IMG/VR virus record: IMGVR_UViG_2563366959_000014 | Reading direction: 5' to 3' (one strand) | Length of the DNA: 14,999 nucleotides | Source of the DNA: a virus | Lineage: Duplodnaviria > Heunggongvirae > Uroviricota > Caudoviricetes | In this document: positions 1-14,999 of the stretch, in pieces | How positions within the stretch are numbered: position 1 is the stretch's first letter | Layout of the letters: each line of letters opens with the position of its first letter | Notes under the pieces: generated by a model | Seen by the model: the letters and a program-made list of their open reading frames with translations, nothing else | Databases searched by the model: none | What the model was told of the DNA's origin: nothing | Program-made: the position numbers and the translations under genes

Positions 1-165
1 ATGGCAAAGCCGATCATCACGCTCAATGGCCTAAAAATCGTCATTATGTTGGGAATGCTGGTCATTATTCTCTGCGGTATCCGTTTTGCCGCCGAGATCA
101 TCGTGCCGTTTATTCTCGCATTATTTATTGCTGTTATATATAACTTATTTCACTTAACGCATTGA
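1..165 (+). pseudogene. tqsA: 5' fragment of an AI-2E family membrane transporter (TqsA-like); after codon 46 the frame runs into unrelated AT-rich sequence and stops at codon 55
   Basis: Translation [45 protein letters not shown] matches my recollection of the E. coli TqsA/YdgG N-terminus; the following IYNLFHLTH* does not. The ORF is far too short for a transporter. Identity is recalled, not searched. Confidence 0.45.
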
Positions 166-251
166 TTTAATTAAATAATTTACACCACAAAAAGTGCCAA
201 AAATCGCAAAATGACTACACCAGTGACTACACCGTTCGGTGCACTGTATGA

Positions 252-277
252 AACAACGTGGAACAAATAGACACAAG
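252..277 (+). promoter_or_regulatory. Copy A of a composite direct-repeat site (AACAACGTGGAACAA then ACACAAG)
   Basis: Exact 13-mer AACAACGTGGAAC at 252-264, also present at 7749-7761 (+) and 13702-13714 (-); flanking bases also similar. Confidence 0.4.
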
Positions 278-596
278 AAATATAAAGGCGGGTCATCTTT
301 CCAGGGGGAAGCGCACCAATTCATGAGGGGCGTTAATGTCGATATGGGGATCCCCACCTACCGGAATTTTTGCCAGGTTAAATGTTAATCAGGCTGGTGG
401 GCTTTACATACCCTTGATCACGGTAATGATGATTCAGGTGCGTACCTTTTCCCCAGTGGGGTAAAAGCTCCAACCGTAACGATGTTCGTTGTGGTTGCCT
501 TGATGGTCTGCGTGGTCATTATGACCATTCAGAATTTGAAGGGTGATGTTTCCGATCTCCTCAAATTGAGGTTGCCGGAAATATCAACGGGTTAGG

Positions 597-620
597 CCAG
601 AGTGCAAATTTGCACTCTGG
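597..620. repeat. 24-bp perfect palindrome CCAGAGTGCAAATTTGCACTCTGG
   Basis: Read directly; the reverse complement is identical. No flanking T-run on either strand, so not a classical terminator. Confidence 0.6.
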
Positions 621-642
621 AACAATTCCAACCAGTAATCAG

Positions 643-670
643 CGCAATTTTGCGCTTTGCTTTAAGTTCA
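643..670. repeat. 28-bp direct repeat, copy 1 (CGCAATTTTGCGCTTTGCTTTAAGTTCA)
   Basis: Identical 28-mer recurs at 862-889; each copy lies 14-22 bp downstream of a perfect palindrome. Confidence 0.6.
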
Positions 671-678
671 GCGAGTAA

Positions 679-702
679 CCGAAGGCGGAATTCCGCCCTC
701 GG
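679..702. repeat. GC-rich near-palindrome CCGAAGGCGGAATTCCGCCCTCGG (perfect core GGCGGAATTCCGCC)
   Basis: Read directly; 14-bp perfect palindromic core at 684-697, extended arms with one mismatch. Confidence 0.5.
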
Positions 703-828
703 TACTCACATATGAGAAACGATATTTCTTCCACCGATACCCTTTATTTGGGTATCGCGAGTAAGCCCCAAAATCTGGGTGTTACTCTTACTACCCAAAC
801 TACGGGTATTTTCCGTAATTTCATGGTC

Positions 829-848
829 GAGTTGCAGATCTGCAACTC
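829..848. repeat. 20-bp perfect palindrome GAGTTGCAGATCTGCAACTC
   Basis: Read directly; the reverse complement is identical. Confidence 0.6.
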
Positions 849-861
849 ACCCACCAGCCAA

Positions 862-889
862 CGCAATTTTGCGCTTTGCTTTAAGTTCA
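862..889. repeat. 28-bp direct repeat, copy 2
   Basis: Exact match to 643-670; ends 6 bp before the stop of the 93-aa minus-strand gene. Confidence 0.6.
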
Positions 890-894
890 ACCAG

Positions 895-1176
895 TTACCG
901 CCGTAACCGCTCCGGCTTCTTCCAGTGGTACGTAATTTTTGCTTTTTCCCTGTACGTCTGCACGCGGCGACGGTAGGCCAGCATTTCAAGAACGCGGATC
1001 CGTATGTTGCGCATATCCACATCATTAAGCTGGATACCATCACGGCGCATCACCTCAGCAACAACACGCGCATAATTTTCGGCGGTCACGCTGTCCGGCT
1101 GCGTGGCCTGTTCGTCATGCTGCTGGCTGATTCCAGAGACGCGGCGGATTAATCGCAGTATTTCGGCTTCTGTCAT
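895..1176 (-). CDS. Hypothetical protein (93 aa), last gene of the packaging operon
   Basis: ATG at 1176 with GAGGT Shine-Dalgarno, about 14 bp after the TerL stop, same strand. No family recognised. Confidence 0.5.
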   Translation of the reverse strand: MTEAEILRLIRRVSGISQQHDEQATQPDSVTAENYARVVAEVMRRDGIQLNDVDMRNIRIRVLEMLAYRRRVQTYREKAKITYHWKKPERLRR

Positions 1177-1189
1177 GCTGCTGACCTCA

Positions 1190-2851
1190 TTACACCCCGC
1201 TAAATTCTTCCAGTTTCTGGCGGTGGCTGTCGCTTATATCAAAAGCAAAATCCTCATGCTCTGCCTGGAATGTACCAAACGCCATCAGCGCCGCTACGCT
1301 CGGGTCTATCTTGTTCGGTGATTTTTTCTTGTTCGGCTTGATATTGGCGTTCGCGTCACTCTGCATCACGACGTTACTCATCGACCAGGACAACACCGGA
1401 TCGCCACGATGCACAATCACCCTGCGGTTAACAAAAACTTCGAACGATTTCGCCGCCGGACTGAATCTGAGGTAGGTTTGCGGGAACGGCTCCACCTCAA
1501 AACCAGCCCCCTGTAATTGCGTTCTCAGGTGCGTGGCGTTCCACGTATCAAAGCCCACCAGCCTGATATTAAATTTCTCCGCATCCTGCATGATGTCATC
1601 TCTGATCCGGTCGTAATCAATGCAGTCACCTGGCGTTGTGCGTATCCAGCCCGCTTTAGCCCACTGGCGATAGACAGCGCGGTTTTTATTGGCGGGGTTC
1701 TGTAGCTGGAACTCCGGCAGATAATGACGGGAAATCAGCATAATGGTTTTACCAACCGGAAAGGCATAGCACACGCTGGAAATATCGCTGGTTGATGATA
1801 AGTCCAGCCCCGCGTAACACTCCTGCCCGTGTAAATCTTCCTCCGTGAACGTTCCGGCACACTCAGCCCATGCGCCGTAACCCATCCACGGGGTAGCCCC
1901 CTGGCACCAGATATTAAATCGCTTTGTCATCATCTCCACCCATTGCGACGGAATACCCCGCGCTTTCTGGATGGTTGAGGCCAGTTTTTCACGATCCACG
2001 GAAACATCGATGTTAGGGTTAGCCTTTATCCACATCGCCGGATCATCAACCTCGTTTTCGTCGTCCAGCTCGTAAATCAGCACAAAAATTGAATCGTTGA
2101 CCTCTTCGCCGTCCAGGATCTGGCAGCAATAATCATAGTGCTGTTTACAGGCTGAAACGACGTTACTGCCCGATGTGGTAATGGCAAATAACAGCCCTTC
2201 GGGACGTGCGCCCATCCCCAGCTCAAGCGCGGAATAAACGCCGTTATCGGGGTGTAGGTGGTATTCGTCCACGATGGAAAGGCTTGGGTTTGTGCCCTCG
2301 ATGGTTGCCGCTTTTGCTGCCAGCGGCTTTAACAGGCTGTTGCTTTTCGGGTGCATCACCTTGTGGGCCTGAATATTCACCCGCCTGCGTAACGGTCGGG
2401 ATAAAAGGCACATCTGACGCGCATCATCAAAAACGATCCGCGCCTGGTCACGGCTCACCGCTGCGGTGTAGATATCCTGCTGCCCGTTCTCCATAATCAG
2501 AAACCAGTTAGCCAGAATCGCGGCGGTCGTGGATTTCGCATTTTTGCGCGGCACTTCGATAAAGGCGCTCGTGTATTTGCGCCGTCCGGTGGCCTTAACC
2601 TTAAAGCCGAGGATGCACGCAAAGGCGAACTGCTGCCACGGCTCCAGCTCAATGGGTCTGCCACGCATCGGCCCTTTTACGTGCGGGCACACCCTGGAAA
2701 AGGCAATAAACCGCTCCACGACCTCACGATCGAACGTATAAAGGGGGTTTTTAAGGTCAGAAAAGTACCGTTTAACGGCCTGTTTCAGCCGTTTACAGGC
2801 CGGAATTTTGCCCGTTTTTACGTCTTCTGCGTACTTATTCCAGGCGGTCAA
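1190..2851 (-). CDS. Terminase large subunit (TerL)
   Basis: 553 aa with N-terminal ATPase region and C-terminal nuclease-like region typical of HK97-type large terminases. Starts with TTG (AGAGGA Shine-Dalgarno upstream), overlapping the TerS 3' end by 17 nt. Confidence 0.9.
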   Translation of the reverse strand: MTAWNKYAEDVKTGKIPACKRLKQAVKRYFSDLKNPLYTFDREVVERFIAFSRVCPHVKGPMRGRPIELEPWQQFAFACILGFKVKATGRRKYTSAFIEVPRKNAKSTTAAILANWFLIMENGQQDIYTAAVSRDQARIVFDDARQMCLLSRPLRRRVNIQAHKVMHPKSNSLLKPLAAKAATIEGTNPSLSIVDEYHLHPDNGVYSALELGMGARPEGLLFAITTSGSNVVSACKQHYDYCCQILDGEEVNDSIFVLIYELDDENEVDDPAMWIKANPNIDVSVDREKLASTIQKARGIPSQWVEMMTKRFNIWCQGATPWMGYGAWAECAGTFTEEDLHGQECYAGLDLSSTSDISSVCYAFPVGKTIMLISRHYLPEFQLQNPANKNRAVYRQWAKAGWIRTTPGDCIDYDRIRDDIMQDAEKFNIRLVGFDTWNATHLRTQLQGAGFEVEPFPQTYLRFSPAAKSFEVFVNRRVIVHRGDPVLSWSMSNVVMQSDANANIKPNKKKSPNKIDPSVAALMAFGTFQAEHEDFAFDISDSHRQKLEEFSGV

Positions 2852-3191
2852 GCTCGTCCTCTTCTTCTGTTTCCGGTGGATTTTTACGGCGGCTTATCGG
2901 GTCAAAACCGAGCAAAGAGGCCATTTTTATCATCACTCTTTCCGCGTCGGATTTCGCGCTTAATGCGGGGTTTCTGCTCTCGCCGCCCTGACTGTTAACA
3001 ATGCTGAACCCGCGCGCCGCAAGGTCTGCGACGGCTTTCCGGTATATTGAGTAATTGACGCAATACAGTTCCAGATTACTCCAGTCGGCAGGGGTCAGGT
3101 CTCCCCGTTCCGCAAGCTGCCGCGATTTTTCCCGCCACTGCTTCACGGCGATATCATCCAGGTAGGCGGGGGCTTTCGGTGGTCTTGCCAT
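2835..3191 (-). CDS. Terminase small subunit, P27-family-like (TerS)
   Basis: 118 aa; sequence pattern (PKAPAYLD...LTPADWSNLELYCVNYSIY...ESRNPAL) fits P27-family small terminases; directly upstream of TerL. Confidence 0.85.
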   Translation of the reverse strand: MARPPKAPAYLDDIAVKQWREKSRQLAERGDLTPADWSNLELYCVNYSIYRKAVADLAARGFSIVNSQGGESRNPALSAKSDAERVMIKMASLLGFDPISRRKNPPETEEEDELDRLE

Positions 3192-3240
3192 GCTTATTTT
3201 TTCGCCAGATTATTTTTCAAAAAATTACCGTGCATAAAAA

Positions 3241-3310
3241 TTTGGGGAGGCGGTCGGTTCTGGGCGGGGTCGGGTTCGTCCTGAAAACTCCCCCCACCCC
3301 GTCCGGCTGC
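3241..3310. other. Candidate cos / packaging-recognition region (G-rich block followed by C-rich block)
   Basis: GGGGAGGCGGTCGGTTCTGGGCGGGGTCGGG followed by CCCCCCACCCCGTCCGG, embedded in an AT-rich gap between HNH and TerS, where HNH-dependent cos phages place cos. Positional inference only. Confidence 0.3.
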
Positions 3311-3314
3311 CTCA

Positions 3315-3488
3315 TCAGCGATTGCGGAAACATTCCATAACCTCGCGGTCACGGTCGTTTAATCGCGTCGCTGTGATGCGTTCTGCGCGTCCTGATGCTT
3401 TATCTTTATGCCCTGTTTCCTGTGCCTTCCATGCGTCACGCTGCCTTATAAGTCCACGGATAAGGCGGTTTTGTTCCCGCTCATTCAT
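3315..3488 (-). CDS. Small charged hypothetical protein (57 aa)
   Basis: ATG at 3488 overlaps the HNH stop (3481-3483) in the arrangement ATGAATGA, suggesting translational coupling. No family recognised; could be spurious. Confidence 0.35.
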   Translation of the reverse strand: MNEREQNRLIRGLIRQRDAWKAQETGHKDKASGRAERITATRLNDRDREVMECFRNR

Positions 3489-3921
3489 CAGCGCCATACA
3501 TCCAGTTATTGCGGTTAGCGCCCCGTTCTTCCTCCTCACGGAATCCACCCGCAGCACGCTTGTTTTTTGTGGACGGATCAAGCCATTTCGTTTTCTGGTT
3601 ATGACACGCCTGGCACAATGGCTGATGATTCCACTCAGGCCAGAAGAGAACATCATTACCGCCATCGATTGGGATAATGTGATCCACCACCACGGCGGGC
3701 GTGTATATTCCTTTTTCCAGGCAATGCGCACATAACGGGTTTTTACTCAGATACATGGCGCGGTATTTCTCCCACTGCCTCGTATACCCTCGCTCCCTGC
3801 TGCTGCCTCTCCGGCTGTCCTGCTGCTGGCGTGCGCTGCGTCTGTGCTCCTCACACTTGCCGGACTTCACGCGCCTGTTGCAGCCTGGTTCTGTACATCG
3901 TCTTAATGGTTGCCACGGCAT
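3481..3921 (-). CDS. HNH endonuclease (terminase-associated)
   Basis: 146 aa with cysteine-rich N-terminus and the motif VDHIIPI...N.QPLCQACHNQKT; sits next to TerS/TerL as in cos-packaging HK97-like systems. Confidence 0.9.
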   Translation of the reverse strand: MPWQPLRRCTEPGCNRRVKSGKCEEHRRSARQQQDSRRGSSRERGYTRQWEKYRAMYLSKNPLCAHCLEKGIYTPAVVVDHIIPIDGGNDVLFWPEWNHQPLCQACHNQKTKWLDPSTKNKRAAGGFREEEERGANRNNWMYGADE

Positions 3922-4217
3922 CAGTACACCCCCACATCACGGTAAGCCGTCCAGAGTGCGCCAATCGTCATGGGTACGTGTGTTTTTGCGTTATCCGCGA
4001 CAATCTGGCGATTCTCATACAGGTGAGCGATAAACATCATGCAGCCAATCTTTATGGCTGGCGTGAACTCCAGCCCGTCATCAAAGCGCCTGCCTATGTG
4101 TATCTGGCACGCCTCAAGCGATGCGGCAATGTATCCGCTGATTAACTGGTCTTCCTCGTCGCCATCGATGCGGCAATGGAGTTTCACTTCTTCCAGGGTG
4201 ATAAGTTCTTCTGTCAT
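3921..4217 (-). CDS. gp6-like head-tail connector protein
   Basis: 98 aa; N-terminus LITLEEVKLHCRIDGDEEDQLISGYIAAS matches the gp6-like connector pattern. Start and stop overlap neighbouring genes. Confidence 0.8.
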   Translation of the reverse strand: MTEELITLEEVKLHCRIDGDEEDQLISGYIAASLEACQIHIGRRFDDGLEFTPAIKIGCMMFIAHLYENRQIVADNAKTHVPMTIGALWTAYRDVGVY

Positions 4218-4552
4218 TTTTCCGCGCCCTCACGACAAAGAATTTCAAGGCGTGTCCTGGCGGCATCCGGCAGCGGCTGCCCGATGATATTCAGTACACG
4301 CCCCGCCAGCGGCCCCGTATTGACCTTTATCCGGCTGGTGGCGTTGATGTCCTTCCGGTACCGTATCCAGATCCTTACGGTACCAATCGCCAGCTCTGCA
4401 CCCGATGAAATGGCCTCCTTGCTGCTGACCATGTTCACGCTTGCCCAGAGTGTGTGACCGTCCTCCCACGTTTCGAGTATTTCTCCCGTCATGGCTCTGG
4501 TCTGTTTCAGGGTCTGAATCGTTACCCTGTCACGCAGTCGCCCTATGTTCAT
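4214..4552 (-). CDS. Head closure / head-tail adaptor protein
   Basis: Begins MNIGRLRDRVTIQ, with the IRYR and NIIG motifs typical of head-tail joining proteins; ATG at 4552 overlaps the portal stop (ATGA). An alternative start at 4594 is possible. Confidence 0.8.
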   Translation of the reverse strand: MNIGRLRDRVTIQTLKQTRAMTGEILETWEDGHTLWASVNMVSSKEAISSGAELAIGTVRIWIRYRKDINATSRIKVNTGPLAGRVLNIIGQPLPDAARTRLEILCREGAEK

Positions 4553-5760
4553 TCCGGTTTTTCTCCCTCGCTGATTTTTACTTCCTGTTTCCATGCCTGG
4601 CTGAACTCATCACCACCATCACGCGGAGACAACCCTTCTCGTTCGCGGGCTTCGTTCGGGCACATAACACCGGATTTGATGCCTCGCTCATAGGTGGCAA
4701 AGCGTTCGCCAGGTGTGGCCCGTAACAGGTCCGCGCTGTCAAACTCCACCTGATACCGGATACCAGGTACAGGCGAGACCACCAGCAAAGCGTTTTTTAT
4801 CTGCTGCTCAAAGTTCGCCAGCCACGGGCGCATCGTCATGGTGAGAAATGCGCGGCTTGCCTCGCTGAAATTGCTGTAGGTGCTGTTGCTGTATTCCTGC
4901 AGAAAAATCGGCGAGACGTTGAACATTCGGGCGATGTCTTCAATGGTGAAGCGACGGGAGGCCAGCCATTCGGCGTCCTGGTTACTCATGCCCAGCTGCT
5001 GGTAACTCATGCCCCCTTCAAGGATGGGCGTTTTTCCGGCGTTTTTGGCCCCTTTATAGCGTTCCAGTGCGGCTAATGCCTGTTTGCCTTTCACGCCGTC
5101 CAGCCATTCGCCTGACGTGATAACCCCTGCCGCCATCATGCCATCACGCATCACGCTCGCGCCGTGGCGTTGTTGGGCCAGCCCAAGCCCCAGCGATTCG
5201 CGGCAGATGGTTACGGGTGAGCGCCCCATAAAGCCGTCATCCGTGGAGTAACGAAGGTGAAGTACTTCCCACGGTAAATAGTTGCGGGTGTTTCCGGTGT
5301 AGGCGTCAGTGATGCAATAGCGCCAGTTGTGTTCTCCTGTCTGCTCCACGTTCACCGACTGCGGCGGGTAAGGATGTAAAGCCGCCGGAAAACCATCACG
5401 CCCCCACTGAATCACCGCGTAAGCATTACCGTTTAACAGGCAGTGGCGGATCATCATTCGCTTAAACTGGTAGGGAGTCTGCCACGCGTTCGGGCGCTCG
5501 TTGAGGATGTGATCGACCGGATGAGAATCAAGCCACTCGCGGGCCTCCTTCCCCTTCTCATTGCGTACCAGGTACAGGTAACACGGCATAGTAGCCACCG
5601 CCTCAGAGATGACCGTGACGGCGTTCATGACGGCGGGCAGTGATTCCGCTGTCCCCGATGATACATACTCACCCGCCCCCGTGTTTAATGTACCAGCCAG
5701 CGCCATAAATTCATCAAGCGTCATGCTGCGCTGCTCTTTTTTTCTTCTGAAAGGCCACAT
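4549..5760 (-). CDS. Portal protein, HK97 family
   Basis: 403 aa, portal-like sequence features; ATG at 5760 one nt after the protease stop, GGGGGTG Shine-Dalgarno. Confidence 0.9.
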   Translation of the reverse strand: MWPFRRKKEQRSMTLDEFMALAGTLNTGAGEYVSSGTAESLPAVMNAVTVISEAVATMPCYLYLVRNEKGKEAREWLDSHPVDHILNERPNAWQTPYQFKRMMIRHCLLNGNAYAVIQWGRDGFPAALHPYPPQSVNVEQTGEHNWRYCITDAYTGNTRNYLPWEVLHLRYSTDDGFMGRSPVTICRESLGLGLAQQRHGASVMRDGMMAAGVITSGEWLDGVKGKQALAALERYKGAKNAGKTPILEGGMSYQQLGMSNQDAEWLASRRFTIEDIARMFNVSPIFLQEYSNSTYSNFSEASRAFLTMTMRPWLANFEQQIKNALLVVSPVPGIRYQVEFDSADLLRATPGERFATYERGIKSGVMCPNEAREREGLSPRDGGDEFSQAWKQEVKISEGEKPE

Positions 5761-5761
5761 A

Positions 5762-6319
5762 TCACACCCCCGCTAAATCCACCCACCAGCGGCGATTATC
5801 CGCACGCGGCATTTTTTCGGGGTGCTGCTCATACAGGGAACGGCGGACCAGCTCCACACCGGAATCGGGGTAAGCCGGTACGGATGTGACGGTAATTTCG
5901 TACAGTTCCGCAACCAGCACGGTGCGCACGCATGGATCTGTTGTGGTATCCCATACATCCTTACGGGAACGAAAGCCAAAGCTCATGCCGGATATATCAC
6001 CACGCTTAACCAGTTCGATAACGTCCCGCCCTGTACTGGTATCCGGTGGCGTCAGTTCAAAGCGTAACCCTGTGTCGTCCTCTTCCAGTTTCAGCGAGCC
6101 GGAACGGGTGCGCCCCAGTAACATGCTGTGGTCATGCTCATACAGGCCGCGAACGTCATTACCCGCCGCAAGCCACTCAGTAAACGCCCCCCGCTGAAAT
6201 TTTTCGTAAAACTCACCCCATAGCAGATCAGAAAGGTTATTCCAGCGAACAACGTAACCCGTCAGCGTGTTGCTGGCGCTGGTGGTGATTTCCGATGACC
6301 GGATTTCCATACTCTTCAT
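5762..6319 (-). CDS. Prohead maturation protease, HK97 family
   Basis: Sequence pattern (GYVVRWNNLSD...ISGMSFGF...EITVTSVPAYPDSG) fits HK97-type prohead proteases. Start chosen at the internal ATG at 6319 (MKSMEIR); the longer ORF to 6433 would overlap the capsid gene. Confidence 0.85.
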   Translation of the reverse strand: MKSMEIRSSEITTSASNTLTGYVVRWNNLSDLLWGEFYEKFQRGAFTEWLAAGNDVRGLYEHDHSMLLGRTRSGSLKLEEDDTGLRFELTPPDTSTGRDVIELVKRGDISGMSFGFRSRKDVWDTTTDPCVRTVLVAELYEITVTSVPAYPDSGVELVRRSLYEQHPEKMPRADNRRWWVDLAGV

Positions 6320-6344
6320 AATTTTTTTCACCCATAAAACACTA

Positions 6345-6364
6345 AAGGGGCTTTTTAGCCCCTT
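6345..6364 (-). terminator. Stem-loop between capsid and protease genes (possible partial terminator or attenuator)
   Basis: AAGGGGC / GCCCCTT 7-bp stem with a 6-nt loop, 10 nt after the capsid stop, followed on the minus strand by a moderately U-rich stretch. Confidence 0.35.
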
Positions 6365-6374
6365 CTGTATGCTG

Positions 6375-7532
6375 TTAATCGTCGTCCTGTGGCAGTTCCA
6401 GAATCTTGATCGCGTTCGAATCCACCACGCCACCGCCTAAATATTTCTGCGTGAAAATTTTGATGAATCCTGGTTCTGTCAGGTTGTCCGGTCTGGTGCG
6501 AACACCCGTTTCGTGATCAACAATGTAGTAACCGCGTTTGAAGTCACCCAGGGCAATAACGTTATCCGGCATAAACTCCAGATATTCGACCGGAAGGCCC
6601 AGCAACGTATCAGGATCACCAGCCTGTAAACGGTCGCGCCAGATGTAATCACCGTTCGCGTTCTTCACCTTCTGAAGTTTTGCCGCCGTCGTGGAGTTAA
6701 CCACCCAGACCGCGTTTTTGCGGTATTTTTTACGTAATGCAAATTTCAGGTCGATCAGCGGGTCCGCAGATGTCCACGCAAGAGACTCAGAAGGCTTAAT
6801 TACCTGCAACGTACCAAAATCACGCTCTTTGTCGTTCTTCTCTGCACGGGGTACGGATAAAAAGCCTTTTGCTTTTTTGTCACCGTCGCCCACAACCAGA
6901 TCGCTTTCTTCGATTTCCGTGAAGGTGTCGCCAATCTCGCCCGTCAGCCATGAAAGGATGTCCACATCGGAAAAATCCACGATTTCCTGTGTGGTGCGCG
7001 GGTACGCATAGACCGGATACAGCTTAATGCTCACCTCGTTAATCTGCGGGGTGCTGGTCTGTTCGCGTGACTTACCCTCTTCACCGTGGTTAACGGTCGC
7101 ACCGCCAGCGGAAACAAGCTGCTTAAACTCGTTGCTGCTGATTTTCTTCACGGTACAGATGCGGCGCATGGTGGATTCATCCGCCAGCATTCGCATGATT
7201 TCGGTGTTCAGTTCAGGGATAACGGTATAACCACCATCAGCGGGGACACCTGTACTTAATGCGCGGGTTTCACCTGTCAGGATGTAGTTGCGGAGTTCTG
7301 CCGGGTCAGTGGTCTGGCTGCTTTTACCTGGCTTGCTGCGATCTTCGTCTGCAATGGCTTCAAGGCGGGAAATGTCTTTATCGAGGGATTCAGCTTTAGC
7401 GCGTAATTCGTCAAATTTTGCGCCCTCTGCATCGTTAAGGCTGCGGTTTTCTTTTTCCGCGTTCTCCAGCATGTCGCGCATCTGATTTTTAATGGCGGTT
7501 TTCTGCTGGCGTAATTCGATTATTCTCGGCAT
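6375..7532 (-). CDS. Major capsid protein, HK97 fold
   Basis: 385 aa from the ATG at 7532 (MPRIIELRQQ); N-terminal coiled-coil-like delta-domain region followed by a capsid-like body; directly upstream of protease and portal. Confidence 0.9.
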   Translation of the reverse strand: MPRIIELRQQKTAIKNQMRDMLENAEKENRSLNDAEGAKFDELRAKAESLDKDISRLEAIADEDRSKPGKSSQTTDPAELRNYILTGETRALSTGVPADGGYTVIPELNTEIMRMLADESTMRRICTVKKISSNEFKQLVSAGGATVNHGEEGKSREQTSTPQINEVSIKLYPVYAYPRTTQEIVDFSDVDILSWLTGEIGDTFTEIEESDLVVGDGDKKAKGFLSVPRAEKNDKERDFGTLQVIKPSESLAWTSADPLIDLKFALRKKYRKNAVWVVNSTTAAKLQKVKNANGDYIWRDRLQAGDPDTLLGLPVEYLEFMPDNVIALGDFKRGYYIVDHETGVRTRPDNLTEPGFIKIFTQKYLGGGVVDSNAIKILELPQDDD

Positions 7533-7540
7533 AAAAAAAA

Positions 7541-7570
7541 GTCCTGGGGTTAAGTAAGGAACTCCAGGAC
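7541..7570 (-). promoter_or_regulatory. Stem-loop followed by U8, immediately 5' of the capsid start codon
   Basis: GTCCTGG / CCAGGAC stem with a 16-nt loop, then eight T on the minus strand running straight into the capsid ATG; the only AGGA-like Shine-Dalgarno lies in the 3' stem arm. Confidence 0.3.
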
Positions 7571-7748
7571 GCGGCAAAAACTCAACCGTTTTTCATAAGG
7601 AAATCAGCAATCGCACCGATCGTTTTCCCGCCTGGTAATGAATATTGGTGAGCACATTAACAGGCGGGAAAGTGGCCCCAGCGTCCTGGCACCACTGGCG
7701 AGAATAATCATGATTCAGGGCGGGTAAAATATGCCGATCCGGTCAATG

Positions 7749-7773
7749 AACAACGTGGAACGACCACGAACAA
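7749..7773 (+). promoter_or_regulatory. Copy B of the composite direct-repeat site (AACAACGTGGAACGACCACGAACAA)
   Basis: Exact 13-mer shared with 252-264 and 13702-13714; about 215 bp upstream of the capsid operon start. Confidence 0.4.
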
Positions 7774-7790
7774 ATAATTTACAAAAAATT

Positions 7791-7814
7791 ACAAAAAGCC
7801 GGATTGCTCCGGCT
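7791..7814 (-). terminator. Rho-independent terminator (minus strand)
   Basis: AGCCGGA / TCCGGCT stem, 4-nt loop, followed on the minus strand by TTTTTGT; 10 nt after the stop of the 74-aa gene. Confidence 0.7.
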
Positions 7815-7824
7815 GTATGGGTGC

Positions 7825-8049
7825 TCAGTCCCTGATCCCTTTCAGAAATTCTATCAATGCATCTATCTGTTCAGGATTTACTGCCAGCATTTCACCGGAT
7901 AGAGCACATCTCACAAAACCATGCTGATCCTTTTCAATCAGTGCGCCCGTCTCCAGGAATGCGCGGTAATCATTGATGTTCATCGTCTCCATGTTGTCAG
8001 CATGGTATTTATCACGCTGTTTTAATATCTCATCAAATTTCATCGGCAT
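7825..8049 (-). CDS. Hypothetical protein (74 aa), moron-like cargo
   Basis: ATG at 8049 with AGAGGA Shine-Dalgarno; AT-rich relative to neighbours; bracketed by two near-identical terminator hairpins. No family recognised. Confidence 0.6.
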   Translation of the reverse strand: MPMKFDEILKQRDKYHADNMETMNINDYRAFLETGALIEKDQHGFVRCALSGEMLAVNPEQIDALIEFLKGIRD

Positions 8050-8144
8050 TGTTTTTTCCTCTGTTGTGTCTGTTTGTTTCAGATAGTAACTATGCCGGAC
8101 CGTGACGAAAAGCCGGTAATGCGCCATACCGTTTCAACTGGCGC

Positions 8145-8168
8145 AAAAAAAGCCGGATTTCTCCGGCT
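8145..8168 (-). terminator. Rho-independent terminator (minus strand), near-duplicate of 7791-7814
   Basis: AGCCGGA / TCCGGCT stem with a T-run on the minus strand; 6 nt after the PerC-like stop. Confidence 0.7.
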
Positions 8169-8174
8169 GTGTGA

Positions 8175-8447
8175 TTAGCTGTCCTGGTAATTGCGCCATA
8201 TTTCATCACCAGCACCATCTATACCCATTTCGGCATAAGTGCGATTGACTGCCTTTCTCAGGTCTCCGAAATTATCAGGCGGCTCCGGTGGCCTCTGTGC
8301 CTTCCTGGAACATTCCAGCCGTCGCATCGTGATGTGATGCCGTTCCTTGTCTGTCTCCACCAGCATCATGACTTCACCCCATCGCGCCGCCGCCCTCCGG
8401 TAAAATCCTTTCGCTTCGAGTTCTTCCGCTATGCGGTCATGTACCAT
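8175..8447 (-). CDS. PerC-family small transcriptional regulator (90 aa)
   Basis: N-terminus MVHDRIAEELEAKGFYRRAAARWGEVM matches the conserved AE.LE..G.YRRA..RW signature of PerC/Pch proteins as I recall it. ATG at 8447 with GAGGGGGTGA Shine-Dalgarno just after the SSB stop. Confidence 0.6.
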   Translation of the reverse strand: MVHDRIAEELEAKGFYRRAAARWGEVMMLVETDKERHHITMRRLECSRKAQRPPEPPDNFGDLRKAVNRTYAEMGIDGAGDEIWRNYQDS

Positions 8448-8457
8448 CGTCACCCCC

Positions 8458-8868
8458 TCAGAACGGAATATCATCACCGTAAGGGTCATCGCCTCCCGCT
8501 GGTGGCTGATTACCCTGTGTGCCTGTGGTTTTGCGTCTGCTGCCGCCTGGTCGCACCGTTTTCGCACTGATTACGCTGTCGGCAATGACCTGATAACCCT
8601 GACGCGTCTCCCCGTTCTGTCCGGTCCACTGGCTTACCTGCATCGTGCCGGATACGCTGATTACGTTGCCTTTCTCATGTCCTGCCAGTTGGTCGGCCTG
8701 TTTGCCAAATGCCAGGACCGACAGCCATAACGTAGCCTGCCCGTCCTGCGCCTGACTGCATGGCAACGATACCGCCATACGCGCCAGCGTCATCGGTGTG
8801 CCCTTGCTGGTCTGTTTTACCTGCGGGTCGTCCACCAGCCGCCCGTAAGCTGCAATTTGTGCTGTCAT
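8458..8868 (-). CDS. ssb: Single-stranded DNA-binding protein (SSB)
   Basis: OB-fold-like N-terminal region, a Gly/Gln/Pro-rich linker, and the canonical acidic C-terminal tip ending DDIPF. Confidence 0.85.
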   Translation of the reverse strand: MTAQIAAYGRLVDDPQVKQTSKGTPMTLARMAVSLPCSQAQDGQATLWLSVLAFGKQADQLAGHEKGNVISVSGTMQVSQWTGQNGETRQGYQVIADSVISAKTVRPGGSRRKTTGTQGNQPPAGGDDPYGDDIPF

Positions 8869-8877
8869 ATTGCCACC

Positions 8878-9183
8878 TCAGTGAAGCGATCCGGCGTTGT
8901 TCTTTTTCATCTCTTCCATCATTTTTTCAGTGAGCATTACACACTGAAAACCCATGTTTTTGATGTCTACGGGTTTCATGCCTTTGTCAGTGGATATCAC
9001 AGGCAGAATATCCTGATACACATCGCGGTCAGGGTAACTAAGCACACAAAGCGCCCATGATGCCACAGGTGAGGATCCTTCGTCTGTTTCAACCCACCAG
9101 CCTGGTGTAGCTGCGCTTATTTGCAGAATCGTGATCCGTCCGTTGTGCTTGTAAAATTTTTCACCAAATTTTGGTTCGCTCAT
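8878..9183 (-). CDS. Hypothetical protein (101 aa)
   Basis: ATG at 9183 overlapping the upstream stop (ATGA), GGAGAGGTGG Shine-Dalgarno. No family recognised. Confidence 0.6.
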   Translation of the reverse strand: MSEPKFGEKFYKHNGRITILQISAATPGWWVETDEGSSPVASWALCVLSYPDRDVYQDILPVISTDKGMKPVDIKNMGFQCVMLTEKMMEEMKKNNAGSLH

Positions 9184-9425
9184 GATTCCACCTCTCCGGT
9201 TTTAACGTTGATGGTTGTTACCTGTTCCGCTTCGGCAATCTCCCGTTCTGTCAGCGTGGCAAAGTTTGCAGCTGCCGTTGTCATGAATGCGCTAATCAGT
9301 TCGGGATGTGCTTTCGCATATCCTTCCCCGGCGTTGCGGTCGATGATTTTTATCGACACCCTTAACCAGTGTTCCGTCAAATCAAGGGCGTGCGATTGTG
9401 ATTTTTTTGTGTGCTTCGCTGTCAT
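9180..9425 (-). CDS. Hypothetical protein (81 aa)
   Basis: ATG at 9425, first gene downstream of the origin on the minus strand. No family recognised. Confidence 0.55.
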   Translation of the reverse strand: MTAKHTKKSQSHALDLTEHWLRVSIKIIDRNAGEGYAKAHPELISAFMTTAAANFATLTEREIAEAEQVTTINVKTGEVES

Positions 9426-9466
9426 AGGCTTTATCTCACAGCAGTAAATTAAAATTTTTGCGTTTT

Positions 9467-9700
9467 AACCCTTCACCTGTTCACCTTTTGATATTTTATC
9501 TTTTAATTCATAATGTTAAGGGGTGAACAGTTTCACAAAAACTATTCACCAACTGTTCACCACTGTTCACCCTTGAAGCTCAATAAACAATCAAAAAGGT
9601 GAACAGTGAATAGTTTGGTGAACAGTTCATAAATAACTGTTCACCCTATAATATACTGATATAAAAGATATTTATGACAGGGTGAACAGTGGTGAACAGT
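9467..9700. repeat. Replication origin: about ten GGTGAACAG / CTGTTCACC iterons in both orientations within an AT-rich segment
   Basis: Iteron copies at 9478-9485, 9522-9530, 9543-9550, 9553-9561, 9563-9571, 9598-9606, 9617-9625, 9638-9646, 9681-9689 and 9691-9699; the segment lies directly 3' of the primase gene. Confidence 0.75.
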
Positions 9701-9712
9701 TATTCCATAAGT

Positions 9713-11530
9713 TTAATTTTTGCTATCGTCATTAGTGACCGATACACATGACGGCATCCAGTCTTCTGATTCCTCCGTCAGTGTCACGTTTGAACGCAAA
9801 CCGTGCTTCGTTTTCCGTTTCATATACTCCCTGCCATATTCCGCCATTGCCCCCGGCATATCTTTACCGAAGCGCGTCAGTGTTACAGGTTTACCAAACC
9901 CATGTGCCTTCATATAAGCCAGATAGGCATGATAGAGATACCTGCGCGGGCTGAATGGCACAATTTCAGCATTACCCACTAACAGGCCATCACACATTAC
10001 CGACGCCATGAGATAGCCGCAGAAGTCCACCAGCGAATCACCTTCACGCTTTATCGCGAGTGCTTCTTCTGATTTCTGCTGCTCATATAAAAGGCGTCTG
10101 GCTTCGTCCTGGTCAGCAAACCGTGTAAGCAGATGACGAATCACTACCGCCAGCTCACCTTCTATTTTTTCCGCCAGCATTGAATCGCGTTCGTTCTCCG
10201 GTACAACTTCCGAAAAATTGAATATCACCCGACGGCGCGAGATCCCCCCGCTGCGGTCACTGAATGACATGGCGTTATTGTTAACCGCCAGCACTACTGC
10301 CGGAATACGCGTTGAGTAGGGGGCTTTGTGTTTCGGGTCAATTGCCACCTTGTCACCGCCTGTAATGGCCTTAATTCCTGCCCCATCACCAGCGTAGCGG
10401 GTCATATCCGGCATGATAATCAGCGAAAAGCCAACCACTAACGCGCGTTCCCTTGCATCTTCCAGCGCCTTCATGCTTGCCGATACTGTGTTGGCCTTAC
10501 CCGCCAGCATGGTGCAAATCTCCGCCATCACGCTTTTACCACTTCCCCCTGGACCTGTTACCTCAATGAATAACTGCCAGTCGTACCGGTTCGCCAGCAC
10601 CATGAATAATGCAGCCAGTACGCGATCCGCCTTGCGGTCATTCTCAGCCACCGAACGGCGTAACCACTTCCAGAAATTCGGCGCATGTGTTGCCAGCGTT
10701 TCTCCCTCTGCTGGTGGGCTGAAAGGTAATTCACTGGCAATTAACAACCAGTCGTTTTTGTTATGCTCCCGAAAATCGCCTGTCCGGGTATCAAAAACAC
10801 CGTTACTGAATCCAATCAGGTTACGGGCTGTATTCCCCATTACAGGCAAACTTAACTTCATGGTATCGACCGCCGATTTAATGGCGTTCTGCGAATAGCT
10901 GATCTCCGCATCAATGAAAATCTGTGCCATAGCTCGCTGTAATTCTTTATCCTGTACTGGCTCCCATACAACGCCGTTGTAATAGTGAACAGTGTCAGAG
11001 TCAGCATGAATCGCCAGTTCACCGCCATAATGTGCCAGGAGAACTTCGCCGCGTTGACTTGCTCCCATCTGGTTAAGCGCCAGTGATGAAGCGTTATCGT
11101 CTTTTACCCGCTCTTTTTTCTTTACAGGCAGTTCAACTACCTTTTTCTTTTCCGCCTGCTCTGCCCGTTCACGTTCCAGATATTCGCGCCAGTTCTCCCG
11201 TTTCTGGCTGTGCATTCCTTCAGGGTAATAATCAGCATCCCTGACACCTGCCGCTGCCAGTTTCTGCCCGATGGTATTAACAAGCCCCGGACGCAATAAC
11301 CCCGCCTGGTAGAGACGCACGCGATAGCGTCCGTCCGGTACGATTTGCAGGTTGTCCAGTTCGGCAAGTTGTTGCTCTCCAAGCCAGACAGGAGGCACGC
11401 TGTCGCCAGCCAGTCGCCCGTCCTGTTCCTGCCACTGCTTCGCATGTGCCCACGCATCACTACCCGCAAAAATGATGACTTCCGTCATTTTGTCACGTGG
11501 CTGGTGTTTTAAATTTGGCGCTTTTTTCAT
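9713..11530 (-). CDS. Replication primase/NTPase, P4-alpha C-terminal-domain family
   Basis: 605 aa from the ATG at 11530 (MKKAPNL), which overlaps the upstream stop (ATGA) and follows a GGAGAG Shine-Dalgarno. Walker A motif GPGGSGKS and a Walker B-like hydrophobic stretch; followed by the iteron origin. Confidence 0.85.
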   Translation of the reverse strand: MKKAPNLKHQPRDKMTEVIIFAGSDAWAHAKQWQEQDGRLAGDSVPPVWLGEQQLAELDNLQIVPDGRYRVRLYQAGLLRPGLVNTIGQKLAAAGVRDADYYPEGMHSQKRENWREYLERERAEQAEKKKVVELPVKKKERVKDDNASSLALNQMGASQRGEVLLAHYGGELAIHADSDTVHYYNGVVWEPVQDKELQRAMAQIFIDAEISYSQNAIKSAVDTMKLSLPVMGNTARNLIGFSNGVFDTRTGDFREHNKNDWLLIASELPFSPPAEGETLATHAPNFWKWLRRSVAENDRKADRVLAALFMVLANRYDWQLFIEVTGPGGSGKSVMAEICTMLAGKANTVSASMKALEDARERALVVGFSLIIMPDMTRYAGDGAGIKAITGGDKVAIDPKHKAPYSTRIPAVVLAVNNNAMSFSDRSGGISRRRVIFNFSEVVPENERDSMLAEKIEGELAVVIRHLLTRFADQDEARRLLYEQQKSEEALAIKREGDSLVDFCGYLMASVMCDGLLVGNAEIVPFSPRRYLYHAYLAYMKAHGFGKPVTLTRFGKDMPGAMAEYGREYMKRKTKHGLRSNVTLTEESEDWMPSCVSVTNDDSKN

Positions 11531-11826
11531 TTCTGCTCTCTCCACGCGGCAATCATGTTTTTTAGTTCCTGTAGTTTTTTATCAACATCCATACATGACA
11601 CATGGTTATTTCTGGAAAGCGGGATTTCCCGCCTGAATCTGCTAATAAAGATCTCCACGTTCAGCGAACTAAGAAATGAATAGCCATCACGGATAAAATA
11701 CACTCGGTCAAACATCAGTTCTTTTACCGTTACTCTGTTACCGTTCTTATCCAGATAAATAGCGCCGGGGATAATTTGGGGGTGTGCATAACCGCTGGCA
11801 GTCAAGCCAGATAAATATGTTCTCAT
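11527..11826 (-). CDS. Hypothetical protein (99 aa), AT-rich
   Basis: ATG at 11826 with GGGGA Shine-Dalgarno; stop overlaps the primase start. No family recognised. Confidence 0.55.
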   Translation of the reverse strand: MRTYLSGLTASGYAHPQIIPGAIYLDKNGNRVTVKELMFDRVYFIRDGYSFLSSLNVEIFISRFRREIPLSRNNHVSCMDVDKKLQELKNMIAAWREQK

Positions 11827-11832
11827 GATTAT

Positions 11833-12153
11833 TTATCCCCGATTTAAATCAGTATTCGCTTTCTTTATAGCATTTAATGCATCTTTGGCATTTTCAATGG
11901 TGCACCGTAACGAAATATCAAACTGTCCAAGCATTGCCAGTAACAAACCGATATTACCCATATCAATGCGCATGGCCTTTTCGTCATATTCCTTATTTTC
12001 TGACGCATACCACATCAGGCTACCAATTGACGAAACAGCCATTGATATATTGTCAGTAGCCCCATCCGCAGCGGAATAAACCTTTTTAGCAATATCATGC
12101 TCACAGTTAAAATGCGGATTAATCAGGTACTGGTAATTGGTCATGTCAGTCAT
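11833..12153 (-). CDS. Hypothetical protein (106 aa), AT-rich
   Basis: ATG at 12153 (alternative at 12144), overlapping the 3' end of the upstream small gene. No family recognised. Confidence 0.55.
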   Translation of the reverse strand: MTDMTNYQYLINPHFNCEHDIAKKVYSAADGATDNISMAVSSIGSLMWYASENKEYDEKAMRIDMGNIGLLLAMLGQFDISLRCTIENAKDALNAIKKANTDLNRG

Positions 12154-12349
12154 GGCACACCCCCTGACGAATACGGGCGGCGAATACCATCACGCAGCCA
12201 GCCGGGGATTGCTGGCGTGCTTCCTGTTCGCTGCTGGCCTCAATGGTAATCACGCGCGGTTGTGCCGTGCTCAGGGCGATAAAACGCCAGATGTATTTAT
12301 TCAGGTTGTGCGAGTCCCGCCCTTGCGGGTGTGTGGTATGATTTCTCAT
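12146..12349 (-). CDS. Hypothetical protein (67 aa), first gene of the minus-strand replication operon
   Basis: ATG at 12349 with GAGGT Shine-Dalgarno at 4-nt spacing; this is the C-terminal 67 codons of a longer spurious ORF. Weak support. Confidence 0.4.
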   Translation of the reverse strand: MRNHTTHPQGRDSHNLNKYIWRFIALSTAQPRVITIEASSEQEARQQSPAGCVMVFAARIRQGVCHD

Positions 12350-12445
12350 AGCTACCTCGATACTTTCGCTATCGTTGGTGGTTAGAAGCCCGGTTAGTGT
12401 TAGCGCACTGCCGGGTTTCGTCGTTTCTGCACCTTGCGCCAACAA

Positions 12446-12499
12446 GGTGTTGAACACCAATTTAAACCCAGGTGTTAAACACGTCAAGTGTTGAACACT
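12446..12499. promoter_or_regulatory. Three palindromic operators (GTGTT-N-AACAC) in a divergent promoter region
   Basis: GGTGTTGAACACC at 12446-12458, GGTGTTAAACACG at 12471-12483, AGTGTTGAACACT at 12487-12499. The third overlaps a plus-strand -35-like TTGAAC (12491-12496), with a 17-bp spacer to a -10-like CATACT (12514-12519). Confidence 0.6.
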
Positions 12500-12548
12500 T
12501 ATTTTTTTTCCTGCATACTGCATTTGTTTTTTATGAGGGGTACACCAC

Positions 12549-12728
12549 ATGGCGACAAAAGCAGTAAACGCAAAATCACAAACCGTTGCGGCAAGGGTTC
12601 CGCATGAAGTTATGAACAATGTTGAGGCGGTAAAAATGCCTGGCGAAAGTACGGGGCAATTTGTTACTGCAGCATTAAAACGAGAAGTTGAATATCGCCA
12701 GCGGCGCAAGGCCAAAGAACCAGAGTAA
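12549..12728 (+). CDS. Ribbon-helix-helix (Arc/CopG-like) DNA-binding protein, 59 aa
   Basis: Not in the supplied ORF track (under 60 aa). ATG at 12549 with GAGGGG Shine-Dalgarno. TVAARVP (beta strand), HEVMNNVEAV (helix), GESTGQ (turn), FVTAALKREV (helix) fits the RHH pattern. Divergent from the replication operon. Confidence 0.55.
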   Translation: MATKAVNAKSQTVAARVPHEVMNNVEAVKMPGESTGQFVTAALKREVEYRQRRKAKEPE

Positions 12729-12785
12729 TCACCATCAGCGCCGTGGTGTAAGGTATTACGGCGCATTGCTATGCAGGACAACACA

Positions 12786-12959
12786 ATGACCGATAAAGAA
12801 TTGACCAAAACATTATCACCGGCACGGAAAAGACGGCGCAGAAAGATAGAGCATGAATCAGAAAGATTCGCGCCATGTGCTTTTGCCCTTGAGCAATTCC
12901 TTAAAGAGTACAGGGAAAAGCGCTCATTGCAGGTATGGCAACGAACTGAACCAGACTGA
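12786..12959 (+). CDS. Small basic hypothetical protein (57 aa)
   Basis: ATG at 12786 with AGGA upstream (alternative start at 12771); contains an RKRRRRK basic tract; followed by a terminator. Confidence 0.4.
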   Translation: MTDKELTKTLSPARKRRRRKIEHESERFAPCAFALEQFLKEYREKRSLQVWQRTEPD

Positions 12960-13054
12960 TAGCATTGCCCACCAGCCTGATAGCGACTATCATTGCCGTT
13001 CTTATGTTTGGGATCACACACACAAACGGCGCAGCGGGTTATCTGTTCAGAAAG

Positions 13055-13082
13055 GCGGCTCCATTTCGGGGCCGCTTTTTTT
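13055..13082 (+). terminator. Rho-independent terminator (plus strand)
   Basis: GCGGC / GCCGC stem followed by seven T, about 95 nt after the stop of the second plus-strand small gene. Confidence 0.6.
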
Positions 13083-13228
13083 ATGTCTGAAAAACCCCAA
13101 TTTTGTTGTTTTTCAGTTTCACCAGGGCGAACGAATCCCCGCCCACGTTCGGGCGCATATTCAATCTTCATGGTTATAGCTCTGTGTTCAGATGATTGAT
13201 GTGTGGCGGCTGCGTGCCGCCAGCGTGA

Positions 13229-13417
13229 TTAATGAACTGCCTTGCAGCTATCCTTCCAGGCCAGAACCTCGGATAAAGACCAGCCAACGGAACGACCGCC
13301 AAGTTTACGACGTGATGGGAATTGTCCGGCCTTTTCCATGCGGTAGCGACACGTACGGCTAAGGCCGGTTAGTTTTTCGCATTCTTTTTCACGTATAAAC
13401 CGATCAGTGCTTAACAC
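13229..13417 (-). CDS. alpA: AlpA-family regulator / excisionase-like HTH protein
   Basis: 62 aa; KLTGLSRTCRYRMEKAGQFPSRRKLGGRSVGWSLSEVLAWK fits the AlpA/Vis winged-helix pattern. GTG start at 13417 with AGGGGG Shine-Dalgarno at 5-nt spacing; lies downstream of the integrase. Confidence 0.8.
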   Translation of the reverse strand: MLSTDRFIREKECEKLTGLSRTCRYRMEKAGQFPSRRKLGGRSVGWSLSEVLAWKDSCKAVH

Positions 13418-13568
13418 TATTGCCCCCTTTCGTTTCTTAAAGAGTCATCAGGTGTCTTATTGTGTCGTATTGTTCCCGCTAGAGTGATGAATGGCAAATG
13501 TTGGTGGCGGATGGTTTACAGAAAGAGGAATAATCAGGATAAAATCATTTAAATTCATGTTAATACAA

Positions 13569-13599
13569 AGGCATAAAATCTCGTTTTATGCCTTTTTTC
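13569..13599. terminator. Hairpin with flanking A/T runs, likely terminator for the integrase transcript
   Basis: AGGCATAAAA / TTTTATGCCT stem with a 5-nt loop; TTTTTT follows on the plus strand and a U-rich stretch follows on the minus strand. Confidence 0.45.
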
Positions 13600-13689
13600 T
13601 CACGCTTTAAAGCGTGATTCGCTAATGTATAAAAAACCAGTAATATAATAAAAATCAGCGACTTATAAATCTGTATGCTTTTTCGCCTC

Positions 13690-13740
13690 TTGTTCGTGAT
13701 TGTTCCACGTTGTTGCACATTGTTTCACGTTGTATCTGTT
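13690..13740 (-). promoter_or_regulatory. Copy C of the composite site, embedded in five tandem 10-bp repeats (TGTTnCACnT)
   Basis: Consecutive decamers TGTTCGTGAT, TGTTCCACGT, TGTTGCACAT, TGTTTCACGT, TGTATCTGTT; reverse complement contains the exact AACAACGTGGAAC. Lies between the integrase stop and alpA. Confidence 0.45.
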
Positions 13741-13781
13741 CGCATATCCAGTATGCGCATACTGAAAAAACCCGAAAAAAA

Positions 13782-14999
13782 TTATTTTCTTCTGGCTACG
13801 GGTAGCGTGGTTACGTTTTCATGTGCTCCCGCCAGTATCCCTAACCGCTCCGTCCACATATCCAGCGCATCACGTTTCGCATCCAGATAACGGGAATGGT
13901 TATAGACTCGTTGCATCCCTGGCATCTGATGACCTGTAAGCTGCTCCACGACGTGAGGATCCGCGCCTAAATCGTTCAGCATCGTTGTAAAGGTGCGCCG
14001 GATGTCATGCAGTGACCATTGAGGGTGTTTTAGCCTCCTGTGCGCTAATCTGCCGTACTGCGATACGCTGGCCTCCTGTTTCACTTCCCCCAGCAATAAG
14101 CCCGTGTGCCTGTTCTGCTCCACCAGCTTCATGACAAACGGCAGGATCGCTTCCGGTATGGGCCGGAATATTGCGACCTTCGTTTTGCTGTGCTCCTTCG
14201 GAACGGTCCATAGCATTTCCGTAAAATCCCACTCCCCGATCTCCGATAACCTCAGTTCTACCGTTCTGGCACCGAAGACAATCAGGAGGCGGATTAACGC
14301 GACGTAGTAAGGGGAAAATATTTTTTTATCCAGTGCCTGCAATAACTCGCCAAGTTCTTTGGTGCTTAAGACACGCTCGCTTATATCCGGTTTTTTCCCA
14401 ACGTCCGCAACGTTCAGATCGTCCAGAACGTTGCTGATTGCATAGCGCCGCCTACGGCAGAACTTAAGCGCCTGTTTGCACGCCTGTAGCACGAATCCGG
14501 CAGTAACAGGCGTTCGCTTTGCCACCTGGTCAAAACAAGCCAGCCAGTGCCGTAGCTCGCATTTATCCAGCGGCATAGCACCAATGTGCTGTATTACGTG
14601 ATTATTAAGTCGCCTTTTCAGGGCGATATAATCCACGCGGTTTTCCTTTACGTAAGACTCAAGCCAGTAGGTAAGCGCATCGCCAACCGTTACGGGCTTT
14701 AACGCTTCCTGTACGGTGTAATTCATCTCATGACGTGGATTTTTCCCCTCAGCCAGCCATGCGCGACACTGTGCGGCTTTTTCCCTGGCTGCTTTCAGGC
14801 TCAGATCAGGATAACTTCCCAGCTTAATGCGTTCGGGTCGTGTCTCCCTTCCCGTTCCGGCCCTGTATGTGAAATACCATGTCAATTTCCCTGATGTTAA
14901 ATATTTCACGCTCAGGTTTCCGCCATCACTATAAAACGTGTTTTTCTCAGCTGGCTTACCATGAAGTTTCCTTAGCAATGTATCGCTCAGTTTGTTCAT
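13782..14999 (-). CDS. int: Tyrosine integrase, P4-type
   Basis: 405 aa; N-terminal arm-binding-like region (YSDGGNLSVKY...WYFTYR) and a C-terminal catalytic region with the conserved HDIRRT and a tyrosine near the C-terminus. ATG is the last three bases of the window. Confidence 0.9.
   Translation of the reverse strand: MNKLSDTLLRKLHGKPAEKNTFYSDGGNLSVKYLTSGKLTWYFTYRAGTGRETRPERIKLGSYPDLSLKAAREKAAQCRAWLAEGKNPRHEMNYTVQEALKPVTVGDALTYWLESYVKENRVDYIALKRRLNNHVIQHIGAMPLDKCELRHWLACFDQVAKRTPVTAGFVLQACKQALKFCRRRRYAISNVLDDLNVADVGKKPDISERVLSTKELGELLQALDKKIFSPYYVALIRLLIVFGARTVELRLSEIGEWDFTEMLWTVPKEHSKTKVAIFRPIPEAILPFVMKLVEQNRHTGLLLGEVKQEASVSQYGRLAHRRLKHPQWSLHDIRRTFTTMLNDLGADPHVVEQLTGHQMPGMQRVYNHSRYLDAKRDALDMWTERLGILAGAHENVTTLPVARRK

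Follow-up and report, generated by a model that had tools for sequence, protein, structure and literature searches.

The DNA analyzed here (14,999 nucleotides, referred to as the window) covers nearly all of an island of approximately 15.06 kb in the E. coli gene tqsA, which is very probably a capsid-forming PICI (cf-PICI) of the EcCIEDL933 lineage. The island is a close mosaic relative of this characterised prototype and therefore of an already known kind; by analogy, it is viewed as a 15-kb satellite that would build its own small heads and take its tails from a helper phage. Elements of this class are described as 10-18 kb long, with a conserved gene order and without lytic genes or a tail module (10.1101/2025.02.11.637232), and the tqsA island falls within the published working definitions. 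SatelliteFinder components were matched via Pfam models. An intact minus-strand gene was found for integrase, AlpA, primase, SSB and every head and packaging component, which together cover integration, regulation, replication and the whole HK97-type head and packaging pathway (Table 1).

A first-pass annotation of the window had proposed an integrase, AlpA, a primase with an iteron origin and an SSB, all of which were found by Pfam and by counting the GGTGAACAG repeat. The HK97-like set that it listed (capsid, protease, portal, two head-completion proteins, HNH, TerS and TerL) is complete and Pfam-supported. Its claim that tail and lysis genes are absent agrees with zero matches to tail or lysis families (Pfam, PHROGs) among the small ORFs tested, which also gave zero matches to defence families (PADLOC). 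Annotated coding sequences occupy 85% of positions 138-14999 and no gap between them exceeds 757 bp, which leaves no space for tail or lysis genes inside the island. While the proposal of a satellite with its own small capsids and stolen tails is supported by the cf-PICI definitions and by the near-identity to EcCIEDL933, the suggestion that the element may be uncharacterised was overstated, as the family and a near-identical prototype are known from genetics and cryo-EM.

Table 1. Features of the tqsA island in window coordinates; percentages and fractions are protein identities to EcCIEDL933.
Feature	Position	Strand	Family or basis
tqsA 5' fragment (AI-2 exporter, host gene)	1..137	+	same as K-12 tqsA through base 137
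attL core TGCTGTTAT	129-137		within tqsA 5' fragment
GACTACACC-AGT-GACTACACC, candidate integrase arm-type site, attL arm	213..233	+	motif search
TTGTTC boxes, 10-bp phasing, attL arm	251..276	-	candidate AlpA/excisionase site
Hairpin-rich distal non-coding region	585..900		fold z-score -10
93-aa protein, last gene of the island	895..1176	-	phrog_1561
TerL	1190..2851	-	PF03354, PF20441; 98.6%
TerS, P27 family	2835..3191	-	PF05119; 118/118 (100%)
G+C-rich spacer, HNH/orf60 to terS	3192..3314		candidate cos site
60-aa protein	3315..3497	-	phrog_3173; 93%
HNH endonuclease, packaging partner of terminase	3481..3921	-	PF01844; 88%
gp6-like head-tail adaptor	3921..4217	-	PF05135; 97/98 (99%)
Head-closure protein (head-tail connector)	4214..4552	-	PF05521; 108/112
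Portal	4549..5760	-	PF04860; 397/403 (98.5%)
Prohead serine protease, S78, HK97 type	5762..6319	-	PF04586; 97%
HK97-fold MCP with N-terminal delta domain	6375..7532	-	PF05065
Packaging-operon leader and promoter region	7533..7824	-	terminator hairpin, TTGTTC boxes, structured leader; putative function
Small accessory genes: orf74, orf42, PerC-family regulator	7825..8447	-	
PerC-family regulator, PchE homologue	8175-8447	-	PF06069; 91%
SSB	8458..8868	-	PF00436
Two small proteins, 101 aa and 81 aa	8878..9425	-	phrog_27268, phrog_1231
Putative iteron origin, ten GGTGAACAG iterons	9477..9699		directly 3' of primase stop
D5-type primase-helicase, replication initiator	9713..11530	-	D5_N/Pox_D5; PF08706, PF19263, PF03288; phrog_864
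DUF4222 protein (RgdR family)	11527-11826	-	PF13973
106-aa protein, between DUF4222 and Icd-like genes	within 11527..12349	-	
Icd-like protein	12146-12349	-	phrog_6196, 'transcriptional repressor'
Three perfect 11-bp palindromes GTGTTNAACAC	12447..12498		divergent intergenic region; overlap promoter-like site
YlcI/YnfO-family small protein	12549..12728	+	RefSeq name; phrog_949
Truncated gene downstream of alpA	12724..13171	-	N-terminal 149 aa (247 aa in EcCIEDL933)
AlpA, master activator	13229..13417	-	PF05930
Four to five TTGTTC-type boxes, 10-bp phased, int-alpA interval	13690..13735	+	candidate AlpA autoregulation site
Tyrosine integrase with arm-binding domain	13782..14999	-	PF13356, PF00589

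Boundaries of the island

A 9-bp duplicated core, TGCTGTTAT, bounds the island and splits tqsA. Comparison with the empty K-12 site places the left junction at 137/138, so that the previously proposed start at 139 is accurate to one or two bases. Positions 138-14999 comprise all but the final approximately 190 bp, which lie outside the window. In the nearest genome (NZ_CP144930.1, 10 mismatches in 14,999 bases), where RefSeq annotates the tqsA fragment as a pseudogene, the att direct repeat that was to be sought to the right of 14999 was located as a second TGCTGTTAT copy at window-equivalent positions 15187-15195; it closes the island and is followed by the remaining tqsA and then pntB. The right boundary is accordingly placed, from this genome and not from the window's own source, at a probable position about 190 bp past the window end. 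No phage genes were found flanking the island in NZ_CP144930.1. The first-pass annotation had named contiguous tail or lysis genes beyond the window as evidence against a satellite; in this genome the flanks are instead the host genes mdtJ and pntB. The motif GACTACACC-AGT-GACTACACC, a candidate for the integrase arm site, occurs at only two sites in 31 kb (expected 0), the one in the attL arm and one in the attR arm at window-equivalent 15038-15058. The ATG start of int is the final base of the window, and the RefSeq start is a GTG 12 bases further out.

Head and packaging module

EcCIEDL933 (CP-933C, O-island 51 or Sakai Sp7; E. coli O157:H7 EDL933, NZ_CP008957.1, about 1,680,100-1,695,600) was analyzed by genetics and electron microscopy, which established self-made small capsids, exclusive packaging and dependence on helper tails and alpA. 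Its gene order is that of the tqsA island. DNA identity between the two amounts to 95.6% over 887-8879 (orf93 3' end to SSB, including the whole packaging module) and 92.3% over the alpA-int end, and the packaging proteins are 88-100% identical. The MCP matches PDB 9GYI, the cryo-EM T=4 capsid of EcCIEDL933, in 381 of 385 residues and retains its STGVPAD motif, the 227-248 loop, D257, K290, D295, E319 and R345; all MCP residues functionally validated in the prototype are conserved. Among the matches listed from the phage database, the closest MCPs belong to 15-16.5 kb records (57-65% identity), further hits being a 3.8-kb fragment and a 106-kb Klebsiella phage record (64%), while the remaining full-size phages reach at most 40%. 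The RcGTA capsid is also matched (E = 4e-46). The HK97 fold, S78 protease and HNH-TerS-TerL packaging logic are common to HK97, RcGTA and the tqsA island at low sequence identity, but HK97 is a complete tailed phage and RcGTA a host-controlled gene transfer agent, whereas the island is without tail and lysis genes.

The 60-aa protein is the positional homologue of an EcCIEDL933 gene that, judging from the published gene order, would be 'hypothetical gene 1792', the loss of which severely reduces transfer (10.1101/2022.09.08.507074). By analogy to the HNH-cos-terS layout of HK97-like phages, the spacer upstream of terS is a candidate cos site. The accessory PerC-family regulator resembles PchE, whose gene sits on OI-51 (PMC3378721).

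Replication and regulatory regions

Relative to EcCIEDL933, the tqsA island has other small genes in the interval from rep to alpA. The D5-type primase-helicase stands in place of a DUF927 Rep, and the two are related only over the first 140 aa (69%). The GGTGAACAG motif has 13 matches in the whole window against 2.9 expected, a number reached by none of 200 shuffles. Its ten iterons can be grouped into two arrays of five (9477-9571 and 9598-9699), with A+T-rich stretches lying among them, and their arrangement 3' of the rep gene is the layout described for PICI origins (PMC6092414), which suggests that the array serves as the replication origin. The tqsA island further differs in an extra 101-aa ORF that lacks a homologue in EcCIEDL933, a different distal non-coding segment, its length (15.06 kb versus 15.4-15.5 kb) and its attB, which is tqsA instead of the phoQ-roxA intergenic region.

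AlpA is 98% identical to its EcCIEDL933 counterpart (61/62) and the integrase 90.6% (370/409), with 20 of the 39 differences within residues 1-74 and the changes concentrated in the arm-binding domain. In EcCIEDL933, the arm motifs and the attL-arm TTGTTC boxes lie at matching positions and the int-alpA boxes are kept. The truncated gene that follows alpA shows 95% identity over its 149 aa, and similarity stops at a recombination breakpoint near 12731; it carries a pseudogene label both in NZ_CP144930.1 and in O26:H11 str. 11368. Among the island's genes, only that of the YlcI/YnfO-family protein lies on the plus strand. The three perfect GTGTTNAACAC palindromes correspond to the operator switch of the first-pass annotation; the repeats are real, and their role as an operator set has candidate status. 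The DUF4222 protein shares only 29% identity with RgdR/ECs1581.

Relatives and distribution

At least 80% of the window was matched in 68 of 5426 complete E. coli genomes. One of them, O26:H11 str. 11368 (NC_013361.1, about 2,239,100-2,254,000), shares the tqsA attB, D5-type primase, truncated post-alpA gene and packaging module; for it and the 67 others, the alignment, joined from five pieces, spans 94% of the window at about 95.6% identity. Minor differences include a longer YlcI/YnfO ORF and the lack of orf101 in these islands. The packaging module itself is present in 538 of the 5426 genomes and at a minimum of three integration sites (tqsA, phoQ-roxA and within prophage terL genes). The cf-PICIs embedded in prophage terL, a late gene of the helper (NZ_CP091700.1, NZ_CM176575.1), have a packaging module of this type, with DNA identity of about 80%, as well as PerC and SSB, but their Int and AlpA are only 41% and 46% identical and they have BRO-N and a second HTH protein as extra regulators.

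Classical E. coli PICIs at cspD/clpS (e.g. NZ_AP027818.1, locus L006) share the primase-iteron-DUF4222-Icd module (97.7% DNA identity), the 200-bp distal block (98%), an AlpA that is 66% identical and the two-motif layout of the att arms. Portal, protease, adaptor, connector, HNH and TerL are missing from them; what they have instead is a TerS and a capsid-like gene accompanied by a decoration protein, and they therefore rely on helper capsids.

Alternative explanations

It is rather unlikely, although worth weighing, that the island is a cf-PICI by descent of which this copy is immobile, owing to the swapped replication module, the truncated post-alpA gene or the lack of a compatible helper, and which acts as a fixed island only via its PerC/PchE-like and DUF4222/RgdR-like regulators. 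The pseudogene at 12724-13171 and the replaced replication module are in line with this reading, and either change could affect induction. In addition, none of the 17 resident prophages of strain EDL933 induces EcCIEDL933, and OI-51 regulators influence LEE and motility (PMC3378721). Nevertheless, the truncated arrangement is retained in O26:H11 11368, 68 genomes match most of the window, and the post-alpA gene is known to vary among cf-PICIs. The rep-ori module has remained intact in the island and is common elsewhere, with 80% or more of it in 355 genomes; the att cores and arm motifs at both ends are likewise undamaged.

Historically, CP-933C/OI-51 was annotated as a cryptic, decayed HK97-like prophage with deleted tail and lysis modules, and its phage-like head genes, as well as the long use of the term 14.93-kb cryptic prophage for the EcCIEDL933 homologue (PMC3378721), speak for this origin. 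It is highly improbable for the tqsA island: a compact set of approximately 15 kb with precise att ends recurs at several sites in hundreds of genomes, all core genes are intact, the int-alpA-primase-iterons half is of the PICI type common to classical PICIs, the MCPs of listed full-size phages are distant save for the Klebsiella record, and the prototype is a functional satellite by experiment. A classical PICI or P4-like satellite that remodels helper capsids and makes none of its own has next to no probability. In its favour, the island has Int, AlpA, the primase (a D5-type enzyme), the iteron origin, PerC, orf93 and the distal non-coding block in common with classical PICIs, but the reading is refuted because the island also encodes an MCP, protease, portal, adaptor, connector and TerL, which SatelliteFinder treats as forbidden for PICIs and defining for cf-PICIs.

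Proposed life cycle

For a cf-PICI of the EcCIEDL933 lineage, the near-identical prototype suggests the following cycle, in which cos site, helper and AlpA targets are all inferred. Induction would start with an HK106/HK446-type helper phage switching on alpA, and AlpA would then direct Int-mediated excision and island gene expression. The D5-type primase-helicase would replicate the circle from the iteron origin, while capsid protein, portal and S78 protease would produce small T=4 heads (about 47 nm). TerS, TerL and HNH would cleave at a cos site belonging to the island and load each head with a single 15-kb genome. The adaptor and head-closure proteins would then dock a helper-made tail, and release would rely on phage lysis. 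Tail specificity is determined by adaptor and connector, and HK106-type tails are the predicted partners because both proteins are near-identical to those of EcCIEDL933.

Structured non-coding regions

Two structured non-coding regions are minor novelties, as are the boxes proposed as candidate binding sites for integrase and AlpA. The packaging leader (fold z-score -4.6; 99% conserved across three islands) contains a terminator hairpin (7814-7797) and a set of three phased TTGTTC boxes (7748-7773); immediately 5' of the MCP ATG lies the hairpin GTCCTGG...CCAGGAC followed by T8. The TTGTTC block of this leader is invariant among cf-PICIs with packaging modules that are just about 80% identical, including those embedded in terL. 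No Rfam family was found for the distal non-coding region, which holds a 53-nt repeat (629-681 and 848-900). The adjoining 93-aa protein gave no match in a Pfam search and is 89% identical to its EcCIEDL933 homologue; its gene is also the last in a classical PICI (L008) and in a PICI embedded in a prophage terminase (L009). Segment 531-890 was matched in 774 of the 5426 genomes, mostly via a 200-bp block (674-873) that is common to classical and helper-embedded PICIs at 97-99% identity, and the listed matches are nearly all unannotated.

Gene content and class of the element

Pfam models and sequence comparison were used to assign the features of the window, in which all substantial genes but one lie on the minus strand. 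According to SatelliteFinder, a cfPICI is defined by 11 core components (integrase, AlpA regulator, primase-replicase, capsid, prohead protease, portal, head-tail adaptor, head-tail connector, HNH, TerS and TerL), and tails and holins are forbidden (PMC10085698). With Pfam models above gathering cut-off standing in for the SatelliteFinder profiles, 11 of 11 core components were detected in the island. Small ORFs were tested with Pfam, PHROGs and PADLOC, and no tail, holin or lysis genes were identified in the island, in line with the exclusion rule. Annotated features cover 85% of its length, and the biggest gap spans 757 bp.

Genes and sequence elements of the island. Positions refer to the window; L001 denotes the corresponding locus of the nearest genome.
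Feature	Position	Strand	Basis or location
Start of tqsA	1-137		K-12 tqsA
GACTACACC pair	213-233		att arm
TTGTTC boxes	251-276		att arm
Densely palindromic region	585-900		distal, non-coding
53-nt repeats	629-681 and 848-900		distal region
200-bp block	674-873		distal region
TerL	1190-2851	-	Pfam, above curated cut-off
TerS, P27 family	2835-3191	-	Pfam
HNH	3481-3921	-	Pfam
gp6-like head-tail adaptor	3921-4217	-	Pfam
Head-closure protein	4214-4552	-	Pfam
Portal	4549-5760	-	Pfam
S78 prohead protease	5762-6319	-	Pfam
HK97-family capsid protein (MCP)	6375-7532	-	Pfam
Capsid-operon leader	7533-7824	-	292 nt
TTGTTC boxes, three copies	7748-7773		just upstream of capsid operon
Terminator hairpins	8168-8151 and 7814-7797	-	before packaging operon
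PerC-family regulator	8175-8447	-	Pfam
SSB	8458-8868	-	Pfam
GGTGAACAG iterons, ten copies	9477-9699		directly 3' of primase stop
D5_N/DUF5906/Pox_D5 primase-helicase	9713-11530	-	Pfam
DUF4222 protein, 99 aa	11527-11826	-	Pfam
GTGTTNAACAC palindromes, three	12447-12498		candidate operator set
AlpA	13229-13417	-	Pfam
TTGTTC boxes, run of four to five	13690-13735		between int and alpA
Tyrosine integrase with arm-binding domain	13782-14999	-	Pfam
GACTACACC pair	15038-15058, window-equivalent (L001 23038-23058)		att arm
TTGTTC boxes	L001 23086-23111		att arm

A 2025 preprint describes cf-PICIs as elements of 10-18 kb with a conserved module order and neither a lytic nor a tail module (10.1101/2025.02.11.637232). 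The island measures 15,058 bp from att core to att core, inside the range of ~10-18 kb, and its modules are arranged as integrase, regulation, replication and packaging, which is also the order in EcCIEDL933, the prototype cf-PICI of E. coli O157:H7 EDL933. It is integrated discretely at a site of its own, with the 9-bp att core TGCTGTTAT at both ends and an empty site in K-12. The definition of a classical PICI, which is without portal, adaptor/connector and terL and uses helper capsid proteins, does not apply because the island has a portal, adaptor, connector and TerL. On every criterion that can be tested in sequence, the island is a cf-PICI. The components listed in the first-pass annotation were recovered item by item, by Pfam and by the iteron count 3' of the primase, and its proposal of a tail-less, capsid-forming satellite is supported by the 11 core components, the lack of tail and lysis genes and the close match to EcCIEDL933.

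The alternative of a temperate or cryptic, decayed HK97-like prophage is very unlikely. Neither the island nor the flanks of the nearest genome contain tail, lysis or immunity modules or their remnants beside the head genes. The same compact module occurs at several sites, namely in tqsA (here and in O26:H11 11368), between phoQ and roxA (O157:H7) and in prophage terL genes, and the packaging module was detected in 538 of 5426 complete E. coli genomes. Among the matches listed, the closest capsid relatives are mostly found in satellite-sized records. Two of the four closest capsid proteins among 50,697 phage records belong to records of 15-16.5 kb (57-65% identity) and the other two to a 3.8-kb fragment and a 106-kb Klebsiella phage record (both 64%), while capsid identity is 40% or below for all other full-size phages among the matches listed. 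Two further cf-PICIs, with packaging modules ~80% identical, were located in HK97-like prophages, whose large-terminase gene they interrupt (NZ_CP091700.1 and NZ_CM176575.1); they directly adjoin complete head and tail modules and are helper-embedded satellites.

The cf-PICI family has been catalogued with 969 elements in 13% of Enterobacteriaceae genomes (PMC10085698) and has already been dissected by genetics and cryo-EM. The element is of an already known kind, or at most an unnamed mosaic allele of a defined family. As a class, cf-PICIs matter since they are abundant in Enterobacteriaceae and spread from one species to another by attaching to the tails of different phages.

Insertion into tqsA

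The window is E. coli chromosome, and its top match, NZ_CP144930.1, differs at 10 of 14,999 bases. Comparison with the uninterrupted K-12 tqsA placed the left junction at 137/138. The right end was read from NZ_CP144930.1, in which a second TGCTGTTAT lies ~190 bp past the window and is followed by the remaining tqsA and pntB; mdtJ and mdtI are found to the left of the island. Tail or lysis genes just outside the window had been named beforehand as the observation that would speak against a satellite, yet both flanks of this nearest genome consist of host genes, with no phage, tail or lysis genes on either side.

The gene tqsA, which encodes the AI-2 exporter, is interrupted after codon 45. Its 5' fragment is extended by 9 codons from the island and ends with a stop at 163-165, so that it occupies 1-165 of the window. 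On the other side of the island, a TAA located two codons ahead of the core prevents a tqsA fusion, and the host is therefore probably TqsA-deficient. Eight of the 10 differences to NZ_CP144930.1 are clustered at 151-160 and 372-383 in the attL arm, which suggests small recombination patches, and the base-level comparison shows that the window derives from a different strain. A tRNA scan of the window found no tRNA genes, and the element is thus not a tRNA-targeting island. Six cf-PICI integration sites have been published; a literature search, with published attB lists outside its scope, returned no relevant report of tqsA/ydgG as a PICI attB.

Comparison with the prototype EcCIEDL933

EcCIEDL933 was located between roxA and phoQ in the EDL933 chromosome. 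Its DNA is 95.6% identical to window 887-8879 (orf93 3' end to SSB) and 92.3% identical to 12731-15187 (the alpA-int end), whereas the region from ~9400 to 12730 is replaced. The encoded proteins are highly similar, with identities of 118/118 for TerS, 97/98 for the adaptor, 397/403 for the portal, 108/112 for head closure, 98.6% for TerL, 97% for the protease, 88% for HNH and 61/62 for AlpA. The MCP matches 381 of 385 residues of PDB 9GYI, the T=4 capsid of EcCIEDL933 at 3.24 Å according to the depositors' preprint. It retains the STGVPAD maturation motif, the 227-248 connector loop and D257, K290, D295, E319 and R345, which are all of the features validated by mutation in the cryo-EM paper. 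A TTG start at 7577 was rejected for this gene in favor of the ATG at 7532, as the resulting product matches the 385-aa chain of 9GYI. Judged by these alignments, the head module is nearly that of EcCIEDL933.

With an MCP 99% identical to 9GYI and other packaging proteins 88-100% identical, the island is predicted to build small capsids of its own and to package itself exclusively. AlpA-dependent helper induction and the need for helper tails have been shown only in EcCIEDL933. By analogy with experiments on this prototype, the island would form its own small heads, package exclusively, be induced by a helper through AlpA and take over helper tails.

The integrases of the two elements share 370 of 409 residues (90.6%; window 13782-14999 versus 530-1759 of the EcCIEDL933 locus L005), and the arm-binding domain, residues 1-74, accounts for 20 of the 39 differences. 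Their cores differ, with TGCTGTTAT in tqsA here and AAATATGTCC between phoQ and roxA for EcCIEDL933. This integrase pair is a possible handle for studying site choice of satellites.

Replication module and a candidate operator

EcCIEDL933 encodes a DUF927 protein as initiator, while a D5-type primase is found in this island. Ten copies of the iteron GGTGAACAG follow the primase gene; the whole window contains 13 matches versus 2.9 expected, and no shuffle attained 13. A typical PICI origin reportedly has iterons around an A+T-rich stretch directly 3' of the initiator gene (PMC6092414), and the same layout was observed here, with iterons flanking an A+T-rich region 3' of the primase. The block of rep, iterons, DUF4222 and Icd is 97.7% identical in a classical PICI at the cspD/clpS site (NZ_AP027818.1), and at least 80% of it was found in 355 genomes. 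This sharing fits the published free exchange of the integrase-proximal halves of PICIs and cf-PICIs (PMC10085698). The copy is another case of module shuffling, combining a prototype-like head module with a classical-PICI-type replication module, and adds little beyond it and the disruption of its host's tqsA.

The gene after alpA is cut at a recombination breakpoint near 12731, as in O26:H11 11368 and unlike in EcCIEDL933. A 341-aa ORF in the mechanical ORF list (13171-12146, minus strand) was rejected as a gene because its frame crosses the truncated post-alpA gene, the YlcI/YnfO gene in antisense and the Icd-like gene; most likely the frame arose by chance at the recombination joint and encodes no protein.

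Between the Icd-like/replication operon and the YlcI/YnfO gene, which is oriented divergently, a stretch of 52 bp contains three perfect palindromes GTGTTNAACAC (5-1-5, GTGTT(G/A)AACAC). They overlap a promoter-like site on the minus strand (TTGACG-17-TAAATT) and are a candidate operator set. The operator switch of the first-pass annotation probably corresponds to these palindromes; they were located in the sequence, and the operator role itself is kept as a candidate.

Candidate sites for integrase and AlpA

In 31 kb of sequence, where 0 occurrences are expected, the arrangement GACTACACC-AGT-GACTACACC is confined to the two att arms. Both arms of a classical PICI whose integrase is different contain an analogous pair, ATTAACTACACCATTAACTACACC, and share the two-motif layout. 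The GACTACACC pairs are candidate integrase arm-type sites.

In both arms the GACTACACC pair adjoins 10-bp phased TTGTTC boxes (core ACAACGTGRAACAA on the opposite strand), which also occur between int and alpA and ahead of the capsid operon. EcCIEDL933 carries them in the same four places, and none occur in 16 kb of flanking host DNA. The set next to the capsid operon does not vary, even among cf-PICIs with packaging modules of only ~80% identity. A plain integrase arm-site function is weakened because the box upstream of the capsid is kept in cf-PICIs with an integrase only 41% identical. AlpA is reportedly required for excision, positively autoregulatory and an activator of island genes, and for this reason the TTGTTC boxes are regarded as candidate AlpA binding sites.

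A tentative joint reading, which we consider possible but less likely than not, is that one protein, most plausibly AlpA acting as a Cox/Vis-type excisionase-activator, would bind the phased TTGTTC boxes. With boxes in both att arms and ahead of alpA as well as the capsid operon, excision, autoregulation and head-gene expression would be coupled. The two near-identical terminators and the conserved structured leader ahead of the capsid operon could allow antitermination control, and the arm-restricted GACTACACC pairs would serve as integrase arm sites. The cis-regulatory logic of the island may thus be legible from sequence and appears to be undescribed in the cf-PICI literature examined. The predicted cis-element map is the one part that is mildly new, and the candidate AlpA and Int boxes provide possible handles for work on satellite regulation.

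Capsid-operon leader and distal non-coding region

The two terminator hairpins before the packaging operon have the form AGCCGGAG-N-ATCCGGCT plus a T run. The leader is 99% conserved among three islands versus ~96% for genes, and its fold has a z-score of -4.6. At its 3' end, immediately before the MCP ATG, a 7-bp hairpin (GTCCTGG...CCAGGAC) is followed by T8, and the ribosome-binding site of the capsid gene probably lies within the 3' arm of this hairpin. This arrangement suggests that the packaging operon may be under antitermination or attenuation control.

The distal palindromic region has an RNA fold z-score of -10. Classical PICIs share its 200-bp block at 97-99% identity, as does a PICI lodged within the terminase gene of a prophage; only fragments of the block occur in EcCIEDL933. 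With segment 531-890 as query, matches were obtained in 774 of 5426 genomes, and almost all of the matches listed are unannotated. As a guess, the plus-strand terminator-like hairpins of the 53-nt repeats could shield the island from tqsA read-through. Rfam returned nothing at gathering threshold for the whole window; a permissive Rfam scan of 100-950 gave tfoR at 16.5 bits versus a cut-off of 70 (E = 0.33), which was taken as a chance match.

Host-facing cargo

PADLOC detected no known defence systems among ten accessory proteins, and the variable regions of this copy therefore hold no recognisable immune cargo. EcCIEDL933 is the element long called CP-933C, O-island 51 or Sp7, and encodes PchE and RgdR, the latter a DUF4222 protein of 99 aa with an activating effect on LEE1 and a repressing effect on motility (PMC3378721). 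These regulators of the homologous EHEC island affect type III secretion, motility and curli. The PerC-family protein of the present island is a PchE homologue, 91% identical to the protein of the EDL933 PchE locus, and its DUF4222 protein belongs to the RgdR family, with 29% identity to RgdR and without the RGD motif.

Follow-up and report, generated by a model that had tools for sequence, protein, structure and literature searches.

What interrupts the gene with which this DNA begins, and does its host still make the protein? The window, that is the whole stretch of 14,999 nt that we analysed, opens with codons of a multi-pass membrane transporter and runs into a stop after only 54 of them. 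A preliminary description, made from the letters alone, recognised the first 46 codons as TqsA-like and suggested that an island had integrated inside the 5' coding region of a host gene, either inactivating it or supplying a replacement 5' end at the other junction. The comparisons reported here lead us to conclude, with high confidence, that positions 1-165 are the attL junction of a phage satellite of 15,058 bp, a capsid-forming phage-inducible chromosomal island (cf-PICI), integrated in tqsA by tyrosine-integrase recombination, and that the lysogen is most likely tqsA-null.

The window starts at the ATG of tqsA (ydgG), the AI-2 exporter gene of E. coli. Most of 5,426 complete E. coli genomes, BL21 and K-12 among them, have a tqsA that matches positions 1-137 with 100% identity, as the initial recognition of the transporter had implied. 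When BL21 tqsA was aligned base by base, the match broke exactly after nt 137. The features at this end are:

1..137, plus strand: tqsA (ydgG) 5' fragment, host DNA, codons 1-45 and 2 nt of codon 46
1..165, plus strand: chimeric 54-codon stub ORF with TqsA residues 1-46, eight element-derived codons (YNLFHLTH) and TGA
129..137, no strand: attL copy of the 9-bp core TGCTGTTAT, common to attL, attR and the empty attB

The exporter's helix H1 and the first half of its H2 are encoded by the host fragment, which PGAP labels 'pheromone autoinducer 2 transporter, missing C-terminus'. Codon 46 changes from ATT to ATA across the junction and still encodes Ile, by chance only. The eight foreign codons before the TGA at 163-165 are AT-rich, and the GC content is 0.44 in 1-137 versus 0.25 in 138-210; the AT-rich turn and the stop after eight unrelated codons are thus as first described. 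Other occupied genomes carry the tails YNLFNLTN, YNLLHITR or YNLFRITH, or YN followed by a stop. Since the eight-codon tail differs between genomes and is two codons long in one of them, the stub is not a conserved small protein, and no intact annotated small protein corresponds to the 54-aa ORF.

The right junction lies beyond the window and was read in NZ_CP144930.1 (L003), which is 99.9% identical, with 10 of 14,999 positions different. There, a second copy of TGCTGTTAT is found 188-196 nt beyond the window end, 15,058 bp downstream of the copy at 129-137, so that the short direct repeat sought by the preliminary description exists; counted with one core copy, the element is 15,058 bp long. 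Past the integrase gene int, L003 contains about 175 bp of element DNA and then ...TGATAAAATGCTGTTAT|TCTTAACCCGCTGG..., which is tqsA from codon 44 on. The rest of the transporter gene is therefore present beyond the integrase, at the very place where it had been proposed to lie. At the core, attL reads ...TTATTTATTGCTGTTAT|ATATAACTT..., attR reads ...TGATAAAATGCTGTTAT|TCTTAACCC... and the empty attB of BL21 reads ...TTATTTATTGCTGTTATTCTTAACCC...; the block of identity between the three is exactly the 9 nt TGCTGTTAT. Six occupied genomes were sampled for the comparison of junctions and reconstructions. The core is identical in all of them, and the tqsA remainder (906 nt in L003) follows directly after int in each, with elements of 11.4-15.3 kb in between. 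Among the 5,426 complete E. coli genomes, this attL occurs in 204 and the matching attR in 247, about 4%; O26 and O111 are among the clonal lineages that carry the element. In the layout that we propose for the right flank, the int start at +12 would be followed by two ACTACACC repeats, ...TGATAAAATGCTGTTATTCTTAACCC and then tqsA codons 47-344.

Joining positions 1-137 to the sequence after the core at attR gives a 1,035-nt ORF with a product identical to BL21 TqsA. In all six sampled genomes, halves joined in silico at the core encode a 344-aa TqsA with 0-2 amino-acid differences from BL21, and excision should hence restore the gene. An attR probe with 174 nt of the remainder matched NZ_CP144930.1 at a single place, meaning that there is no second copy of the gene in this genome. 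The Pfam domain AI-2E_transport spans TqsA residues 14-328 and is cut inside, at residue 46. Neither junction rebuilds it: attL adds eight unrelated codons and attR has an in-frame TGA TAA, the tqsA frame there reading K-TGA-TAA-N-AVILNPLVQH in 6/6 sampled occupied genomes. In the cryo-EM structure of TqsA, the subunits of the pentamer meet on the cytoplasmic face mainly through H1 (residues 7-29), and H2 comprises residues 31-57 (PMC9475539). Both tqsA halves are pseudogenes according to PGAP in every occupied genome examined. With tqsA split and int adjoining its far half, an island inside the 5' coding region of a host gene is what we find; of the two outcomes initially envisaged, inactivation is supported, both halves being annotated as pseudogenes, and the replacement 5' end falls with the TGA TAA at attR in 6/6 genomes. 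Based on the sequence, we infer that TqsA function is lost in carriers.

We propose that attP and attB, which share only the 9-bp TGCTGTTAT, would recombine via the tyrosine integrase at codons 43-46, within H2. Integration splits tqsA into the promoter-proximal 54-codon stub and a 906-nt remainder without promoter and start codon. As the element brings no replacement 5' segment, the lysogen would most likely be tqsA-null. Int-mediated excision at the core would yield an intact tqsA again. By analogy with other Gram-negative PICIs, a helper phage switching on alpA may be the trigger for excision.

Which kind of element carries this attachment site is apparent from its genes, all of which lie on the minus strand. 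The packaging and head module was assigned by Pfam, PHROGs and the PGAP annotation of L003:

1190..7532, minus strand: packaging and head module
1190-2851, minus strand: TerL of a P27-type TerS/TerL pair
2835-3191, minus strand: TerS of the same P27-type pair
3481-3921, minus strand: HNH endonuclease
3921-4217, minus strand: head-tail adaptor
4214-4552, minus strand: head closure protein
4549-5760, minus strand: portal
5762-6319, minus strand: prohead protease
6375-7532, minus strand: major capsid protein, HK97-type
8175..12349, minus strand: regulation and replication module with PerC-like activator, SSB, primase, DUF4222 protein and Icd-like protein
9465-9705, inside the regulation and replication module: iteron cluster
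9713-11530, minus strand: D5-type primase/helicase (Pfam D5_N/Pox_D5/DUF5906)
13229..13417, minus strand: alpA, Phage_AlpA family (Pfam PF05930, E=1.2e-16)
13782..14999, minus strand: tyrosine integrase gene (Pfam Arm-DNA-bind_3, Phage_int_M, Phage_integrase)

The element has the PICI backbone of int, alpA and primase (Pfam), and its minus-strand order capsid-protease-portal-connectors-hnh-terS-terL matches the cf-PICI description. Judged by gene content, order and size, it is a capsid-forming PICI; cf-PICIs are roughly a third as long as a phage genome (~15 kb). None of the ORFs had a match among tail families, and the small ones left over fell into PHROGs of unknown function; none of the phage records compared with the element covers more than 20% of it. 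According to PGAP coordinates in L003, the integrase truly starts 12 nt beyond the window end and has 409 aa, and the attR core lies about 175 bp from this start. Its catalytic motifs can be read directly: FGARTVEL with the box I Arg, HDIRRTF with the H-x-x-R of box II, and GHQMPGMQRVYNH with the C-terminal Tyr; the Phage_integrase domain scores E=2.2e-15 (Pfam). AlpA is a regulator and likely also the excision factor. The iteron cluster at 9465-9705 is AT-rich (about 33% GC) and lies directly 3' of the primase gene. The iteron GGTGAACAGT occurs there at least 10 times, in both orientations, and the cluster is probably the replication origin of the satellite.

Some further parts of the element deserve mention. 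At 12146-13171 on the minus strand, a mechanical ORF of 341 aa corresponds to two separate PGAP features, an Icd-like gene and a truncated pseudogene; a YlcI/YnfO-family gene lies opposite to it (12549-12728, plus strand), and the segment differs between elements. It may be a hotspot for accessory genes. Towards the left end, a stretch of 53 nt at 629-681 recurs as a direct repeat at 848-900 with 83% identity. Both copies contain the hairpin AGCGCAATTTTGCGCT and behind it a T-rich tail, so that they resemble terminators on the plus strand, and a further hairpin GGCCAGAGTGCAAATTTGCACTCTGG is located at 595-620. These hairpins may insulate the element from transcription coming from the tqsA promoter. 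Small ORFs at 154-357 (minus), 239-388 (plus) and 336-464 (plus) were treated as non-coding, being unannotated in seven genomes and part of near-invariant arm DNA. A search of the window and the left arm for known RNA families returned none at gathering score; the one hit below threshold, to tfoR (16.5 bits, cutoff 70), is at chance level.

The ends of the element are organised as follows:

138..420, no strand: left element end, P' arm of attP, from an alignment of eight junctions that included elements at other attB sites
155..167, minus strand: IHF-consensus-like site WATCAANNNNTTR at a distance of 18 bp from the core, a pattern match at L003 3155-3167
214..233, plus strand: two 12-bp-phased ACTACACC repeats; the P arm has a matching pair past the end of the window
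249..265, plus strand: 10-bp-phased TGRAACA pair, TGRAACAnnnTGRAACA
13701..13727, minus strand: three phased TGRAACA-type repeats in the int-alpA interval (L003 16701-16727)

The P' arm begins with a variable 22-bp segment beside the core (138-159) and continues with a block that is almost invariant between elements. This block (160-410) is non-coding and nearly unchanged at three different attB sites and in both PICI types. It reaches beyond the recognisable arm repeats, includes the palindrome GGGGATCCCC and had no match among Rfam families. The sequence at 155..167 is kept in all aligned elements, and we regard it as a putative IHF site; the pattern as such is not enriched (2 matches, 1.03 expected). 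The ACTACACC pattern occurs four times in L003 versus 0.30 expected, each time in one of the two arms, and these copies are part of a 73-nt direct repeat between the arms. They are probably arm-type sites for the N-terminal domain of the integrase, a reading supported by the Arm-DNA-bind_3 domain that the integrase carries. A weaker copy of the arm repeat family (65% identical; ACAACGTGGAACGACCACGAACAAAT) is present at 7750-7786, upstream of the capsid operon. TGRAACAnnnTGRAACA matches L003 five times versus 0.03 expected: one pair is in the P' arm, two are in the P arm (L003 18084-18163, plus strand), and the overlapping triple lies upstream of alpA. Their occurrence at both att arms and upstream of alpA suggests that a single protein, possibly AlpA, acts both on att and on the promoter region of its own gene, and the repeats are possibly sites for AlpA as recombination directionality factor. 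Strand exchange, with a 7-bp overlap, probably takes place at 129-135, the first 7 bp of the core, because the 9-bp core and the 10-bp core of the O157 attP intersect over 7 bp. The O157 attP has perfect 7-bp inverted repeats around a 7-bp centre, GATAAAA-TATGTCC-TTTTATC.

Elements with different cargo share the identical tqsA junction. They comprise the cf-PICI with D5 primase, a cf-PICI in STEC299 in which a RepA-type helicase replaces the primase, and a classical PICI of 11.4 kb. The tqsA junction is the result of multiple independent integrations at one position by a tight clade of integrases, which is the TIGER criterion. The classical PICI, found in the CSF isolate MS15046 (L007, 18138-29549), occupies this very position in tqsA with the same int/attP module, so that the integration module is shared between PICI types; its cargo includes a lambda-like major capsid and a decoration protein, without terminase or portal.

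Related integrases are also found at other targets. In O157:H7 F7508, a 15.4-kb element (L004) with a 91% identical integrase sits in the phoQ-roxA intergenic region, flanked by the core repeat AAATATGTCC at 17971-17980 and 33432-33441. Its attP is colinear and of the same length, with a 30-bp central segment replaced, and this replacement redirects integration to phoQ-roxA. Most of the differences between its integrase and the tqsA type fall into the first 60 residues, with roughly 17 differing residues at positions 100-409, and in the comparison of L004 with the window the arm repeats change from (A/G)TGACTACACC to TT(G/A)ACTACACC. In strain 2313 (NZ_AP027159.1; L005, 2990-3060 and 17740-17830), a 95.5%-identical cf-PICI lies in the needle-protein gene of the ETT2 type III secretion system. 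The attB' there reads ...GATTGCTG|ATATCCAT..., with the core TGCTGaTAT, one mismatch to TGCTGTTAT. The integrase of strain 2313 has the accession WP_032253245.1, the same as that of the tqsA copy in strain 96_1414B, and the presence of one integrase at tqsA and at the secondary site in ETT2 indicates limited promiscuity. A cross-species contig survey for the integrase, run with over-specific patterns, returned one locus, in Shigella flexneri, which is of the phoQ-roxA type.

Both the cf-PICI family and the insertion site in tqsA have been described before, and the current understanding of them is unchanged. Bobay 2013 (PMC3603311) lists tqsA among the E. coli core genes disrupted by prophage integration, and Mageeney 2020 (PMC7192596) counts it among 19 newly proposed cases of 'regulated gene integrity'. 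The supplement of the latter gives tqsA islands of 11, 15 and 16 kb in which the disruption of the UPF0118 domain starts at about model position 32, and its TIGER domain test scored tqsA as disrupted without restoration. These islands (Eco282.16.tqsA, Eco33.11.tqsA and Eco557.15.tqsA) and the case of Bobay 2013 concern the same gene, cut at about residue 46, with the same sizes (11-16 kb) and no restoration by attP; we found no difference to our element. What we add to the catalogued islands is the 9-bp core, the probable 7-bp overlap, the two kinds of arm repeats and the cf-PICI cargo. Integration within a coding region had been called unusual in the preliminary description. This was too strong: attP usually restores the target, with exceptions (PMC10111431), and unrestored splitting of genes is a recognised minority class in which tqsA already has its place (PMC3603311, PMC7192596).

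Six attB sites serve the cf-PICIs of E. coli, and four of these are common to classical PICIs (10.1101/2022.09.08.507074); the classical PICI of MS15046 at tqsA is consistent with such sharing. The cf-PICI prototype EcCIEDL933 (15.4 kb; Alqurainy 2022, 10.1101/2022.09.08.507074) is of the same size class as our element and has the same gene content and order, likewise without tail genes. The EcCIEDL933-type O157:H7 element encodes an identical TerS (RefSeq protein WP_000113645.1) and has colinear attP arms. Unlike the element in the window, it splits no gene and carries a DUF927-type replication protein instead of the D5-type primase. The function of alpA in PICI induction is known from the same study, and helper induction through alpA and the use of own small capsids on helper tails were shown for EcCIEDL933 only (10.1101/2022.09.08.507074).

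Other mobile elements provide both parallels and differences. Stx phages in mlrA (yehV) or wrbA, Listeria phi10403S in comK and S. aureus phiSa3 in hlb split their targets in the same unrestored manner, and their precise excision restores the gene, as predicted for the tqsA element. They are complete phages, and experiments have demonstrated a regulatory role for several of them (cited in PMC7192596), whereas the tqsA element is a satellite. The P4 family at tRNA 3' ends and phage 21 and e14 at icd likewise have an arm-binding tyrosine integrase, int beside att and arm repeats on both sides. Unlike these, the element in tqsA has an attP with only 9 bp in common with the target, and the end that is interrupted is not rebuilt by it.

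The alternative that survives best is that the split is a selected, reversible switch in the sense of 'regulated gene integrity' or active lysogeny, with AI-2 export turned off by carriage and on by excision to the benefit of host or satellite. The use of one site by independent elements with different cargo, the intact gene halves and the place of tqsA among the 19 candidates of Mageeney (PMC7192596) agree with it, and deletion of tqsA alters biofilm, motility, intracellular AI-2 and lsr expression (Herzberg 2006, in the account cited in PMC9475539). However, neither excision without loss of the element nor any regulation is in evidence, and E. coli has three paralogues, YhhT, YdiK and PerM (PMC9475539), so that the loss may simply be tolerated. 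Moreover, the 91%-identical integrase at phoQ-roxA and the secondary site in ETT2 suggest that the target is set by a chance match rather than by function. Taken together, we consider selection for a switch unlikely.

Somewhat less likely still is the more specific proposal that the satellite works as a reversible quorum-sensing switch, in which integration would abolish TqsA-dependent AI-2 export and helper-triggered excision would bring it back. If true, the integrated satellite would raise intracellular AI-2 and biofilm formation, and in about 4% of E. coli, major non-O157 Shiga-toxin (STEC) lineages among them, its life cycle would be tied to AI-2 signalling. It is more speculative that the 54-aa stub, which keeps the pentamer contact H1, might interfere with paralogous AI-2E transporters.

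Could the remainder of the gene be expressed as an N-terminally truncated TqsA that retains some transport? Read-through or a promoter of the element would have to drive it from GTG50 or ATG53. In-frame GTG and ATG codons do occur 7 and 10 codons past the stops, the ATG at codon 53 has a weak GGTG upstream of it at 6 nt, and the remainder is free of stop codons and frameshifts in 6/6 genomes. Yet a consensus scan for sigma-70-like promoters in 700 bp around attR found none, which is weak negative evidence, and the product would be devoid of H1, the main pentamer contact, and of most of H2 (PMC9475539). The intact state of the remainder is equally well explained by a recent or reversible insertion, and its nucleotide differences from BL21 are mostly ordinary strain polymorphisms. 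A partly functional truncated exporter is thus very unlikely.

Even less can be said for a replacement 5' end at attR, through which a full-length or hybrid TqsA would still be made as with phage 21 and e14 at icd or P4 at tRNA genes. A candidate for it is an ORF of 60 codons, annotated as hypothetical protein (WP_097342485.1 / WP_001332680.1), which begins in the int start region and extends towards tqsA, in frame with the remainder. However, it ends at TGA TAA one codon before the core in 6/6 genomes, which contradicts the proposal. The ORF has no similarity to H1 or H2 of TqsA and runs through the arm-repeat DNA; in MS15046 it is frameshifted and in the O157 element unannotated. The absence of restoration in the TIGER domain test (PMC7192596 supplement) points in the same direction, and we regard a replaced 5' end as extremely improbable.

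The weakest explanation, that the junction is an artefact of assembly or of the window, whose end does not include attR, or that an unrelated rearrangement or IS broke tqsA, has a negligible probability given the same attL in 204 and the same attR in 247 complete genomes, the same 9-bp repeat at the junctions with exact reconstitution of the target, int beside att and arm-type repeats on both arms; misassembly is ruled out by the recurrence of the junction in hundreds of complete genomes.

The integration of a cf-PICI at the 9-bp core, which we consider the best account of this locus, explains why, in the annotation of roughly 4% of complete E. coli genomes, tqsA appears as two pseudogene fragments. 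Carriers are predicted to be mutants of the AI-2 exporter that could be reverted by excision, which is relevant to their quorum-sensing and biofilm phenotypes. In addition, the pair of tqsA-type and phoQ-type elements offers a compact natural example of a change in integrase target that could guide retargeting.

Follow-up and report, generated by a model that had tools for sequence, protein, structure and literature searches.

The 28-mer that occurs twice near the left end of the window, the 14,999-nucleotide stretch of viral DNA analyzed here, is one variant of a tail-specific non-coding repeat unit of approximately 48 bp in the ends of E. coli PICIs. Each unit is composed of a short palindrome, with the inner core CA-N3/4-TG and co-varying outer pairs, followed by a 13-bp box, and the dyad of the palindrome lies 17 bp upstream of the box. 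The array formed by these units is PICI-specific and is common to capsid-forming and Rpp-type PICIs. A survey of the literature on PICIs and satellites, covering IHF, CP-933C sRNAs, hairpins, palindromes and non-coding regions, found no description of the array, and the unit pairing a palindrome with an IHF-type box is apparently new to the literature.

The window is a capsid-forming PICI satellite with tqsA as its integration site. A relative that is 99.5% identical to the window island (L001) carries int, primase, capsid, protease, portal, HNH, terS and terL genes followed by a 93-aa ORF, and tqsA fragments are annotated on both of its flanks. The 9-mer of the att core is present at both the attL and attR junctions of this relative, a pair of the arm-type repeats is also found near its attR, and variants of the arm repeats were seen in further islands. 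The core, the adjoining IHF site and the arm repeats make up a full att arm within 138–240, and homology to islands at other chromosomal sites begins at window position 156. These positions refute the suggestion, made when the letters alone had been read, that the repeats are host intergenic sequence and that the true boundary is nearer 895. The island boundary lies at approximately 137, so the palindromes and 28-mers fall in the non-coding tail of the island, between its last gene and attL. This region begins 460 bp from the att core, downstream of both terL (1190–2851) and ORF93, with the integrase gene at the opposite end of the island (13782–14999, minus strand). ORF93 and the tail form the end of Rpp-type PICIs as well, in islands integrated at clpS or phoQ or within a prophage portal gene. 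The tail is common to islands with unrelated terminase systems (P27-type TerS/TerL/HNH versus Rpp) and to islands with different integrases and att sites (tqsA, phoQ, clpS, thiM, fis, hpt and prophage portal).

The sequence-only reading located the palindromes and the repeated 28-mer correctly or nearly so, and the 24-bp and 20-bp palindromes do lack a U-tail on either strand, as it had noted. Two exact copies of the 28-mer are present (643–670 and 862–889), where none is expected from 200 shuffles even with up to three mismatches, and the palindromes are separated from the 28-mers by 22 and 13 bp. The repeat does not naturally divide into a palindrome followed by a 28-mer; the 28-mer itself consists of a small palindrome, a spacer and the start of a degenerate box, and it is contained in a longer direct repeat of 53 nt with 83% identity between its two copies. 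Both 28-mer units depart from the IHF consensus at two positions, with GTTCAA in place of WATCAA. The box of the first copy was missed by the box model and that of the second was matched with E = 0.036; the TTA of the latter is the complement of the ORF93 stop codon. Orthologs of the second unit elsewhere among the islands differ in their palindromes and have canonical boxes. Both the 24-bp and the 20-bp palindrome fall within the unit palindrome family as longer members. The former has the inner core GTGCA-AATT-TGCAC, of the type seen in the unit hairpins; related forms of it occur in other tails (L083 and L038), and as an RNA hairpin it folds at −18 kcal/mol (z −5.6). Perfect stems of at least 6 bp number six within 548–905, compared to 0.52 ± 0.77 in shuffles, and of the eight stems that reach 8 bp or more across the full 15 kb, three fall there. 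Folding of the region as RNA gave z values of −9.1 on the plus strand and −9.8 on the minus strand relative to shuffles.

Table 1 Positions of the tail units and neighboring features in the window (a dot marks features without strand).
Feature	Position	Strand	Description
Att core / crossover region	129–137	.	TGCTGTTAT; left island edge inside tqsA; context only
IHF consensus site adjoining att core	155–167	-	attL arm; consensus match; context
Integrase arm-type direct repeats	212–233	+	TGACTACACC x2; context
Canonical unit left of 24-bp palindrome	559–594	+	Palindrome CCTCAAATTGAGG 559–571, 10-nt spacer, perfect IHF-consensus box TATCAACGGGTTA 582–594; consensus match; box model (nhmmer) E = 1.6e-7
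Perfect 24-bp palindrome	597–620	.	CCAGAGTGCAAATTTGCACTCTGG
53-nt repeat copy 1, degenerate unit	629–681	+	Palindrome AGCGCAATTTTGCGCT 641–656, 28-mer 643–670, box GTTCAGCGAGTAA 666–678
Module M, hairpin-rich 190-bp cassette	672–861	.	Bracketed by the two 28-mer units
GC-rich palindrome	678–703	.	ACCGAAGGCGGAATTCCGCCCTCGGT; inside module M
Perfect 20-bp palindrome	829–848	.	GAGTTGCAGATCTGCAACTC; inside module M
53-nt repeat copy 2, terminal unit	848–900	+	Palindrome CGCAATTTTGCG, 28-mer 862–889, box GTTCAACCAGTTA 885–897
ORF93, last island gene	895–1176	-	93 aa; always directly precedes the tail

The properties of the unit were established on 57 distinct PICI tails, which are related, so that the counts given here are not independent events. 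The IHF consensus WATCARNNNNTTR occurs 102 times in the orientation of the window and 34 times in the opposite one, where approximately 2.2 per strand are expected. The box HMM matched 160 times on the plus strand and 9 times on the minus strand, with 0–7 matches per tail, and the units follow one another head-to-tail with a modal spacing of 48 bp. The consensus is perfect in 37 of the 57 distinct boxes, a share that is inflated because the HMM was seeded with consensus-matching boxes. In an unbiased scan, pairing symmetry peaked solely at −17.5 to −16.5 from the box, and at this dyad at least four of five Watson-Crick pairs are formed in 64 of 76 distinct units, versus 0–13 at control centers. 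Three to four pair types are in use at palindrome pairs 3 and 5, and one orthologous site has CGCAATTTTGCG, CCCATTTTGGG or GTGCATTTTTGCAC as its palindrome between unchanged flanks. Variation inside the boxes is concentrated at the N and R positions of the IHF consensus. The arrangement of the tails is highly mosaic between islands; homology breakpoints are not enriched in boxes (0.37 versus 0.43 at random) and cluster 8–25 nt from them, at the variable palindromes. Of the 57 tails, 11 contain no unit and others have up to seven, so the core life cycle does not require the array.

Among 5,426 E. coli genomes, tail-repeat sequence was found in 756–1,519 (14–28%), at 1–6 places per genome, and every inspected locus adjoins the PICI 93-aa ORF. 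The 28-mer is therefore not spread throughout the host chromosome, the outcome that would have marked it as a host repeat. Parts of 590–900, mostly module M, are present in 756 of these genomes, whereas the exact layout of the window, with two 28-mer units around the cassette, occurs in just 23, so that the arrangement as two copies of a module is a rare variant of the array and not a conserved design. The exact 28-mer is absent from 185,579 species-representative genomes. A phage origin of the array was rejected, as no match was found among 50,697 phage records (INPHARED). Scanning IMG/VR for the box pattern gave mainly isolated matches at chance level, besides the known PICI tails, and is uninformative on other genera for that reason.

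The closest host elements are the BIME-1 or RIP (RIB) sequences of E. coli, in which REP palindromic units flank an IHF site, and REP clusters such as REP325. Like these, the PICI array is a non-coding mosaic of short palindromic units with an IHF-consensus site, forms clusters of variable copy number downstream of genes and has no settled function. BIME-1 elements have an IHF-binding site between their palindromic units; the putative counterpart in the PICI array is at consensus in the 37 of 57 distinct boxes and two mismatches away in the 28-mer units of the window. However, BIME/REP units alternate whereas those of the PICI array run head-to-tail, and the PICI palindromes differ in sequence between units, unlike those of REP. 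REP and BIME elements also occupy hundreds of chromosomal sites, whereas the PICI array is confined to PICI tails and is absent from most E. coli. The REP consensus (GCCKGATGCGRCGY...) does not occur in the tail, and the whole window contains a single match with two mismatches, inside int (14445–14458), where 0.91 are expected. A host-repeat identity was rejected on the distribution and the absence of the REP consensus.

Our best guess, which we put forward tentatively, is that the array acts in cis at the DNA level as a set of IHF sites and palindromes that grows and shrinks by unequal recombination. The sequence-only reading had proposed binding sites for recombination or packaging proteins, and part of this proposal stands: binding of a protein is the best-supported reading because boxes of the IHF consensus define the repeat family, IHF itself being predicted from the match to that consensus, while packaging is unlikely for a tail located downstream of terL. 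IHF would bend the DNA at canonical boxes, and the palindromes beside them would be either extruded or bound by a dimeric protein. Boxes and palindromes together may separate the late operon from attL by a compact nucleoprotein buffer. Unequal recombination between units would expand, contract and reshuffle the array, and would be the source of the duplication in the window. The 28-mer variant appears to have lost two IHF consensus positions and to have gained a U-rich tail, and it may thus serve only as a weak terminator against transcription that enters the island from the tqsA promoter. The terminator-like match of its hairpin and the host genes that read toward the tail, both described below, count in favor of the explanation. 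Counting against the explanation as a whole, the unit hairpins are unremarkable as RNA (z from +0.3 to −1.6), and G·T and A·C mismatches are found 19:19, giving no strand signal. The degenerate boxes of the two 28-mer units in the window, the unit-free tails and the lack of breakpoint enrichment in boxes weigh against it as well.

The hairpin of the 28-mer itself was overlooked in the first reading, although it is the sole terminator-like element of the set described there, on the plus strand. This hairpin, followed by TTGCTTTAAG, resembles an intrinsic terminator, and together with 792–808 it provides the sole terminator-like matches in 1–1300, both on the plus strand. Such matches bear on a purely RNA-level function, which we regard as unlikely while giving it real weight, and in which the IHF-like box would merely be conserved tail sequence. 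The unit hairpins could be weak factor-independent terminators on the plus strand that shield the late genes from antisense read-in from host promoters, or stem-loops in the 3′-UTR that stabilize the late-operon mRNA on the minus strand. Two to four T residues follow the palindrome in most units, the host genes tqsA, phoQ and fis are transcribed toward the tail at their three integration sites, and the folding of the region as a whole is much stronger than that of shuffled sequence on either strand. However, the scan gave two terminator matches versus 1.2 expected, the stem of the 28-mer is weak (−11.7 and −6.5 kcal/mol for the two copies, z −1.3 and −0.15), its U-tract is interrupted and its second copy was not called. 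The canonical units have no conserved U-tract; the tracts are short and are not kept at orthologous units, as where CCCATTTTGGG is followed by GCTGTCGG. Their hairpins are weak as well, at −6.5 to −12 kcal/mol per 47-nt window with z near 0, the asymmetry between G·U and A·C is absent from the mismatch counts, no Rfam family is matched, and the conserved and variable positions of the box track the IHF consensus.

A modest chance attaches to the reading in which the array has no function for the island and is recombination debris or a self-propagating mini-repeat in a selection-free region, its conservation reflecting the recent spread of copies together with palindrome-generating mutation such as template switching. 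The variable copy number, the unit-free tails, the mosaic arrangement and the rarity of the exact window layout all fit this reading, as do uncompensated stem changes in some copies (module M of L214) and a 9-nt deletion, which left a loop-less palindrome as expected of hairpin-mediated slippage. It fits poorly with the distance from dyad to box, which is fixed in 64 of the 76 distinct units, and with the compensatory replacement at the orthologous site. Variation of the box mainly at the N and R positions, the strict one-way orientation (160 versus 9) and the restriction of the array to one location in two different PICI classes likewise count against it.

Module M, with or without its flanking units, could instead be a structured small RNA, which we consider improbable. 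The cassette is kept at 88–98% identity in other PICI tails and is present in hundreds of genomes. Besides the GC-rich and 20-bp palindromes it contains hairpins at 735–757, 759–787 and 792–808, several of its hairpins are stable, and that at 792–808 and a CTACGG...CCGTAG pairing are mutually exclusive. Weak sub-threshold Rfam matches also cover 635–748, but they score 16–18 bits against gathering scores of 56–70 bits. A permissive search of 100–1250 with Rfam 15 gave no better than 16–18 bits against cut-offs of 33–70, there were no matches at gathering thresholds over the whole window, and no tRNA or tmRNA was found, so the earlier suggestion of small RNA genes gained no family match. The region has no promoter-like site, the only one called being at 403–430. 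Variation in the module is too low for covariation, the copy in L214 breaks two pairs without compensation, and many tails have no module M. A Chi octamer is located on the minus strand of the module (851–858).

Lambda cosB and attP both contain IHF sites, and the region adjoins the packaging genes at approximately 460–760 bp from the att core; the repeats might accordingly be packaging sites (cos/pac, bound by TerS or Rpp) or arm sites of the integrase or excisionase. As in attP and cosB, perfect boxes keep a constant spacing to a second recognition element, in terminal or packaging-proximal DNA of a mobile element. Unlike those sites, the PICI units occur in up to seven tandem copies, have the terminase genes upstream and the att core 400–760 bp away, are common to islands with different integrases and terminases, and are dispensable in some. 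In Rpp-type PICIs, cos is located directly upstream of rpp, approximately 100 bp before the rpp start (PMC9026076), whereas the tail follows terL and the last gene, and a cos/cosB site was rejected on this position. An attP/attL arm would be placed within ~250 bp of the core; the array starts 460 bp away, a complete arm already exists at 138–240, and the units are found in islands with different att sites. With some tails also free of units, we judge a packaging or arm function very unlikely.

That the region encodes small plus-strand proteins, such as a hydrophobic 37-aa ORF at 482–595 or a 64-aa ORF at 712–906, is highly implausible. In some tails ORFs are open across several units, and the 48-, 54- and 42-bp spacings are divisible by three; however, 13 of 30 short spacings are not, and both strands are open across the same palindromes. 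The ORF at 482–595 has a premature TGA in two tails (L017 and L077) and no start codon in another (L003), and every change in it that separates the window from L004 or L007 is non-synonymous. A minus-strand ORF at 418–528 is frameshifted between the window and L007. No Pfam or PHROG match was obtained, and nothing is annotated between the island end and ORF93 in any annotated region examined. Starts, frames and stops of the small ORFs are thus not kept, and the region is non-coding as first described. A type I toxin-antitoxin system was also rejected, as there is no conserved small hydrophobic ORF; besides its broken frame, 482–595 has its C-terminus swapped between tails.

The PICI array further resembles integron attC sites, with sites in the same orientation, a short conserved box, a hairpin conserved in structure and variable in sequence, and variable segments separated by sites whose copy number differs between relatives. 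B-type boxes of the array end in GTTAGGC, which fits the attC motif GTTRRRY, whereas A-type boxes (GTTACCG) do not fit. The segments between PICI units are non-coding, unlike those of integrons, and the inverse core RYYYAAC was not found upstream of the palindromes in the listed units. There is no integron integrase (IntI), and the island Int scored below threshold against generic tyrosine-recombinase models (best PRK09692, 49.9 bits versus a cut-off of 434). A long shot is that the units are a satellite-specific site system recognized by IHF together with a satellite or helper protein, which would form an attC- or centromere-like nucleoprotein complex at the island end and would allow modular exchange of tail cassettes and accessory genes among otherwise unrelated PICI classes. 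Transposases of the IS200/IS605 and REP-RAYT type require a specific hairpin; mobilization by them was set aside because the hairpins vary, even with TCAA and TTAC in the box. A CRISPR-like array was set aside as well, as it is not the palindrome that is conserved and cas genes are absent, and XerCD/dif-like sites show no similarity.

PICIs are major carriers of virulence and anti-phage genes in E. coli, and island ends are sites of cargo gain and loss. Roughly one in four complete E. coli genomes contains oriented IHF-type boxes with co-varying palindromes. If functional, these repeats would be a new cis element of satellite biology, with candidate roles in insulation from host transcription, in nucleoprotein architecture at the island end or as a substrate for cassette shuffling, all of which are directly testable in the existing EcCIEDL933 and EcCICFT073 systems. 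If inert, they would still be useful for marking where PICIs end and would illustrate cleanly the evolution of mosaic palindromic repeats.

Finally, ORF93 is basic and helical, and its position next to the array makes it a candidate partner protein for an attC- or centromere-like complex. It has no Pfam or NCBIfam match but matches phrog_1561 (E = 1.4e-56), a PHROG of no assigned function. Its homologs form 1,006 clusters, and among the 120 matches listed all are hypothetical or unnamed. The AlphaFold2 model is composed of three helices at moderate confidence (pLDDT 68.7), and Foldseek gave no PDB match for it at E ≤ 0.001. A scan of genome contigs with ORF93 identified a single locus, in Shigella.

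In order to assess the repeats reported near the left end of the window, we examined the tail of the island, the non-coding end between its last gene, ORF93 (93 aa), and attL. Every repeat named in the sequence-only reading was present, namely perfect 24-bp and 20-bp palindromes, a GC-rich palindrome and a duplicated 28-mer. The 28-mer pair was compared with chance in 200 shuffles, which yielded 0.00 matches even with three mismatches permitted, and the direct repeat is longer than the 28-mer, reaching 53 nt at 83% identity (629-681 versus 848-900). Six perfect stems of 6 bp or more fall in the stretch 548-905, compared to 0.52 +/- 0.77 in shuffles, as do three of the eight stems that reach 8 bp or more anywhere in the 15-kb window. 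RNA folding of the region also beats shuffles on either strand (z -9.1 and -9.8).

Coordinates of the features of the tail and of other elements in the window
Feature	Sequence	Position	Strand	Remark
Crossover core	TGCTGTTAT	129-137		
IHF consensus near core		155-167	-	
Integrase arm-type repeats (two)	TGACTACACC	212-233		recur near attR
Palindrome, att-proximal tail	TGGGGATCCCCA	345-356		
Palindrome, att-proximal tail	CCCCAGTGGGG	near 451-461		
Palindrome, att-proximal tail	TGGTCATTATGACCA	513-527		
Perfect 18-nt inverted repeat with Chi	ATCAGGCTGGTGGGCTTT	388-405, 1550-1567		
Sigma-70-like site		403-430	+	sole one within 1-1300
Canonical unit		palindrome 559-571, box 582-594		perfect box; directly left of 24-bp palindrome
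24-bp palindrome		597-620		perfect
28-mer, copy 1	CGCAATTTTGCGCTTTGCTTTAAGTTCA	643-670		
Degenerate box, copy 1	GTTCAGCGAGTAA	666-678		two mismatches to IHF consensus
GC-rich palindrome		678-703		
20-bp palindrome		829-848		perfect
28-mer, copy 2	CGCAATTTTGCGCTTTGCTTTAAGTTCA	862-889		
Degenerate box, copy 2	GTTCAACCAGTTA	885-897		two mismatches to IHF consensus
Chi octamers	GCTGGTGG	393, 4334, 6278, 8498, 10710	+	
Chi octamers	GCTGGTGG	851, 1555, 4779, 5783, 8357, 8832, 9094, 10027, 12969, 14120	-	
Hairpin, terminator-like	AAGGGGCTTTTTAGCCCCTT	6345-6364		8-12-bp stem class
Other strong palindromes or hairpins		9617-9645, 13567-13595, 13600-13617, 13749-13764		8-12-bp stems

At 99.5% identity, the window matches part of E. 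coli CFSAN027343, where a 15-kb element interrupts tqsA. The genes of this element comprise an integrase, primase, major capsid protein, HK97-type protease, portal, HNH endonuclease, P27-family small terminase and large terminase, with a hypothetical gene of 93 aa as the last. This gene set is that of the capsid-forming phage-satellite islands (PICIs) described for EcCIEDL933 (10.1101/2022.09.08.507074). Based on the crossover core and on phoQ-inserted islands, whose alignment to the window begins at position 156, the boundary of the island lies at about 137, and not nearer 895 as had been entertained. The repeats are thus inside the island, in a 760-bp non-coding stretch running from ORF93 (895-1176, minus strand) to attL. 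They are unlikely to be an att arm, since a complete arm is already present at 138-240.

ORF93 and its tail also terminate classical Rpp-type PICIs at clpS/cspD, phoQ and a prophage portal gene, with packaging module and integration sites that differ from those of the window's island, as well as further capsid-forming PICIs at phoQ, thiM, fis and hpt. Among 5,426 complete E. coli genomes, 1,429-1,519 carry parts of the tail, with one to six such places in each. Only 23 of these 5,426 genomes have the whole layout of 590-900, and 756 have some portion of it, for the most part the central 190-bp module. A search of 50,697 phage records gave no match to the tail, and the exact 28-mer was absent from a species-representative genome set. 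The two findings that the sequence-only reading had named against itself, a host repeat family and absence from all related islands, therefore do not apply. A packaging site, also proposed there, is unlikely because the tail, which islands with unrelated terminases share, is located downstream of the terminase genes, and because Rpp-type PICIs have their cos about 100 bp ahead of rpp (PMC9026076).

For comparison we used 57 distinct tails, drawn from 80 IMG/VR loci found via ORF93 and from E. coli loci; these are almost wholly from Escherichia or Shigella and are kin, so that the counts represent non-independent events. The tails are mosaics of a recurring unit composed, on the plus strand of the window, of a short palindrome, an 8-10-nt spacer and a box, ATATCA(A/G)C-NN-GTTA, with CCG or GGC after it. 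At its core the box has WATCARNNNNTTR, the established IHF consensus. PMC8942017 and PMC10380432 use this string for IHF. In the tails it occurs 102 times in box orientation and 34 times in the opposite one, with about 2.2 per strand expected. A profile search identified 160 boxes on the plus strand and nine on the minus strand, zero to seven per tail, with at least one in 46 of the 57 tails. A perfect IHF consensus is present in 37 of 57 distinct boxes, a share inflated because the profile was seeded from consensus-matching boxes. Variation within the box is concentrated at R and at the middle N positions, and the modal box-to-box spacing is 48 bp.

A scan presupposing no hairpin gave a peak of pairing symmetry solely 16.5-17.5 nt upstream of the box. 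Around this dyad, at least four of five Watson-Crick pairs form in 64 of 76 distinct units and all five in 46, compared to 0-13 at control centres. The inner two pairs are nearly constant (CA...TG), pairs 3 and 5 each show three to four pair types, and twelve distinct 5-nt arms are found. The unit abutting ORF93, downstream of the hairpin-rich cassette at 672-861 (module M), carries CGCAATTTTGCG, CCCATTTTGGG or GTGCATTTTTGCAC as its palindrome between unchanged flanks, a compensatory change at an orthologous unit. Inert debris or a selfish repeat could account for copy numbers of 0-7 and for the 11 tails without units, but the fixed geometry, one-way orientation and compensatory change speak against this less likely reading.

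The 28-mer itself is composed of a small palindrome, AGCGCAATTTTGCGCT, a spacer and the opening bases of a degenerate box. This type of unit, whose spacer is CTTTGCTTTAAG, recurs as a sub-class in 26 of 57 tails with up to four substitutions permitted. The inner core of the unit palindromes is common to the 24-bp (GTGCA-AATT-TGCAC) and 20-bp (TTGCA-GATC-TGCAA) palindromes, and related long palindromes hold the same relative place in other tails. On the basis of this anatomy and the shared cores, the proposed two copies of a module both exist, but they are adjacent array members in a layout specific to the lineage; unequal recombination between units would be the most economical account. A breakpoint test between tails did not show recombination junctions to fall in the boxes. 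Module M, bracketed here by the two 28-mer units, occurs in other tails with only one flanking 28-mer-type unit or with a canonical unit, at 88-98% identity.

Conserved and variable box positions track the IHF consensus, palindrome and box are separated by a constant helical distance, as RNA the unit hairpins show ordinary thermodynamics (z +0.3 to -1.6), and G.T and A.C mismatches are balanced (19:19), so neither transcript strand is favoured. Together these observations favour a DNA-level element. A function at the RNA level is less likely but has some support: terminator-like calls, the 28-mer hairpin among them, fall solely on the plus strand, and at tqsA, phoQ and fis host genes run into the tail. 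However, the U-tracts are short and without conservation. For the DNA-level element, we tentatively suggest that IHF, whose binding we infer from sequence alone, would bend DNA at the canonical boxes, that a dimeric factor would bind the palindromes or they would be extruded, and that the array might form a compact buffer separating the late operon from attL.

The closest analogue for such working is BIME-1/RIP, with REP palindromes and an IHF site, and in array logic the attC sites of integrons. However, among the features tested, the REP consensus, dispersal and alternating orientation of BIMEs are absent, as are the inverse core sites and IntI of integrons; the island integrase was rejected as an integron integrase. 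No Rfam family matched, contrary to the suggestion of small RNA genes, and no conservation of small ORFs was found on either strand of the tail. A hydrophobic 37-aa ORF (482-595) has a premature TGA in two tails (L017, L077) and lacks its start codon in a third (L003), the window and L007 differ by a frameshift in a minus-strand ORF (418-528), and both strands are open over the same palindromes; a coding reading was rejected. We found no description of this array in the literature on PICIs and rate it as mosaic palindromic-unit/IHF repeats that are here satellite-specific. Its anatomy is solid and widespread and its function putative; the copies in the window itself are degenerate, and their arrangement is rare.

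Searches with ORF93 gave no functional clue. The protein is extremely diversified (1,006 clusters at 90% identity for 93 aa), and its homologues among the matches listed are nearly all from Escherichia. Its basic C-terminus, KKPERLRR, is invariant; the last codons overlap the first tail box, whose TTA is the complement of the stop codon. In EcCIEDL933, mutating one "hypothetical gene 1792", which may or may not be ORF93, severely cut transfer (10.1101/2022.09.08.507074).

Among variants of module M, a 9-nt deletion in two tails (L212, L213) turns the hairpin CTACGG...CCGTAG into a loop-less palindrome, CTACGCGTAG, and in L214 two pairs of the 735-757 hairpin are broken without compensation. 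An alternative module with four direct GTGAC repeats (e.g. ACCGTGACGGAGAGTGACAACCAGTGACACGCCGTGAC; L007, L027, L029, L030, L033, L051, L055, L077), which looks like an iteron or protein-binding array, directly follows ORF93 in some islands, replacing the hairpin/IHF-box units. One tail (L012) has an IS3-family element directly after its first unit, and four (L038, L045, L046, L067) have, behind two units, a pair of divergent genes, one of them for a PerC-like regulator; the tail therefore also takes up insertions and cargo.

The att-proximal segment, 240-547, is the most widely conserved across PICI tails, and some of its hairpins contain G.U wobble on the minus strand only. The window contains 15 Chi octamers in 15 kb, with about 0.5 expected at random and about three at average E. 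coli density. Two are inside the tail (393-400, plus; 851-858, minus), and many other PICI tails likewise contain Chi or Chi-like CCACCAG. These sites may protect linear or rolling-circle satellite DNA against RecBCD. The ATCAGGCTGGTGGGCTTT repeat has one arm in the conserved tail and the other in terL, coding IRLVGF, with similarity reaching about 28/34 nt; the tail arm is also kept in Rpp-type PICIs without terL. Of the strong hairpins elsewhere, one is downstream of the primase gene (3' end 9713), three are in the regulatory region adjoining int, and the terminator-like one is at the junction of the 223-aa (protease) and 400-aa (capsid) ORFs, both on the minus strand.

Follow-up and report, generated by a model that had tools for sequence, protein, structure and literature searches.

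A probable HNH-dependent cos site upstream of terS in an E. coli capsid-forming PICI

The window analyzed here, a stretch of 14,999 nucleotides, is a ~14.8-kb capsid-forming PICI (cf-PICI) of E. coli of the EcCIEDL933 type, and several lines of evidence make it highly probable that the cos site of this island lies within 3210-3300, in the non-coding gap next to the small terminase gene. The site is very probably the expected HNH-dependent cos of the HK97/phiE125 type belonging to an E. coli satellite, rather than a new kind of element. A first-pass annotation had put the gap forward as a cos candidate, and that proposal is supported by the packaging module encoded around it, by conservation among related islands, by matches to physically mapped cos junctions, by the positions at which contigs of relatives end, and by the literature on cf-PICIs.

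The assignment of the window to this class of satellites follows from the Pfam and RefSeq annotation and from the att repeats, which show the features by which cf-PICIs are defined in the literature; in the same annotation tail and lysis genes are absent from the window. Gene names (Table 1) are those of Pfam and of the RefSeq annotation of NZ_CP144930, an identical E. coli chromosome, and the minus strand, the gene strand of what follows, carries all long open reading frames of the window. The packaging module is complete and HK97-like, with TerL and an HNH endonuclease encoded beside the cos candidate: by BLASTP the HNH protein is 38% identical to HK97 gp74 (E=1e-18) and TerL is 27% identical to HK97 gp2 (E=1e-46). 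No solved structure was found with the TerS sequence as query. Neither the 93-aa ORF after terL nor the 60-aa ORF upstream of the gap has a Pfam match. The latter overlaps the end of the HNH gene by 17 nt; in enterobacterial relatives the DNA of its 3′ end, just ahead of the stop, is conserved, the remainder is strongly divergent, and Pasteurellaceae relatives are without this ORF. A 23-bp direct repeat, TGACTACACCAGTGACTACACCG, occurs at 212-234 of the window and again at 24338-24360 of L001, just past the integrase and the end of the window. The two copies are spaced 14,825 bp apart and delimit a 14.8-kb island inserted in tqsA; the repeat is likely the att core, within the split tqsA gene. 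The copy at 212-234 falls inside 139-895, the interval that the first-pass annotation had named as an alternative location for the DNA ends. Similar sequence is present in 533 of 5,426 complete E. coli genomes.

Table 1. Features of the island and of the predicted cos region, in window coordinates. Identities are mean pairwise values over 32 related islands; box sequences are those of the gene strand.
Feature	Position	Strand	Basis or remark
93-aa ORF, RefSeq hypothetical	895-1176	minus	directly after terL
terL, 553 aa	1190-2851	minus	PF20441 and PF03354
terS, 118 aa, P27 family	2835-3191	minus	PF05119, E=1.3e-23; RefSeq
Whole predicted cos region (conserved core)	3210-3300	minus	nhmmer profile match 3300..3210, E=3e-24
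Box C, AT part, AAATTTTTATGCACGGTAATTTTTTGAAAAATA	3211-3243	minus	most conserved segment, 84% identity
Box C, GC part, GAACCGACCGCCTCCCC	3244-3260	minus	78% identity; holds the predicted nick sites
Predicted 10-nt 3′ cohesive end, 5′-CGACCGCCTC-3′	3247-3256	minus	profile column and spacing anchors
Variable spacer, conserved length	3261-3274	minus	41% identity, almost indel-free
Box G, GGGGTGGGGGGAGTTTTCAGGACGAA	3275-3300	minus	74% identity; G-run 3290-3300; upstream of predicted cut
60-aa ORF, RefSeq hypothetical protein WP_024166058.1	3315-3497	minus	between HNH and cos site
HNH endonuclease, 146 aa	3481-3921	minus	PF01844
Head-tail connector	3921-4217	minus	Pfam/RefSeq
Head closure	4214-4594	minus	Pfam/RefSeq
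Portal	4549-5760	minus	Pfam/RefSeq
Prohead protease	5762-6433	minus	Pfam/RefSeq
Major capsid	6375-7577	minus	Pfam/RefSeq
Primase	9713-11545	minus	Pfam/RefSeq
Integrase	13782-14999	minus	Pfam/RefSeq

The gap at 3192-3314 is exactly the non-coding interval from the TerS start codon (3191-3189, minus strand) to the stop of the 60-aa ORF (3315-3317), and its composition is extreme. On the plus strand no other stretch of the 15-kb window is as rich in G as the block at 3244-3279, which has 19 G in 30 nt where the runner-up has 14 and 21 G in 36 nt where the runner-up has 16. Next comes a C block at about 3287-3314, whose 18 C in 30 nt equal or exceed the count of any other stretch in the window. 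A joint score for the two kinds of block in this order reached 36, higher than in all 200 block shuffles (mean maximum 28.1, sd 1.2, top 32), so the claim that the gap holds a G-rich and then a C-rich block unlike its surroundings is upheld. The G block is conserved only in part, in that 3244-3260 is conserved and 3261-3274 is variable and G-rich by chance in this element. Two details of the original description need amending. The blocks were said to lie inside AT-rich DNA, which is correct on the TerS side, where 3194-3243 is 78% A+T, but not on the other side, which is coding; and the gap was said to lie between HNH and TerS, which is right as to gene order, although the HNH gene is not the direct neighbor of the gap and the 60-aa ORF intervenes.

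Comparison with related islands resolves the gap into a conserved element with an internal structure. Regions upstream of terS were gathered from 80 IMG/VR loci, from 39 loci in species-representative genomes of Enterobacterales, Aeromonas and Pasteurellaceae, and from phage-collection records, and the alignment and profile were made from 32 diverse cf-PICI copies from Enterobacterales, Aeromonas and Pasteurellaceae. Across these 32 islands from three bacterial orders ~91 nt, corresponding to 3210-3300, align nearly gap-free, with the gene-strand consensus GGGtGGGGG..gtTTt.a..A.aAA, ~14 variable nt, then gg.ACCgCCC.CCcccTCAAATTTTTAcGCacgG..aTTTTTT.gAAAatA; named elements of the site are a G-run, a CGACCGCC box and a T-tract. 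Both parts of box C, as well as box G, are better conserved across the three orders than terS coding DNA (mean pairwise identity 68.5%), and identity in the flanks is 38-40%. The G-run and AAATTTTT are 45-47 nt apart in almost every copy despite the variable sequence of the spacer. The profile match to this element is the sole significant one in the window (next E=0.37), and the site is single-copy: one match was obtained, in the window as well as when 25 kb of chromosomal context was included. A one-mismatch match to an IHF site in the AT-rich part was found in this element only and, being absent from the consensus, was dropped. Some relatives depart from the common arrangement: in three loci (L116, L118 and L120, from Rodentibacter, Haemophilus and Bisgaard taxon 46) ~100 nt are inserted between the conserved box and terS, and the insert holds short palindromes such as CCAATTTTGG and CCAAATTTGG. 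A single assembly, of Pasteurellaceae bacterium Macca, carries at least nine loci with this TerS type (L108-L115, L124), which is unusually many for islands of this kind.

The conserved element resembles cos junctions whose ends have been mapped. An nhmmer profile built from the cf-PICI copies only was searched against 145 kb of phage end junctions and phage interiors. Its best match was the phiE125 end junction (E=5e-6), followed by ST64B (E=3e-4), AbIPP1 (E=1e-3) and the HK97 end junction (E=0.018, weak by itself); the best match to a phage interior had E ~3. Two of these phages were rejected as references for the ends themselves, AbIPP1 as a record re-set to begin at the terS ATG and ST64B as a circular record. 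The record ends of HK97, phiE125, PhiS63 and Zirinka all lie between HNH and terS; those of HK97 and phiE125 are mapped cohesive ends according to the literature, and the deposited ends of PhiS63 and Zirinka were taken at face value. The HK97 record runs from cut to cut, with right end ...GGGCAGGGGGGGGGATCAAATCTTCAAAACCTTTGCCCCAAATGACCGCCGCCAAA, left end GTTTGAATTTAACGCTAACCCGATTTTTTTAG... and terS from position 50, and the phiE125 record ends ...GGGGAGGGGGGAGAAAAAGTCTGGAAGGTGCTGCCTTCGGGACCGCCCGCTTC and begins GTCGAATTTTCACGCCCGCG....

These junctions allow the cut in the window to be predicted at the nucleotide level. The mapped cuts of phiE125 and HK97 share one profile column boundary, 54|55, which is 3247|3246 in the window. 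The junctions also share a set of spacings: the cut follows the end of the G-run by 42 nt in HK97 and phiE125 and by 43 nt in PhiS63, ACGC begins at +12 in HK97, phiE125 and Zirinka, and T6 begins at +24 in HK97 and PhiS63. The window fits these three anchors within 1 nt if the cut is placed at 3248|3247 or 3247|3246. The gene-strand nick is accordingly predicted from the aligned sequences at 3247|3246 and the nick on the other strand at 3257|3256, each ±1 nt, with the length and polarity of the 10-nt 3′ overhang assumed to be as in HK97 and phiE125. The cf-PICI consensus of the predicted overhang is CGCCCGCCCC, and the overhang box lines up with CGCCCGCTTC in phiE125 and with CGCCGCCAAA, the final 10 nt of the HK97 record. 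For the exact cut (±2 nt) together with a 10-nt 3′ overhang, our confidence is only slightly better than even.

Packaged DNA of two relatives also bears on where the genome is cut. The record vB_KppS-Ant (LR881103.1) was obtained from lysate DNA of K. pneumoniae DSM 30104 with a Nextera XT library and SPAdes. An identity of >99% with a part of the genome of its host was reported (PMC8006926), which identifies the record as the cf-PICI KpCIDSM30104. Although its source paper presents Ant as a filamentous ssDNA phage, this element is a cf-PICI that encodes capsid, portal, HNH and terminase; behind terL it also has a 2.3-kb gene whose annotation is tape measure protein. A virome clone, MF417951, has been reported to be 90% similar to Ant. 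The record (L002) is linear, 16,548 bp long, begins 22 nt before terS and continues through terL, the attachment junction, int, capsid, portal, HNH and the small ORF to its end at ...GGGGTGGGGGAGGTTTTCAGGAC. Relative to the integrated copy in ATCC 13883, which is the same strain as DSM 30104, exactly 69 nt are missing from Ant, and the predicted cut divides these into 31 nt and 38 nt. A second element, ~88% identical, forms the last 15.86 kb (90,645-106,503) of PQ569648.1 (L299), the 106.5-kb 'complete genome' of Klebsiella phage P12620-1. It is colinear with positions 24-16506 of Ant, so that it shares the permutation of Ant, with its ends in the same gap. The P12620-1 record looks chimeric, with the left junction of the cf-PICI joined at terS nucleotide 2 to unrelated sequence.

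Both Klebsiella lysate assemblies are unit-length and non-permuted, and their ends lie 31-73 nt from the predicted cut on either side, not at the cut itself. Tagmentation libraries of linear DNA lose a few tens of bases at each physical end, and a circular or concatemeric template would give overlapping contig ends. We attribute the shortfall of the Klebsiella contigs to this loss of coverage near linear ends, with coverage drop-out in a compositionally extreme stretch as an alternative cause of the breaks. A rough calculation gives a breakpoint placed at random in a 16-kb circle a probability of <1% of landing in the gap, and two independent assemblies break there. He et al. reported that packaged KpCIDSM30104 DNA concatemerises via the cohesive ends of cos sites, and cf-PICIs are reported to rely exclusively on TerS, TerL and HNH of their own when they package their DNA. 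A scan of IMG/VR and metagenome contigs for the conserved box gave no clear pile-up of ends, nearly all matches being internal to contigs; of the IMG/VR loci found with TerS none begins near terS, and most come from isolate genomes. One metagenome locus (L256, 2384-2409) stops at C|AAATTTTT / C|AAATTTTTACGCACGG, 2-3 nt from the predicted cut, and was excluded as evidence because a true end, an assembly-graph break where the conserved box begins and a storage boundary are indistinguishable there.

Taken together, the data are consistent with the following sequence of events. After induction the 14.8-kb island would excise, circularise and replicate, and its own terminase, composed of the P27-family TerS and the HK97-like TerL, would recognise the ~90-bp site at 3210-3300 together with HNH. 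By analogy with HK97, TerS would bind the AT-rich, T-tract part on the terS side, at about 3211-3243, which is the probable cosB-like part of the site. The position in the window equivalent to the TerS site of HK97 (+15..+29) is 3218-3232, inside the best-conserved segment; this assignment is by position only, because HK97 TerS and P27 TerS are unrelated in sequence. TerL and HNH would then nick both strands of the conserved CG(N)CCGCC box in a staggered manner, with the second nick 10 nt upstream of the gene-strand nick, leaving the 10-nt 3′ ends listed in Table 1, and packaging would start at the terS end and proceed through one unit genome until the following cos is reached. Box G, at its fixed distance of 42-43 bp before the cut, would lie on the end packaged last and may act as a cosQ-like element or as a docking element for the nuclease or HNH. 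The composition of the gap, its conservation, its resemblance to mapped cos sites and the contig ends of relatives are observed, and we infer the exact nicks, the length and polarity of the overhang, the roles of the boxes and the direction of packaging from HK97 and phiE125.

Several other functions could be envisaged for a conserved, compositionally unusual gap at this location. The G and C blocks might form an RNA hairpin in the minus-strand transcript, an intrinsic terminator or an attenuator that would separate the morphogenesis genes from terS-terL. An inverted repeat is present (3262-3274 / 3292-3304), and the sequence of the window can fold here into a long imperfect hairpin of -35 kcal/mol that is followed after some bases by UUUUU, but this fold is no better than that of shuffled sequences (z=-0.4 as RNA, -1.0 as DNA) and a terminator scan found nothing in the gap. 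The inner stem moreover uses the variable spacer, and the pairs formed in the window are kept in 60% of cells as against 44-50% for slid controls; the RNAalifold consensus of the relatives reaches only -4.4 kcal/mol, and the sole Rfam 15 match, mir-483, is at chance level (20 bits against a cut-off of 60, E=0.41). A spacer of constant length and variable sequence suits a protein-DNA site rather than a stem, and we regard the hairpin as very improbable. That the composition is a fluctuation without function has practically no probability: only the small size of the region speaks for it, whereas the composition score lies above every shuffle and the boxes out-conserve coding DNA across three orders, and it is this conservation that refutes the chance reading.

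Protein-binding sites of other kinds were also considered. The segment is conserved, non-coding, AT-rich and directly upstream of terS, as would be expected if the boxes were the promoter or operator of terS-terL and not a cleavage site. Yet a promoter scan found no sigma-70-like promoter on the gene strand within the gap, phiE125 and HK97 have the same architecture where their DNA ends were physically mapped, and the lysate-derived contigs of two relatives break in the gap, so that a purely regulatory role is highly improbable, although the boxes may serve a dual role as promoter/operator and cos. A pac-type site, at which terminase binds and cuts imprecisely to initiate headful filling without unique cohesive ends, would also place a conserved sequence here, as TerS recognition sites of pac phages are likewise in or beside terS, and the ends of this E. 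coli island are predicted ones. Against it stand the pairing of an HK97-like TerL with an HNH partner, which is typical of cos systems, the match of the site to mapped cos junctions, the reported annealing of packaged KpCIDSM30104 DNA through cohesive ends, and the unit-length, non-permuted form of both lysate assemblies; headful packaging from this site is accordingly a most doubtful prospect. An HNH-dependent cos is the reading that we retain.

The packaging of cf-PICIs with their own TerS, TerL and HNH and with cos ends has already been described in the literature, and our understanding of how such cos sites work is unchanged by the present results. In the searchable literature we found neither the position nor the sequence of cos for KpCIDSM30104, EcCIEDL933 or other cf-PICIs. 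What is new here is the delimitation of the site, a prediction of the cut at the nucleotide level, its conservation in three orders, and the interpretation of two database records as cf-PICI genomes that end at cos, which explains the shape of these records. The cf-PICIs, which are recently described and widespread satellites, thereby gain a testable cos sequence with a predicted nick and a 90-bp fragment for packaging assays, and the conserved box offers a simple marker with which to orient and delimit their packaged genomes.

A broader interpretation concerns the arrangement of the site. The tripartite architecture is common to the cf-PICIs of three orders and to phages with unrelated TerS proteins (HK97 gp1 versus the P27 family), and the Firmicute phage PhiS63 shares it in spacing. 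It is a speculative and on balance unlikely possibility that the G-run 42-43 bp before the cut, the CGNCCGCC overhang box, and ACGC at +12 with a T-tract at about +24 constitute a common nuclease-recognition core of HNH-dependent cos sites. If so, most of the site would be read by TerL and HNH, with TerS reading only the AT-rich part, and the G-run would be an undescribed element required for termination, in the manner of cosQ. In that case cf-PICIs and some resident phages, for instance ST64B-like ones with an almost identical box, could each cut the DNA of the other.

The closest parallels among known systems are the phages from which the cut was predicted. In the Burkholderia siphoviruses phiE125, phi1026b and phi644-2 the cos site has a 10-nt 3′ overhang, 5′-CGCCCGCTTC-3′, documented as a 3′ extension for phiE125 (PMC2920897). 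Like the window, phiE125 has a P27-family TerS, an overhang that aligns to the CG(N)CCGCC box, a G-run that ends 42 nt before the cut, and GAATTTTCACGC after the cut with ACGC at +12; the upstream gene product, gp70, resembles the HNH protein of ST64B, as judged from annotation notes only. It differs in having no T-tract at +24 and in being a full phage of a betaproteobacterial host, where the window is a satellite, and its ends are mapped experimentally whereas those of the window are predicted. HK97 shares with the window the order HNH, cos, terS, terL and the total spacing, with the end of the G-run 42 nt before the cut, ACGC at +12 and T7 at +24. Its cos has a 10-nt 3′ overhang, and cutting is stimulated by the HNH protein gp74 (PMC11331095, PMC9410871); its TerS binds +15..+29 and reads a G plus, or next to, an A-tract (PMC11331095). 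In contrast to the window, HK97 has a TerS (gp1) without sequence similarity to the P27 family, and the last 10 nt of its record differ (CGCCGCCAAA). The satellites KpCIDSM30104 (vB_KppS-Ant) and EcCIEDL933 agree with the window in gene order and in the conserved site, with Ant TerS 84% identical to that of the window, and differ in the spacer and the small ORF.

Other systems resemble the predicted site in function. The cos of lambda (cosQ-cosN-cosB) works alike, as a unique site cut by staggered nicks, in which TerS binds on the side packaged first and an upstream element lies, as proposed here for box G, on the side packaged last; the likeness drawn is a functional one. Lambda has 12-nt 5′ overhangs and no HNH partner, and relies on gpNu1 R-sites and an IHF site. 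P4 and the cos-SaPIs such as SaPIbov5 are, like the window, satellites packaged as unit-length cos genomes; they copy the cos of a helper and use its terminase, whereas the E. coli island has its own terminase, its own HNH and a cognate cos.

Follow-up and report, generated by a model that had tools for sequence, protein, structure and literature searches.

Why does the head module in this stretch of DNA (14,999 nucleotides; hereafter, the window) begin with the capsid gene, in an order that is reversed relative to HK97-like phages, and does the hairpin behind that gene have any part in it? The genes form a minus-strand chain that runs capsid, hairpin, protease, portal, Hc1, Ad1, HNH, a 60-aa ORF, cos, TerS, and TerL. 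All eight ORFs were intact with full-length domain matches in Pfam and PHROGs, and these searches agreed with the gene identities and coordinates given in the initial annotation. The first gene of the operon encodes a major capsid protein of the HK97 fold (7532..6375; PF05065, 5.5e-61; phrog_10, 3.6e-87), which is near-identical to PDB 9GYI (E = 1.8e-254), a structure cited in the 2025 paper on phage-inducible chromosomal islands of the capsid-forming kind (cf-PICIs). It is followed by a prohead serine protease of the S78, HK97 family (6319..5762; PF04586 Peptidase_S78, 2.8e-47), whose start at ATG 6319 is common to EDL933; because of a difference in an A run (A7 vs. A6), the ATG further upstream is not in frame here. 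The portal protein comes next (5760..4549; PF04860, 3e-90; phrog_12, 9e-116). Portal and capsid are both ~400 aa, and a swap of their labels would restore the canonical order; such a mislabelling was rejected because Pfam and PHROGs assign both proteins unambiguously. The chain continues with the head-closure protein Hc1 (Phage_HCP 'head-tail adaptor', SPP1 gp16/HK97 gp7 type; 4552..4214; PF05521, 1e-22; phrog_25), near-identical to PDB 2KZ4, the gp6-like head-tail connector Ad1 (4217..3921; PF05135, 3.2e-12; phrog_40, 2.8e-35), and an HNH endonuclease that is a packaging accessory (3921..3481; PF01844, 9.4e-08; phrog_144, 7.6e-43). A conserved 60-aa ORF (3497..3315; phrog_3173, 9.6e-35), annotated by PGAP and present in many relatives, precedes the small terminase TerS of the P27 family (3191..2835; PF05119, 1.3e-23) and the large terminase TerL with its ATPase and nuclease (2851..1190; PF03354 and PF20441; phrog_9, 1.8e-179).

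The junctions, read directly from the sequence, bore out the earlier description of a tightly coupled operon on one strand. The stop/start overlaps in that description were found at portal/Hc1 and Hc1/Ad1 (ATGA, 4 nt each) and at Ad1/HNH (TGATG, 1 nt), but not between protease and portal, which are separated by a 1-nt spacer (TGA-T-ATG). HNH and the 60-aa ORF overlap by 17 nt, as do TerS and TerL. A probable cos region (3278..3300, minus strand) contains GGGGTGGGGGGAGTTTTCAGGAC, which corresponds to the right end of the linear genome that vB_KppS-Ant packages. The termini of that genome, whose record begins 22 nt upstream of TerS, were compared with positions 3320..3185 of the window, and they indicate the probable position of cleavage within the region.

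We interpret the region as the operon for capsid assembly and DNA packaging in an E. coli cf-PICI of the EcCIEDL933 type (probability about 0.9); the mention of cf-PICIs in the initial annotation was the correct lead. EcCIEDL933, also known as CP-933C, O-island 51, or Sp7, is the prototype cf-PICI of E. coli O157:H7. Positions 3481-7532 align with EDL933 1688124-1692174 at 96.3% nucleotide identity across 100% of their length, and the annotated gene chain of the EDL933 counterpart is identical to that of the window. The island measures ~15.0 kb, within the ~10-18 kb of cf-PICIs, and lies between two tqsA fragments in NZ_CP144930 (locus L001, 3145-18187), its insertion site being tqsA of E. coli; the window spans nearly all of it. 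As in other cf-PICIs, an integrase (14999..13782; Arm-DNA-bind_3 and Phage_integrase) stands at one end with an adjoining AlpA-type regulator (13417..13229; PF05930, 1.2e-16), and the island has its own replication module, with a D5-type primase-helicase (11545..9713; D5_N/Pox_D5/DUF5906) and SSB (8868..8458). PerC is also encoded. Pfam and PHROG scans of the remaining window ORFs detected no tail or lysis families, with which the PGAP annotation agrees, and the domain matches and junctions place the window genes in the conserved cf-PICI order. A canonical HK97-like prophage head module would look different, since the order is not the same here and there are no tail genes. Taken jointly, the cf-PICI identity and the family-standard gene order are close to certain. 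The module is thus already known as a published element with its gene order, capsid structure, and biology, and the copy here differs little from the prototype. As side observations, a script search for att repeats found a 23-bp repeat at both ends, and no Rfam family matched anywhere in the window at gathering thresholds.

Could the arrangement be an artefact of assembly or inversion? We consider the chance of this negligible. A copy with 99.9% identity was found in a complete chromosome, at least 80% of the module is present in 402 complete E. coli genomes (any match to it in 534 of 5,426, ~10%), and strand inversion would flip gene strands, none of which is flipped. The same arrangement occurs in 80 other species as well as in complete E. 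coli chromosomes, which upholds the earlier statement that the module is not an assembly product. It is also very improbable that the locus is what remains of a decayed, cryptic prophage whose head module is scrambled and non-functional, even though CP-933C/OI-51 was once described as a 'highly degraded prophage' (PMC3378721) and its packaging genes are silent in uninduced cultures. The intact ORFs and their full-length domain matches speak against such decay, as does the conservation of the arrangement in 80 species; for the prototype, which produces capsids and is transferred with high frequency when a helper is present, the remnant reading is refuted.

The published biology of EcCIEDL933 indicates what a satellite of this type does. 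It is induced by a helper phage, for which AlpA is required, and builds small HK97-fold capsids of its own with T=4 (240 MCP positions) from capsid, protease, and portal. These capsids are closed with its own Hc1 and Ad1, which decide which helper tail docks; HNH-TerS-TerL package only its own DNA at its own cos site, and only the tails are borrowed from the helper. By likeness to this 96.3%-identical module, the copy in the window would be expected to share helper induction, small capsids, self-packaging, and the use of helper tails.

With regard to gene order, the reversal on one strand relative to HK97-like phages was confirmed, although the claim that every block is reversed holds only in part: the genes run backwards inside each of the blocks [portal, protease, capsid] and [Ad1, Hc1], but the relative order of these blocks is kept, and HNH > cos > TerS > TerL follows the canonical circular order. 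There were no violations of the reversed order in 80 species loci, with capsid > protease > portal present in 74 and the full chain in 70; vB_KppS-Ant and Pasteurella Pmp8 share it. Searched for an intermediate or reversed order, the phage collection gave only four records, all with the reversed order and each with a capsid identity of at least 57%. Three of these are 3.8-16.5 kb in length, and the fourth, the record of Klebsiella phage P12620-1, spans 106.5 kb and has the cf-PICI genes at one end. No record in the collection had a capsid identity between 57% and 40%; capsid identity is at least 55% inside the clade vs. at most 40% to any tailed phage. The tailed phages checked (HK97, ST64B, SfI, YeP1, and VW-6S) all keep the canonical order. 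The layout capsid > protease > portal > Hc1 > Ad1 > HNH > cos > TerS > TerL is therefore fixed across the proteobacterial cf-PICI clade and is not a local rearrangement. This is in line with the cf-PICI papers, which describe the reversed order as a layout conserved in proteobacterial cf-PICIs and have used it as a search criterion (10.1101/2025.02.11.637232). The order is not an oddity of this locus: it is the published family standard, and the module is very close to EcCIEDL933. The initial annotation had named an order standard in close relatives as evidence against its reading; the order is indeed standard in the satellites, without exception, but helper-type phages are canonical.

The hairpin reported right behind the capsid gene (6345-6364) was confirmed at 6365..6344 on the minus strand, between capsid and protease. 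It begins 10 nt past the capsid stop and ends 25 nt ahead of the protease ATG, and its GC-rich sequence GAAGGGGCU-AAAA-AGCCCCUUU, then AGUGUUUUAU, has the look of an intrinsic terminator and ranks first among the terminator-like sites of the window. The stem of 9 bp with five G-C pairs and the loop of 4 nt correspond to the GC-rich stem and short loop of terminators. The 58-nt capsid-protease intergenic region has a folding energy of -17.6 kcal/mol (z = -3.4), a value equalled by 1 of 200 shuffles. In the window, the U-tract is broken up (UUUAGUGUUUUAU), with UUU able to pair with the 5' GAA before AGUGUUUUAU follows, so that the efficiency of termination is not predictable from it; U runs behind the hairpin are 5-8 long in Pasteurellaceae relatives and 3-5 in Enterobacterales relatives. 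The EDL933 hairpin is near-identical, with one loop base different. In the strand-specific RNA-seq table for EDL933 (PMC4048457), which was the sole public expression table located, Z1847-Z1854 reach 0-4 RPKM in all 11 uninduced conditions, which leaves too few reads across the hairpin, and the texts of a ciprofloxacin study (PMC11125564) and a proteomics study (PMC5120812) contain no values for individual genes.

Conservation of the hairpin was gauged by position against shuffles. A hairpin with dG <= -8 was found in 57 of 59 distinct relatives vs. 3.8% of shuffles, and its stem core GGGGC/GCCCC persists nearly invariant with a T-run, while loops and flanks vary. Because the core sequence is almost invariant, there is little true covariation, and what is conserved could be a sequence-specific site and not a structure. 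HK97, VW-6S, YeP1, ST64B, and SfI have a hairpin at the equivalent position, labelled 'putative terminator' (5192-5213) in the HK97 record. The post-capsid hairpin is therefore ancestral, given its presence in canonical-order phages, and was not created for the reversed order.

This last point weighs on the proposal that the order is itself adaptive, with the capsid placed first and an attenuator behind it because together they set a high capsid-to-portal ratio. The genes do follow one another by falling copy number in the particle, the order is invariant in the 80 loci, and the hairpin is kept in nearly all distinct relatives. However, a single founding rearrangement, frozen by overlapping and translationally coupled genes, explains the invariance within the clade equally well, and Firmicute cf-PICIs retain portal-protease-capsid and also function as a family, so the reversed order is not required for the lifestyle. 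We therefore regard an adaptive origin of the order as rather unlikely. It is possible, with the odds somewhat against it, that the order instead goes back to chance and was fixed a single time when proteobacterial cf-PICIs arose, and that the hairpin is just an mRNA-end or stability element that was inherited and plays no part in stoichiometry. The gap in capsid identity would fit such a single origin, junction overlaps would make later reshuffling costly, and the hairpin is common to phages. Less easily accommodated are the retention of the hairpin across Enterobacterales, Orbales, and Pasteurellales despite diverging loop and flanks and, in one relative (L071), its replacement by an unrelated stem and T-run at the same position, which together argue for selection on the element itself. 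The hairpin may set the expression ratio of capsid over the downstream proteins, a reading that we place slightly below even odds.

A second, terminator-like stem-loop precedes the capsid gene. Sequence and fold give GUCCUGG-(16 nt)-CCAGGAC at 7570-7541 on the minus strand, then U8 at 7540-7533, which directly abuts the capsid AUG; the sole SD-like AGGA before this AUG lies in the 3' arm of the stem. A 77-nt stretch with this stem-loop folds at -19.7 kcal/mol (z = -2.6), and no sigma-70-like promoter was found on the minus strand of 7533-7824. Under the cf-PICI reading, transcription would start upstream of the capsid gene and cover the operon as a single unit. The post-capsid hairpin would lower the amount of transcript that reaches protease, portal, connectors, and terminase, either because it terminates part of the transcription or because it stabilises the 3' end of an RNA with capsid alone. 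A promoter-proximal capsid gene together with the hairpin would then order expression roughly by falling copy number per particle (~235 capsid subunits, 12 portal subunits, terminase catalytic only). One tentative and somewhat doubtful extension is a stoichiometry device, in which the hairpin would act as a ~20:1 step between capsid and downstream genes that offsets the missing late antitermination of the helper, with the leader stem-loop (7570-7533) as an on/off gate.

As a discovery, the locus matters little; its practical value lies in annotation, where it should be labelled a cf-PICI and not a scrambled prophage. The conserved post-capsid hairpin and the second one before the capsid appear to be the undescribed part. 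Neither was mentioned in the cf-PICI papers searched, and the literature search returned no relevant paper joining cf-PICI with 'terminator' and no EcCIEDL933 transcriptomics. If the hairpins control expression, they would account for the tuning of capsid relative to portal and terminase levels in a satellite that lacks a late-gene antiterminator, and they would be convenient points at which to engineer DNA delivery particles based on cf-PICIs.

Phage T7 offers a functional parallel, since T-phi after gene 10 is a terminator behind the most abundant structural gene and yields more capsid than downstream mRNA; the likeness goes no further, as T7 relies on an RNA polymerase of its own and orders its genes differently. 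The HK97-like modules (HK97, ST64B, SfI, YeP1, VW-6S) share with the window the protein families, a cos flanked by HNH and TerS, and a GC-rich post-capsid hairpin, but they are arranged TerS-TerL-portal-protease-capsid-Ad1-Hc1 followed by tail genes, with capsid identity of at most 40%. Firmicute cf-PICIs (the Bacillus/Clostridium/Staphylococcus and Lactococcus/Enterococcus groups) are, by published description, alike in lifestyle and gene content, whereas their portal-protease-capsid order is retained; the cf-PICI paper infers an independent origin for them. The KpCIDSM30104/vB_KppS-Ant type of Klebsiella, Enterobacter, and others has the identical order, the post-capsid hairpin, and cos between the small ORF and TerS. 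It differs in its capsid (~65% identical) and portal (~81%), in a strongly diverged Hc1, which relates to tail specificity, in a different hairpin at the same pre-capsid position, and in a shorter T-tract behind the post-capsid hairpin. EcCIEDL933 resembles the window island in gene order, junctions, hairpin, and the int-AlpA-PerC-SSB type of backbone, and differs in some accessory genes, in its integration site (between phoQ and roxA in EDL933 vs. tqsA here), and in its replication protein (a DUF927 protein vs. the D5-type primase of the window island).

Along its full length the window is matched at 99.9% by a complete E. coli chromosome, in which the island is an insert of roughly 15 kb that splits tqsA. 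The 4,052-nt head module (3481-7532, minus strand) aligns along 100% of its length, at 96.3% identity, with positions 1688124-1692174 of E. coli O157:H7 EDL933, where the same gene chain is annotated. The EDL933 element was described as CP-933C (alias O-island 51 or Sp7; PMC3378721) and renamed EcCIEDL933, the prototype of the phage-inducible chromosomal islands that form capsids (cf-PICIs; 10.1101/2022.09.08.507074). Two PDB entries are essentially identical to island proteins: 9GYI (E = 1.8e-254), which is cited by the 2025 cf-PICI paper, to the capsid protein, and 2KZ4 to the head-closure protein Hc1. Upstream of the head module we identified a tyrosine integrase, an AlpA regulator (PF05930), a D5-type primase-helicase, SSB and a PerC-family activator, while no tail or lysis families were matched among the remaining ORFs of the window (Pfam, PHROGs). 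The observation made in the initial annotation is borne out, and its interpretation is supported in part. The feature is already known: the island adds one more copy to a characterised cf-PICI lineage and carries the published gene order of the family. Matches to the module occurred in 534 of 5,426 complete E. coli genomes, 402 of which carry at least 80% of it.

A direct repeat of 23 bp, TGACTACACCAGTGACTACACCG, which is a tandem of the 12-mer AGTGACTACACC, lies near both island ends inside the tqsA fragments, at 212-234 of the window and at 18037-18059 of the locus from E. coli chromosome NZ_CP144930; the second copy falls 38 nt past the window end. The two copies are candidate att sites or arm sites of the integrase. 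The regulatory region adjoining AlpA seems rearranged compared with EDL933. A 341-aa ORF (12146-13171, minus strand) has a family match in its last ~90 residues only (transcriptional repressor, phrog_6196). PGAP classes its equivalent as a pseudogene (incomplete), and the ORF encloses a small, divergent gene of the YlcI/YnfO family on the plus strand (12549-12728).

All long ORFs of the window are on the minus strand. In the direction of transcription, and with identities from Pfam and PHROGs, the chain begins with the major capsid protein (7532..6375; PF05065, 5.5e-61), followed by a 55-nt spacer in which a scan for terminator-like sites placed a GC-rich hairpin (6365..6344), the prohead protease (6319..5762; S78, 2.8e-47), the portal (5760..4549; 3e-90), Hc1 (4552..4214; Phage_HCP, 1e-22), the gp6-like connector Ad1 (4217..3921; 3e-12) and an HNH endonuclease (3921..3481; Pfam and PHROGs). 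A conserved 60-aa ORF (3497..3315; phrog_3173) comes next and is separated by a 123-nt non-coding gap, read from the sequence, from the small terminase TerS (3191..2835; Pfam), which precedes the large terminase TerL (2851..1190; Pfam). The labels and coordinates of the initial annotation agree with these calls and with the junctions. Direct reading of the sequence gave ATGA overlaps at portal/Hc1 and Hc1/Ad1, a TGATG overlap at Ad1/HNH, and 17-nt overlaps at HNH/60-aa ORF and at TerS/TerL. The overlaps proposed from the portal to the HNH gene were thus borne out except at protease/portal, where TGA-T-ATG leaves a 1-nt spacer.

Compared with the canonical circular order (portal-protease-capsid-Ad1-Hc1-...-HNH-TerS-TerL), the island reads capsid-protease-portal, Hc1-Ad1, HNH-TerS-TerL. 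This amounts to two local reversals of order without a strand flip, with the terminase end unchanged; the proposal that every block is reversed was therefore right for the first two blocks and overstated for the third. Among solved capsids, the capsid protein (6378-7532) comes closest, after 9GYI, to the gene transfer agent of Rhodobacter capsulatus (6TB9/6TBA; E about 4e-46) and not to HK97. Just 5' of the protease ATG (6320-6332, minus strand) there is an A7 run that is A6 in EDL933 and Shigella; because this difference decides whether an upstream ATG-GGU-GAA is in frame, islands that are otherwise near-identical carry different annotated protease starts (558 nt here, 573 nt in EDL933).

The order is unusual relative to phages, not relative to its own cf-PICI family. 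The reversed order, with the hnh-terS-terL terminase end, has been published as the conserved layout of proteobacterial cf-PICIs (10.1101/2022.09.08.507074), and it also serves as a search criterion for them (10.1101/2025.02.11.637232). With one genome taken per species, a scan yielded 80 loci from Enterobacterales, Orbales and Pasteurellales (capsid identity 55-98%), and tblastn with the window's proteins showed a violation of order or strand in none of the 80. Capsid, protease and portal followed each other in 74/80 loci, and the full chain to TerL was present in 70/80. The other incomplete loci are cut by contig ends, with the exception of a full-length contig of Rodentibacter genomosp. 2; here, no connector, HNH or terminase was detected past capsid-protease-portal, and an integrase-like match follows on the opposite strand; the island is possibly truncated. 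Loci in which Hc1 was not detected still have a median of 369 nt between portal and Ad1, which fits the rapid divergence reported for Hc1 (2025 cf-PICI paper).

With regard to phages, just four records in the collection reached at least 57% capsid identity, and all four have the reversed order. Three are 3.8-16.5 kb long, and the fourth is 106.5 kb with cf-PICI genes at its end. The latter (PQ569648.1, 'Klebsiella phage P12620-1'; 64% capsid identity) has capsid-protease-portal at 12001-15022 of the locus, at the right end among unannotated hypothetical genes, and probably represents host DNA or an assembly chimera. Several cf-PICIs have been deposited as 'phages' (vB_KppS-Ant, Pasteurella Pmp8, Salmonella S.Kent 1-2-1). 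All tailed phages in which both genes could be placed are canonical (VW-6S, YeP1-3, ST64B, SfI, As1, S.Typ Adana, 606R7, NatCom_26447 and HK97), each with a capsid identity to the window of at most 40%. Given 80 loci without exception and canonical order in these phages, the order is a clade character of proteobacterial cf-PICIs, and it was probably fixed once. Firmicute cf-PICIs retain portal-protease-capsid (10.1101/2022.09.08.507074), so the lifestyle does not require the reversed order.

Between the 60-aa ORF and TerS, GGGGTGGGGGGAGTTTTCAGGAC (3300..3278, minus strand) aligns with the right terminus of the linear genome that the related cf-PICI vB_KppS-Ant packages. This match places cos in the gap, and the site probably marks the cos cleavage region of the island. 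As in HK97-type phages, cos would be flanked by HNH and TerS.

The capsid gene is also preceded by potential structures. A stem-loop with a U8 tail, GUCCUGG-(16 nt)-CCAGGAC (7570-7533, minus strand), directly abuts the capsid AUG and holds the sole SD-like AGGA in its 3' arm; it looks like a leader terminator or a structure occluding the ribosome-binding site. In KpCIDSM30104-type relatives the hairpin is a different one (GGUUUC...GAAACC), which is highly conserved and placed 5 nt before the capsid AUG. No sigma-70-like promoter was found in 7533-7824 (minus strand), and Rfam gave no match anywhere in the window. Between the PerC and capsid genes, a 100-aa ORF (8127..7825; phrog_1957, unknown function) has a terminator hairpin on each side (8168-8151 and 7814-7797, minus strand). 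The two hairpins are near-identical, AGCCGGAG(A/C)AAUCCGGCU with a U-run, and the arrangement resembles an inserted, self-contained cassette. In EDL933, a possible counterpart of this ORF, Z1846, annotated between SSB and capsid, reached 8-154 RPKM while packaging genes were silent (PMC4048457).

The initial annotation had further proposed that a hairpin after the capsid gene could attenuate downstream expression. The hairpin, GAAGGGGCU-AAAA-AGCCCCUUU followed by AGUGUUUUAU, is indeed present, is the top terminator-like site in the window, and exceeds shuffled sequence in stability (z = -3.4). It is near-identical in EDL933 and conserved among relatives: counting hairpins of -8 kcal/mol or better within 60 nt, 57 of 59 distinct sequences 3' of the capsid stop have one, compared with 3.8% of shuffles, and the two exceptions are short insect-symbiont contigs with almost no spacer. 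The core GGGGC...GCCCC and the following T's hardly change, whereas the loop varies in sequence and length, as do the flanks; a Haemophilus locus has an unrelated 16-bp stem and T-run at the same position. T-tails are T3-T5 in Enterobacterales and T5-T8 in Pasteurellaceae, the latter typical of strong intrinsic terminators.

For EcCIEDL933, induction depends on a helper and AlpA, and island proteins build small capsids that package island DNA exclusively and use helper tails (cf-PICI papers including 10.1101/2022.09.08.507074). Its shell is T=4, with 240 capsid protein positions and the portal in place of one penton, and adaptor and connector proteins set tail specificity (cf-PICI papers). These functions were shown for the prototype, which is 96% identical to this module. 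Transcription would enter upstream of the capsid gene, and downstream genes may be translationally coupled via their overlaps. The hairpin could then lower the transcript reaching these genes or stabilise a capsid-only RNA, a tentative role to which we give slightly less than an even chance, and expression would fall in order of copy number per particle. Public EDL933 RNA-seq places capsid, protease, portal and terminase at 0-4 RPKM in all eleven uninduced conditions (PMC4048457). Our literature search found no report tying cf-PICIs to a terminator or to an induced-island transcriptome; the post-capsid hairpin and the stem-loop abutting the capsid start codon are minor details and appear undescribed.

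A GC-rich hairpin directly 3' of the capsid gene also occurs in VW-6S, YeP1, ST64B and SfI, as well as in HK97, whose record annotates a 'putative terminator' at 5192-5213. Since these phages have the canonical order, the association of the hairpin with the capsid gene is ancestral and did not arise with the reversed order. What differs is the set of genes behind it: only connector and tail genes in the canonical operon, but protease, portal, connectors and terminase in the window.

Follow-up and report, generated by a model that had tools for sequence, protein, structure and literature searches.

In the immunity system of the phage satellite P4, the seqB segment of the CI RNA pairs with seqA or seqC to cause premature termination, which takes place in trans after RNA processing, and in translational operators such as the MS2 replicase operator and the RNA thermometers it is the Shine-Dalgarno (SD) sequence that is sequestered. 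For the capsid-forming PICIs (cf-PICIs) EcCIEDL933 and KpCIDSM30104, tail-less, DNA-filled capsids have been reported without helper induction; resident prophages were induced in the EcCIEDL933 experiment, and the KpCIDSM30104 capsids form in a non-lysogen (whichever leader type that island carries). Helper phages are known (HK106 and HK446), and induction of the island depends on the island's own AlpA. Neither a promoter nor a terminator of the packaging operon is mentioned in the cf-PICI literature searched. In lambdoid phages, the late promoter PR' is constitutive and gives a short terminated RNA until Q arrives, and the StxS/6S RNA spans the 258 nt from PR' to the terminator tR' (PMC7547250); for EHEC Sakai, both Term-seq and dRNA-seq data are available (the latter as GEO GSE143631).

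The window, a viral DNA stretch of 14,999 nt (IMG/VR record IMGVR_UViG_2563366959_000014), is a cf-PICI of the EcCIEDL933 type. It carries int, alpA, a replication module and genes for capsid, protease, portal, connectors, HNH, TerS and TerL, has neither tail nor lysis genes, and matches EcCIEDL933 in gene layout; the insertion site here is tqsA. All genes lie on the minus strand in the order integrase, AlpA, small repressor-like gene, DUF4222, primase, SSB, PerC-family gene, p74 and packaging genes, the last running capsid, prohead protease, portal, head-closure protein, connector, HNH, TerS and TerL. An 801-bp query comprising the PerC-family gene, p74, the leader and the capsid start matches 679 of 5,426 complete E. 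coli genomes. Whereas in HK97 the capsid gene comes third (portal, protease, capsid), in this island it leads the operon. A strong terminator-like hairpin with a 9-bp stem (6344-6365, minus strand) stands right after the capsid stop codon, so that the capsid gene is bracketed by hairpins; its first position and the flanking hairpins may set the ratio of capsid to downstream proteins. The features on which the following account relies are these:

6375-7532, minus strand: HK97-type major capsid gene (PF05065, E = 5e-61), leading the packaging operon
7533-7540, minus strand: U8 tract, filling the gap between stem and start codon (T7 in many relatives)
7541-7570, minus strand: terminal hairpin, with 5' arm GUCCUGG (7570-7564), 16-nt loop and 3' arm CCAGGAC (7547-7541)
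7542-7545, minus strand: AGGA inside the 3' arm, 9 nt from the ATG
7564-7572, minus strand: segment C, GCGUCCUGG, comprising the 5' arm and 2 further nt, able to pair with the 3' arm or with H1
7602-7621, minus strand: small hairpin H3, from folding and alignment, within an insertion unique to the window-type, L168 and L060 lineages
7624-7671, minus strand: long hairpin H2, UUUCCCGCCUG...CAGGCGGGAAA, with a variable tip
7672-7695, minus strand: hairpin H1, GUGGUGCCAGGACGCUGGGGCCAC, with loop GACG, containing segment A, CCAGGACGC (7689-7681)
7533-7738, minus strand: 206-nt 5' leader, with the inferred transcription start (A at 7738) at one end and the U tract at the other
7701-7728, minus strand: sigma-70-like pattern (TTTACC, 16 nt, TATTCT) inside the leader, a candidate second promoter
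7745-7796, minus strand: promoter region P1, placed relative to the EDL933 start site
7797-7814, minus strand: intrinsic-terminator-like hairpin after the p74 gene, from a terminator scan
7825-8049, minus strand: p74, a small acidic 74-aa protein (phrog_1957) encoded upstream of the leader

The capsid ATG (7532-7530) opens a 385-aa ORF, and PGAP places the same start on identical E. coli sequence. Just before it, the minus strand from 7580 to 7530 reads UUUUUGCCGC-GUCCUGG-AGUUCCUUACUUAACC-CCAGGAC-UUUUUUUU-AUG, with GCCGC directly 5' of the first arm, which bears out the first-pass annotation's description of a stem-loop, eight U and then the capsid start codon. The stem has 7 bp, of which five are G/C pairs, the U8 abuts it without a gap, and a 3-bp inner helix forms within the 16-nt loop. 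The folding energy of the hairpin is -14.1 kcal/mol (z = -2.5; five of 200 shuffles fold as well), and a pattern demanding a perfect 7-bp stem with at least four G/C pairs, 3-20 nt of loop and a following run of seven or more T occurs once in the window and anywhere at all in only one of 500 dinucleotide shuffles. A G/C-rich stem with an immediate run of 7-9 U is what is expected of an intrinsic terminator, as is an active promoter upstream on the same strand, which is present (see below); the loop departs from the usual 3-8 nt, having 16 nt in the window and 10-12 nt in L060, and a standard terminator scan passed over the site because it limits loops to 8 nt. The earlier observation that the only SD-like string lies inside the stem also holds, AGGA at 7545-7542 in the 3' arm being the sole one in the 20 nt before the capsid ATG. 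As there are zero bases between the U tract and the ATG, no room is left for a promoter, and every capsid mRNA must traverse the hairpin. Close relatives have T7 or T8 at this point, the sole lengths found within the window-type lineage; as this polymorphism shifts the frame, the in-frame TTG at 7577 is not a start codon.

A start site is available from a close relative, since the island of EDL933 (E. coli O157:H7) is 95-99% identical. Table S5 of the published EDL933 Cappable-seq study gives one gene-specific start for the island capsid gene, at 1,687,918, detected in seven of eight culture conditions, none with induction (PMC10469882). The capsid ATG of EDL933 being at 1,688,124, this start lies 206 nt upstream of it, and it transfers to the A at 7738 in the homologous window sequence. 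The published start is thus located upstream of the hairpin and not downstream of it, the point on which the first-pass annotation had asked for transcript ends to be placed, and the hairpin accordingly ends a constitutively transcribed leader, a position that makes a role as terminator or as gate on the ribosome-binding site (RBS) plausible. Upstream of the start, region P1 holds a motif found family-wide, TTTTGTAAATTAT (7786-7774), which continues into TTGTTC at the -35 position (7773-7768); the -10 position is occupied by TTCATT (7750-7745), a poor match, and TTGTAA/TTGTTC direct repeats recur every ~11 nt across P1. No convincing match to the sigma-54, sigma-E or sigma-32 consensus was seen by eye upstream of the mapped start.

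The repeats invite comment in their own right. A conserved 20-nt motif, TTTTGTAAATTATTTGTTCG, and the TTGTTC-like repeats after it together cover the -46, -35, spacer and -10 regions of the mapped promoter (7745-7796, minus strand), form the only such cluster in the window and look like a site array for a DNA-binding protein, activator or repressor; no further copies of the promoter motif were found elsewhere in the window, for example at alpA. An origin of the repeats in Rep/primase iterons was rejected because EDL933, with a different replication protein and TAACCCGCA iterons, keeps the same promoter repeats. The window's own iterons consist of about eleven copies of CTGTTCACC in both orientations just past the primase gene (9470-9700, minus strand), presumably the island replication origin; it is at this same place that EDL933 has its different replication protein and its TAACCCGCA copies.

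Within the leader, the sigma-70-like element at 7701-7728 conforms to a family pattern, TTTac..N16..TAT.tT (spacer N16-17), whose columns are conserved at 90% or more and whose end is 6 nt short of H1; in its second hexamer, the T, A and last T are at least 90% conserved, a typical -10 signature. This element may be a second, perhaps inducible promoter, in which case the leader would begin at H1 for some transcripts; the EDL933 Cappable-seq tables consulted report no start site for it. On the other side of P1, the hairpin at 7797-7814 would insulate the leader promoter from upstream transcription. A near-identical terminator-like hairpin lies 354 nt away at 8151-8168 (minus strand), the two reading AGCCGGAG[A/C]AATCCGGCU followed by a T run and standing after p74 and the PerC-family gene, respectively, which suggests that a cassette was duplicated or inserted along with its terminator. 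In L003, L157 and related loci, the stretch from the motif to the sigma-70-like pattern, ~150-200 nt upstream of the capsid ATG, is replaced by another terminator-like hairpin, CCCCUGUCUCUGACGGGGG followed by a U run, whose stem shows compensatory changes between loci; promoters in that group therefore seem to be arranged differently.

As judged by alignment and covariation, the leader belongs to a conserved family of structured RNAs that precedes the capsid genes of cf-PICIs in about 30 lineages and is previously undescribed, being absent from Rfam and from the cf-PICI literature searched. A scan of IMG/VR with the promoter motif returned 120 stretches, 69 of which are followed, after about 150-200 nt, by a capsid homologue 60-99% identical to that of the window; the other 51 are unrelated, except for one truncated cf-PICI. 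The set was extended with relatives found in species-representative genomes (Rosenbergiella, Citrobacter, Erwinia and Gilliamella) and by a second pattern scan, and the alignment comprises 29 representative leaders after removal of near-duplicates. Across these 29 leaders, H1 is a 9-bp hairpin with an invariant GACG loop, double changes in six of its nine pairs and 98.9% of cells paired, and H2 shows compensatory double changes in all ten pairs. Overall, 92% of cells are paired, none of 500 shuffles reaches the covariation score, and sliding the partner columns collapses it. A covariance model matches the window at 7697-7530 (54 bits, E = 1.5e-13) and finds exactly one match in each of 61 cf-PICI loci, out of 100 loci searched, with zero in unrelated loci. 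An Rfam search of the whole window, of the leader alone and of a majority-type leader gave nothing near a gathering score, blastn of the leader against 50,697 phage records turned up nothing beyond chance matches of 40 nt in Enterococcus phages, and a metagenome scan with the H1 15-mer gave two true leaders among the 120 matches listed, both window-type. H1 is nearly invariant even between lineages that share only about 60% capsid identity, which suggests that it has a partner. The family could be added to annotation pipelines and could serve as a marker for cf-PICI packaging operons.

Two further features of the leader may be mentioned here. A leader peptide from the ATG at 7711 (35 codons here, about 10 in majority lineages) was considered and rejected because the start codon is absent in several lineages and neither stop nor length is conserved. 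Over 11 nt, the leader segment GAUUAUUCUCG (7699-7709) is perfectly complementary to capsid codons 2-5, CGAGAAUAAUC (7518-7528, minus strand); a fold of the whole intergenic region pairs GAUUAUUCUCG with CGAGAAUAAUC, and the complementarity is reduced to 8 nt in EDL933 and to 7 nt in L060. This pairing may add to start-site masking or be due to chance.

H1 and the terminal hairpin are linked by a competing helix. Segment A within H1 is the exact 9-nt reverse complement of segment C (7572-7564), the counterpart of this A:C pairing being AGACGUGA with UCACGUCU in the majority lineages and G(A/G)CGGGA with UCCCGUC in two others. No sequence leaves the core, GACG:CGUC, unpaired (in one lineage it is GGCG, with a G-U pair), five core pairs reach 100% pairing over the 29 leaders, and column pair 17-158 occurs as UA 24 times, CG three times and GC twice and is never unpaired. 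The covariation score of A:C exceeds all 500 shuffles and all slid controls, although no more than two or three independent events among the lineages (window-type; L221/L116) account for the changes; the leader thus has the mutually exclusive, covarying helix expected of an attenuator, from few independent events. In folds of the growing transcript, A:C is the minimum-energy structure as long as the 5' arm is present and the 3' arm absent. In folds of the full leader, H1 plus the terminal hairpin is favoured over A:C by about 8 kcal/mol, except that in L060, with its weak H1, the full-length minimum is the open A:C form. The AGGA is computed to be paired in the minimum-energy leader fold and free in the A:C fold, as expected of an SD gate. 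On these models, A:C pairing would open the terminal hairpin, and the leader has the anatomy of a two-state switch.

Comparison among lineages separates what is general in the last hairpin from what is local. Every lineage has a last hairpin that holds a purine tract just upstream of the AUG. In the majority lineages it reads GGUUUC...GAAACC, followed by 3-8 nt (e.g., ACUCC) and the AUG, without a U tract, and the only purine tract (GGAAAC or GAGAAAC) sits in the 3' arm and adjoining bases. The U tract is confined to two E. coli lineages, the window type and L060, the latter found in two complete genomes, both with arms GUCCUG(G)/(C)CAGGAC and a spacer of U7-8. Over the last 181 nt these lineages share only 75-76% identity. 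Yet they agree at all 26 positions of the final 12 nt of the 5' side, the 6-nt 3' arm and the U8, compared with seven of 17 in the stretch between the arms. Selection has therefore held the arms and the U run and not the loop, and U7-8 abutting a G/C-rich stem is kept in all 26 window-type variants as well as in L060; together with the shuffle tests, these figures show the structure to be non-random and under selection. Because the U tract is missing in most lineages, the family-wide role of the leader cannot be intrinsic termination, and any termination component is lineage-specific at best.

The reading tentatively preferred here, at a probability that we would place somewhat short of even, is that the leader acts as a leaky attenuator and RBS gate with a built-in anti-terminator, termination being a prediction of the model. 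The hairpin would be the expression platform at the 3' end of the constitutive ~206-nt leader of the cf-PICI packaging operon, into which an always-on promoter would feed polymerase. In the closed form, with H1 and the terminal hairpin folded, the only SD-like sequence would be buried, and in this E. coli lineage the U7-8 would make a fraction of polymerases stop just before the start codon, so that the products would be an RNA of ~206 nt released before the AUG and a read-through mRNA with its SD buried. In the open form, segment A (CCAGGACGC) would pair with the 5' arm (GCGUCCUGG); no hairpin would form, transcription would go on and the SD would be free. We infer that termination takes place, that the two folds interconvert in vivo and that their balance can shift; at a guess, it would be set by kinetic partitioning during transcription, with the 16-nt loop delaying the arrival of the 3' arm, and possibly biased by an island-encoded factor recognizing the nearly invariant H1. 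The outcome would be a throttle on capsid and the rest of the operon downstream of an always-on promoter, and the spontaneous, helper-independent capsids reported for cf-PICIs fit an always-on promoter with a leaky gate. Against this proposal count the loop, which at 16 nt is larger than that of a typical intrinsic terminator, the poor -10 element TTCATT and the internal sigma-70-like pattern. A conserved leader, a constitutive start and a hairpin that would both stop polymerase and hide the RBS offer a mutable handle on capsid timing and amount. A more elaborate version, which we regard as decidedly unlikely, would make the leader a bistable riboregulator in which the GACG loop is a toehold for invasion of H1 by the 5' arm, an H1-binding factor from island, helper or host decides whether polymerase stops one nt before the AUG, and the stopped RNA accumulates as a satellite small RNA with a trans function of its own, comparable to StxS or the P4 CI RNA; were this true, it would be the switch behind the "spontaneous" production of tail-less capsids by cf-PICIs.

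The leaky attenuator and RBS gate must be weighed against simpler and more familiar arrangements. The hairpin could be an element of translation or stability only, masking or presenting the SD, with the U run as an A/U-rich site for ribosomal protein S1 or as a standby site and polymerase reading through essentially always. The U-less homologous hairpins, which keep the purine tract in their 3' arm 3-8 nt from the AUG, the location of the U run exactly at the spacer position and a 16-nt loop atypical for terminators all speak for such an element; it is nevertheless judged unlikely, given that a perfect U7-8 abutting a G/C-rich stem has been kept in 26 window-type variants and L060 and that a hairpin of -14 kcal/mol over the SD would nearly silence a gene requiring high expression, so that an opening mechanism would be needed anyway. 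Alternatively, the terminated leader could itself be the product, a stable small RNA of ~206 nt acting in trans like StxS or the P4 CI RNA, with capsid control secondary. A constitutive leader start, a hairpin with a U run of the kind that typically forms the 3' end of Hfq-binding small RNAs, the precedent of StxS in the same bacteria and the near-invariance of the H1 sequence across lineages would suit this explanation, which is all the same quite improbable: most lineages have no U tract and hence no release of a discrete RNA, the published list of Hfq-bound sRNAs in EHEC has no entry for the island, and no target is known. That the hairpin merely terminates transcription arriving from upstream, or arose by chance and plays no part in capsid control, is extremely improbable; the region is indeed rich in such signals, with two more terminator-like hairpins upstream (8168-8151 and 7814-7797), yet these already insulate it, the mapped promoter lies between them and the terminal hairpin, and chance is ruled out by the shuffle pattern test, the covariation and the conservation in L060.

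There is finally the proposal, raised by the first-pass annotation, of a conditional terminator read through only with an antiterminator, possibly helper-supplied; it is taken here as a processive factor of the lambda Q kind, encoded by a helper or a prophage, that would modify RNA polymerase at the leader promoter. The layout does mirror that of the lambdoid PR'-tR' unit, with an always-active promoter, a non-coding leader of ~200 nt and a hairpin and U tract before the first late or morphogenesis gene, and a short RNA is expected in uninduced cells in both; the resemblance is a structural one. Moreover, both U-tract lineages have a -10-like TATTTT at +8 to +13, the location expected of a sigma-dependent pause element, helper phages are known, and the induced resident prophages in the helper-free EDL933 capsid experiment leave room for a prophage factor. 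In contrast to lambdoid phages, however, neither a Q gene nor a known Q-binding element, shared with a supplying phage, was identified; antiterminator families gave no match to the window ORFs scanned (a set without the integrase, the primase and several small ORFs); and neither the non-cf-PICI phage contigs nor the 50,697 phage records contained the conserved promoter motif. The cf-PICI hairpin also differs in that it abuts the start codon and contains the SD, the U tract is missing from most family members, which leaves them no terminator to antiterminate, and the leader carries an alternative, covarying anti-terminator pairing of its own. Capsids have been reported without helper induction, those of KpCIDSM30104 in a non-lysogen (whichever leader type is present there), and it is island AlpA that island induction needs. 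Antitermination by a Q-like factor is hence improbable. The terminator-or-gate part of the original interpretation thus stays plausible, with a start 206 nt upstream and all capsid mRNA passing through the hairpin, while its coupling of capsid production to helper infection found no positive support; the U-less relatives, the built-in anti-terminator, the absence of the motif from non-cf-PICI phage contigs and the capsids reported without helper induction count against it.

In kind, then, the leader would belong to the class of attenuators and RBS gates, as a new member. With attenuators and riboswitch platforms it shares mutually exclusive A:C and C:D helices, covariation in H1 and A:C, an SD in the 3' arm of the putative terminator and a fold that varies with transcript length, whereas it has no conserved leader peptide, recognizable aptamer or Rfam match. 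It resembles P4 in that a phage satellite would control its own transcription by RNA-RNA complementarity within a leader; the P4 pairing, however, causes termination in trans, while that of cf-PICIs would prevent it, most simply in cis, and the sequences are unrelated. As in SD-sequestering operators, a stable hairpin adjacent to the AUG carries the ribosome-binding purine tract in its 3' arm, and does so in every lineage, but the cf-PICI hairpin has no known bound repressor and has, in addition, the U tract seen here and a long-range competitor helix.

Among the genes nearby, p74 is a candidate trans factor. About two thirds of the representative loci have its gene ahead of the leader, and 34 diverged homologues occur in the cf-PICI loci examined; it had no match in Pfam or NCBIfam, and a homologue search returned near-identical proteins only. 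A single-sequence AlphaFold model of p74 reached a pLDDT of 58, and a profile search against PDB sequences gave a weak match (E = 0.008), which covers a stretch within the N-terminal portion of the nicking endonuclease N.BspD6I. The PerC-family gene was set aside as a regulator: no lineages but the window type and L060 have it, so that it is not a family-wide partner, and the PerC-like protein of EcCIEDL933 has been reported to have no effect on LEE1.

Elsewhere in the island, Rfam gave a sub-threshold match to the SymR antitoxin RNA at 12350-12422 on the plus strand (33 bits against a gathering score of 61), opposite in strand to the island genes and just upstream of the start of the small Icd-like/repressor-like gene (ATG at 12349, minus strand). 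The Cappable-seq table also contains three start sites for alpA of the EDL933 island (L286 880-897, upstream of alpA), at least one of which, 1681887 in EDL933, was seen in several uninduced conditions, though alpA has been described as helper-induced.

What the first reader, a model, noticed from the sequence alone, without database searches (positions are those of the whole stretch)
7791..8168. Moron-like 74-aa gene bracketed by duplicated terminators
Two near-identical terminator hairpins (7791-7814 and 8145-8168) flank a single AT-rich gene with its own strong Shine-Dalgarno. A partial third copy of the hairpin left arm (AAAAGCCGG at about 8108-8116) lies in between. This looks like a cassette inserted downstream of a pre-existing terminator. 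Morons in satellites often encode defence, anti-defence or exclusion functions.
Basis: partly seen in the sequence, partly recalled or inferred. Interest (0 to 1): 0.6.

Follow-up and report, generated by a model that had tools for sequence, protein, structure and literature searches.

The report
Conserved small satellite gene between duplicated terminators
The two near-identical terminators around a 74-codon gene are real, but the gene is a widely conserved, dispensable gene of unknown function in capsid-forming phage satellites, and the repeated terminators mainly explain why it is so often precisely lost or swapped between islands.

Summary
On the minus strand, two intrinsic terminators (8168..8145 and 7814..7791; 25/27 nt identical, 354 nt apart) bracket a 74-aa ORF (8049..7825) with a GAGG ribosome-binding site. 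A decayed third terminator half lies at 8102-8116.

The window is a capsid-forming PICI satellite, about 96% identical over this 1.2-kb junction to Sakai Sp7; the EcCIEDL933 prototype carries the same cassette.

The "moron" reading is only partly right. The 354-bp unit is a clean presence/absence polymorphism: 539 of 5426 complete E. coli genomes carry it, and about half of near-identical islands lack it, leaving one hybrid terminator. It also occurs in a second PICI type.

However, the gene is not foreign cargo. It belongs to phrog_1957, and homologues (32-48% identity) sit in the same slot in satellites of more than twelve genera: after the replication genes and before the accessory hotspot and capsid operon. 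E. coli also has a second allele (42% identity, 134 genomes) fused to the upstream operon without a terminator.

No sigma-70-like promoter is seen in the 95-nt spacer, and there is no defence-family hit. The protein is small and acidic, with no recognisable fold. Its function remains unknown; I guess a protein-binding helper/host factor. Interest is modest.

The parts
8145..8168 (-). T1: intrinsic terminator directly after perC (hairpin 8168..8151, T7 run 8150..8145)
   Evidence: Listed by the terminator scan. Folds at -12.6 kcal/mol, z -3.1. The same hairpin follows perC in islands without the gene.
8050..8144 (-). 95-nt spacer between T1 and the ORF, with no sigma-70-like promoter detected
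   Evidence: No minus-strand promoter-like site falls here. The spacer occurs only together with the ORF, in the same number of E. coli genomes (539), at 590 places against 592 for the cassette. About 10% of its sites vary, the same rate as in the ORF.
8102..8116 (-). Relic of a third terminator copy (3' arm plus tail only)
   Evidence: The 9-mer occurs 3 times against 0.17 expected. It matches the T2 3' arm plus tail at 13/15 positions. It does not fold stably.
8058..8061 (-). Shine-Dalgarno GAGG, 8 nt upstream of the ATG
   Evidence: Read directly from the sequence.
7825..8049 (-). 74-aa ORF 'X' (= Sakai ECs_1589 / WP_001132080 family; phrog_1957), a small acidic protein
   Evidence: phrog_1957 at E 2.4e-41. 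Homologues at 32-48% identity in Enterobacterales and Gilliamella. Among 23 variable sites, 15 are at third codon positions. pI 4.9, net charge -5.
7791..7814 (-). T2: second copy of the terminator (hairpin 7814..7797, T-run 7796..7791). It ends the early region and marks the module boundary before the capsid-operon leader.
   Evidence: Homology to the EcCICFT073-type island stops exactly here (query position 394 = window 7793). It is positionally equivalent to the terminator after the second allele in L092.
8175..8447 (-). perC (pchE-like) gene, whose transcript T1 should terminate
   Evidence: Pfam PerC at 3.6e-43. A published transcription start and polycistronic ECs1586-ECs1587-pchE RNA are reported in PMC7369912.
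7533..7790 (-). Leader of the packaging operon. It contains a hairpin plus U8 abutting the capsid ATG (7570..7533) and a 17-nt inverted repeat (7624-7671).
   Evidence: The same leader follows the terminator in islands with the other allele and in islands without the gene.

Best explanation
The window is an E. coli capsid-forming PICI satellite, and 7791-8168 is the junction between its early (replication/regulation) region and its packaging operon. The 74-aa gene X is not imported cargo. It is the E. coli version of a small acidic protein family (phrog_1957).

Position of the family. In satellites of many Enterobacterales it is the last gene before the accessory hotspot and capsid operon. About half of the homologue loci have a hairpin plus T-rich tail just after the stop codon.

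Transcription in this lineage:
- perC, with its own terminator T1, lies immediately upstream.
- X therefore sits between two copies of one terminator and behind a spacer with no detectable promoter.
- X can probably be transcribed only by read-through of T1 from the upstream ECs1586-ssb-perC promoter (inferred).

What the two terminator copies do. They act as 23-32-nt direct repeats. Recombination or slippage between them removes X precisely and leaves one hybrid terminator. The product is observed; the mechanism is inferred. Crossovers in the hairpin also let the unit move between two PICI families that share the perC-ssb region (inferred from the breakpoints).

The protein. X is under purifying selection, yet it is dispensable in about half of otherwise near-identical islands. 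It does not depend on the type of replicase or capsid module. It is acidic, has no recognisable fold and shows no DNA-binding signature. My best guess is that it binds a host or helper-phage protein rather than acting as a structural, replication or DNA-binding component. That last step is a guess, not a result.
For: Island identity:
- The junction is 100% identical to FORC_028 and 96% to Sakai Sp7.
- EDL933 carries the same cassette.

The indel:
- 539 of 5426 genomes carry the cassette, always full length.
- The spacer never occurs without the ORF.
- Empty sites have one terminator with the perC-side flank on one side and the leader-side flank on the other. Both loop variants occur among them.
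- Among IMG/VR islands with capsids at least 97% identical, 18 carry this allele, 1 carries the other allele and 21 are empty. This is independent of replicase type and of perC allele.
- In the closest empty/filled pair, the single 23-nt terminator aligns to both T1 and T2.
- Homology with the EcCICFT073-type island ends at T2. CFT073 itself is an empty site.

Synteny:
- 13 genome loci from Enterobacter, Kluyvera, Serratia, Leclercia, Phytobacter, Pectobacterium, Kosakonia, Gilliamella, Xenorhabdus and Proteus show the order replicase, X, variable slot, capsid.
- The same order holds in Xenorhabdus and Citrobacter contigs.
- 7 of 8 non-E. coli-type IMG/VR islands with upstream sequence have X.
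- The second allele is present in 134 genomes, fused to ssb or to a proQ-like gene.
- A hairpin plus T-rich tail follows X in 14 of 28 loci.
- The variable slot downstream of X carries PDC-M32A/B in Kosakonia.

Coding and expression:
- Variable sites are biased to third codon positions.
- There is no promoter-like site in the spacer.
- The published transcription start lies upstream of ECs1586 (PMC7369912).

Protein:
- Net charge across the family ranges from 0 to -9 (-2 to -9 in 17 of 18 members).
- No family, fold or defence match was found.
Against: - The direction of the original event is not resolved. T2 has the perC-type hairpin rather than the GGCCTGG-type hairpin that follows the other allele. 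The spacer also contains a terminator relic. Both fit an insertion of [spacer + X] at perC's terminator at least as well as an ancestral X.
- No filled/empty pair is near-identical on both sides. The best pair is 99.8% identical on one side and 97% on the other. No recent deletion has therefore been caught in the act.
- The promoter scan is a simple consensus test. A weak or activator-dependent promoter in the spacer is not excluded.
- A hairpin plus T-rich tail was found after X in only half of the homologue loci with my criteria.
- Genome collections are heavily biased toward O157:H7, so the frequencies are not population estimates.
- The functional guess rests only on charge, size and context.
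Confidence: 0.65

Rival explanations
1. A true moron. A foreign, self-contained cassette was inserted behind perC's terminator and encodes a defence, anti-defence or exclusion function that benefits the host or island.
For: - The unit is a presence/absence polymorphism with repeat-bounded edges.
- Its GC content is lower than the island's (42.7% against 50.4%).
- T2 carries perC's hairpin type, and a terminator relic lies in the spacer.
- It sits next to a region reported as variable and expected to carry immune systems. That region holds PDC-M32 in a Kosakonia island.
- Small acidic proteins are often inhibitors.
- The upstream operon is expressed at a low level in uninduced cells (PMC7369912).
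Against: - Homologues are syntenic backbone genes in satellites of more than twelve genera.
- A second E. coli allele sits inside the ssb operon.
- No promoter of its own was detected.
- There is no PADLOC hit.
- The real variable slot lies downstream of X, not at X.
- EcCIEDL933 does not reduce HK106 or HK446 titres.
Confidence: 0.15
2. X is a regulator (activator or antiterminator) of the adjacent packaging operon. This would be analogous to late-gene activators encoded at the end of early operons, such as lambda Q or P2 Ogr.
For: - Its position immediately upstream of the capsid operon is conserved.
- The capsid leader carries a terminator-like, SD-sequestering hairpin at a position conserved across genera.
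- The family profile weakly resembles a wing-like segment of the N.BspD6I DNA-recognition domain (whole-sequence E about 1e-3, domain E 0.16).
Against: - About half of the islands with a 99%-identical capsid gene and packaging-operon leader lack X.
- The same allele sits before an unrelated packaging module and leader in EcCICFT073-type islands.
- The family is acidic.
- It has no Ogr-type 4-Cys motif and no similarity to PerC.
Confidence: 0.1
3. X is an accessory of replication or recombination. For example it could be a partner of the island SSB, or a protector of replicating concatemers from host nucleases.
For: - It is co-oriented with, and directly downstream of, the replicase plus iteron origin, or of ssb.
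- It is translationally coupled to ssb or a proQ-like gene in the second allele.
- An acidic small protein could act as a DNA mimic.
- Dispensability would make sense if helpers supply the function.
Against: - It is independent of replicase type: D5, RepA/AAA_25 and Toprim-DUF927 all occur with it.
- Most non-E. coli islands with X have no ssb.
- There is no sequence or fold similarity to any known replication or anti-nuclease protein.
Confidence: 0.08
4. The ORF is not a real gene, and the region is simply a tandem double terminator insulating the early region from the packaging operon.
For: No promoter is detected. Tandem terminators are common insulators.
Against: - Protein-level conservation across genera, with a shared start, length and motifs.
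- Third-codon-position bias of variation.
- A good SD sequence.
- An HMM family, phrog_1957, is hit by all 18 members tested.
Confidence: 0.02

Closest known systems
Capsid-forming PICIs (cf-PICI), prototype EcCIEDL933 (Alqurainy et al., bioRxiv 10.1101/2022.09.08.507074)
   Same: The window has the full cf-PICI gene set and order. EDL933 carries this very cassette between perC and the capsid gene.
   Different: In the text I could search, the papers do not discuss this gene or the terminator duplication. Their packaging-module mutagenesis mentions only a 'hypothetical gene 1792', which I could not map to this ORF.
Morons of lambdoid prophages (the Hendrix/Juhala concept, recalled from my own knowledge): an extra gene with its own promoter and terminator inserted between conserved genes
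   Same: It is a single small gene with a terminator. It is present or absent between genes that are adjacent in relatives, and its GC content is lower.
   Different: No promoter of its own was detected. The gene family is a syntenic backbone element across genera rather than sporadic cargo.
Accessory or defence hotspots of satellites (PICI immune-system hotspots as cited in bioRxiv 10.1101/2025.02.11.637232; P4 hotspots recalled from my own knowledge)
   Same: The cassette borders the variable region just upstream of the packaging operon. In other genera that slot holds diverse, mostly opposite-strand genes, including a PADLOC candidate system.
   Different: X is the conserved flank of the hotspot, not one of its variable occupants, and it has no defence-family match.
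Small satellite proteins that bind helper proteins (SaPI Ppi, PICI Rpp), as described in the cf-PICI paper's introduction
   Same: It is a small satellite-encoded protein next to the packaging genes. A protein-binding role is my favoured guess.
   Different: There is no sequence or fold similarity. EcCIEDL933 does not interfere with its helpers. This is an analogy only, untested.
P2 Ogr / P4 Delta late activators (recalled from my own knowledge)
   Same: Similar size (about 72 aa) and a similar position at the end of an early region, before the late genes.
   Different: The four-cysteine zinc motif is absent, since X has a single Cys. X is acidic and is dispensable for islands with the same late operon.

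Membership tests
cf-PICI (the island that holds the finding) | [quoted passage not shown] | tested here: met
   Pfam hits for every component.
cf-PICI (the island that holds the finding) | Size about 10-18 kb, with no tail module and no lysis genes | tested here: met
   Sakai Sp7 is annotated as 15.5 kb between phoQ and roxA and contains only these genes. No tail or lysis family was found among the window ORFs scanned.
cf-PICI (the island that holds the finding) | Helper-phage induction and transfer in small, island-made capsids | not testable with these tools
   Shown experimentally for EcCIEDL933 in the literature. EDL933 carries the same cassette, with the same protein accession as in O157:H7 strain F7508.
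Moron | Present in some and absent from other closely related elements, lying between genes that are otherwise adjacent | tested here: met
   Filled and empty sites.
Moron | Own promoter, giving autonomous transcription | tested here: not met
   No sigma-70-like site on the gene strand in 8050-8170. This was a simple consensus scan, so a weak or activated promoter is not excluded.
Moron | Own terminator | tested here: met
   T2 hairpin plus T-run. Termination activity itself was not tested.
Moron | Foreign origin: not part of the conserved backbone of the element family | tested here: not met
   Homologues occupy the same slot in satellites of more than twelve genera and in a second E. coli allele.
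phrog_1957 (protein family of unknown function) | Significant full-length HMM match | tested here: met
   E 2.4e-41 over residues 1-74. All 18 aligned family members hit it.
Rho-independent terminator (T1, T2) | GC-rich hairpin immediately followed by a U-run on the transcribed strand | tested here: met
Rho-independent terminator (T1, T2) | Measured termination of transcription | not testable with these tools
   Needs Term-seq or 3' RACE. The published work maps only the 5' end of the perC transcript.
Known anti-phage defence proteins (PADLOC models) | HMM match to a defence-system component | tested here: not met
   No hit at E <= 1.
Winged-helix / HTH DNA-binding proteins | Recognisable HTH fold or family match | tested here: inconclusive
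Ogr/Delta late activators | Four-cysteine zinc-binding motif | tested here: not met
   The sequence has one cysteine.

The most novel reading that the evidence does not exclude
phrog_1957 proteins could be a new, satellite-specific class of small acidic effector with a previously unseen fold. The family is conserved at the early/late junction of several PICI families, fast-diverging, and repeatedly lost. Such a protein might manipulate a helper-phage or host protein: neutralising a host nuclease or defence, boosting supply of helper tail genes, or tuning helper specificity. If so, the divergent alleles would reflect an arms race or helper matching.
Probability: 0.3. Interest if true: 0.6.

Novelty: new member of a known kind. 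Interest (0 to 1): 0.35.

Why it matters
cf-PICIs are a recently recognised and widespread class of phage satellites, and their non-packaging genes are largely unexplored. This work makes four points.

- One of the anonymous 'hypothetical' genes of the prototype island belongs to a family that marks the early/late junction of these satellites across many genera.
- It is nonetheless dispensable, which makes it a clean target for knock-out and interaction studies.
- It is a useful landmark for locating the adjacent accessory (defence) hotspot.
- The terminator hairpin acts as a recombination joint between satellite modules and between two PICI families. That helps explain their mosaicism.

None of this overturns current understanding.

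Tried and rejected
Searches on the 74-aa protein:
- Pfam, NCBIfam and PADLOC gave no meaningful hit.
- The PHROG search returned only phrog_1957, of unknown function.
- PDB sequence search with the single protein found nothing. With the family profile it found only a borderline N.BspD6I segment.

Structure:
- AlphaFold on the single sequence was poor (pLDDT 58). With an 18-sequence alignment it reached pLDDT 76.
- The afdb50 library was unavailable.

Other comparisons:
- tblastn of two alleles against 50,697 phage genomes found no match, so the family seems confined to satellites.
- hhalign of the family against PerC found nothing, and the Xenorhabdus upstream 77-aa protein shows no similarity to PerC.
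- Rfam found nothing real on 7400-8300.
- Two odd hits of the exhaustive search are repeat-protein artefacts: P0018, an LRR-like 1383-aa protein, and P0030.

Tests on the cassette:
- Is the hairpin a genome-wide dispersed repeat or mobile hairpin? No. It occurs at 1-7 places per genome, in 1146 of 5426 genomes (median 2 places each); the copies I examined all lie in PICI-type islands.
- A search for a filled/empty pair that is near-identical on both sides, to catch a recent deletion, found none. The best pair is 99.8% and 97% identical on the two sides.

Practical and literature notes:
- The first attempt to scan genomes with the broad alignment failed for lack of a conserved stretch. A narrower alignment worked.
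- Literature searches for the locus tags and accessions of this gene returned nothing.

Full report
**What is in the sequence.** All genes in the window run on the minus strand. Between perC (8447..8175) and the capsid gene (7532..6375) lie five elements.
- Terminator T1: hairpin 8168..8151 plus a T7 run.
- A 95-nt spacer.
- A GAGG ribosome-binding site 8 nt before an ATG at 8049.
- A 74-codon ORF ending at 7825.
- Terminator T2: hairpin 7814..7797 plus a T-run.

The two terminators are part of a 27-nt direct repeat, 25/27 identical and 354 nt apart. They fold at -12.6 and -12.8 kcal/mol, well below shuffled controls.

AAAAGCCGG occurs three times in the window against 0.17 expected, and all three lie here. 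On the gene strand it reads CCGGCTTTTCGTCAC, a 13/15 match to the 3' arm and tail of the common T2 variant. It has no 5' arm and does not fold, so it is a relic. The ORF is 42.7% GC in a 50.4% GC window, only mildly AT-rich.

**What the window is.** Pfam identifies the following genes:
- a tyrosine integrase and AlpA;
- a DUF4222 protein, a D5-type primase-helicase and SSB;
- PerC;
- an HK97-type capsid, S78 protease and portal;
- a head-completion protein, a connector and HNH;
- a P27-type TerS and TerL.

No tail or lysis genes were found. This is a capsid-forming PICI (cf-PICI). Over the 1.2-kb junction it is 100% identical to E. coli FORC_028 and about 96% to Sakai 'prophage Sp7', which sits between phoQ and roxA. 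EDL933, whose island EcCIEDL933 is the experimental prototype of the family, carries the same cassette. The ORF is Sakai ECs_1589, annotated as hypothetical.

**The cassette is a clean indel bounded by the terminators.**
- The 325 nt between the repeats occur, always full length and at least 90% identical, in 539 of 5426 complete E. coli genomes. The spacer alone occurs in the same number of genomes (539), so spacer and ORF travel together.
- Islands about 94% identical at this junction (for example UCPROB-001) lack exactly these 354 bp. They carry one terminator whose perC-side flank is T1's and whose capsid-side flank is T2's.
- Among IMG/VR contigs with capsids at least 97% identical to the window's, 18 carry this allele, 1 carries a different allele and 21 are empty. 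Filled and empty sites occur with the same perC allele and with every replicase type. Empty sites show both loop variants.
- In the closest filled/empty pair, the single 23-nt terminator of the empty island aligns to both T1 and T2 of the filled one.
- The same cassette, with both terminators, is present in a different satellite type at the same chromosomal site. This is the EcCICFT073-type island of O55:H7 and many O157:H7 strains, with lambda E/D-like capsid genes. Homology with the window stops exactly at T2. CFT073 itself is an empty site of that type.
- The hairpin is not a dispersed repeat. It occurs at 1-7 places per genome, in 1146 of 5426 genomes; the copies I examined all lie in PICI-type islands.

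**The gene is not foreign cargo.**
- An exhaustive HMMER search found a small family of 75-105-aa proteins at 32-48% identity. Its conserved core is DHHGF.R..LSGE.LA.N.EQLD.LIE.L. A word-indexed profile search placed the family in Citrobacter, Klebsiella, Ewingella, Xenorhabdus and Arsenophonus, always annotated 'hypothetical'. All members hit phrog_1957, of unknown function.
- A genome scan returned 16 loci. In the 13 with complete context the order is replicase, a 200-270-nt gap, X, a variable slot of 0.2-2 kb, then HK97 capsid-protease-portal and the rest of the packaging genes. These come from Enterobacter, Kluyvera, two Serratia, Leclercia, Phytobacter, Pectobacterium, Kosakonia, Gilliamella, Xenorhabdus and three Proteus.
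- The same order holds in Xenorhabdus contigs and in a Citrobacter satellite with a ClpP-capsid fusion. It also holds in 7 of 8 non-E. coli-type IMG/VR islands with upstream sequence.
- E. coli has a second allele, 42% identical, in 134 genomes. It directly follows ssb, a proQ/FinO-like gene or perC with no intervening terminator. It has its own GGCCTGG-type terminator, followed by the same leader sequence as in the window.
- The constant element at this junction is therefore X. The variable elements are what lies before it (perC, a proQ-like gene, or nothing) and after it. The slot after it holds diverse, mostly opposite-strand genes, including the PADLOC candidate system PDC-M32A/B in Kosakonia. 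This agrees with the published remark that the regions flanking the cf-PICI packaging operon are variable and expected to hold immune systems (bioRxiv 10.1101/2025.02.11.637232).
- No homologue was found in 50,697 phage genomes.

**Is it a real, expressed gene?**
- Cross-genus conservation of start, length and motifs argues for coding.
- So does the distribution of variation. Among 14 distinct cassette variants, 15 of 23 variable ORF sites are at third codon positions.
- Expression is less clear. The consensus scan finds no sigma-70-like promoter on the gene strand between T1 and the ATG.
- Published 5' RACE in an O157:H7 strain places the start of a polycistronic ECs1586-ECs1587(ssb)-pchE RNA 10 nt upstream of ECs1586. 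That paper also reports low steady-state expression that falls on SOS induction (PMC7369912).
- In the window this start falls in the AT-rich, iteron-filled origin region downstream of the primase gene.
- I infer that T1 ends this transcript and that X receives only read-through. This is not shown.
- In the second allele, X is simply the last cistron of that operon.

**What the protein might do.**
- The family is consistently acidic: pI 4.6-5.9 for 17 of 18 members, net charge 0 to -9. It has no signal peptide or membrane segment that I could see by reading the sequence, and a single, non-conserved cysteine.
- The only sequence hint is a borderline profile match to a wing-like segment of the N.BspD6I DNA-recognition domain. 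I do not trust it, given the charge and the negative fold searches.
- Context narrows the options. X occurs with three replicase types and three packaging-module types. It is missing from about half of islands whose capsid genes are 99% identical and whose packaging-operon leader is conserved. EcCIEDL933, which has it, does not reduce HK106 or HK446 titres.
- That argues against a structural role, an essential late activator, a replicase-specific cofactor or a strong helper-interference factor.
- My best guess, at low confidence, is a dispensable protein-binding modulator of a host or helper protein.

**How the duplicated terminators arose.** This is not resolved.
- For insertion of [spacer + X] at perC's terminator: T2 has the perC-type hairpin rather than the type that follows the other allele. 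The spacer holds a terminator relic. In the EcCICFT073-type background the repeat is longer (about 32 nt, including GC(A/G)CC after the T-run), and T1 in the window keeps that tail. This suggests the duplication arose in the EcCICFT073-type background and was later carried into cf-PICIs by a crossover within the hairpin.
- For an ancestral X with later loss: the family's conserved position across genera, and the recurrent empty sites of two hybrid types.
- Both can be true. There may have been one origin of the duplicated arrangement, followed by repeated repeat-mediated loss and re-acquisition by homologous recombination among islands that share the ssb-perC region.

**Comparison and verdict.**
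- The cassette resembles a moron in being a single small gene with a terminator that is present or absent between conserved neighbours.
- It fails two defining features that I could test: it has no detectable promoter of its own, and it is not of foreign origin.
- It is better described as a conserved but dispensable backbone gene of PICI satellites that, in one E. coli lineage, has become trapped between two copies of perC's terminator.
- The island type is known and the gene is already in databases as hypothetical. I found no paper discussing the gene or the duplication.

The finding is real and tidy, but it does not challenge current ideas. Its value is as a well-defined target, an uncharacterised satellite-restricted protein family with no recognisable fold, and as a landmark for the adjacent accessory hotspot.

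Noticed in passing
window 7533-7570 (minus strand); also L010, L015-L029, L073, L081, L091, L092 just upstream of the capsid ATG: A hairpin sits 5-8 nt before the capsid start codon in cf-PICIs of many genera. At least three unrelated sequences occupy the same place: GGTTTCACG...CGGAAACC in most genera, CTGCATG...CATGCAG in Xenorhabdus, and GTCCTGGAG...CCCCAGGAC plus U8 in the window. In the window it looks like an intrinsic terminator (-14.1 kcal/mol, z -3.2) whose 3' arm contains the only SD-like AGGA. It could be an attenuator or a translational gate for the packaging operon.
   Followed up: partly
window 7624-7640 / 7655-7671: A 17-nt inverted repeat, 94% complementary (TTTCCCGCCTGGTAATG / CATTAACAGGCGGGAAA), lies in the packaging-operon leader. 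It is also present in an island that lacks the cassette (L002). It may be an operator site.
   Followed up: no
window 9453-9723: The AT-rich gap (32% GC) after the primase gene holds at least ten copies of the iteron GGTGAACAG in both orientations. This is very likely the island's replication origin. The published transcription start of the ECs1586-ssb-pchE operon maps to this region in Sakai-type islands.
   Followed up: partly
L004 1770-1885, L093 2541-2656 (= window about 8090-8205): RefSeq annotates a 'frameshifted trigger factor' pseudogene running across T1 and the spacer in many genomes, and a 42-aa 'hypothetical protein' in others. This looks like an annotation artefact over a terminator.
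   Followed up: no
L006 8294-8806, L015 6296-6808, L016 6294-6800, L027 6311-6856, L029 2641-3186, L091 7284-7790: A roughly 170-aa protein of unknown function recurs on the opposite strand immediately downstream of X. It has no Pfam or PADLOC hit. It is seen in Citrobacter, Enterobacter, Kluyvera, Proteus and E. coli satellites and is a candidate common occupant of the accessory hotspot.
   Followed up: partly
L022 6373-7861: A Kosakonia cf-PICI carries the PADLOC candidate defence system PDC-M32A/B (E 3e-139 and 4e-49) in the slot between X and the capsid gene.
   Followed up: yes
L091 6559-7249, L092 4006-5249, L072 5011-5598: The position between ssb and X is itself a variable slot. It holds nothing, a ProQ/FinO-family gene or perC in different E. 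coli islands, with X overlapping or closely following the upstream gene.
   Followed up: partly
window 12146-13171 (minus strand): A 341-aa ORF has only its C-terminal approximately 50 residues matching the Icd-like cell-division-inhibitor domain. Related islands annotate short (about 65-aa) Icd-like genes or pseudogenes here. It may be a fusion or an over-called ORF.
   Followed up: no
L009 (Xenorhabdus, NJAK01000002.1): Two copies of the X-capsid-protease-portal block lie head to head about 5 kb apart, and further copies sit at contig ends (L010, L011). Either several cf-PICIs share one genome or the assembly has duplicated the block.
   Followed up: no
L012-L014 (Klebsiella quasipneumoniae): A lone X homologue (35% identity) lies in a plasmid-like context with Rep3, ParA-like and fimbrial genes and no satellite genes nearby. 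It is the only non-satellite context seen.
   Followed up: no

Follow-up and report, generated by a model that had tools for sequence, protein, structure and literature searches.

A short open reading frame lies at positions 8175-8447 on the minus strand of the 14,999-nt viral sequence analysed here (hereafter, the window), between a gene for a single-strand DNA-binding protein and a set of packaging genes, and it reads as a PerC-family regulator. As it stands this annotation adds little, since both the gene and the kind of element that carries it are known. The question of interest is what such a gene is worth to a satellite: PerC-family genes hold a fixed place, after ssb, in the islands of many enterobacterial genera. 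Two roles had been proposed in the initial annotation, activation of the island's late genes and cross-regulation of host genes, alone or together.

The gene runs from an ATG at 8447 to a stop codon at 8175-8177 and encodes 90 aa; at the same coordinates RefSeq names, in Escherichia coli FORC_028, a ‘PerC family transcriptional regulator’ (WP_016241305.1). The ATG was chosen over the GTG at 8567, from which a 130-aa ORF could be read, for three reasons: the Pfam match begins at that Met, the N-termini of the family align there, and a Shine-Dalgarno sequence overlapping the ssb stop codon sits 10 nt upstream of it. The latter element (8452-8459, minus strand; GAGGGGGT) was read from the sequence and contains GAGGGGG. 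It belongs to the 10-nt junction that separates perC from ssb (8458-8868, minus strand, stop codon at 8458-8460; Pfam SSB, E 2.1e-16), the two genes being directly adjacent and, to all appearances, tightly coupled. The sole Pfam match of the product is PerC (PF06069), with an E value of 1.3e-43 and 147.6 bits (the gathering score being 22.6 bits), residues 1-89 aligning with positions 1-89 of the 90-position model; the protein also matches PHROG 994 over its full length (E 1.6e-47). The membership of the PerC/Pch family that had been claimed for it is borne out by this profile homology.

Nothing in the sequence suggests that the gene is defective. In an alignment of 38 diverse representatives of the family, down to 31% identity, the invariant residues L10, E11, G14, R17, R18, A19 and W23 are all kept in the window protein, as are the near-invariant D4, A7, R22, C46, M74 and G75, and its size fits the usual value of about 90 aa. 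The median dN/dS among 17 distinct alleles from related loci is 0.23, which indicates a functional coding gene under purifying selection. Truncated or fused variants do exist (a 78-aa form, partial forms and the ssb-perC fusion described below) and might be taken as signs of a passenger that is decaying and has no current function. With such a dN/dS value, and with the family-invariant residues, the start, the Shine-Dalgarno and the terminator all intact, we consider this very improbable. The homology, start and substitution pattern thus confirm the ORF as real, correctly placed and, as far as its sequence can tell, functional.

The surroundings of the gene leave little doubt as to the type of element. 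A 1.9-kb segment of the window (7600-9500) is 100% identical to DNA of an island that E. coli FORC_028 carries in its tqsA gene; the RefSeq annotation places the identical island, of about 15 kb, between the two halves of that gene. On the minus strand, the early part comprises, in this order, int, alpA (13229-13417; Pfam Phage_AlpA, E 1.2e-16), an Icd-like gene, a DUF4222 gene, the primase gene, two small ORFs, ssb and perC. After perC come a 75-aa ORF and the genes for the major capsid protein (6375-7532, annotated in RefSeq and first of the packaging operon), the prohead protease, the portal, head closure and connector proteins, an HNH protein, TerS and TerL. An int-alpA-pri-rep set accompanied by its own capsid, protease, portal, connector, HNH, terS and terL genes, in about 15 kb and with no tail or lysis genes, is what defines a capsid-forming PICI (cf-PICI), and the initial annotation was right to place the gene on a satellite. 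Gene by gene, the island resembles at least 40 IMG/VR loci as well as Sp7 of strain Sakai. EcCIEDL933, the prototype of the cf-PICIs, had long gone under the names cryptic prophage CP-933C, O-island 51 or Sakai Sp7 (bioRxiv 10.1101/2022.09.08.507074; PMC3378721; PMC6092414). Judged by its gene content, the window element is a cf-PICI closely related to EcCIEDL933, a sister that uses a different attachment site.

The same kinship holds for the protein. The window PerC and Sakai PchE (ECs_1588) are of equal length and identical at 82 of 90 positions (91%), without gaps; the eight substitutions fall mostly in helix 3 and in the C-terminal tail. The order ssb, pchE, 75-aa ORF, capsid operon is common to the window and to Sakai Sp7/EDL933 CP-933C (O-island 51, EcCIEDL933). 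Where they were aligned, between the end of ssb and the beginning of the capsid gene, the window and Sp7 are 96% identical at the nucleotide level, and both terminators and the leader described below are found in the two islands, which are of the same element type. The identity with ECs_1588 and the CP-933C/Sp7-type island position are those of the PchE orthologue group (group 3 Pch). The islands differ in that the window one sits in tqsA and Sp7 between roxA and phoQ, and in that the DUF4222 gene product of the window is only 29% identical to that of Sp7. From these alignments, the gene is a PchE orthologue carried by a cf-PICI; hence its annotation is right but already known.

More distant relatives are PerC, from the pEAF plasmid of EPEC, and PchA, PchB and PchC of EHEC. 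They belong to the same Pfam family, have in common with the window protein the invariant N-terminal LE..G.(Y/W)RRA..RW motif and, like it, are small and encoded by mobile elements, the pchA, pchB and pchC genes sitting at the ends of lambdoid prophages. The window protein is about 35-45% identical to plasmid-borne members of the family, pEAF-type PerC included. The setting is not the same: the window perC lies in a satellite replication module, EPEC PerC on a virulence plasmid. Function separates them too, since PerC and PchA/B/C activate LEE1/ler, the property that gave the family its name, whereas the PchE group is reported, as far as the secondary sources go, not to activate LEE1.

The first description of Gram-negative PICIs already mentioned PerC homologues in those of E. 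coli (PMC6092414). EHEC has five Pch genes that form three groups, PchE being group 3; groups 2 and 3 are dispensable for ler/espA expression, and PchD and PchE have little effect on the LEE (PMC6265319). According to a secondary source (PMC11773190), LEE1-lacZ fusions were unaffected by the PerC homologues of EcCIEDL933 and EcCICFT073, and a lack of LEE1 effect for PICI-borne homologues is also mentioned, again at second hand, in PMC6265319. The statement that such proteins switch on host virulence loci, made in the initial annotation for the family as a whole, is therefore inapplicable to this subgroup if these secondary accounts are followed. Cross-regulation of host genes fares better. When expressed from a plasmid, pchE decreases csgD expression, curli and biofilm formation (PMC6265319) and increases flhDC expression, flagella and motility (PMC7369912). 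For a protein 91% identical to PchE, an effect on csgD/curli and flhDC/flagella thus has published backing, which the LEE has not; these phenotypes come mostly from plasmid overexpression, the effects of deletion being small (PMC6265319). The steady level of pchE is low and drops upon SOS induction (PMC6265319, PMC7369912). In the PerC literature we found no test of any PerC gene in the cycle of the satellite itself.

Could PerC nevertheless be what turns on the packaging operon? The region that separates the two was dissected for this question. The gene had been described as lying just upstream of that operon; it does precede it in gene order, but not immediately, since the perC stop codon and the capsid ATG (7532) are 643 nt apart and the gap holds the 75-aa ORF with an intrinsic terminator on either side, followed by a leader of about 290 nt. 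Terminator 1 (8144-8168, minus strand), found with a terminator scan and by folding, directly follows the perC stop codon and consists of a 7-bp G+C-rich stem with a GAAA loop and a T7 tail (stem at 8151-8168; -12.6 kcal/mol). The 75-aa ORF (7825-8049, minus strand), a hypothetical CDS in RefSeq, belongs to PHROG 1957 (E 2.4e-41). Terminator 2 (7792-7814, minus strand) was found in the same way, and the 27 nt that include it and its flanks (7793-7819) form a direct repeat, 93% identical, with the 27 nt around terminator 1 (8147-8173). From this arrangement, perC would seem to close the transcript of the replication module as its last cistron, insulated from the capsid operon unless transcription becomes terminator-resistant.

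Several signals are packed into the leader. A 16-nt motif, TTTGTAAATTATTTGT (7770-7785, minus strand), unique in the window, marks the start of the conserved packaging module; it contains TAAATT, as lambda PR' does. Three GAACAA hexamers with 10-bp phasing (7748-7773, plus strand) lie in the control region of the capsid operon. Further down the leader there is a 17-bp inverted repeat (7624-7671; 94% complementary, 14-nt spacer) and, abutting the capsid ATG, a hairpin, GTCCTGG...CCAGGAC, followed by T8 (7533-7570, minus strand), which may be terminator-like or may sequester the ribosome binding site: the sole AGGA upstream of the capsid ATG lies in its 3' arm. A consensus scan of the coding strand between 7300 and 9800 gave no sigma-70-like promoter. 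A leader devoid of a good sigma-70 promoter implies that the capsid operon needs an activator or an antiterminator. [quoted passage not shown] In the cf-PICI literature we found no description of how the packaging operon is switched on.

PerC is one candidate for this factor: made from the early/replication operon, it would act at a promoter within the 290-nt leader. The lack of a good sigma-70 promoter and the helper-independent capsids are in its favour, and so is gene order, an early module followed by perC and then by a late module both here and in EcCICFT073, where PerC comes after ssb and before a different late module. The distribution of the gene bears on this idea. We gathered 58 IMG/VR loci with the capsid protein and searched the ORFs of all six frames with an HMM derived from the 38 diverse PerC proteins; those with enough upstream sequence were tabulated. 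As these loci are related sequences and not independent events, the counts describe a distribution only. Where the capsid protein is at least 97% identical to that of the window, PerC was found upstream of the capsid gene in 35 loci out of 36 (34 also with ssb), and the 75-aa ORF in 17 of the 36. Such a retention speaks for the late-activator idea; it could also mean that, in this lineage specifically, the gene serves the cycle of the element itself. The remaining close relative (L033) was at first counted as PerC-less, then dropped as such because it turned out to carry a deletion that fuses codon 24 of ssb to the perC tail; its control region is intact, which argues against a PerC-dependent late operon, with the reservation that the functionality of this element is uncertain.

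The picture is reversed among the seven loci with a 65-69% identical capsid protein. PerC is present in one, and in the six others it was not found even at E<=10 with filters off, whereas the 75-aa ORF is found in six of the seven (at about 41-45% identity). The six PerC-less loci keep AlpA-like genes, the primase and the whole packaging operon. They also keep the core of the motif, TTTGTAAAT. Every cf-PICI locus examined has a single copy of this core, some 220-250 nt before the capsid ATG, and it is retained in the diverged loci although the remaining leader is not alignable. The full 16-mer is exact in most cf-PICI loci and slightly altered in three (L062, L068 and L069); the motif is absent from EcCICFT073.

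Conversely, PerC is found where this capsid operon is not. Our scan of genomic contexts, with one genome per species, yielded 17 PerC loci from Escherichia, Enterobacter, Kluyvera, Atlantibacter, Shimwellia, Pantoea, Erwinia, Lonsdalea, Chimaeribacter, Raoultella and Citrobacter; the query alignment was biased towards members of the LE[AK][KR]G[LF]YRRA type, so that the 17 contexts are not an unbiased sample. In 14 of them PerC is downstream of, and co-oriented with, satellite genes (int, alpA, DUF4222, pri or ssb). The gene directly before perC is ssb in nine, seven of which show the same TGA-GGGAG-ATG junction as here, so that this junction recurs in other genera. Homologues of the capsid, portal and terminase genes of the window are missing from all 17, as are homologues of the late genes of EcCICFT073; in two, the genes downstream of perC include ones for PRiA4_ORF3-like and antirestriction proteins. 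The family is also present in 171 plasmids and in a few phages, for example in an IS-rich region of the P1-like phage phi456. From the two scans together, it follows that the companion of PerC is the replication module of satellites, ssb above all, rather than the capsid operon.

The repeats of the control region lead in another direction as well, since they recur around int and alpA and none is tied to PerC. Phased GAACAA arrays match five times in the window, against 0.01 expected by chance. Besides the three hexamers upstream of the capsid gene, one array (13680-13725, minus strand) closely follows int and immediately precedes a promoter-like site that faces alpA, and another, of GAACAA type (251-276, plus strand), is near the island end that adjoins the tqsA fragment. 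An A+T-rich hairpin in the alpA leader did not score as a terminator in the scan. Sakai Sp7 carries arrays at each of its att ends, behind int and ahead of the capsid gene; EcCICFT073 carries them at both ends and after int, with none before its own late module. When diverged cf-PICIs were searched for phased hexamers upstream of the capsid gene that would co-vary with repeats elsewhere in the element, no matching arrays were found. The placement of the arrays in the window, Sp7 and EcCICFT073 fits arm-type Int sites or sites for a Xis/Vis-like AlpA.

AlpA has further claims to the role. It is needed for EcCIEDL933 induction and transfer (bioRxiv 10.1101/2022.09.08.507074), activates its own promoter and, when overexpressed, drives EcCICFT073 excision and replication (PMC6092414). 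In Pseudomonas aeruginosa, an AlpA is an antiterminator that is loaded at a promoter element and allows RNA polymerase to bypass intrinsic terminators (PMC7969949, PMC9371919). The kinship of that protein with the window AlpA is at the level of the Pfam family: compared with the PDB chains of the P. aeruginosa antiterminator, the window AlpA gave no match at E<0.01, for which reason antitermination by AlpA is an idea that goes no further than Pfam-level kinship. The single structure match of the window AlpA is 8c3t, an ‘AlpA family phage regulatory protein’. In satellite P4, the AlpA homologue Vis also regulates the P4 late promoters. Altogether, the shared repeats would point to AlpA or Int, and AlpA is probably a better candidate than PerC for regulating the late operon. 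The late-activator role given to PerC in the initial annotation is unsupported: two terminators stand between gene and operon, the operon and its motif persist in six of seven diverged cf-PICIs without PerC, PerC follows ssb in satellites without the corresponding capsid or terminase genes, the protein has no DNA-binding motif (see below) and induction and transfer call for alpA. We regard it as unlikely.

If PerC does not drive the capsid operon, how might it act? The AlphaFold model of the window protein, computed from the 38-sequence alignment (pLDDT 85.8), has five helices (5-13, 16-29, 33-50, 60-73 and 79-85); the fold is predicted to be all-helical, the three N-terminal helices being TPR-like. 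Neither Pfam nor the predicted fold reveals a recognisable DNA-binding motif, a PDB sequence search found no relative, and domains of late regulators (Q antiterminator, Ogr/Delta zinc finger, LtrC-type) were not detected in the protein by Pfam and NCBIfam. A lead came from NCBIfam: the ANR_neg_reg model (NF033650) aligns with residues 7-52 at 20.2 bits (E 3.8e-4), which is below its cut-off of 32, and it is matched by 33 of the 38 diverse PerC members, the best E value being 3.2e-7. Residues A7, E11, A19, W23 and R42 of PerC correspond to A10, E14, A22, W26 and R47 of the ANR signature (five of its seven residues), with a three-residue offset that was called constant. Homology between the N-terminal three-helix region of PerC and the ANR proteins (Aar, Rnr, Cnr) is therefore likely on alignment grounds, with a score too low for PerC to count as an ANR. 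Like the ANRs, PerC is small and helical and lacks a DNA-binding motif. PerC differs from the ANRs, which are of about 54-70 aa, by a conserved C-terminal part (helices 4 and 5, with M74 and G75). ANR proteins bind directly to AraC-family activators and to H-NS, Aar binding H-NS and AggR (PMC5570504, PMC4983702).

Read literally, this kinship would make PerC an ANR-type anti-activator, that is to say a repressor of an AraC/XylS-family regulator of the host or of a helper phage. Two observations besides the N-terminal homology agree with this. The PerC-family gene EcCIMP1_025 is carried, as here, by an E. coli PICI with AlpA and primase; its product, about 40% identical according to its authors, silences LEE1-lux in Citrobacter rodentium, an effect unreported for PchE, and an ANR-like role was proposed for it (PMC11773190). 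This is the only paper of the ANR literature in which we found PerC mentioned. The other observation is the repression of csgD by overexpressed pchE (PMC6265319). The sub-threshold ANR score and the C-terminal extension that ANRs lack weigh on the opposite side, together with the island annotation, which contains no AraC-family gene, next to perC or elsewhere; a partner may be encoded in another part of the genome. Moreover, cloned post-ori genes of EcCICFT073, presumably with perC among them though this is unstated, left lambda unblocked with the exception of c1503. We hold a pure anti-activator to be about as doubtful as the late activator.

The N-terminal ANR homology and the TPR-like prediction together favour an action of PerC through protein partners or H-NS. 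Studies of PchA go the same way: it has no homology to DNA-binding proteins, activates LEE1 only against repression by H-NS/StpA/Hha, and reduces their occupancy (PMC4764244). A point on the opposite side is that PchA is described in that work as binding DNA regions in vivo. The most economical reading of these analogies is that PerC proteins would be ANR-like modules with a C-terminal extension, acting on nucleoid silencing complexes or on master regulators.

Such an activity might serve the satellite itself. PerC would then be a counter-silencer in the element's own cycle, relieving H-NS-type silencing and providing positive feedback once AlpA has fired, with host effects as by-products; candidate targets would include the intergenic region between int and alpA (34% G+C), the stretch that follows the primase gene, and the leader of the capsid operon. 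The window does show G+C dips, to 0.34 at 13501-13800 and to 0.40-0.42 at 9301-9900. Islands of the int-alpA-pri type keep PerC in its place after ssb in Escherichia, Enterobacter, Kluyvera, Atlantibacter and Shimwellia. Pantoea, Erwinia, Lonsdalea and Chimaeribacter, genera that are not known for the LEE, also have PerC in islands with int/alpA. The restriction of PchA to H-NS/StpA-repressed targets (PMC4764244) and the fact that no repressor is known for Gram-negative PICIs (PMC6092414) fit too. Against such a role speak the many cf-PICIs that do without PerC, the finding of PerC in only some E. coli PICIs, where it was treated as a virulence accessory gene (Fillol-Salom 2018; PMC6092414), and a pchE expression that drops, instead of rising, on SOS induction (PMC6265319). 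We see it as a minority possibility, though a better one than either of the two regulators discussed before it.

The reading we prefer, with a probability of roughly 0.55 for the whole, is that the window gene is a PchE orthologue, the AlpA-dependent last cistron of its transcript, and encodes a trans-acting accessory regulator, not a dedicated activator of the capsid operon. PerC would be made, coupled to ssb, at the end of an AlpA-dependent replication transcription unit closed by a strong terminator. It would act in trans by contacting nucleoid-associated or master regulators, the candidate partners being silencing complexes of the H-NS/StpA/Hha type and possibly AraC-type activators, and would thereby change how silenced, AT-rich loci of the host are expressed, for example csgD/curli and flhDC/flagella. 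The capsid/packaging operon would be controlled separately, by AlpA (or Int) at the conserved motif and the phased GAACAA repeats. One published observation fits poorly with expression solely from an AlpA-induced operon, namely the low steady level of pchE and its fall upon SOS induction, which may mean that there is an unrecognised promoter.

To conclude, the comparison shifts attention from PerC to what lies upstream of the capsid gene: the conserved 16-nt motif, the phased GAACAA repeats and the terminator-like structures. As for the PerC family, a broader and speculative proposal can be made, which we rate well below the preferred reading. Its members would be ANR homologues with a C-terminal extension that originally belonged at the end of the replication operon in AlpA-type satellites across the Enterobacterales, and they would open the AT-rich control regions of these satellites by way of nucleoid silencing (H-NS/StpA/Hha) or of a regulator. 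If this is true, PerC gives feed-forward induction to elements for which no repressor is known, and the virulence regulators PerC of EPEC and PchABC of EHEC are later exaptations of a factor of the satellite life cycle.

The packaging module of the island opens with a short conserved motif, TTTGTAAATTATTTGT, which lies on the minus strand at window positions 7770-7785 and is also found at position 10435 of the Sakai Sp7 locus (L002) and in loci L060-L069. In all cf-PICI loci examined there is one copy per element, ~220-250 nt 5' of the capsid ATG, and the motif is kept even where the capsid proteins are only 65-69% identical and the leaders otherwise unalignable; in three of the diverged loci the copy is slightly altered. 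The EcCICFT073 element is without TTTGTAAATTATTTGT. Conservation of the packaging module begins at this sequence, a candidate promoter or loading site.

Two structures are present between the motif and the capsid gene. The first is a 17-bp inverted repeat whose arms are 14 nt apart (7624-7671, i.e. ~90-140 nt 5' of the capsid ATG). The second is a hairpin followed by T8 (7533-7570), the 3' end of which falls exactly at the capsid start codon. Because this hairpin and its T8 run abut the start codon, and the sole AGGA sits in the 3' arm, the arrangement suggests attenuation or translational masking of the capsid gene.

The control region of the capsid operon also carries GAACAA hexamers phased at 10 bp (7748-7773, plus strand), an array restricted at this location to the cf-PICIs. 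Similar 10-bp-phased arrays are found near the island end (251-276, plus strand) and directly after int (13680-13725, minus strand). Sakai Sp7 has them at 2828, 4178-4223, 10471 and 18056, and the EcCICFT073 locus (L020) at 12867, 14196-14251 and 24086; in both, arrays are present at the two att ends. In diverged cf-PICIs, a check for co-variation between the capsid-side hexamers and repeats elsewhere turned up no matching arrays. The GAACAA arrays are probably binding sites of the Int arm type or the AlpA/Vis type.

A 75-aa ORF assigned to PHROG 1957 (7825-8049, minus strand) is flanked by two terminator repeats (7793-7819 and 8147-8173) that are 93% identical. It is found in 17 of the 36 close cf-PICI loci, and therefore resembles a cassette that comes and goes via recombination between its terminators. 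In PerC-less diverged cf-PICIs a homologue (~41-45% identity) stands immediately 5' of the capsid gene. The hypothetical 42-aa CDS of RefSeq (8090-8218, minus strand), which overlaps the perC 3' end and the terminator, is probably a spurious call. In L033, a close E. coli cf-PICI, an in-frame deletion joins ssb codons 1-24 to the last ~29 codons of a perC allele (fusion at 3142-3303); this natural ssb perC double mutant has an intact capsid control region.

Escherichia phage phi456, a P1-like phage-plasmid (L079, 45463-45771, within an IS-rich region), and the 70-kb Klebsiella phages MY01 and KpCHEMY26 carry distant members of the PerC family (35-39% identity). Several PHROGs families of phage 'transcriptional activators' match only over the ANR-like N-terminal 50 residues. 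Immediately 5' of the primase gene, a 99-aa DUF4222 protein (11527-11826, minus strand) is encoded at the position held elsewhere by RgdR (ECs1581), the O-island 51 regulator of LEE and motility, with which it shares only 29% identity.

The insertion site of the island lies within tqsA, which encodes the AI-2 transporter and is split in two (positions 1-165 of the window and past 14999; also seen in the FORC_028 locus, L001), whereas the prototype EcCIEDL933 and EcCICFT073 are inserted between roxA and phoQ. The window island is therefore near-identical cargo for which both the integrase and the attachment site differ.

Follow-up and report, generated by a model that had tools for sequence, protein, structure and literature searches.

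Introduction

In Gram-negative phage-inducible chromosomal islands (PICIs) the replication origin is the region directly 3′ of pri-rep, where iterons flank an AT-rich stretch (Fillol-Salom et al. 2018, PMC6092414). For EcCICFT073, a plasmid carrying pri-ori was maintained only when rep and ori were both intact, and autonomous, rep-dependent plasmid replication was shown for the EcCICFT073 allele only (PMC6092414). According to the same paper, the relationship between the Pri-Rep proteins of PICIs and alpha of the satellite phage P4 is only a distant one. In the capsid-forming branch of these islands, the prototype EcCIEDL933 replicates after helper induction, and the paper that describes the cf-PICIs does not discuss origins or iterons (bioRxiv 10.1101/2022.09.08.507074).

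A relative outside the PICIs is the P4 replicon. P4 alpha combines a primase, an SF3 helicase and a DNA-binding domain of the winged-helix type (PMC2777425). P4 requires two sites, ori and crr, which lie 4.5 kb apart; the cluster directly 3′ of the alpha gene is crr, a cis-acting auxiliary site. Exact copies of the octamer TGTTCACC number six in ori (9310-9413 of NC_001609) and five in each of the two 120-bp repeats of crr (4291-4590). That alpha binds these type 1 iterons is taken from the P4 GenBank annotation, the name of a PDB entry and PMC2777425.

Here we describe an iteron array in an E. coli island, found in a 14,999-bp stretch of DNA that was analysed as a whole and is called the window below. 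The array fills positions 9426-9712, and we consider it very probable, from its sequence and its relatives, that this segment serves an E. coli cf-PICI as its vegetative replication origin, of the P4-alpha type.

Results

The island in the window carries its genes entirely on the minus strand, in the order int, an alpA-type HTH gene, an Icd-like gene, DUF4222, rep, the gap that holds the array, two small ORFs, SSB, PerC, capsid, protease, portal, connectors, HNH, terS and terL. This gene set was taken from the RefSeq annotation of an identical island, and the capsid gene was confirmed by a match to the Pfam family Phage_capsid. The capsid set comprises the major capsid protein, a prohead protease, a portal, and head closure and connector proteins; no tail genes were found in the island gene set by RefSeq annotation or Pfam. 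Such a gene set is that of a capsid-forming PICI (bioRxiv 10.1101/2022.09.08.507074). The window is thus a capsid-forming PICI of E. coli, and it is close to EcCIEDL933, with 93-96% identity in int-alpA and from SSB to terL. Several features of a Gram-negative PICI module are found together in it: an integrase with an alpA-type regulator, transcription from one strand, a candidate origin 3′ of rep, and iterons flanking AT-rich DNA.

The island is common. Segment 9426-9712 is 100% identical to E. coli chromosomes; among 5,426 complete E. coli genomes, 652 carry it, about 500 of them at 95% identity or more. The identical island of E. coli FORC_028 interrupts tqsA. EcCIEDL933 sits between roxA and phoQ in EDL933. 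Downstream of the array, the SSB gene (8458-8868, minus strand; Pfam SSB, 2.1e-16, and RefSeq annotation) is a probable replication accessory. It is followed by a gene for a PerC-family regulator (8175-8447, minus strand; Pfam E=3.6e-43); PICI-encoded PerC homologues reportedly activate the LEE pathogenicity island (PMC6092414). On the other side of rep, a 341-aa ORF at 12146-13171 (minus strand) is probably not a gene: all that RefSeq annotates in this stretch is an Icd-like gene of 204 nt at the 3′ end of the ORF and, on the plus strand, two small genes, one of the YlcI/YnfO family and one hypothetical.

The segment 9426-9712 is precisely the 287-bp gap between the rep stop codon (9713-9715) and the ATG of the next gene (at 9425), both of these genes being on the minus strand. 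Its GC content is 33%, compared with 50% for the window. The gap was brought to our attention by a sequence-only reading, which had described about ten repeat copies in both orientations within an AT-rich stretch, beginning right after the stop codon of a primase gene. We count twelve sites, nine exact and three degenerate, so that the earlier figure was a fair one. The first of them lies 13 nt past the rep stop codon in the direction of transcription, in agreement with that description, and the last ends 44 nt before the ATG. The gap as a whole, read on the minus strand, thus holds twelve iterons and two AT-rich spacers with an overall dyad symmetry.

The repeat unit is the 9-mer GGTGAACAG, or CTGTTCACC in the other orientation, with the octamer TGTTCACC as its core. 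Nine exact copies of the 9-mer occur in the 14,999-bp window and every one falls inside 9477-9699. In 200 dinucleotide-preserving shuffles of the window the mean number of copies was 0.13 and the maximum 1, and none of the 200 reached nine. On the plus strand the exact copies of CTGTTCACC begin at 9477, 9553, 9563 and 9637, and those of GGTGAACAG at 9522, 9598, 9617, 9681 and 9691. The degenerate sites are GGTGAATAG (9542-9550, one mismatch), TATTCACT (9605-9612) and CCTTCACC (9470-9477). Counted as octamers, there are nine exact cores and three variants, in direct and inverted orientation.

The sites fall into two halves. Module A (9590-9710, plus strand) begins with iterons at 9598-9605, 9605-9612 (degenerate) and 9617-9624; a 13-bp gap, an inverted iteron at 9638-9645 and 35 bp of AT-rich DNA follow, and iterons at 9681-9688 and 9691-9698 close the series. 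Module B (9460-9580, minus strand) repeats this order in the opposite direction, with iterons at 9564-9571, 9554-9561 and 9543-9550 (one mismatch), a 13-bp gap, an inverted iteron at 9522-9529, 36 bp of AT-rich DNA, and iterons at 9478-9485 and 9470-9477 (degenerate). The two meet at a central spacer of 26 bp (9572-9597, 27% GC), which holds the dyad axis. Within the modules, AT-rich spacer 1 (9486-9521; 36 bp, 17% GC) and AT-rich spacer 2 (9646-9680; 35 bp, 20% GC) each have convergent iterons on either side, and both are candidate DNA-unwinding elements. In all relatives the counterpart of spacer 2 measures 35-39 bp, and in P4 it is 35 bp long both in ori and in crr.

From the last iteron to the next gene runs an A/T-rich tail (9426-9468, minus strand) of approximately TTAAACGCAWATTTTTWAATTTTATAG. 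A cross-genus alignment shows this tail to be kept across genera even where the downstream gene is a different one.

The dyad symmetry is also visible in the folding of a single strand of 9465-9705, with an energy of -52.1 kcal/mol (z = -9.2 against shuffles). An RNA gene at the gap was considered and rejected. The Rfam scan of 9100-10000 gave only long-hairpin miRNA models, far below threshold and on both strands, and we attribute these matches to the dyad symmetry of the array and not to an RNA gene. Sites for host factors were also sought. No TTWTNCACA DnaA box and no match to TTATCCACA at one mismatch or fewer occurs in 9400-9730, and a search of the same interval for the IHF consensus, Fis sites, GATC and 13-mers found none. 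The absence of DnaA boxes, the IHF consensus and GATC from the region leaves the origin call without backing from host-factor sites and counts against it.

The octamer TGTTCACC is the same one that the GenBank record of P4 (NC_001609) annotates as the 'ori type 1 repeat'. A full-text literature search for it returned unrelated primer sequences only. The agreement with P4 extends from the repeat unit to the arrangement of the sites. We write > for TGTTCACC on the strand read, < for its complement, and numbers for the gaps in bp. The layout of P4 ori is then <2<3<14>35<2<, that of module B, read on the minus strand from 9571 to 9470, is <2<3<13>36<0<, and that of module A, read on the plus strand from 9598 to 9698, is <-1<4<13>35<2<. 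The P4 crr repeat reads <6>10>35<1<. Each half of the array therefore has the core geometry of P4 ori, namely three sites, 13-14 bp, an inverted site, 35-36 bp of AT-rich DNA and two further sites. Both modules are colinear with P4 ori 9300-9425 in a nearly gap-free alignment. From these colinear site maps, the element is a pair of P4-ori-like modules, set back to back on either side of the 26-bp centre.

The gene directly upstream of the array (9713-11530, minus strand; 605 aa from the RefSeq start, within an ORF at 9713-11545) is annotated as a 'DNA primase family protein'. We refer to its product as the initiator. From the N terminus it has a module of about 140 aa, a D5_N domain (Pfam, residues 167-296), an SF3 helicase (DUF5906, 330-438) and a C-terminal Pox_D5/winged-helix origin-binding domain (Pox_D5, 501-596). 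Identity to P4 alpha is 50% over residues 150-600; by domain, it is 52% in the SF3 helicase and 48% in the winged-helix origin-binding domain. Residues 502-598 match PDB 1KA8, the solved origin-binding domain of P4 alpha, with E=1.5e-24.

The N-terminal part of the initiator differs from that of P4 alpha. Pfam finds both Zn_Ribbon_Prim and Toprim_3 in P4 alpha, and the first 165 residues of the initiator have no zinc-ribbon, Toprim or other Pfam match, even at E values up to 10. A profile comparison of the initiator's N-terminal module with P4 alpha matched the D5_N part and not the Toprim region. In the family alignment, the position of the Toprim catalytic Glu after the first strand is occupied by an invariant Ala (IIFAGSD), and there is no DxD after the third strand, which we infer to mean that the Toprim catalytic residues are absent. 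The name 'primase' traces to a sub-threshold match to TIGR01613 'primase_Cterm'. The gene that the sequence-only reading called a primase gene owes this name only to homology with P4 alpha in the helicase and the C-terminal part; the zinc-ribbon and Toprim primase domains are absent. The initiator is probably an origin-binding helicase that is unable to prime.

Three database proteins (P0003, P0005 and P0053) consist of the first ~140 residues of the initiator joined straight to SSB or PerC. These are apparently remnants of the island after deletions that removed helicase, binding domain and origin.

With one genome scanned per species, 72 loci encoding relatives of the initiator were returned. 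Relatives of the PICI type, of about 600 aa, are found in Raoultella, Kluyvera, Pluralibacter, Klebsiella, Citrobacter, Serratia and Escherichia ruysiae, and in these an array of the same layout lies directly past the stop codon, except in E. ruysiae (L007), whose array has a greater length and other spacings. To measure conservation by column we compared eight elements, drawn from six genera and all with the TGTTCACC core. Invariant columns make up 62 of the 95 iteron columns compared with 49 of the 192 others (Fisher p~1e-10). The genes downstream of the array vary among relatives, which leaves the initiator gene as the sole constant neighbour of the array.

Other relatives have a different iteron, and the protein differs with it. 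In three loci (L007, L011 and L012) the core is TGTCTACC, at the same positions as in the window apart from the differing spacing of L007, and changed at all sites together. Their initiators are 89-92% identical to that of the window in the helicase core and 67-70% in the binding domain, where the segment KRKTKHG-LRSN of the window becomes KCT(K/R)GPDKGR(V/T)I(T/S)N, with a five-residue insertion. P4 alpha, at 48% identity in this domain, retains KRHTKQG-IQTN, and so the KR(K/H)TK(H/Q)G segment, together with the TGTTCACC iteron. Further cores, likewise changed at all of their sites, are TGTCCGCC in L014 and L015 and TGTCCACC in L016, and, in P4-like elements, TGTGCACC in Proteus and TCTCTACC in Symbiopectobacterium. 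The sequence of the iteron thus co-varies with one segment of the binding domain, which supports the array as the cognate site of the adjacent protein. We take the co-variation as support and not as proof, because the sampled lineages are few, related and not independent.

Two of the loci merit description in their own right. LR881103 (L003, 1-16548) was deposited as a phage, 'Escherichia phage vB_KppS-Ant', and has the gene set of a cf-PICI; its initiator is 74% identical to that of the window and is followed by eight exact TGTTCACC sites. In the P4-like element of Erwinia rhapontici (L017), which encodes an alpha homologue of 812 aa, TGTTCACC is clustered twice (1052-1137 and 7508-7603), at a distance from the gene of about 1.8 kb on the upstream side and about 2.1 kb on the downstream side. 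These form an ori/crr-like pair that is placed unlike the pair in P4.

Discussion

Our analysis supports the proposal, made first from the sequence alone, that 9426-9712 is an iteron-type replication origin. It does so because PICI origins 3′ of pri-rep have been published and the one in EcCICFT073 has been tested. The resemblance to the rep-ori layout of chromosomal islands, which was part of that proposal, extends to the gene order, the 3′ position and the iterons around AT-rich DNA. To this we add the geometry of P4 ori in each half of the array and a neighbouring protein with the helicase and binding domain of P4 alpha, both of which point the same way.

There are several other functions that an array of this kind could serve. 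P4 itself supplies the first of them, as the cluster directly 3′ of its alpha gene is crr and not ori. The array in the window has the position of crr with the geometry of ori, and it could be a crr-like auxiliary site, bound by the initiator and stimulating in cis a replication that is initiated elsewhere. The convergent iterons about a 35-bp spacer would fit this too, as the P4 crr repeat has them. However, the number and spacing of the sites fit P4 ori (3-1-2, with gaps of 14 and 35) and not crr (1-2-2, with gaps of 6, 10 and 35). No second TGTTCACC cluster was found in the whole island or its flanks, nor any second iteron cluster within 4 kb either side in the PICI-type relatives. We therefore think a crr-like site very unlikely.

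The array also lies between two co-directional genes, with the conserved A/T-rich tail before the second of them, and could be mainly a transcriptional operator for the SSB-PerC-capsid genes. It would then act on read-through or on a promoter and be bound by the initiator or by another island protein. The initiators of iteron replicons often autoregulate, which lends the idea some appeal. Against it, a scan of 9100-9900 detected no sigma-70 consensus promoter and no intrinsic terminator on either strand, and it is the downstream genes that vary among relatives while the array does not. Twelve mirrored sites with two 35-bp AT-rich spacers that match a mapped phage origin go far beyond the needs of an operator. 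An operator as the main function is highly unlikely in our judgement, and a regulatory side-role of the array may exist.

The lack of zinc-ribbon and Toprim matches in the initiator raises the question of whether the replicon works at all. Without a primase domain it might be silent and the array an inactive relic, the island being copied passively. The deletion derivatives that fuse the N terminus of rep to SSB or PerC point in the same direction. The conservation of the array speaks against this: identity of at least 95% is kept in about 500 of the 5,426 complete E. coli genomes, and across genera it is the iteron columns that are preferentially conserved. The concerted change of iterons and binding domain disfavours a relic further, because such change needs selection. 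Finally, the Rep of EcCICFT073 (584 aa) is equally primase-less and supports plasmid replication (PMC6092414). We consider a relic highly improbable.

That the array is the packaging (cos or pac) site of the island terminase has a negligible probability: the island encodes HNH, TerS and TerL and must have a packaging site somewhere, but the linear record of a related induced element, LR881103, begins 22 nt upstream of terS, which suggests a cos site there, and the array shares its motif and layout with P4 ori, both of which track the DNA-binding domain of the initiator, not the terminase.

If the array is the vegetative origin, as we favour, its activity could proceed as follows. A helper phage would switch on the single, alpA-dependent, leftward operon, so that the 605-aa initiator is made. 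The C-terminal winged-helix domain of the initiator would bind the twelve TGTTCACC sites, and the SF3 helicase would assemble on the bound DNA and open the AT-rich spacers of 35-36 bp between convergent sites, either one of them or both. Because modules A and B are mirror images, two oppositely facing helicase rings may load; rings facing apart would give bidirectional replication. With no recognisable primase domain in the initiator, primers would most likely come from host DnaG, and the island SSB would coat the opened strands. We infer the binding, melting, helicase loading and primer source from homology and architecture. Since the initiator has none of the primase domains of P4 alpha, the replicon cannot work exactly like P4.

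A bolder version of this model can be framed, which we offer as a speculation and think rather doubtful when taken as a whole. The island would carry a P4 alpha replicon stripped of its primase, in which P4 ori and crr have been replaced by one palindromic double origin. At the mirror modules two SF3 rings would be loaded in back-to-back fashion, in the manner of the papillomavirus and SV40 origins, and host DnaG would prime. Since P4 and the island have an identical iteron octamer, P4 alpha could fire the island origin and the island initiator that of P4, or the two proteins could compete for these origins, in the many E. coli strains that harbour satellites of both kinds.

The understanding of such origins is unchanged by our finding, and its value lies elsewhere. 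It very probably locates the origin of a common satellite island of E. coli and shows the allele to be built from P4 parts. It also connects two families of satellites whose replication proteins have been called only distant relatives. Lastly, it adds a clear case of rep-ori cassettes that are exchanged as units between near-identical islands.

The exchange is seen in the comparison with EcCIEDL933. The rep-ori cassette is swapped whole, window ~9150-12150 against 7100-10800 of the EDL933 locus, between flanks that are 93-96% identical. The Rep of EcCIEDL933 is a 710-aa DUF927 protein that has only its N-terminal 140 aa in common with the initiator of the window (69% identity), and its origin has eleven TAACCCGC repeats in the same gap. 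The window is therefore not EcCIEDL933 itself, since the rep-ori cassette differs. Compared by sequence, the two islands together illustrate cleanly how replicons are swapped as modules among cf-PICIs.

EcCICFT073 resembles the window in its replicon. It shares the order int, alpA, ..., DUF4222, rep, ori, SSB, PerC, its Rep is likewise primase-less and has its domains in the same order, and its origin lies immediately 3′ of rep, with inverted and direct iterons flanking AT-rich DNA. Overall identity of the two Rep proteins is 48%; by part, it falls from 68% (N-terminal module) through 47% (helicase) to 33% (binding domain). The origins differ in the repeat itself: EcCICFT073 has a 288-bp gap with CTGTCTACC iterons in a similar layout, and its second spacer is GC-rich.

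The rep-ori of the staphylococcal SaPIs, from a Gram-positive host, is unrelated to that of the window in sequence and in helicase lineage. The iteron plasmid origins of pSC101, R6K and RK2 (PMC4980987) resemble it in having a winged-helix initiator and repeated sites beside an AT-rich unwinding element. They differ in that their initiators are not helicases and act with DnaA boxes and DnaB loading, whereas the initiator of the window is an SF3 helicase and the array has no DnaA box.

The closest match in iterons and geometry remains P4, in a different setting. The carrier here is not a P4-like satellite but a cf-PICI with its own capsid and terminase and no P4-type genes for capsid size or late regulation. 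Where P4 requires both ori and crr, the window has a single cluster in which both modules are adjacent. The kind of origin is already known, and the element appears to be a new allele of the P4 alpha type. What it adds is modest: iterons and module geometry identical to those of P4, two such modules in a single palindrome, an initiator that appears primase-less, and a cassette swapped relative to EcCIEDL933.

Follow-up and report, generated by a model that had tools for sequence, protein, structure and literature searches.

How is the early operon of a capsid-forming PICI controlled, and does the small ribbon-helix-helix (RHH) protein encoded opposite that operon take part? The 14,999-nt stretch of DNA that we analysed (the window) interrupts E. 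coli tqsA as a capsid-forming PICI, and RefSeq annotates an identical island between the two parts of the split gene. It has the int, alpA and primase genes, the size (about 15 kb) and the absence of tail genes that mark the EcCIEDL933 type, and it carries its own packaging genes (capsid, protease, portal, connector, HNH, TerS and TerL, from RefSeq and Pfam). The layout in which int, alpA and an RHH gene face an icd-like/primase operon is shared by about 105 loci belonging to more than ten genera and by the prototype EcCICFT073; the module or a close variant (at least 80% covered) was found in 581 of 5,426 complete E. coli genomes and is present in both prototype lineages used experimentally.

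The leftward operon runs from icd-like through orf106, DUF4222 and primase to SSB, PerC, capsid and terminase genes, and family-model searches detected no DNA-binding family in icd-like or orf106. alpA lies upstream of this operon and co-oriented with it, and converges on the RHH gene; orf57, between the two, is identical to the annotated CFT073 protein WP_000130015.1 and is without annotation in the source genome. Gram-negative PICIs are widespread and spread virulence and defence genes, and their published regulation consists of AlpA alone. AlpA is their known activator and is needed for expression of downstream genes in EcCICFT073, and the founding paper called the existence of a repressor unclear (PMC6092414). 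The induction step of both EcCICFT073 and EcCIEDL933 is helper-dependent AlpA expression (PMC6092414 for EcCICFT073).

Table 1. Features of the early-control region and its neighbours, in window coordinates
Feature	Position	Strand	Description
icd-like gene	12146-12349	-	67 aa; NF033153 phage_ICD_like, E 1.7e-19; RefSeq annotation
Stop-free frame	12146-13171	-	341 codons; in phase with icd-like and alpA
Candidate extended -10	12334-12342	+	TGgTATGAT, read from sequence; candidate antisense-RNA promoter, within icd-like codons 3-5
SymR-like cis-antisense RNA	12349-12428	+	Putative; ~78 nt; complementary to icd-like ribosome-binding site and start codon
RNA, hairpin 1	~12349-12384	+	
RNA, linker		+	Conserved, single-stranded; UUGGUGGUUAGA
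RNA, terminator hairpin	12385-12419	+	
RNA, U-rich tail		+	
O1	12446-12458	none	GGTGTTGAACACC; perfect 13-bp palindrome
P_L (predicted)	12459-12487	-	-35 TTGACG (12487-12482), 17-nt spacer, -10 TAAATT (12464-12459); promoter scan
O2	12471-12483, core 12472-12482	none	GGTGTTAAACACG, core GTGTTAAACAC; palindrome perfect over 11 bp only
O3	12487-12499	none	AGTGTTGAACACT; perfect 13-bp palindrome
P_R (predicted)	12491-12519	+	-35 TTGAAC (12491-12496), 17-nt spacer, -10 CATACT (12514-12519); read from sequence
RHH gene, YlcI/YnfO family	12549-12728	+	59 aa; Shine-Dalgarno GAGGGG at 12535-12540
orf57	12786-12959	+	Small gene downstream of RHH gene; PHROG 21027
alpA	13229-13417	-	PF05930, E 1.2e-16; 92% identical to EcCICFT073 AlpA

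Operator-like sites, promoters and the RHH protein

The sequence GTGTTNAACAC occurs in exactly three exact copies in the window, at 12447-12457, 12472-12482 and 12488-12498, against a chance level of 0.02 copies on average in dinucleotide shuffles, and three copies were reached in 0 of 200 shuffles. All three lie between the icd-like gene and the 59-aa ORF, in agreement with the initial annotation, which had placed them between a minus-strand replication operon and a plus-strand 59-aa gene. Its description of three 13-bp palindromes needs trimming: there are three exact copies, and O1 and O3 are 13-mers, but O2 is an 11-mer only. The sites are 25 and 16 bp apart from centre to centre and together span predicted back-to-back promoters, both sigma-70-like and P_L near-consensus. 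Specifically, O1 lies directly downstream of the P_L -10, over the predicted start site, O2 lies within the P_L spacer and abuts the P_L -35, and O3 touches the P_L -35 and overlaps that of P_R, whose TTGAAC it contains, as had been proposed for the operator nearest the RHH gene.

Among the 25 loci examined, the TTGAC of the P_L -35 is at the same place in all 25 and a TAnnnT-like -10 follows at the 17-nt offset in most, and a TATACT or CATACT hexamer stands at a constant distance from the RHH ATG in nearly all loci. The position of O1 is kept in about 105 loci, and a phylogenetic footprint of five loci from four genera shows O1 and O2 invariant while spacers and flanks vary. The position of O3 is peculiar to the specificity class of the window; the third site of other classes falls just after the rightward -10. 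The sites are confined to the control region in each locus, and these observations support reading the palindromes as operator-like elements that overlap both predicted promoters. A possible fourth operator at the alpA start (13407-13417) has one mismatch to the N-centred pattern and is conserved in no relative, and we attribute it to chance.

Judged by its sequence, the 59-aa ORF is a real, conserved gene: it is under purifying selection, with a conserved start, Shine-Dalgarno sequence, stop and -10 of its own, and its product matches NF041551 (YlcI/YnfO, NCBIfam) over the full model (1-42) at 59.7 bits (E 2.1e-16; curated cut-off, 30), and RefSeq gives it this family name too. The predicted secondary structure has the order of an RHH fold, an N-terminal beta strand (about residues 10-17) and then two helices (A, 19-28; B, 35-56) in a domain of about 45 residues, and in the conserved G-x-(S/T/N) turn between the helices G32, E33 and S34 show no variation among 31 homologues. 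The domain itself covers residues 9-50 and is followed by a short basic tail of about nine residues. The best structural matches of the model are the RHH antitoxins TacA, Rv0298, CopA_SO, ParD, VapB and HicB, and with a conserved family gene and a model that matches RHH structures, the identification of the ORF as an RHH protein in the initial annotation stands. At the sequence level, a Pfam scan gave no RHH family, its sole match being a spurious sub-threshold Med10, and a profile search of PDB sequences gave no match to a solved RHH protein. A tblastn search of 50,697 phage records returned one match, in a 16.5-kb 'phage' that is itself probably a satellite, and this YlcI/YnfO subfamily therefore appears to belong to satellites and not to true phages. 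The searchable literature, with subscription-only papers outside it, yielded no functional study of YlcI, YnfO, DUF3950 or a PICI RHH protein, and lists YlcI/YnfO merely as an accessory gene.

Co-variation of sites and protein across loci

The variable residues of the RHH protein cluster at positions 11-15 and in an N-terminal arm at positions 4-8, and the rest of the protein is invariant. Across about 105 loci the site core co-varies with beta-strand residues 11-15 without exception, and 22 distinct arm/strand variants resolve into some ten specificity classes with one site core each. Four of these classes serve as examples, with further ones existing: QT[VIL]AAR pairs with GTGTTGAACAC, [KR]KLEAR with GTGTCAGCCAC, Q[AS]LK[AS]R with GTGTGGCCCAC and QSVTAR with GTGTCTTACAC. 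Because the site sequence matches the beta strand in this way across about 105 loci, the pairing of the sites with the RHH beta strand is very likely.

No such link exists between the site core and AlpA, Icd-like, orf57 or primase. Between the window and EcCICFT073, icd-like and orf57 are 93-100% identical and AlpA is 92% identical, yet identity is 36-66% across 12390-12690 and the sites differ (GTGTTGAACAC vs GTGTGGCCCAC). The difference is confined to a cassette of about 300 bp that comprises the sites and the RHH reading head, whose residues 11-15 read QTVAA in the window type and QALKA in the CFT073 type. An Edwardsiella locus has identical sites and an RHH protein identical over the 57 residues matched, with an AlpA of only 33% and a primase of only 42% identity, while sites differ at L019, where the primase is 86% identical, and at L025, where AlpA is 70% identical. 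These mosaic and swap comparisons rule out recognition of the sites by AlpA, Icd-like, orf57 or primase. The ~300-bp cassette, with the sites and the RHH reading head, looks to have passed between satellites whole, in the manner of an immunity region, and its swapping would have produced at least ten specificity classes. Co-variation of neighbouring DNA segments can also stem from linkage, and the product of the long frame antisense to this region (see below) co-varies with the sites by construction because the same cassette encodes it.

A putative antisense RNA and a long opposite-strand frame

The interval 12349-12728 also contains a putative SymR-like antisense RNA, which the first reading had overlooked. 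It has the SymR layout of two hairpins, about 77 nt, antisense orientation to the 5′ end of its target and an intrinsic terminator. Compensatory changes were observed in 16 of 24 pairs, a count matched in 0 of 500 shuffles, and pairing was maintained in 96.9% of cells on the plus strand vs 85.2% on the minus strand. Folding is likewise asymmetric, with a minimum free energy of -36.5 kcal/mol (z -5.6) on the plus strand vs -20.5 kcal/mol (z -2.1) on the minus strand. A covariance model built for this analysis (R1) recovers symR of K-12 where it is annotated (33.2 bits, E 3e-5), and in the other direction the Rfam SymR model (RF01809) scores 33.3 bits on the window, 40.4 on L008 and 32.1 on L014. 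Because these scores fall below the gathering score of 61, we call the RNA 'SymR-like' and not a member of the SymR family. A -10-like hexamer occurs at the equivalent place in relatives, the antisense-RNA promoter being weakly defined outside the class of the window. From covariation, folding and position we infer that the RNA exists and acts on icd-like. We rejected the possibility that the hairpin at 12385-12419 terminates or attenuates the leftward mRNA, since only the plus strand has the U-tract and the G-U pairs.

Another feature overlooked in the first reading is that the region lies inside a conserved long minus-strand frame, which is antisense to orf57, the RHH gene and the entire control region. 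The 424 codons from 13417 to 12146 contain a single stop, that of alpA itself. Of 82 distinct sequences, 69 have one minus frame without stops, and so do 18 of 19 classes, against averages of 6.1 and 9.2 stops in the other two frames. NF033153 matches residues 293-336 of the long frame and residues 85-132 of the P4 'cI ORF' (E 7.8e-21), and as in the eta/kil layout of P4, icd-like is nested in phase at the end of an ORF that starts just past alpA. By this analogy we propose that the long frame is the counterpart of P4 eta and icd-like that of kil, the long frame then being presumably translated. The antisense translation is rich in Cys, Ser and Thr and has no family match outside its Icd-like end, and conservation in other loci does not extend to its N-terminal 149 residues. 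The wobble positions of the RHH frame and the antisense frame coincide, making dN/dS uninformative about the strand at short distances; at larger distances pN/pS is 0.36 and 0.23 for the RHH frame vs 0.54 and 0.33 for the antisense frame.

Proposed control, alternative readings and known systems

We place a probability of about 0.7 on the module as a whole being an EcCIEDL933-type early-control module made of an RHH repressor cassette, a SymR-like RNA and an eta-like frame. We infer that the RHH protein binds O1-O3 and represses: a dimer, or several dimers, would read the 11-13-bp GTGTT-N-AACAC sites through the N-terminal beta ribbon, and with O2 in the P_L spacer and O1 over the start site, occupancy would shut off P_L, whereas unrepressed P_L would transcribe icd-like and the primase genes, and probably also those for packaging. 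Negative autoregulation of the RHH gene would come from O3 on the P_R -35. The ~78-nt plus-strand RNA would pair with the icd-like ribosome site and start and block translation of leaky P_L transcripts, and the analogy with P1 c4/icd and P4 suggests that the replication genes would then be subject to polarity. Helper-induced, AlpA-dependent transcripts from upstream would read through the cassette while being translated, bypassing P_L repression and running antisense over the repressor gene. The arrangement would be one autoregulated repressor cassette, and a good candidate for the repressor so far missing from accounts of Gram-negative PICIs. Over-expression of AlpA alone induces EcCICFT073 (PMC6092414), which carries the RHH module, so AlpA can override whatever block the RHH protein imposes, and the role of that protein may be confined to fine-tuning.

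A bolder version, that the cassette is the maintenance repressor or 'immunity' of Gram-negative PICIs with at least ten interchangeable specificities and that AlpA induces by read-through, with the activated alpA transcript translated through the antisense eta-like frame, we consider tentative and on the whole doubtful. Read-through would then, in one step, bypass the internal promoter, resist polarity and override the SymR-like RNA, and would also silence the repressor gene by convergent transcription. If true, the place of the CI RNA in a P4-type scaffold would have been taken by a protein-repressor gene that lies nested in another gene, antisense to it.

The initial annotation had seen in this region a lysogeny-type switch, and it is here that our reading departs from it. 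A lambda-type bistable switch would have two opposing divergent regulators and a tripartite operator, with the helper inactivating the RHH protein. Three sites between divergent promoters with a regulator gene on one side would suit it, as would the precedent of Gram-positive PICIs, whose master repressor Stl is encoded divergently to the replication operon and gives way to a helper protein (PMC6092414). An opposing second regulator is missing, however, since the gene that heads the leftward operon is an Icd-like/P4-Kil homologue without a recognisable DNA-binding domain; the 59-residue RHH protein has no ligand, sensor or cleavage domain (e.g. a RecA-stimulated S24 peptidase); the third site shifts by class between the -35 and a position after the -10, unlike the graded OR1-3; and AlpA expression is the experimentally shown induction step in the prototypes. 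We therefore consider such a switch improbable, and hold somewhat less to the idea that the RHH protein is an antitoxin, or antitoxin-like, in an addiction module with orf57 or Icd-like as toxin and the palindromes serving toxin-antitoxin autoregulation. That idea draws on the antitoxins among the closest structural matches, on the annotation of Icd-like proteins as cell-division inhibitors, on SymR itself being a type I antitoxin RNA and on the placement of orf57 after the RHH gene on the same strand. It sits poorly with an RHH protein that ends about nine residues past its domain, without the typical C-terminal toxin-binding tail, with the lack of orf57 in many relatives (in Xenorhabdus loci alpA directly follows the RHH gene), with RHH and icd-like genes that are divergent and form no operon, and with O1 and O2 lying on the promoter of the entire replication operon.

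Two further readings would remove the RHH protein from the centre altogether, and both seem highly improbable to us. The palindromes could bind AlpA, a primase or initiator (as origin iterons) or a helper-phage protein, with the RHH gene incidental; AlpA is after all required for downstream expression in EcCICFT073 (PMC6092414), PICI origins are made of repeats (PMC6092414), and a Pseudomonas AlpA is reported to bind an element within a promoter (PMC9371919). Against this, the sites are tracked by the RHH beta strand only, and the swaps described above separate them from both AlpA and primase; the same comparisons, together with the location of the PICI origin downstream of pri (PMC6092414), exclude origin iterons. 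Alternatively, the long Eta-like ORF could be the functional gene, with the 59-aa ORF a wobble by-product and the repeats coding or RNA features of the long ORF. Its freedom from stops in 69 of the 82 sequences, a short-distance dN/dS as low as that of the RHH frame, and the occasional PGAP labelling of its parts as extended Icd-like, 'ash family' or BRO-N fragments speak for this. The RHH frame, by contrast, has curated family models, a confident model of a helix-turn-helix pair with RHH matches, conserved expression signals including its own -10, and the lower pN/pS at larger distances, whereas outside its Icd-like end the antisense product is the familyless, compositionally skewed and N-terminally unconserved sequence described above.

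The autoregulated RHH cassette that we favour resembles several known systems in part. The immI region of P22 reportedly comprises the RHH repressors Mnt and Arc, Pant/Pmnt and the sar antisense RNA (Susskind, Sauer and co-workers). Common to both are small RHH repressors, palindromic operators over closely spaced divergent promoters, negative autoregulation, and a small antisense RNA directed at the ribosome site of the gene that follows the repressed promoter, and the beta-strand register of Arc aligns weakly with that of the 59-aa protein. The two differ in that there is no detectable sequence homology, that one RHH protein is present here and two in P22, that the operon here serves satellite replication and packaging whereas that of P22 encodes an antirepressor, and that the window module is antisense inside a long ORF. 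For symE/SymR of K-12 (RF01809) the likeness is in the RNA: both RNAs, that of the window being putative, have two hairpins and about 77 nt, are antisense to the ribosome site and start of their target and have their promoter, in the window a candidate, within its opening codons, the covariance-model matches are reciprocal, and the linker UUGUG(G/A)UUAG and loop GUGUU(A/G)GCGCAC are common to both. symE is also under a protein repressor, LexA. The module here differs in its score (33-40 vs 61 bits), in its target, Icd-like and not symE, and in its mobile satellite context. The proposed niche of the RHH protein is that of Stl/Rpr in Gram-positive PICIs (SaPIs), a repressor divergent from the satellite excision-replication operon. 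Stl proteins are much larger helix-turn-helix proteins, while a 59-aa RHH protein leaves no room for a partner-binding domain, and Gram-negative PICIs also need AlpA. Stl is relieved by binding helper-phage proteins (PMC6092414).

P4 shares with the window a homologous order of int, an alpA homologue (vis), a long ORF with an Icd-like end and primase (PMC10111431), and in both the early promoter (P_LE in P4) is inside the long ORF that begins just after the alpA homologue. P4 immunity depends on a sense-strand CI RNA that causes premature termination (PMC10111431), whereas the equivalent stretch of the window holds an opposite-strand protein repressor gene, operators and an antisense RNA. The structured RNA of the window is on the strand opposite to the P4-type sense RNA, and a search of 11800-13800 gave no C4 or isrK match at E<=1; C4, isrK and int-alpA RNA motifs had no match in the window, the int-alpA RNA being found in L003 and L005 only.

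If the 59-aa protein proves to be a repressor with about ten natural specificity classes, satellite silence and hetero-immunity between co-resident islands would become directly testable, the DUF3950/YlcI/YnfO family would gain a function, and the engineering of PICI-based delivery vehicles would have a set of very small, mutually orthogonal repressor-operator pairs to draw on. PICI control would in turn be tied to P4, P1 immI and symE/SymR through the antisense RNA and the overlapping conserved frame, and three layers of regulation would share 400 bp, a compact natural example. Within the family, YlcI (DLP12) and YnfO (Qin) of E. coli K-12 (DUF3950) share the N-terminal domain family of NCBIfam with the 59-aa protein, and YlcI shows the same pattern of strand, helix, G-x-(S/N) turn and helix, but its gene, in a lambdoid prophage, is flanked by ybcW and nohD and is not part of a satellite early-control region.

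Putative operators, divergent promoters and their comparison

The sequence GTGTTNAACAC occurs exactly three times in the 14,999-nt window (at 12447, 12472 and 12488, with 0.02 copies expected), forming three putative operators, O1, O2 and O3, in the control region that holds P_L, the leftward promoter of the icd-like/primase operon, and P_R, the rightward promoter of the 59-aa ribbon-helix-helix (RHH) gene. The initial annotation described three 13-bp palindromic operators here; three palindromes are indeed present, with O1 (12446-12458) and O3 (12487-12499) as perfect 13-mers, but O2 is perfect only as an 11-mer. O2 occupies the P_L spacer and adjoins the -35, O1 starts right after the -10 and covers the expected start site, and the likely P_R -35 lies inside O3, as had been proposed for the operator nearest the RHH gene. 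Downstream of the P_R -10, a GAGGGG Shine-Dalgarno sequence is followed by the RHH ATG. As the palindrome counts and the promoter geometry of both strands agree, the original description of the sites is otherwise correct. A candidate fourth site at the alpA start, with one mismatch, was discarded for want of a counterpart in relatives. Separately, an inverted repeat, CACCTTG-N-CAAGGTG, overlaps the left arm of O1 and would form a hairpin at the extreme 5′ end of the P_L transcript; similar repeats are found in other classes.

Features of the control region and the surrounding island
Feature	Coordinates	Strand	Basis or remark
Integrase	13782-14999	-	
Tandem 10-nt units	13690-13739		TTGTTnCAC(G/A); minus strand CGTGnAACAA
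Hairpin after int	13550-13631	-	terminator-like, A/U tract
AlpA-family regulator (alpA)	13229-13417	-	PF05930
Hairpin downstream of alpA	13043-13136	-	terminator-like, A/U tract
orf57	12786-12959	+	57 aa, PHROG 21027
RHH gene	12549-12728	+	YlcI/YnfO family
P_R	-35 TTGAAC 12491-12496, 17 nt, -10 CATACT 12514-12519	+	read from sequence
P_L	-35 TTGACG 12487-12482, 17 nt, -10 TAAATT 12464-12459	-	promoter scan
Inverted repeat	12425-12454		
SymR-like RNA	12349-12428	+	over icd-like ribosome site and start codon
Icd-like gene	12146-12349	-	NF033153
orf106, DUF4222		-	RefSeq; listed between icd-like and primase
D5-type primase-helicase	9713-11545	-	
PerC-family regulator	8175-8567	-	PF06069, E 3.6e-43
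SSB, this PerC gene, then major capsid, protease, portal, connectors, HNH, TerS, TerL		-	RefSeq annotation

We compared 31 loci from GTDB genomes, 80 from IMG/VR and EcCICFT073. Synteny is constant: int and alpA share a strand, alpA converges with the RHH gene, and the control region, the Icd-like gene and the primase follow. Two 11-mer copies precede the RHH start in every locus, at distances of about 102 and 77 nt; (G/T)TCAA, the TTGAC -35 of the leftward promoter, follows the second, and the RHH gene has a TATACT-like -10 located 33-38 nt upstream of its ATG. The third copy directly follows this -10 in most classes but lies on the P_R -35 in the window's class, within which O1 and O2 are invariant in Escherichia, Edwardsiella, Kosakonia and Pectobacterium while their spacer and flanks vary. 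The RHH/operator module is frequent: 581 of 5,426 complete E. coli genomes carry 80% or more of 12340-12728.

The RHH protein and its probable sites as an exchangeable specificity unit

The 59-aa protein scores 59.7 bits on NF041551 (cut-off 30) and matches PHROG 949, and its 74 homologues come from Escherichia, Salmonella, Klebsiella, Pectobacterium, Serratia, Proteus, Xenorhabdus and others. Its invariant G-E-S turn is the RHH hallmark, and a weak hhalign alignment to Arc places R16-P18-E20 on Arc R13-P15-E17; in this register strand residues 12, 14 and 16 would face outward, going by the Arc-operator structure. No sequence-level match was detected among PDB chains and Pfam RHH families. Over the first 50 codons, comparison with the Edwardsiella copy and with another E. 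coli copy gave 10 and 7 synonymous changes, respectively, and no non-synonymous ones. The family namesake, E. coli K-12 ylcI (6252-6446 in its comparison locus), shows the same pattern of strand, helix, G-x-(S/N) turn and helix, but differs in lying between ybcW and nohD in the DLP12 prophage.

Among the compared loci the 11-mer core varies, always in step with the RHH beta strand and without exception, and in each locus the sites are confined to the control region.

RHH beta strands and the 11-mer cores found with them
Beta strand	Core	Loci
QT(V/I/L)AAR	GTGTT(G/A)AACAC	54
(K/R)KLEAR	GTGT(C/T)AGCCAC	22
Q(A/S)LK(A/S)R	GTGTGG(C/T)CCAC	13, incl. EcCICFT073
QSVTAR	GTGTCTTACAC	
KR(I/F)D(A/V)R	GTGT(C/G)GGACAC	
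KKIDVR	GTGTCAGACA(C/T)	
QK(L/V)Q(A/T)RA	GTGGA(C/T)TCCAC	
QKIQARA	CTGGATTCCAG	
QKMSAR	CTGGCACCCAG	
QKTSVR	GTG(G/A)(T/C)GGACAC	

Linkage alone is insufficient to account for this co-variation, because the mosaic between the window and EcCICFT073 confines divergence to 12390-12690. EcCICFT073, the prototype Gram-negative PICI (474-1053 in its comparison locus), has the same RHH/Icd-like divergent module with the specificity QALKAR and GTGTGGCCCAC. Identity between the two is 93-100% in icd-like plus the leader's 5′ half (12180-12389) and in orf57 (12780-12959), whereas it falls to 36-66% in the divergent segment, made up precisely of the sites, both promoters and the first 47 RHH residues. AlpA is 92% identical between them, yet the sites differ. 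Conversely, an Edwardsiella hoshinae locus (3800-4180) matches the window exactly in O1-O3 and over the 57 RHH residues that align, with only 33% identity in AlpA, 56% in Icd-like, 42% in primase and 24% in integrase, which by sequence comparison is an exchange of the module across genera. Two further loci, one with a primase 86% identical and the other with an AlpA 70% identical to the window's, have other sites. These comparisons together exclude AlpA, Icd-like, orf57 and primase as readers of the sites and mark the RHH reading head with its sites as the unit of exchange.

A predicted antisense RNA and an overlapping open frame

Between the icd-like start codon and O1, the plus strand gives an Rfam SymR match (12350-12422) of 33.3 bits, below the gathering score of 61, with matches of 40.4 and 32.1 bits at the homologous place in two other loci. 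The element is unannotated and absent as such from Rfam. An alignment of 24 loci shows two hairpins, with the conserved linker UUGUGGUUAGA between them and a U-rich tail after them, and compensatory changes in 16 of 24 pairs; none of 500 shuffles reached any of five measures. We assign the structure to the plus strand because 96.9% of its pairing cells are satisfied there vs 85.2% on the minus strand, and 68 plus-strand G-U cells would read as A-C mismatches on the minus strand. In the window, the plus-strand RNA folds at -36.5 kcal/mol (z -5.6) and its complement at -20.5 (z -2.1). A covariance model built from these loci locates the authentic symR gene of K-12 where it is annotated (33.2 bits, E 3e-5), and symE/SymR has the same geometry of RNA relative to its target. 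The predicted RNA would have its start at the target's first codons or inside them, where there is a candidate extended -10 (TGgTATGAT, 12334-12342), span the ribosome site and end at an intrinsic terminator just before O1. We describe this RNA, whose transcription we infer, as SymR-like rather than as a member of SymR.

The icd-like minus-strand frame is open upstream to 13171 (341 codons), running through the leader, the operators, both promoters and the antisense of the RHH gene and orf57, and the next stop is that of alpA itself. From the alpA start to the icd-like stop (13417-12146), alpA, the open frame and icd-like thus share one frame of 424 codons with a single stop, although alpA is not generally in this frame outside the window. 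Counted from the RHH start, the interval -185 to +180 contains one stop-free minus frame in 69 of the 82 distinct sequences (18 of the 19 beta-strand classes), vs means of 6.1 and 9.2 stops in the other two, and only 7% of shuffled 185-nt control regions retained any open frame. The wobble positions of the long frame and the RHH gene coincide, so dN/dS is blind to strand at short range; over larger distances, constraint is stronger on the RHH frame. The long-frame amino-acid sequence looks non-protein-like, matches a protein family at the Icd-like end alone, and lacks conservation in the other loci over its first 149 residues. PGAP calls on its pieces are inconsistent (pseudogene, extended Icd-like protein, ‘ash family’ protein, BRO-N fragment).

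A precedent is the homologous scaffold of satellite P4, vis-eta/kil-alpha, where a 137-aa ‘cI ORF’ downstream of vis, the alpA homologue, has the same Icd-like domain at its C-terminus; the PHROGs label ‘transcriptional repressor’ for the Icd-like family is inherited from this old P4 ‘cI protein’ annotation. There, eta and kil are nested genes with the early promoter inside eta, which is translationally coupled to vis and whose translation prevents immunity-specific termination (PMC10111431). The long frame resembles eta/kil.

Proposed regulation and island context

Combining the sites and promoters, the fold, the co-variation and cassette exchange, and the RNA structure and open frame computed or observed here, we propose that in the silent island RHH dimers on O1 and O2 would block the near-consensus P_L, with O3 limiting RHH synthesis. 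Should a P_L transcript escape, the antisense RNA would sequester its icd-like ribosome site, and the leader, left untranslated, would by analogy to P4 and to P1 c4/icd/ant readily undergo Rho-dependent termination ahead of the replication genes. Upon induction, AlpA-dependent upstream transcripts might traverse the cassette while the long frame is translated, and such read-through would circumvent P_L, withstand both polarity and the antisense RNA, and run head-on into transcription from P_R. The geometry is in keeping with this scheme: alpA converges with the RHH gene in every locus and, in the window though not generally, lies in the long frame. The earlier reading as a ‘lysogeny-type switch’ was only partly right. 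Comparative evidence gives the RHH-operator pairing good support.

The pairing of a small antisense RNA with RHH repressors at divergent, overlapping promoters is reminiscent of P22 immI, and the RHH protein is proposed to fill the niche of SaPI Stl. Whether Gram-negative PICIs have a repressor was left open by the founding paper (PMC6092414). EcCICFT073 carries the module, but both of its small genes bear late-added locus tags (C_RS30120, C_RS30125); this may explain why they went unconsidered, as they may have lacked annotation at the time of the first studies. To judge from the searchable literature, four points are new: these elements gain a candidate repressor, the YlcI/YnfO (DUF3950) family gains a proposed function, the natural specificity cassettes number at least ten, and the candidate repressor's gene lies nested, on the antisense strand, within a conserved eta-like frame.

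The 900 bases around the control region occur with 100% identity in E. coli SCPM-O-B-9504, where the RefSeq annotation has tqsA split by a ~15-kb island whose genes are those of an EcCIEDL933-type capsid-forming PICI. The island's sole annotated plus-strand gene is the YlcI/YnfO family protein, the same ORF as in the initial annotation. orf57, downstream of it, is identical to the annotated CFT073 protein WP_000130015.1 but the source genome leaves it uncalled and has a minus-strand ‘pseudogene’ in its place. A PerC-family regulator lies inside the satellite; the PerC-like protein of PICI EcCIMP1 is reported as an LEE repressor (PMC11773190).

The Rfam int-alpA RNA motif (RF02996) exceeds its gathering threshold between int and alpA in two loci (L003 6853-6921, L005 6893-6961, minus strand) and was not detected in the window. 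Two terminator-like hairpins were seen there, one after int (GGCATAAAA...TTTTATGCC TTTGTATT) and one ~150 nt downstream of alpA (GCGGC...GCCGC CTTTCTG), with weak sub-threshold Rfam matches (BSnc120, STnc50); AlpA-dependent transcripts might read through the latter. The stretch from the integrase stop to the alpA promoter holds at least four tandem 10-nt units, which might bind Int, as arm-type sites, or AlpA/excisionase.

Follow-up and report, generated by a model that had tools for sequence, protein, structure and literature searches.

The window, by which we mean the whole 14,999-nt stretch of DNA analyzed here, is identical to positions 2380262–2395260 of the chromosome of E. coli SCPM-O-B-9504. 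The island is about 15 kb long, is inserted in tqsA and carries its main genes all on the minus strand in the order int (14999–13782), alpA (13417–13229), an Icd-like gene, a DUF4222 gene, a primase gene of the D5/P4-alpha type (11545–9713), SSB and PerC, followed by genes for capsid, protease, portal, head completion, HNH, TerS and TerL. Judged by this gene set, the window is a phage satellite, namely a capsid-forming PICI (cf-PICI) of the EcCIEDL933 kind. The true start of int lies four codons past the window end. For features beyond the window we used a 32.6-kb locus (L001) that includes the window sequence and both att arms. The int–alpA region was found in 877 of 5426 complete E. coli genomes. 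Just 3′ of alpA, a frame at 12724–13171 corresponds to a truncated pseudogene in the identical RefSeq record, and this zone differs widely among islands. Three palindromes of 11–13 bp (GGTGTTGAACACC, GGTGTTAAACACG and AGTGTTGAACACT) lie at 12446–12499, between the divergent Icd-like operon and a gene of the YlcI/YnfO family; by appearance they look like operators of a dimeric repressor. The features needed for the following analysis are:

129–137, no strand assigned: att core identity block TGCTGTTAT, at the tqsA junction
211–233, plus strand: doubled 12-bp motif, two copies of GACTACACC, predicted Int arm-type sites of the P′ arm (from sequence and covariation)
247–276, minus strand: attR-arm array TTGTGTCTAT TTGTTCCACG TTGTTTCATA (phased scan; identical in EcCICFT073)
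7744–7773, minus strand: capsid-operon array TTGTTCGTGG TCGTTCCACG TTGTTCATTG (phased scan with one mismatch)
13229–13417, minus strand: alpA, 62 aa, PF05930, proposed binder of the arrays (ORF, domain match, structure model)
13450–13479, plus strand: proximal (P) array AGGTGTCTTA TTGTGTCGTA TTGTTCCCGC (sequence; TRF 13452–13473)
13469–13497, minus strand: predicted sigma-70 promoter of alpA (consensus match and alignment)
13567–13600, no strand assigned: hairpin with T-run between D and P, intrinsic terminator (z −5.3 and −3.5)
13601–13616, no strand assigned: palindrome 1, 16 bp, CACGCTTTAAAGCGTG (repeat search, alignment)
13690–13739, plus strand: distal (D) array, five 10-bp units with a TTGT(T) core (sequence, TRF, repeat search)
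13749–13764, no strand assigned: palindrome 2, 16 bp, CAGTATGCGCATACTG (repeat search, alignment)
13782–14999, minus strand: int, P4-type tyrosine integrase with an Arm-DNA-bind_3 N-terminal domain (ORF and domain match)

An earlier note on this DNA had described five tandem 10-bp repeats between the integrase gene and alpA. These repeats are present and constitute the D array, which starts 43 nt past the int stop codon and lies 273–322 nt upstream of the alpA start codon. Its units read, head to tail, TTGTTCGTGA TTGTTCCACG TTGTTGCACA TTGTTTCACG TTGTATCTGT. The strict 10-bp phasing claimed for them was borne out: TRF returned a period of 10 without indels, the repeat search gave spacings of 10 and 10, and the same phase recurs in all 25 versions of the array that we collected. 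The proposed consensus TGTTnCACnT is exact in three units (13700–13729), while the first and last units are degenerate and retain TTGT. Comparison among islands showed that the CAC portion is lineage-specific and does not belong in the consensus; the conserved core is TTGT(T). Three or more exact TTGT copies at a strict 10-bp period are expected at 0.0045 runs per simulated window, and no run of five or more units arose in 2000 simulations. Counted alone, the 8-mer TGTTNCAC shows no enrichment across the window (5 observed, 2.1 expected), and therefore the signal of the array resides in phasing and clustering.

The spacer between int and alpA contains several further elements. The predicted alpA promoter, a consensus match like all promoter predictions given here, consists of a −35 hexamer TTGCCA (13497–13492), a 17-nt spacer and a −10 hexamer AACAAT (13474–13469). 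The −35 hexamer and the 17-nt spacing are kept in all lineages. A corresponding search around the D array produced only weak or poorly conserved consensus matches on both strands. The terminator between D and P is canonical on the plus strand and weaker on the minus strand, where it would mark the end of the int transcript; in one locus (L008) its hairpin carries a compensatory change from A-U to G-C. The two 16-bp palindromes that had been reported to flank the array were both found. Palindrome 1 can be extended to 18 bp (13600–13617) and is imperfect in most lineages. Palindrome 2 is missing in islands of the EcCICFT073 type, which carry extra TTGT units in its place. Judged from the alignment, the palindromes are real, yet appear lineage-specific and less conserved than the array. 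The best-conserved block of the spacer (13606–13640) resembles a plus-strand promoter, with TTTAAA, a 16-nt spacer and an invariant TATAAA; a transcript from this pair would traverse the D array and continue antisense into int. A 71-aa ORF at 13675–13890 is not conserved in the EcCICFT073 type, and an Rfam scan of the window returned no matches.

To follow the array across islands we aligned the int–alpA spacer from 8 E. coli islands and then from 63 distinct variants, including contigs from IMG/VR. The array was found in these 63 intergenic variants. Its 25 different versions contain 5–7 units and hold the 10-bp register in every case. Counted in the register of the window alone, 18 of 20 TTGT columns are invariant as compared to 7 of 30 other array columns (Fisher p = 6e-6), and 160 of 314 columns are invariant in the remaining spacer. 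This pattern indicates selection on the TTGT positions. The number of units varies in exact steps of 10 bp, and one variant gained exactly one unit. In the D array of an IMG/VR contig (L056), the unit TTGTTGCTCA is duplicated exactly, with 10 bp added and the phase kept.

The D array has relatives in the same island, three of which the earlier note had overlooked (the P, attR-arm and capsid-operon arrays). In L001 (32.6 kb), D, attL and attR are the only places with exact phased TTGT runs. The attL-arm array (L001 17863–17902) lies just outside the window, and the attR-arm array is about 128 bp from the core. Both att-arm arrays represent the D motif in inverted orientation near the two island ends. 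In the same coordinates the D array occupies L001 16491–16540 and the att core near attL 17988–17996. D and P share the motif and are 1.45–1.7 kb from the core, D upstream of the terminator and P over a promoter predicted by consensus only. P comprises 3 units here and 3–4 in other lineages, and overlaps the predicted −10 and start-site region of alpA.

Allowing one mismatch revealed two further sites in L001, which correspond to window positions 7744–7773 and 8054–8093. The first is prolonged by two A/T-rich TTGT units to about 7796. It is located about 210 nt upstream of the capsid gene, after a terminator hairpin (7790–7812). This array is kept in another cf-PICI (L102) and is absent in classical PICIs, whose late module differs; its distribution suggests an AlpA-controlled late promoter specific to capsid-forming PICIs. 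The second site is a weak two-unit match (TTGTGTCTGT TTGTTTCAGA) just upstream of the start of the gene at 7825–8049. It may be due to chance, with about 0.1 such relaxed runs expected per window. A sequence that follows both the D and the capsid array, TCGCATAT, is unequally spaced in the two (13 versus 20 nt) and was treated as coincidence.

The same module is present in EcCICFT073, with arrays at attL, attR, D and P. Within 49 kb around this island, including a lambdoid prophage, phased runs are found only at these four island sites. Distant islands from Kosakonia, Enterobacter, Phytobacter, Buttiauxella, Hafnia, Erwinia and IMG/VR, with Int 54–67% and AlpA 63–69% identical, retain this layout upstream of int: a phased TGTTC array and, after it, the doubled motif. 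Those at loci L010–L018 have an extra gene between int and alpA and no int–alpA array of the D kind, so that they are informative for the att arms only; a generic scan of these loci for phased 4-mers gave nothing convincing. Just before the alpA start, the distant islands contain a hairpin with two CGAAC/GTTCG units 10 bp apart. At loci L010–L016 and L087–L098 this hairpin (GCCCTCG-N12-CGAGGGC) is found about 20–50 nt upstream of alpA, includes the likely Shine–Dalgarno sequence of the gene and precedes a T-run. Between two lineages, the 12-nt loop that contains the two CGAAC units is inverted.

In both att arms the TTGT array adjoins the doubled 12-bp motif, which reads as two copies of GGTGTAGTCAC on the minus strand. 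The pair at 211–233 has its partner at L001 17837–17860, outside the window. In 40-odd loci this motif shifts in step with the N-terminal arm-binding domain of Int, which occurs in four types. Type A (SVKYLTSGKL) pairs with GTGTAGTCAC, type B (SVRHSTSGLL) with GTGTAGTTAA, type C with GTGTGGTCAG and type D with GTG(T/C)AGTCAG. The pairing holds whichever AlpA variant is present, whatever the remainder of Int, and at each insertion site (tqsA, roxA or yifB). The record of phage P4 annotates adjacent 12-bp “attP arm sequence repeats” in pairs on either side of the core. Since the doubled motif covaries with the Int N-terminal domain and matches the P4 layout, it can be assigned with good reason to Int as its arm site. 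The TTGT arrays are unchanged between Int types A and B. Two classes of motif imply two proteins, and we therefore assign the TTGT arrays to a protein other than Int. Among the islands (loci L002–L098), the Int N-terminal domain and the doubled arm site appear to have been swapped as a unit, independently of the catalytic part of the protein and of where the island is inserted.

The product of the gene next to the arrays is the best candidate for this second protein. A sequence search of the PDB with AlpA gave 8c3t as the sole match. The AlpA model (pLDDT 86.5) has as its best structural match the same entry, the GIsul2 excisionase, with a TM score of 0.83–0.90. Its next structural neighbours are RdfS, Pukovnik Xis, TorI, BldC and N-terminal domains of the MerR type. 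According to this model, AlpA is a winged-helix protein of the excisionase (RDF) fold. A literature search on 8C3T returned nothing relevant, and no AlpA binding site in PICIs is named in the literature searched.

Published genetics on EcCICFT073, whose Int and AlpA accessions are those of our loci L006 and L007, bear directly on the function of this protein. AlpA activates a PalpA–lacZ fusion from this island but not Pint (Fillol-Salom et al., PMC6092414). The alpA gene is needed for induction and transfer, and an alpA mutant neither excises nor transfers; conversely, pBAD-alpA alone leads to int-dependent excision of EcCICFT073 without raising Pint (PMC6092414). Using the published primers, we mapped the PalpA–lacZ fragment (pJP2038) to L099 4128–4583. 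One end of this fragment lies in the last codons of int and the other at codon 19 of alpA, so that both D and P are included. The published primers for the Pint reporter had no match within L099, so that we could not connect the attL array with the reported finding that AlpA leaves Pint unaffected.

The D array is a genuine, conserved feature, and is best read from these sequence comparisons as a candidate AlpA binding array, one of at least four in the island. Direct repeats spaced by one helical turn are the binding sites of Apl, Cox, Vis, TorI and RdfS at att, and several of these proteins also occupy such repeats at a remote regulatory site. Arrays of this RDF type are recognizable by direct repeats 10–11 bp apart, by occurrence of the motif in an att arm near Int arm sites, and by a small winged-helix RDF encoded on the same element. 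Here, we find 5–7 units with a 10-bp period in 25 of 25 variants, the motif in both arms, and AlpA (PF05930, with the modeled fold). The suggestion that the repeats have the architecture used by Xis/Vis/AlpA-type winged-helix proteins thus has comparative support from the phased motif in both att arms and at the alpA promoter, from the adjacent excisionase-like wHTH protein and from the AlpA-responsive EcCICFT073 reporter fragment that carries the arrays. The phased, conserved and island-exclusive arrays are most likely docking sites for AlpA.

The choice of AlpA follows from its PF05930 RDF fold together with the AlpA-activated EcCICFT073 fragment that contains both arrays. That AlpA is the binder, and by which route and with which sign it would regulate from D, we infer from sequence. 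By analogy with Apl, Cox, Vis and TorI, the best reading of AlpA would be that of an excisionase and regulator in one. That D is one of several arrays bound by AlpA acting in both capacities is, in our estimation, somewhat probable. AlpA monomers would bind head to tail on TTGT(T), one per helical turn. Through the arrays in the att arms, which adjoin the Int arm-type sites, AlpA would give the excisive intasome its shape. In the int–alpA spacer, D and P would provide feedback of AlpA on its own gene, with P overlapping the predicted alpA promoter and D about 220 bp further upstream, past the terminator. In cf-PICIs, the extra array before the capsid operon may allow AlpA to drive this operon as well.

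Several observations speak against this assignment to AlpA. AlpA barely varies in lineages A and B, so that there is no covariation of AlpA with the motif in these lineages, and in distant lineages AlpA and Int diverge together. For a simple activator, D is awkwardly placed, with a terminator between it and the predicted promoter, which is about 200 bp away. An array over the −10 and start-site region, such as P, usually means repression, while the literature reports activation. The orientation of the array relative to its gene differs between alpA and the capsid operon. Finally, the whole island was present in the pBAD-alpA experiment, and another island protein induced by AlpA could be the true excisionase. 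DNA wrapping by a filament, a promoter beside D, or control of a plus-strand transcript are possible ways to fit the positions of D and P.

Other proteins may be considered as the occupants of the TTGT repeats. The earlier note had also proposed arm-type recombination sites. Such sites can be tandem and about one turn apart, as exemplified by lambda P′1–3; Int has an arm-binding domain and the TTGT motif is present in both att arms. Arm-type sites would be expected within about 150 bp of the core and would be expected to covary with the arm-binding domain of Int. The D array and the crossover core are about 1.45 kb apart, and the TTGT arrays do not follow the Int N-terminal domain. It is the doubled 12-bp motif that tracks this domain and that agrees with the P4 arm-repeat annotation in copy number, period and core distance. 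That Int uses or regulates the region through TTGT repeats is therefore quite improbable, and the proposal of arm-type sites is not supported for D. The resemblance of TGTTnCAC to the type I iteron of P4, TGTTCACC, and an A/T-rich stretch beside the array could point to replication-origin iterons for the island primase-helicase. Repeats of this kind would be allele-linked and located by the primase gene, a description that the TTGT arrays do not fit. Nine perfect TGTTCACC iterons are found instead at 9478–9698, immediately 3′ of the primase gene; in EcCICFT073 the primase differs and the iterons are of the TCTACC type, yet the TTGT arrays are the same; and the iteron-like CAC part of the units is not conserved. 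An origin function for the TTGT repeats is thus extremely improbable. The region at 9478–9698, which contains one near-perfect copy in addition to the nine perfect ones, on both strands, is the likely origin of the island, and TCTACC-type repeats occupy the equivalent place in EcCICFT073. The polymorphic unit number would be consistent with a non-functional array, either a slippage-prone minisatellite or a fossil att arm. This explanation is very improbable given that TTGT is kept while the remainder of the units diverges, that the array persists in 63 intergenic variants, and that no doubled Int motif is found beside D.

The arrays could also be bound by a protein of the helper phage, such as its excisionase, which would switch on alpA in trans and might share the sites with AlpA. 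The helper-encoded inducer of alpA is still to be named (PMC6092414), and a precedent exists in P4, where P2 Cox binds three tandem 10-bp TTAAAG repeats upstream of vis and thereby derepresses P4 (PMC3936717). Excisionase cross-talk between a PICI and its helper is on record (PMC11773190), and TGT-rich units (TATGTTGTGT and TATGTAGTCT) are also present in the Xis sites of lambda. The likeness to the lambda sites is confined to TGT, however, and none of the 17 resident prophages of EDL933 appears to serve EcCIEDL933 as helper. With no phage present, AlpA by itself is sufficient to activate the reporter and to trigger excision (PMC6092414). We consider this explanation unlikely. A more specific version, in which the arrays are the entry point at which an excisionase-type helper protein turns on alpA before AlpA takes over, would correspond, for a PICI, to the activation of P4 by P2 Cox at tandem cox boxes; we judge it rather unlikely. 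A further candidate would be another DNA-binding protein of the island or the host (PerC-family, YlcI/YnfO, IHF, Fis or H-NS), and several small regulators are indeed common to the window island and EcCICFT073. The TTGT repeats are not known to resemble the consensus of IHF or Fis. AlpA shows the RDF fold, arrays at att are retained in distant islands, and int, alpA and pri are described as the three genes conserved and essential across Gram-negative PICIs (PMC10111431). An occupant from this group instead of AlpA seems fairly improbable.

AlpA is the master switch of Gram-negative PICIs, and the literature searched leaves open how this protein both auto-activates and triggers excision. A defined motif that marks the alpA promoter region, both att arms and, in cf-PICIs, the stretch before the capsid operon makes this question testable. 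The proposed AlpA system has close parallels in Apl of phage 186 and Cox of P2 (PMC7498355, PMC3936717). These proteins likewise use direct repeats one turn apart, with 5–7 units far from att and a similar set at att, and in both systems the small wHTH protein is encoded next to the regulatory array. In those two systems, Apl and Cox are placed between lytic and lysogenic promoters that face each other, and repress both. In the window, the arrays lie on both sides of a terminator upstream of alpA, and AlpA is reported to activate. The window arrays also differ by the motif, TTGT(T) as opposed to the cox box, and by their presence in both att arms.

P4 shares with the window island a P4-type Int, an AlpA-family gene (vis in P4) preceded by tandem 10-bp repeats, and TGTTCACC origin iterons adjoining the primase gene. 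The doubled 12-bp arm repeats are about 134 and 75 bp from the core in P4 and about 143 and 90 bp in the window island. In contrast, the repeats upstream of vis are TTAAAG boxes for the Cox protein of the helper, and int and vis are far apart. Between the arm repeats and the core of P4 (L103 3985–4014) we noted three units with a 10-bp period (cGGACAACCT cGGAAGACGC aGGACGAAAA); these may be Vis sites, and their position matches that of the TTGT array in the window island. TorI of KplE1, a wHTH RDF that also regulates transcription and a structural neighbour of the AlpA model, binds three-site blocks with a 10-bp period (GTTCG, GATCG, GTCCG) in attL (PMC2951348). The TorI sites differ in that they are confined to attL and repress intS, and no remote array by torI is described.

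AlpA of P. aeruginosa has the same name, is also predicted to be a winged-helix protein and is similar in that a terminator separates its binding site from the target genes. Its binding element (ABE), which mediates processive antitermination, occurs once between −35 and −10 and reads GGGACGN5GGTA (PMC7969949). No such element is visible in the spacer sequence, and our AlpA matched only 8c3t in the PDB. Lastly, HE-PICIs carry a doubled attP motif, tgTGTATTGCantgTGTATTGCa, with the same doubled 12-bp layout, placed asymmetrically at 81 and 132 bp to either side of the attP centre (PMC10111431). That report left open whether Int or AlpA binds the motif and called it unique to HE-PICIs. In the islands compared here, covariation assigns a related doubled motif to Int, and this motif is distinct from the TTGT arrays. 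This assignment answers the question of the binder, and separates the Int arm sites from the candidate excisionase sites in this integrase clade.
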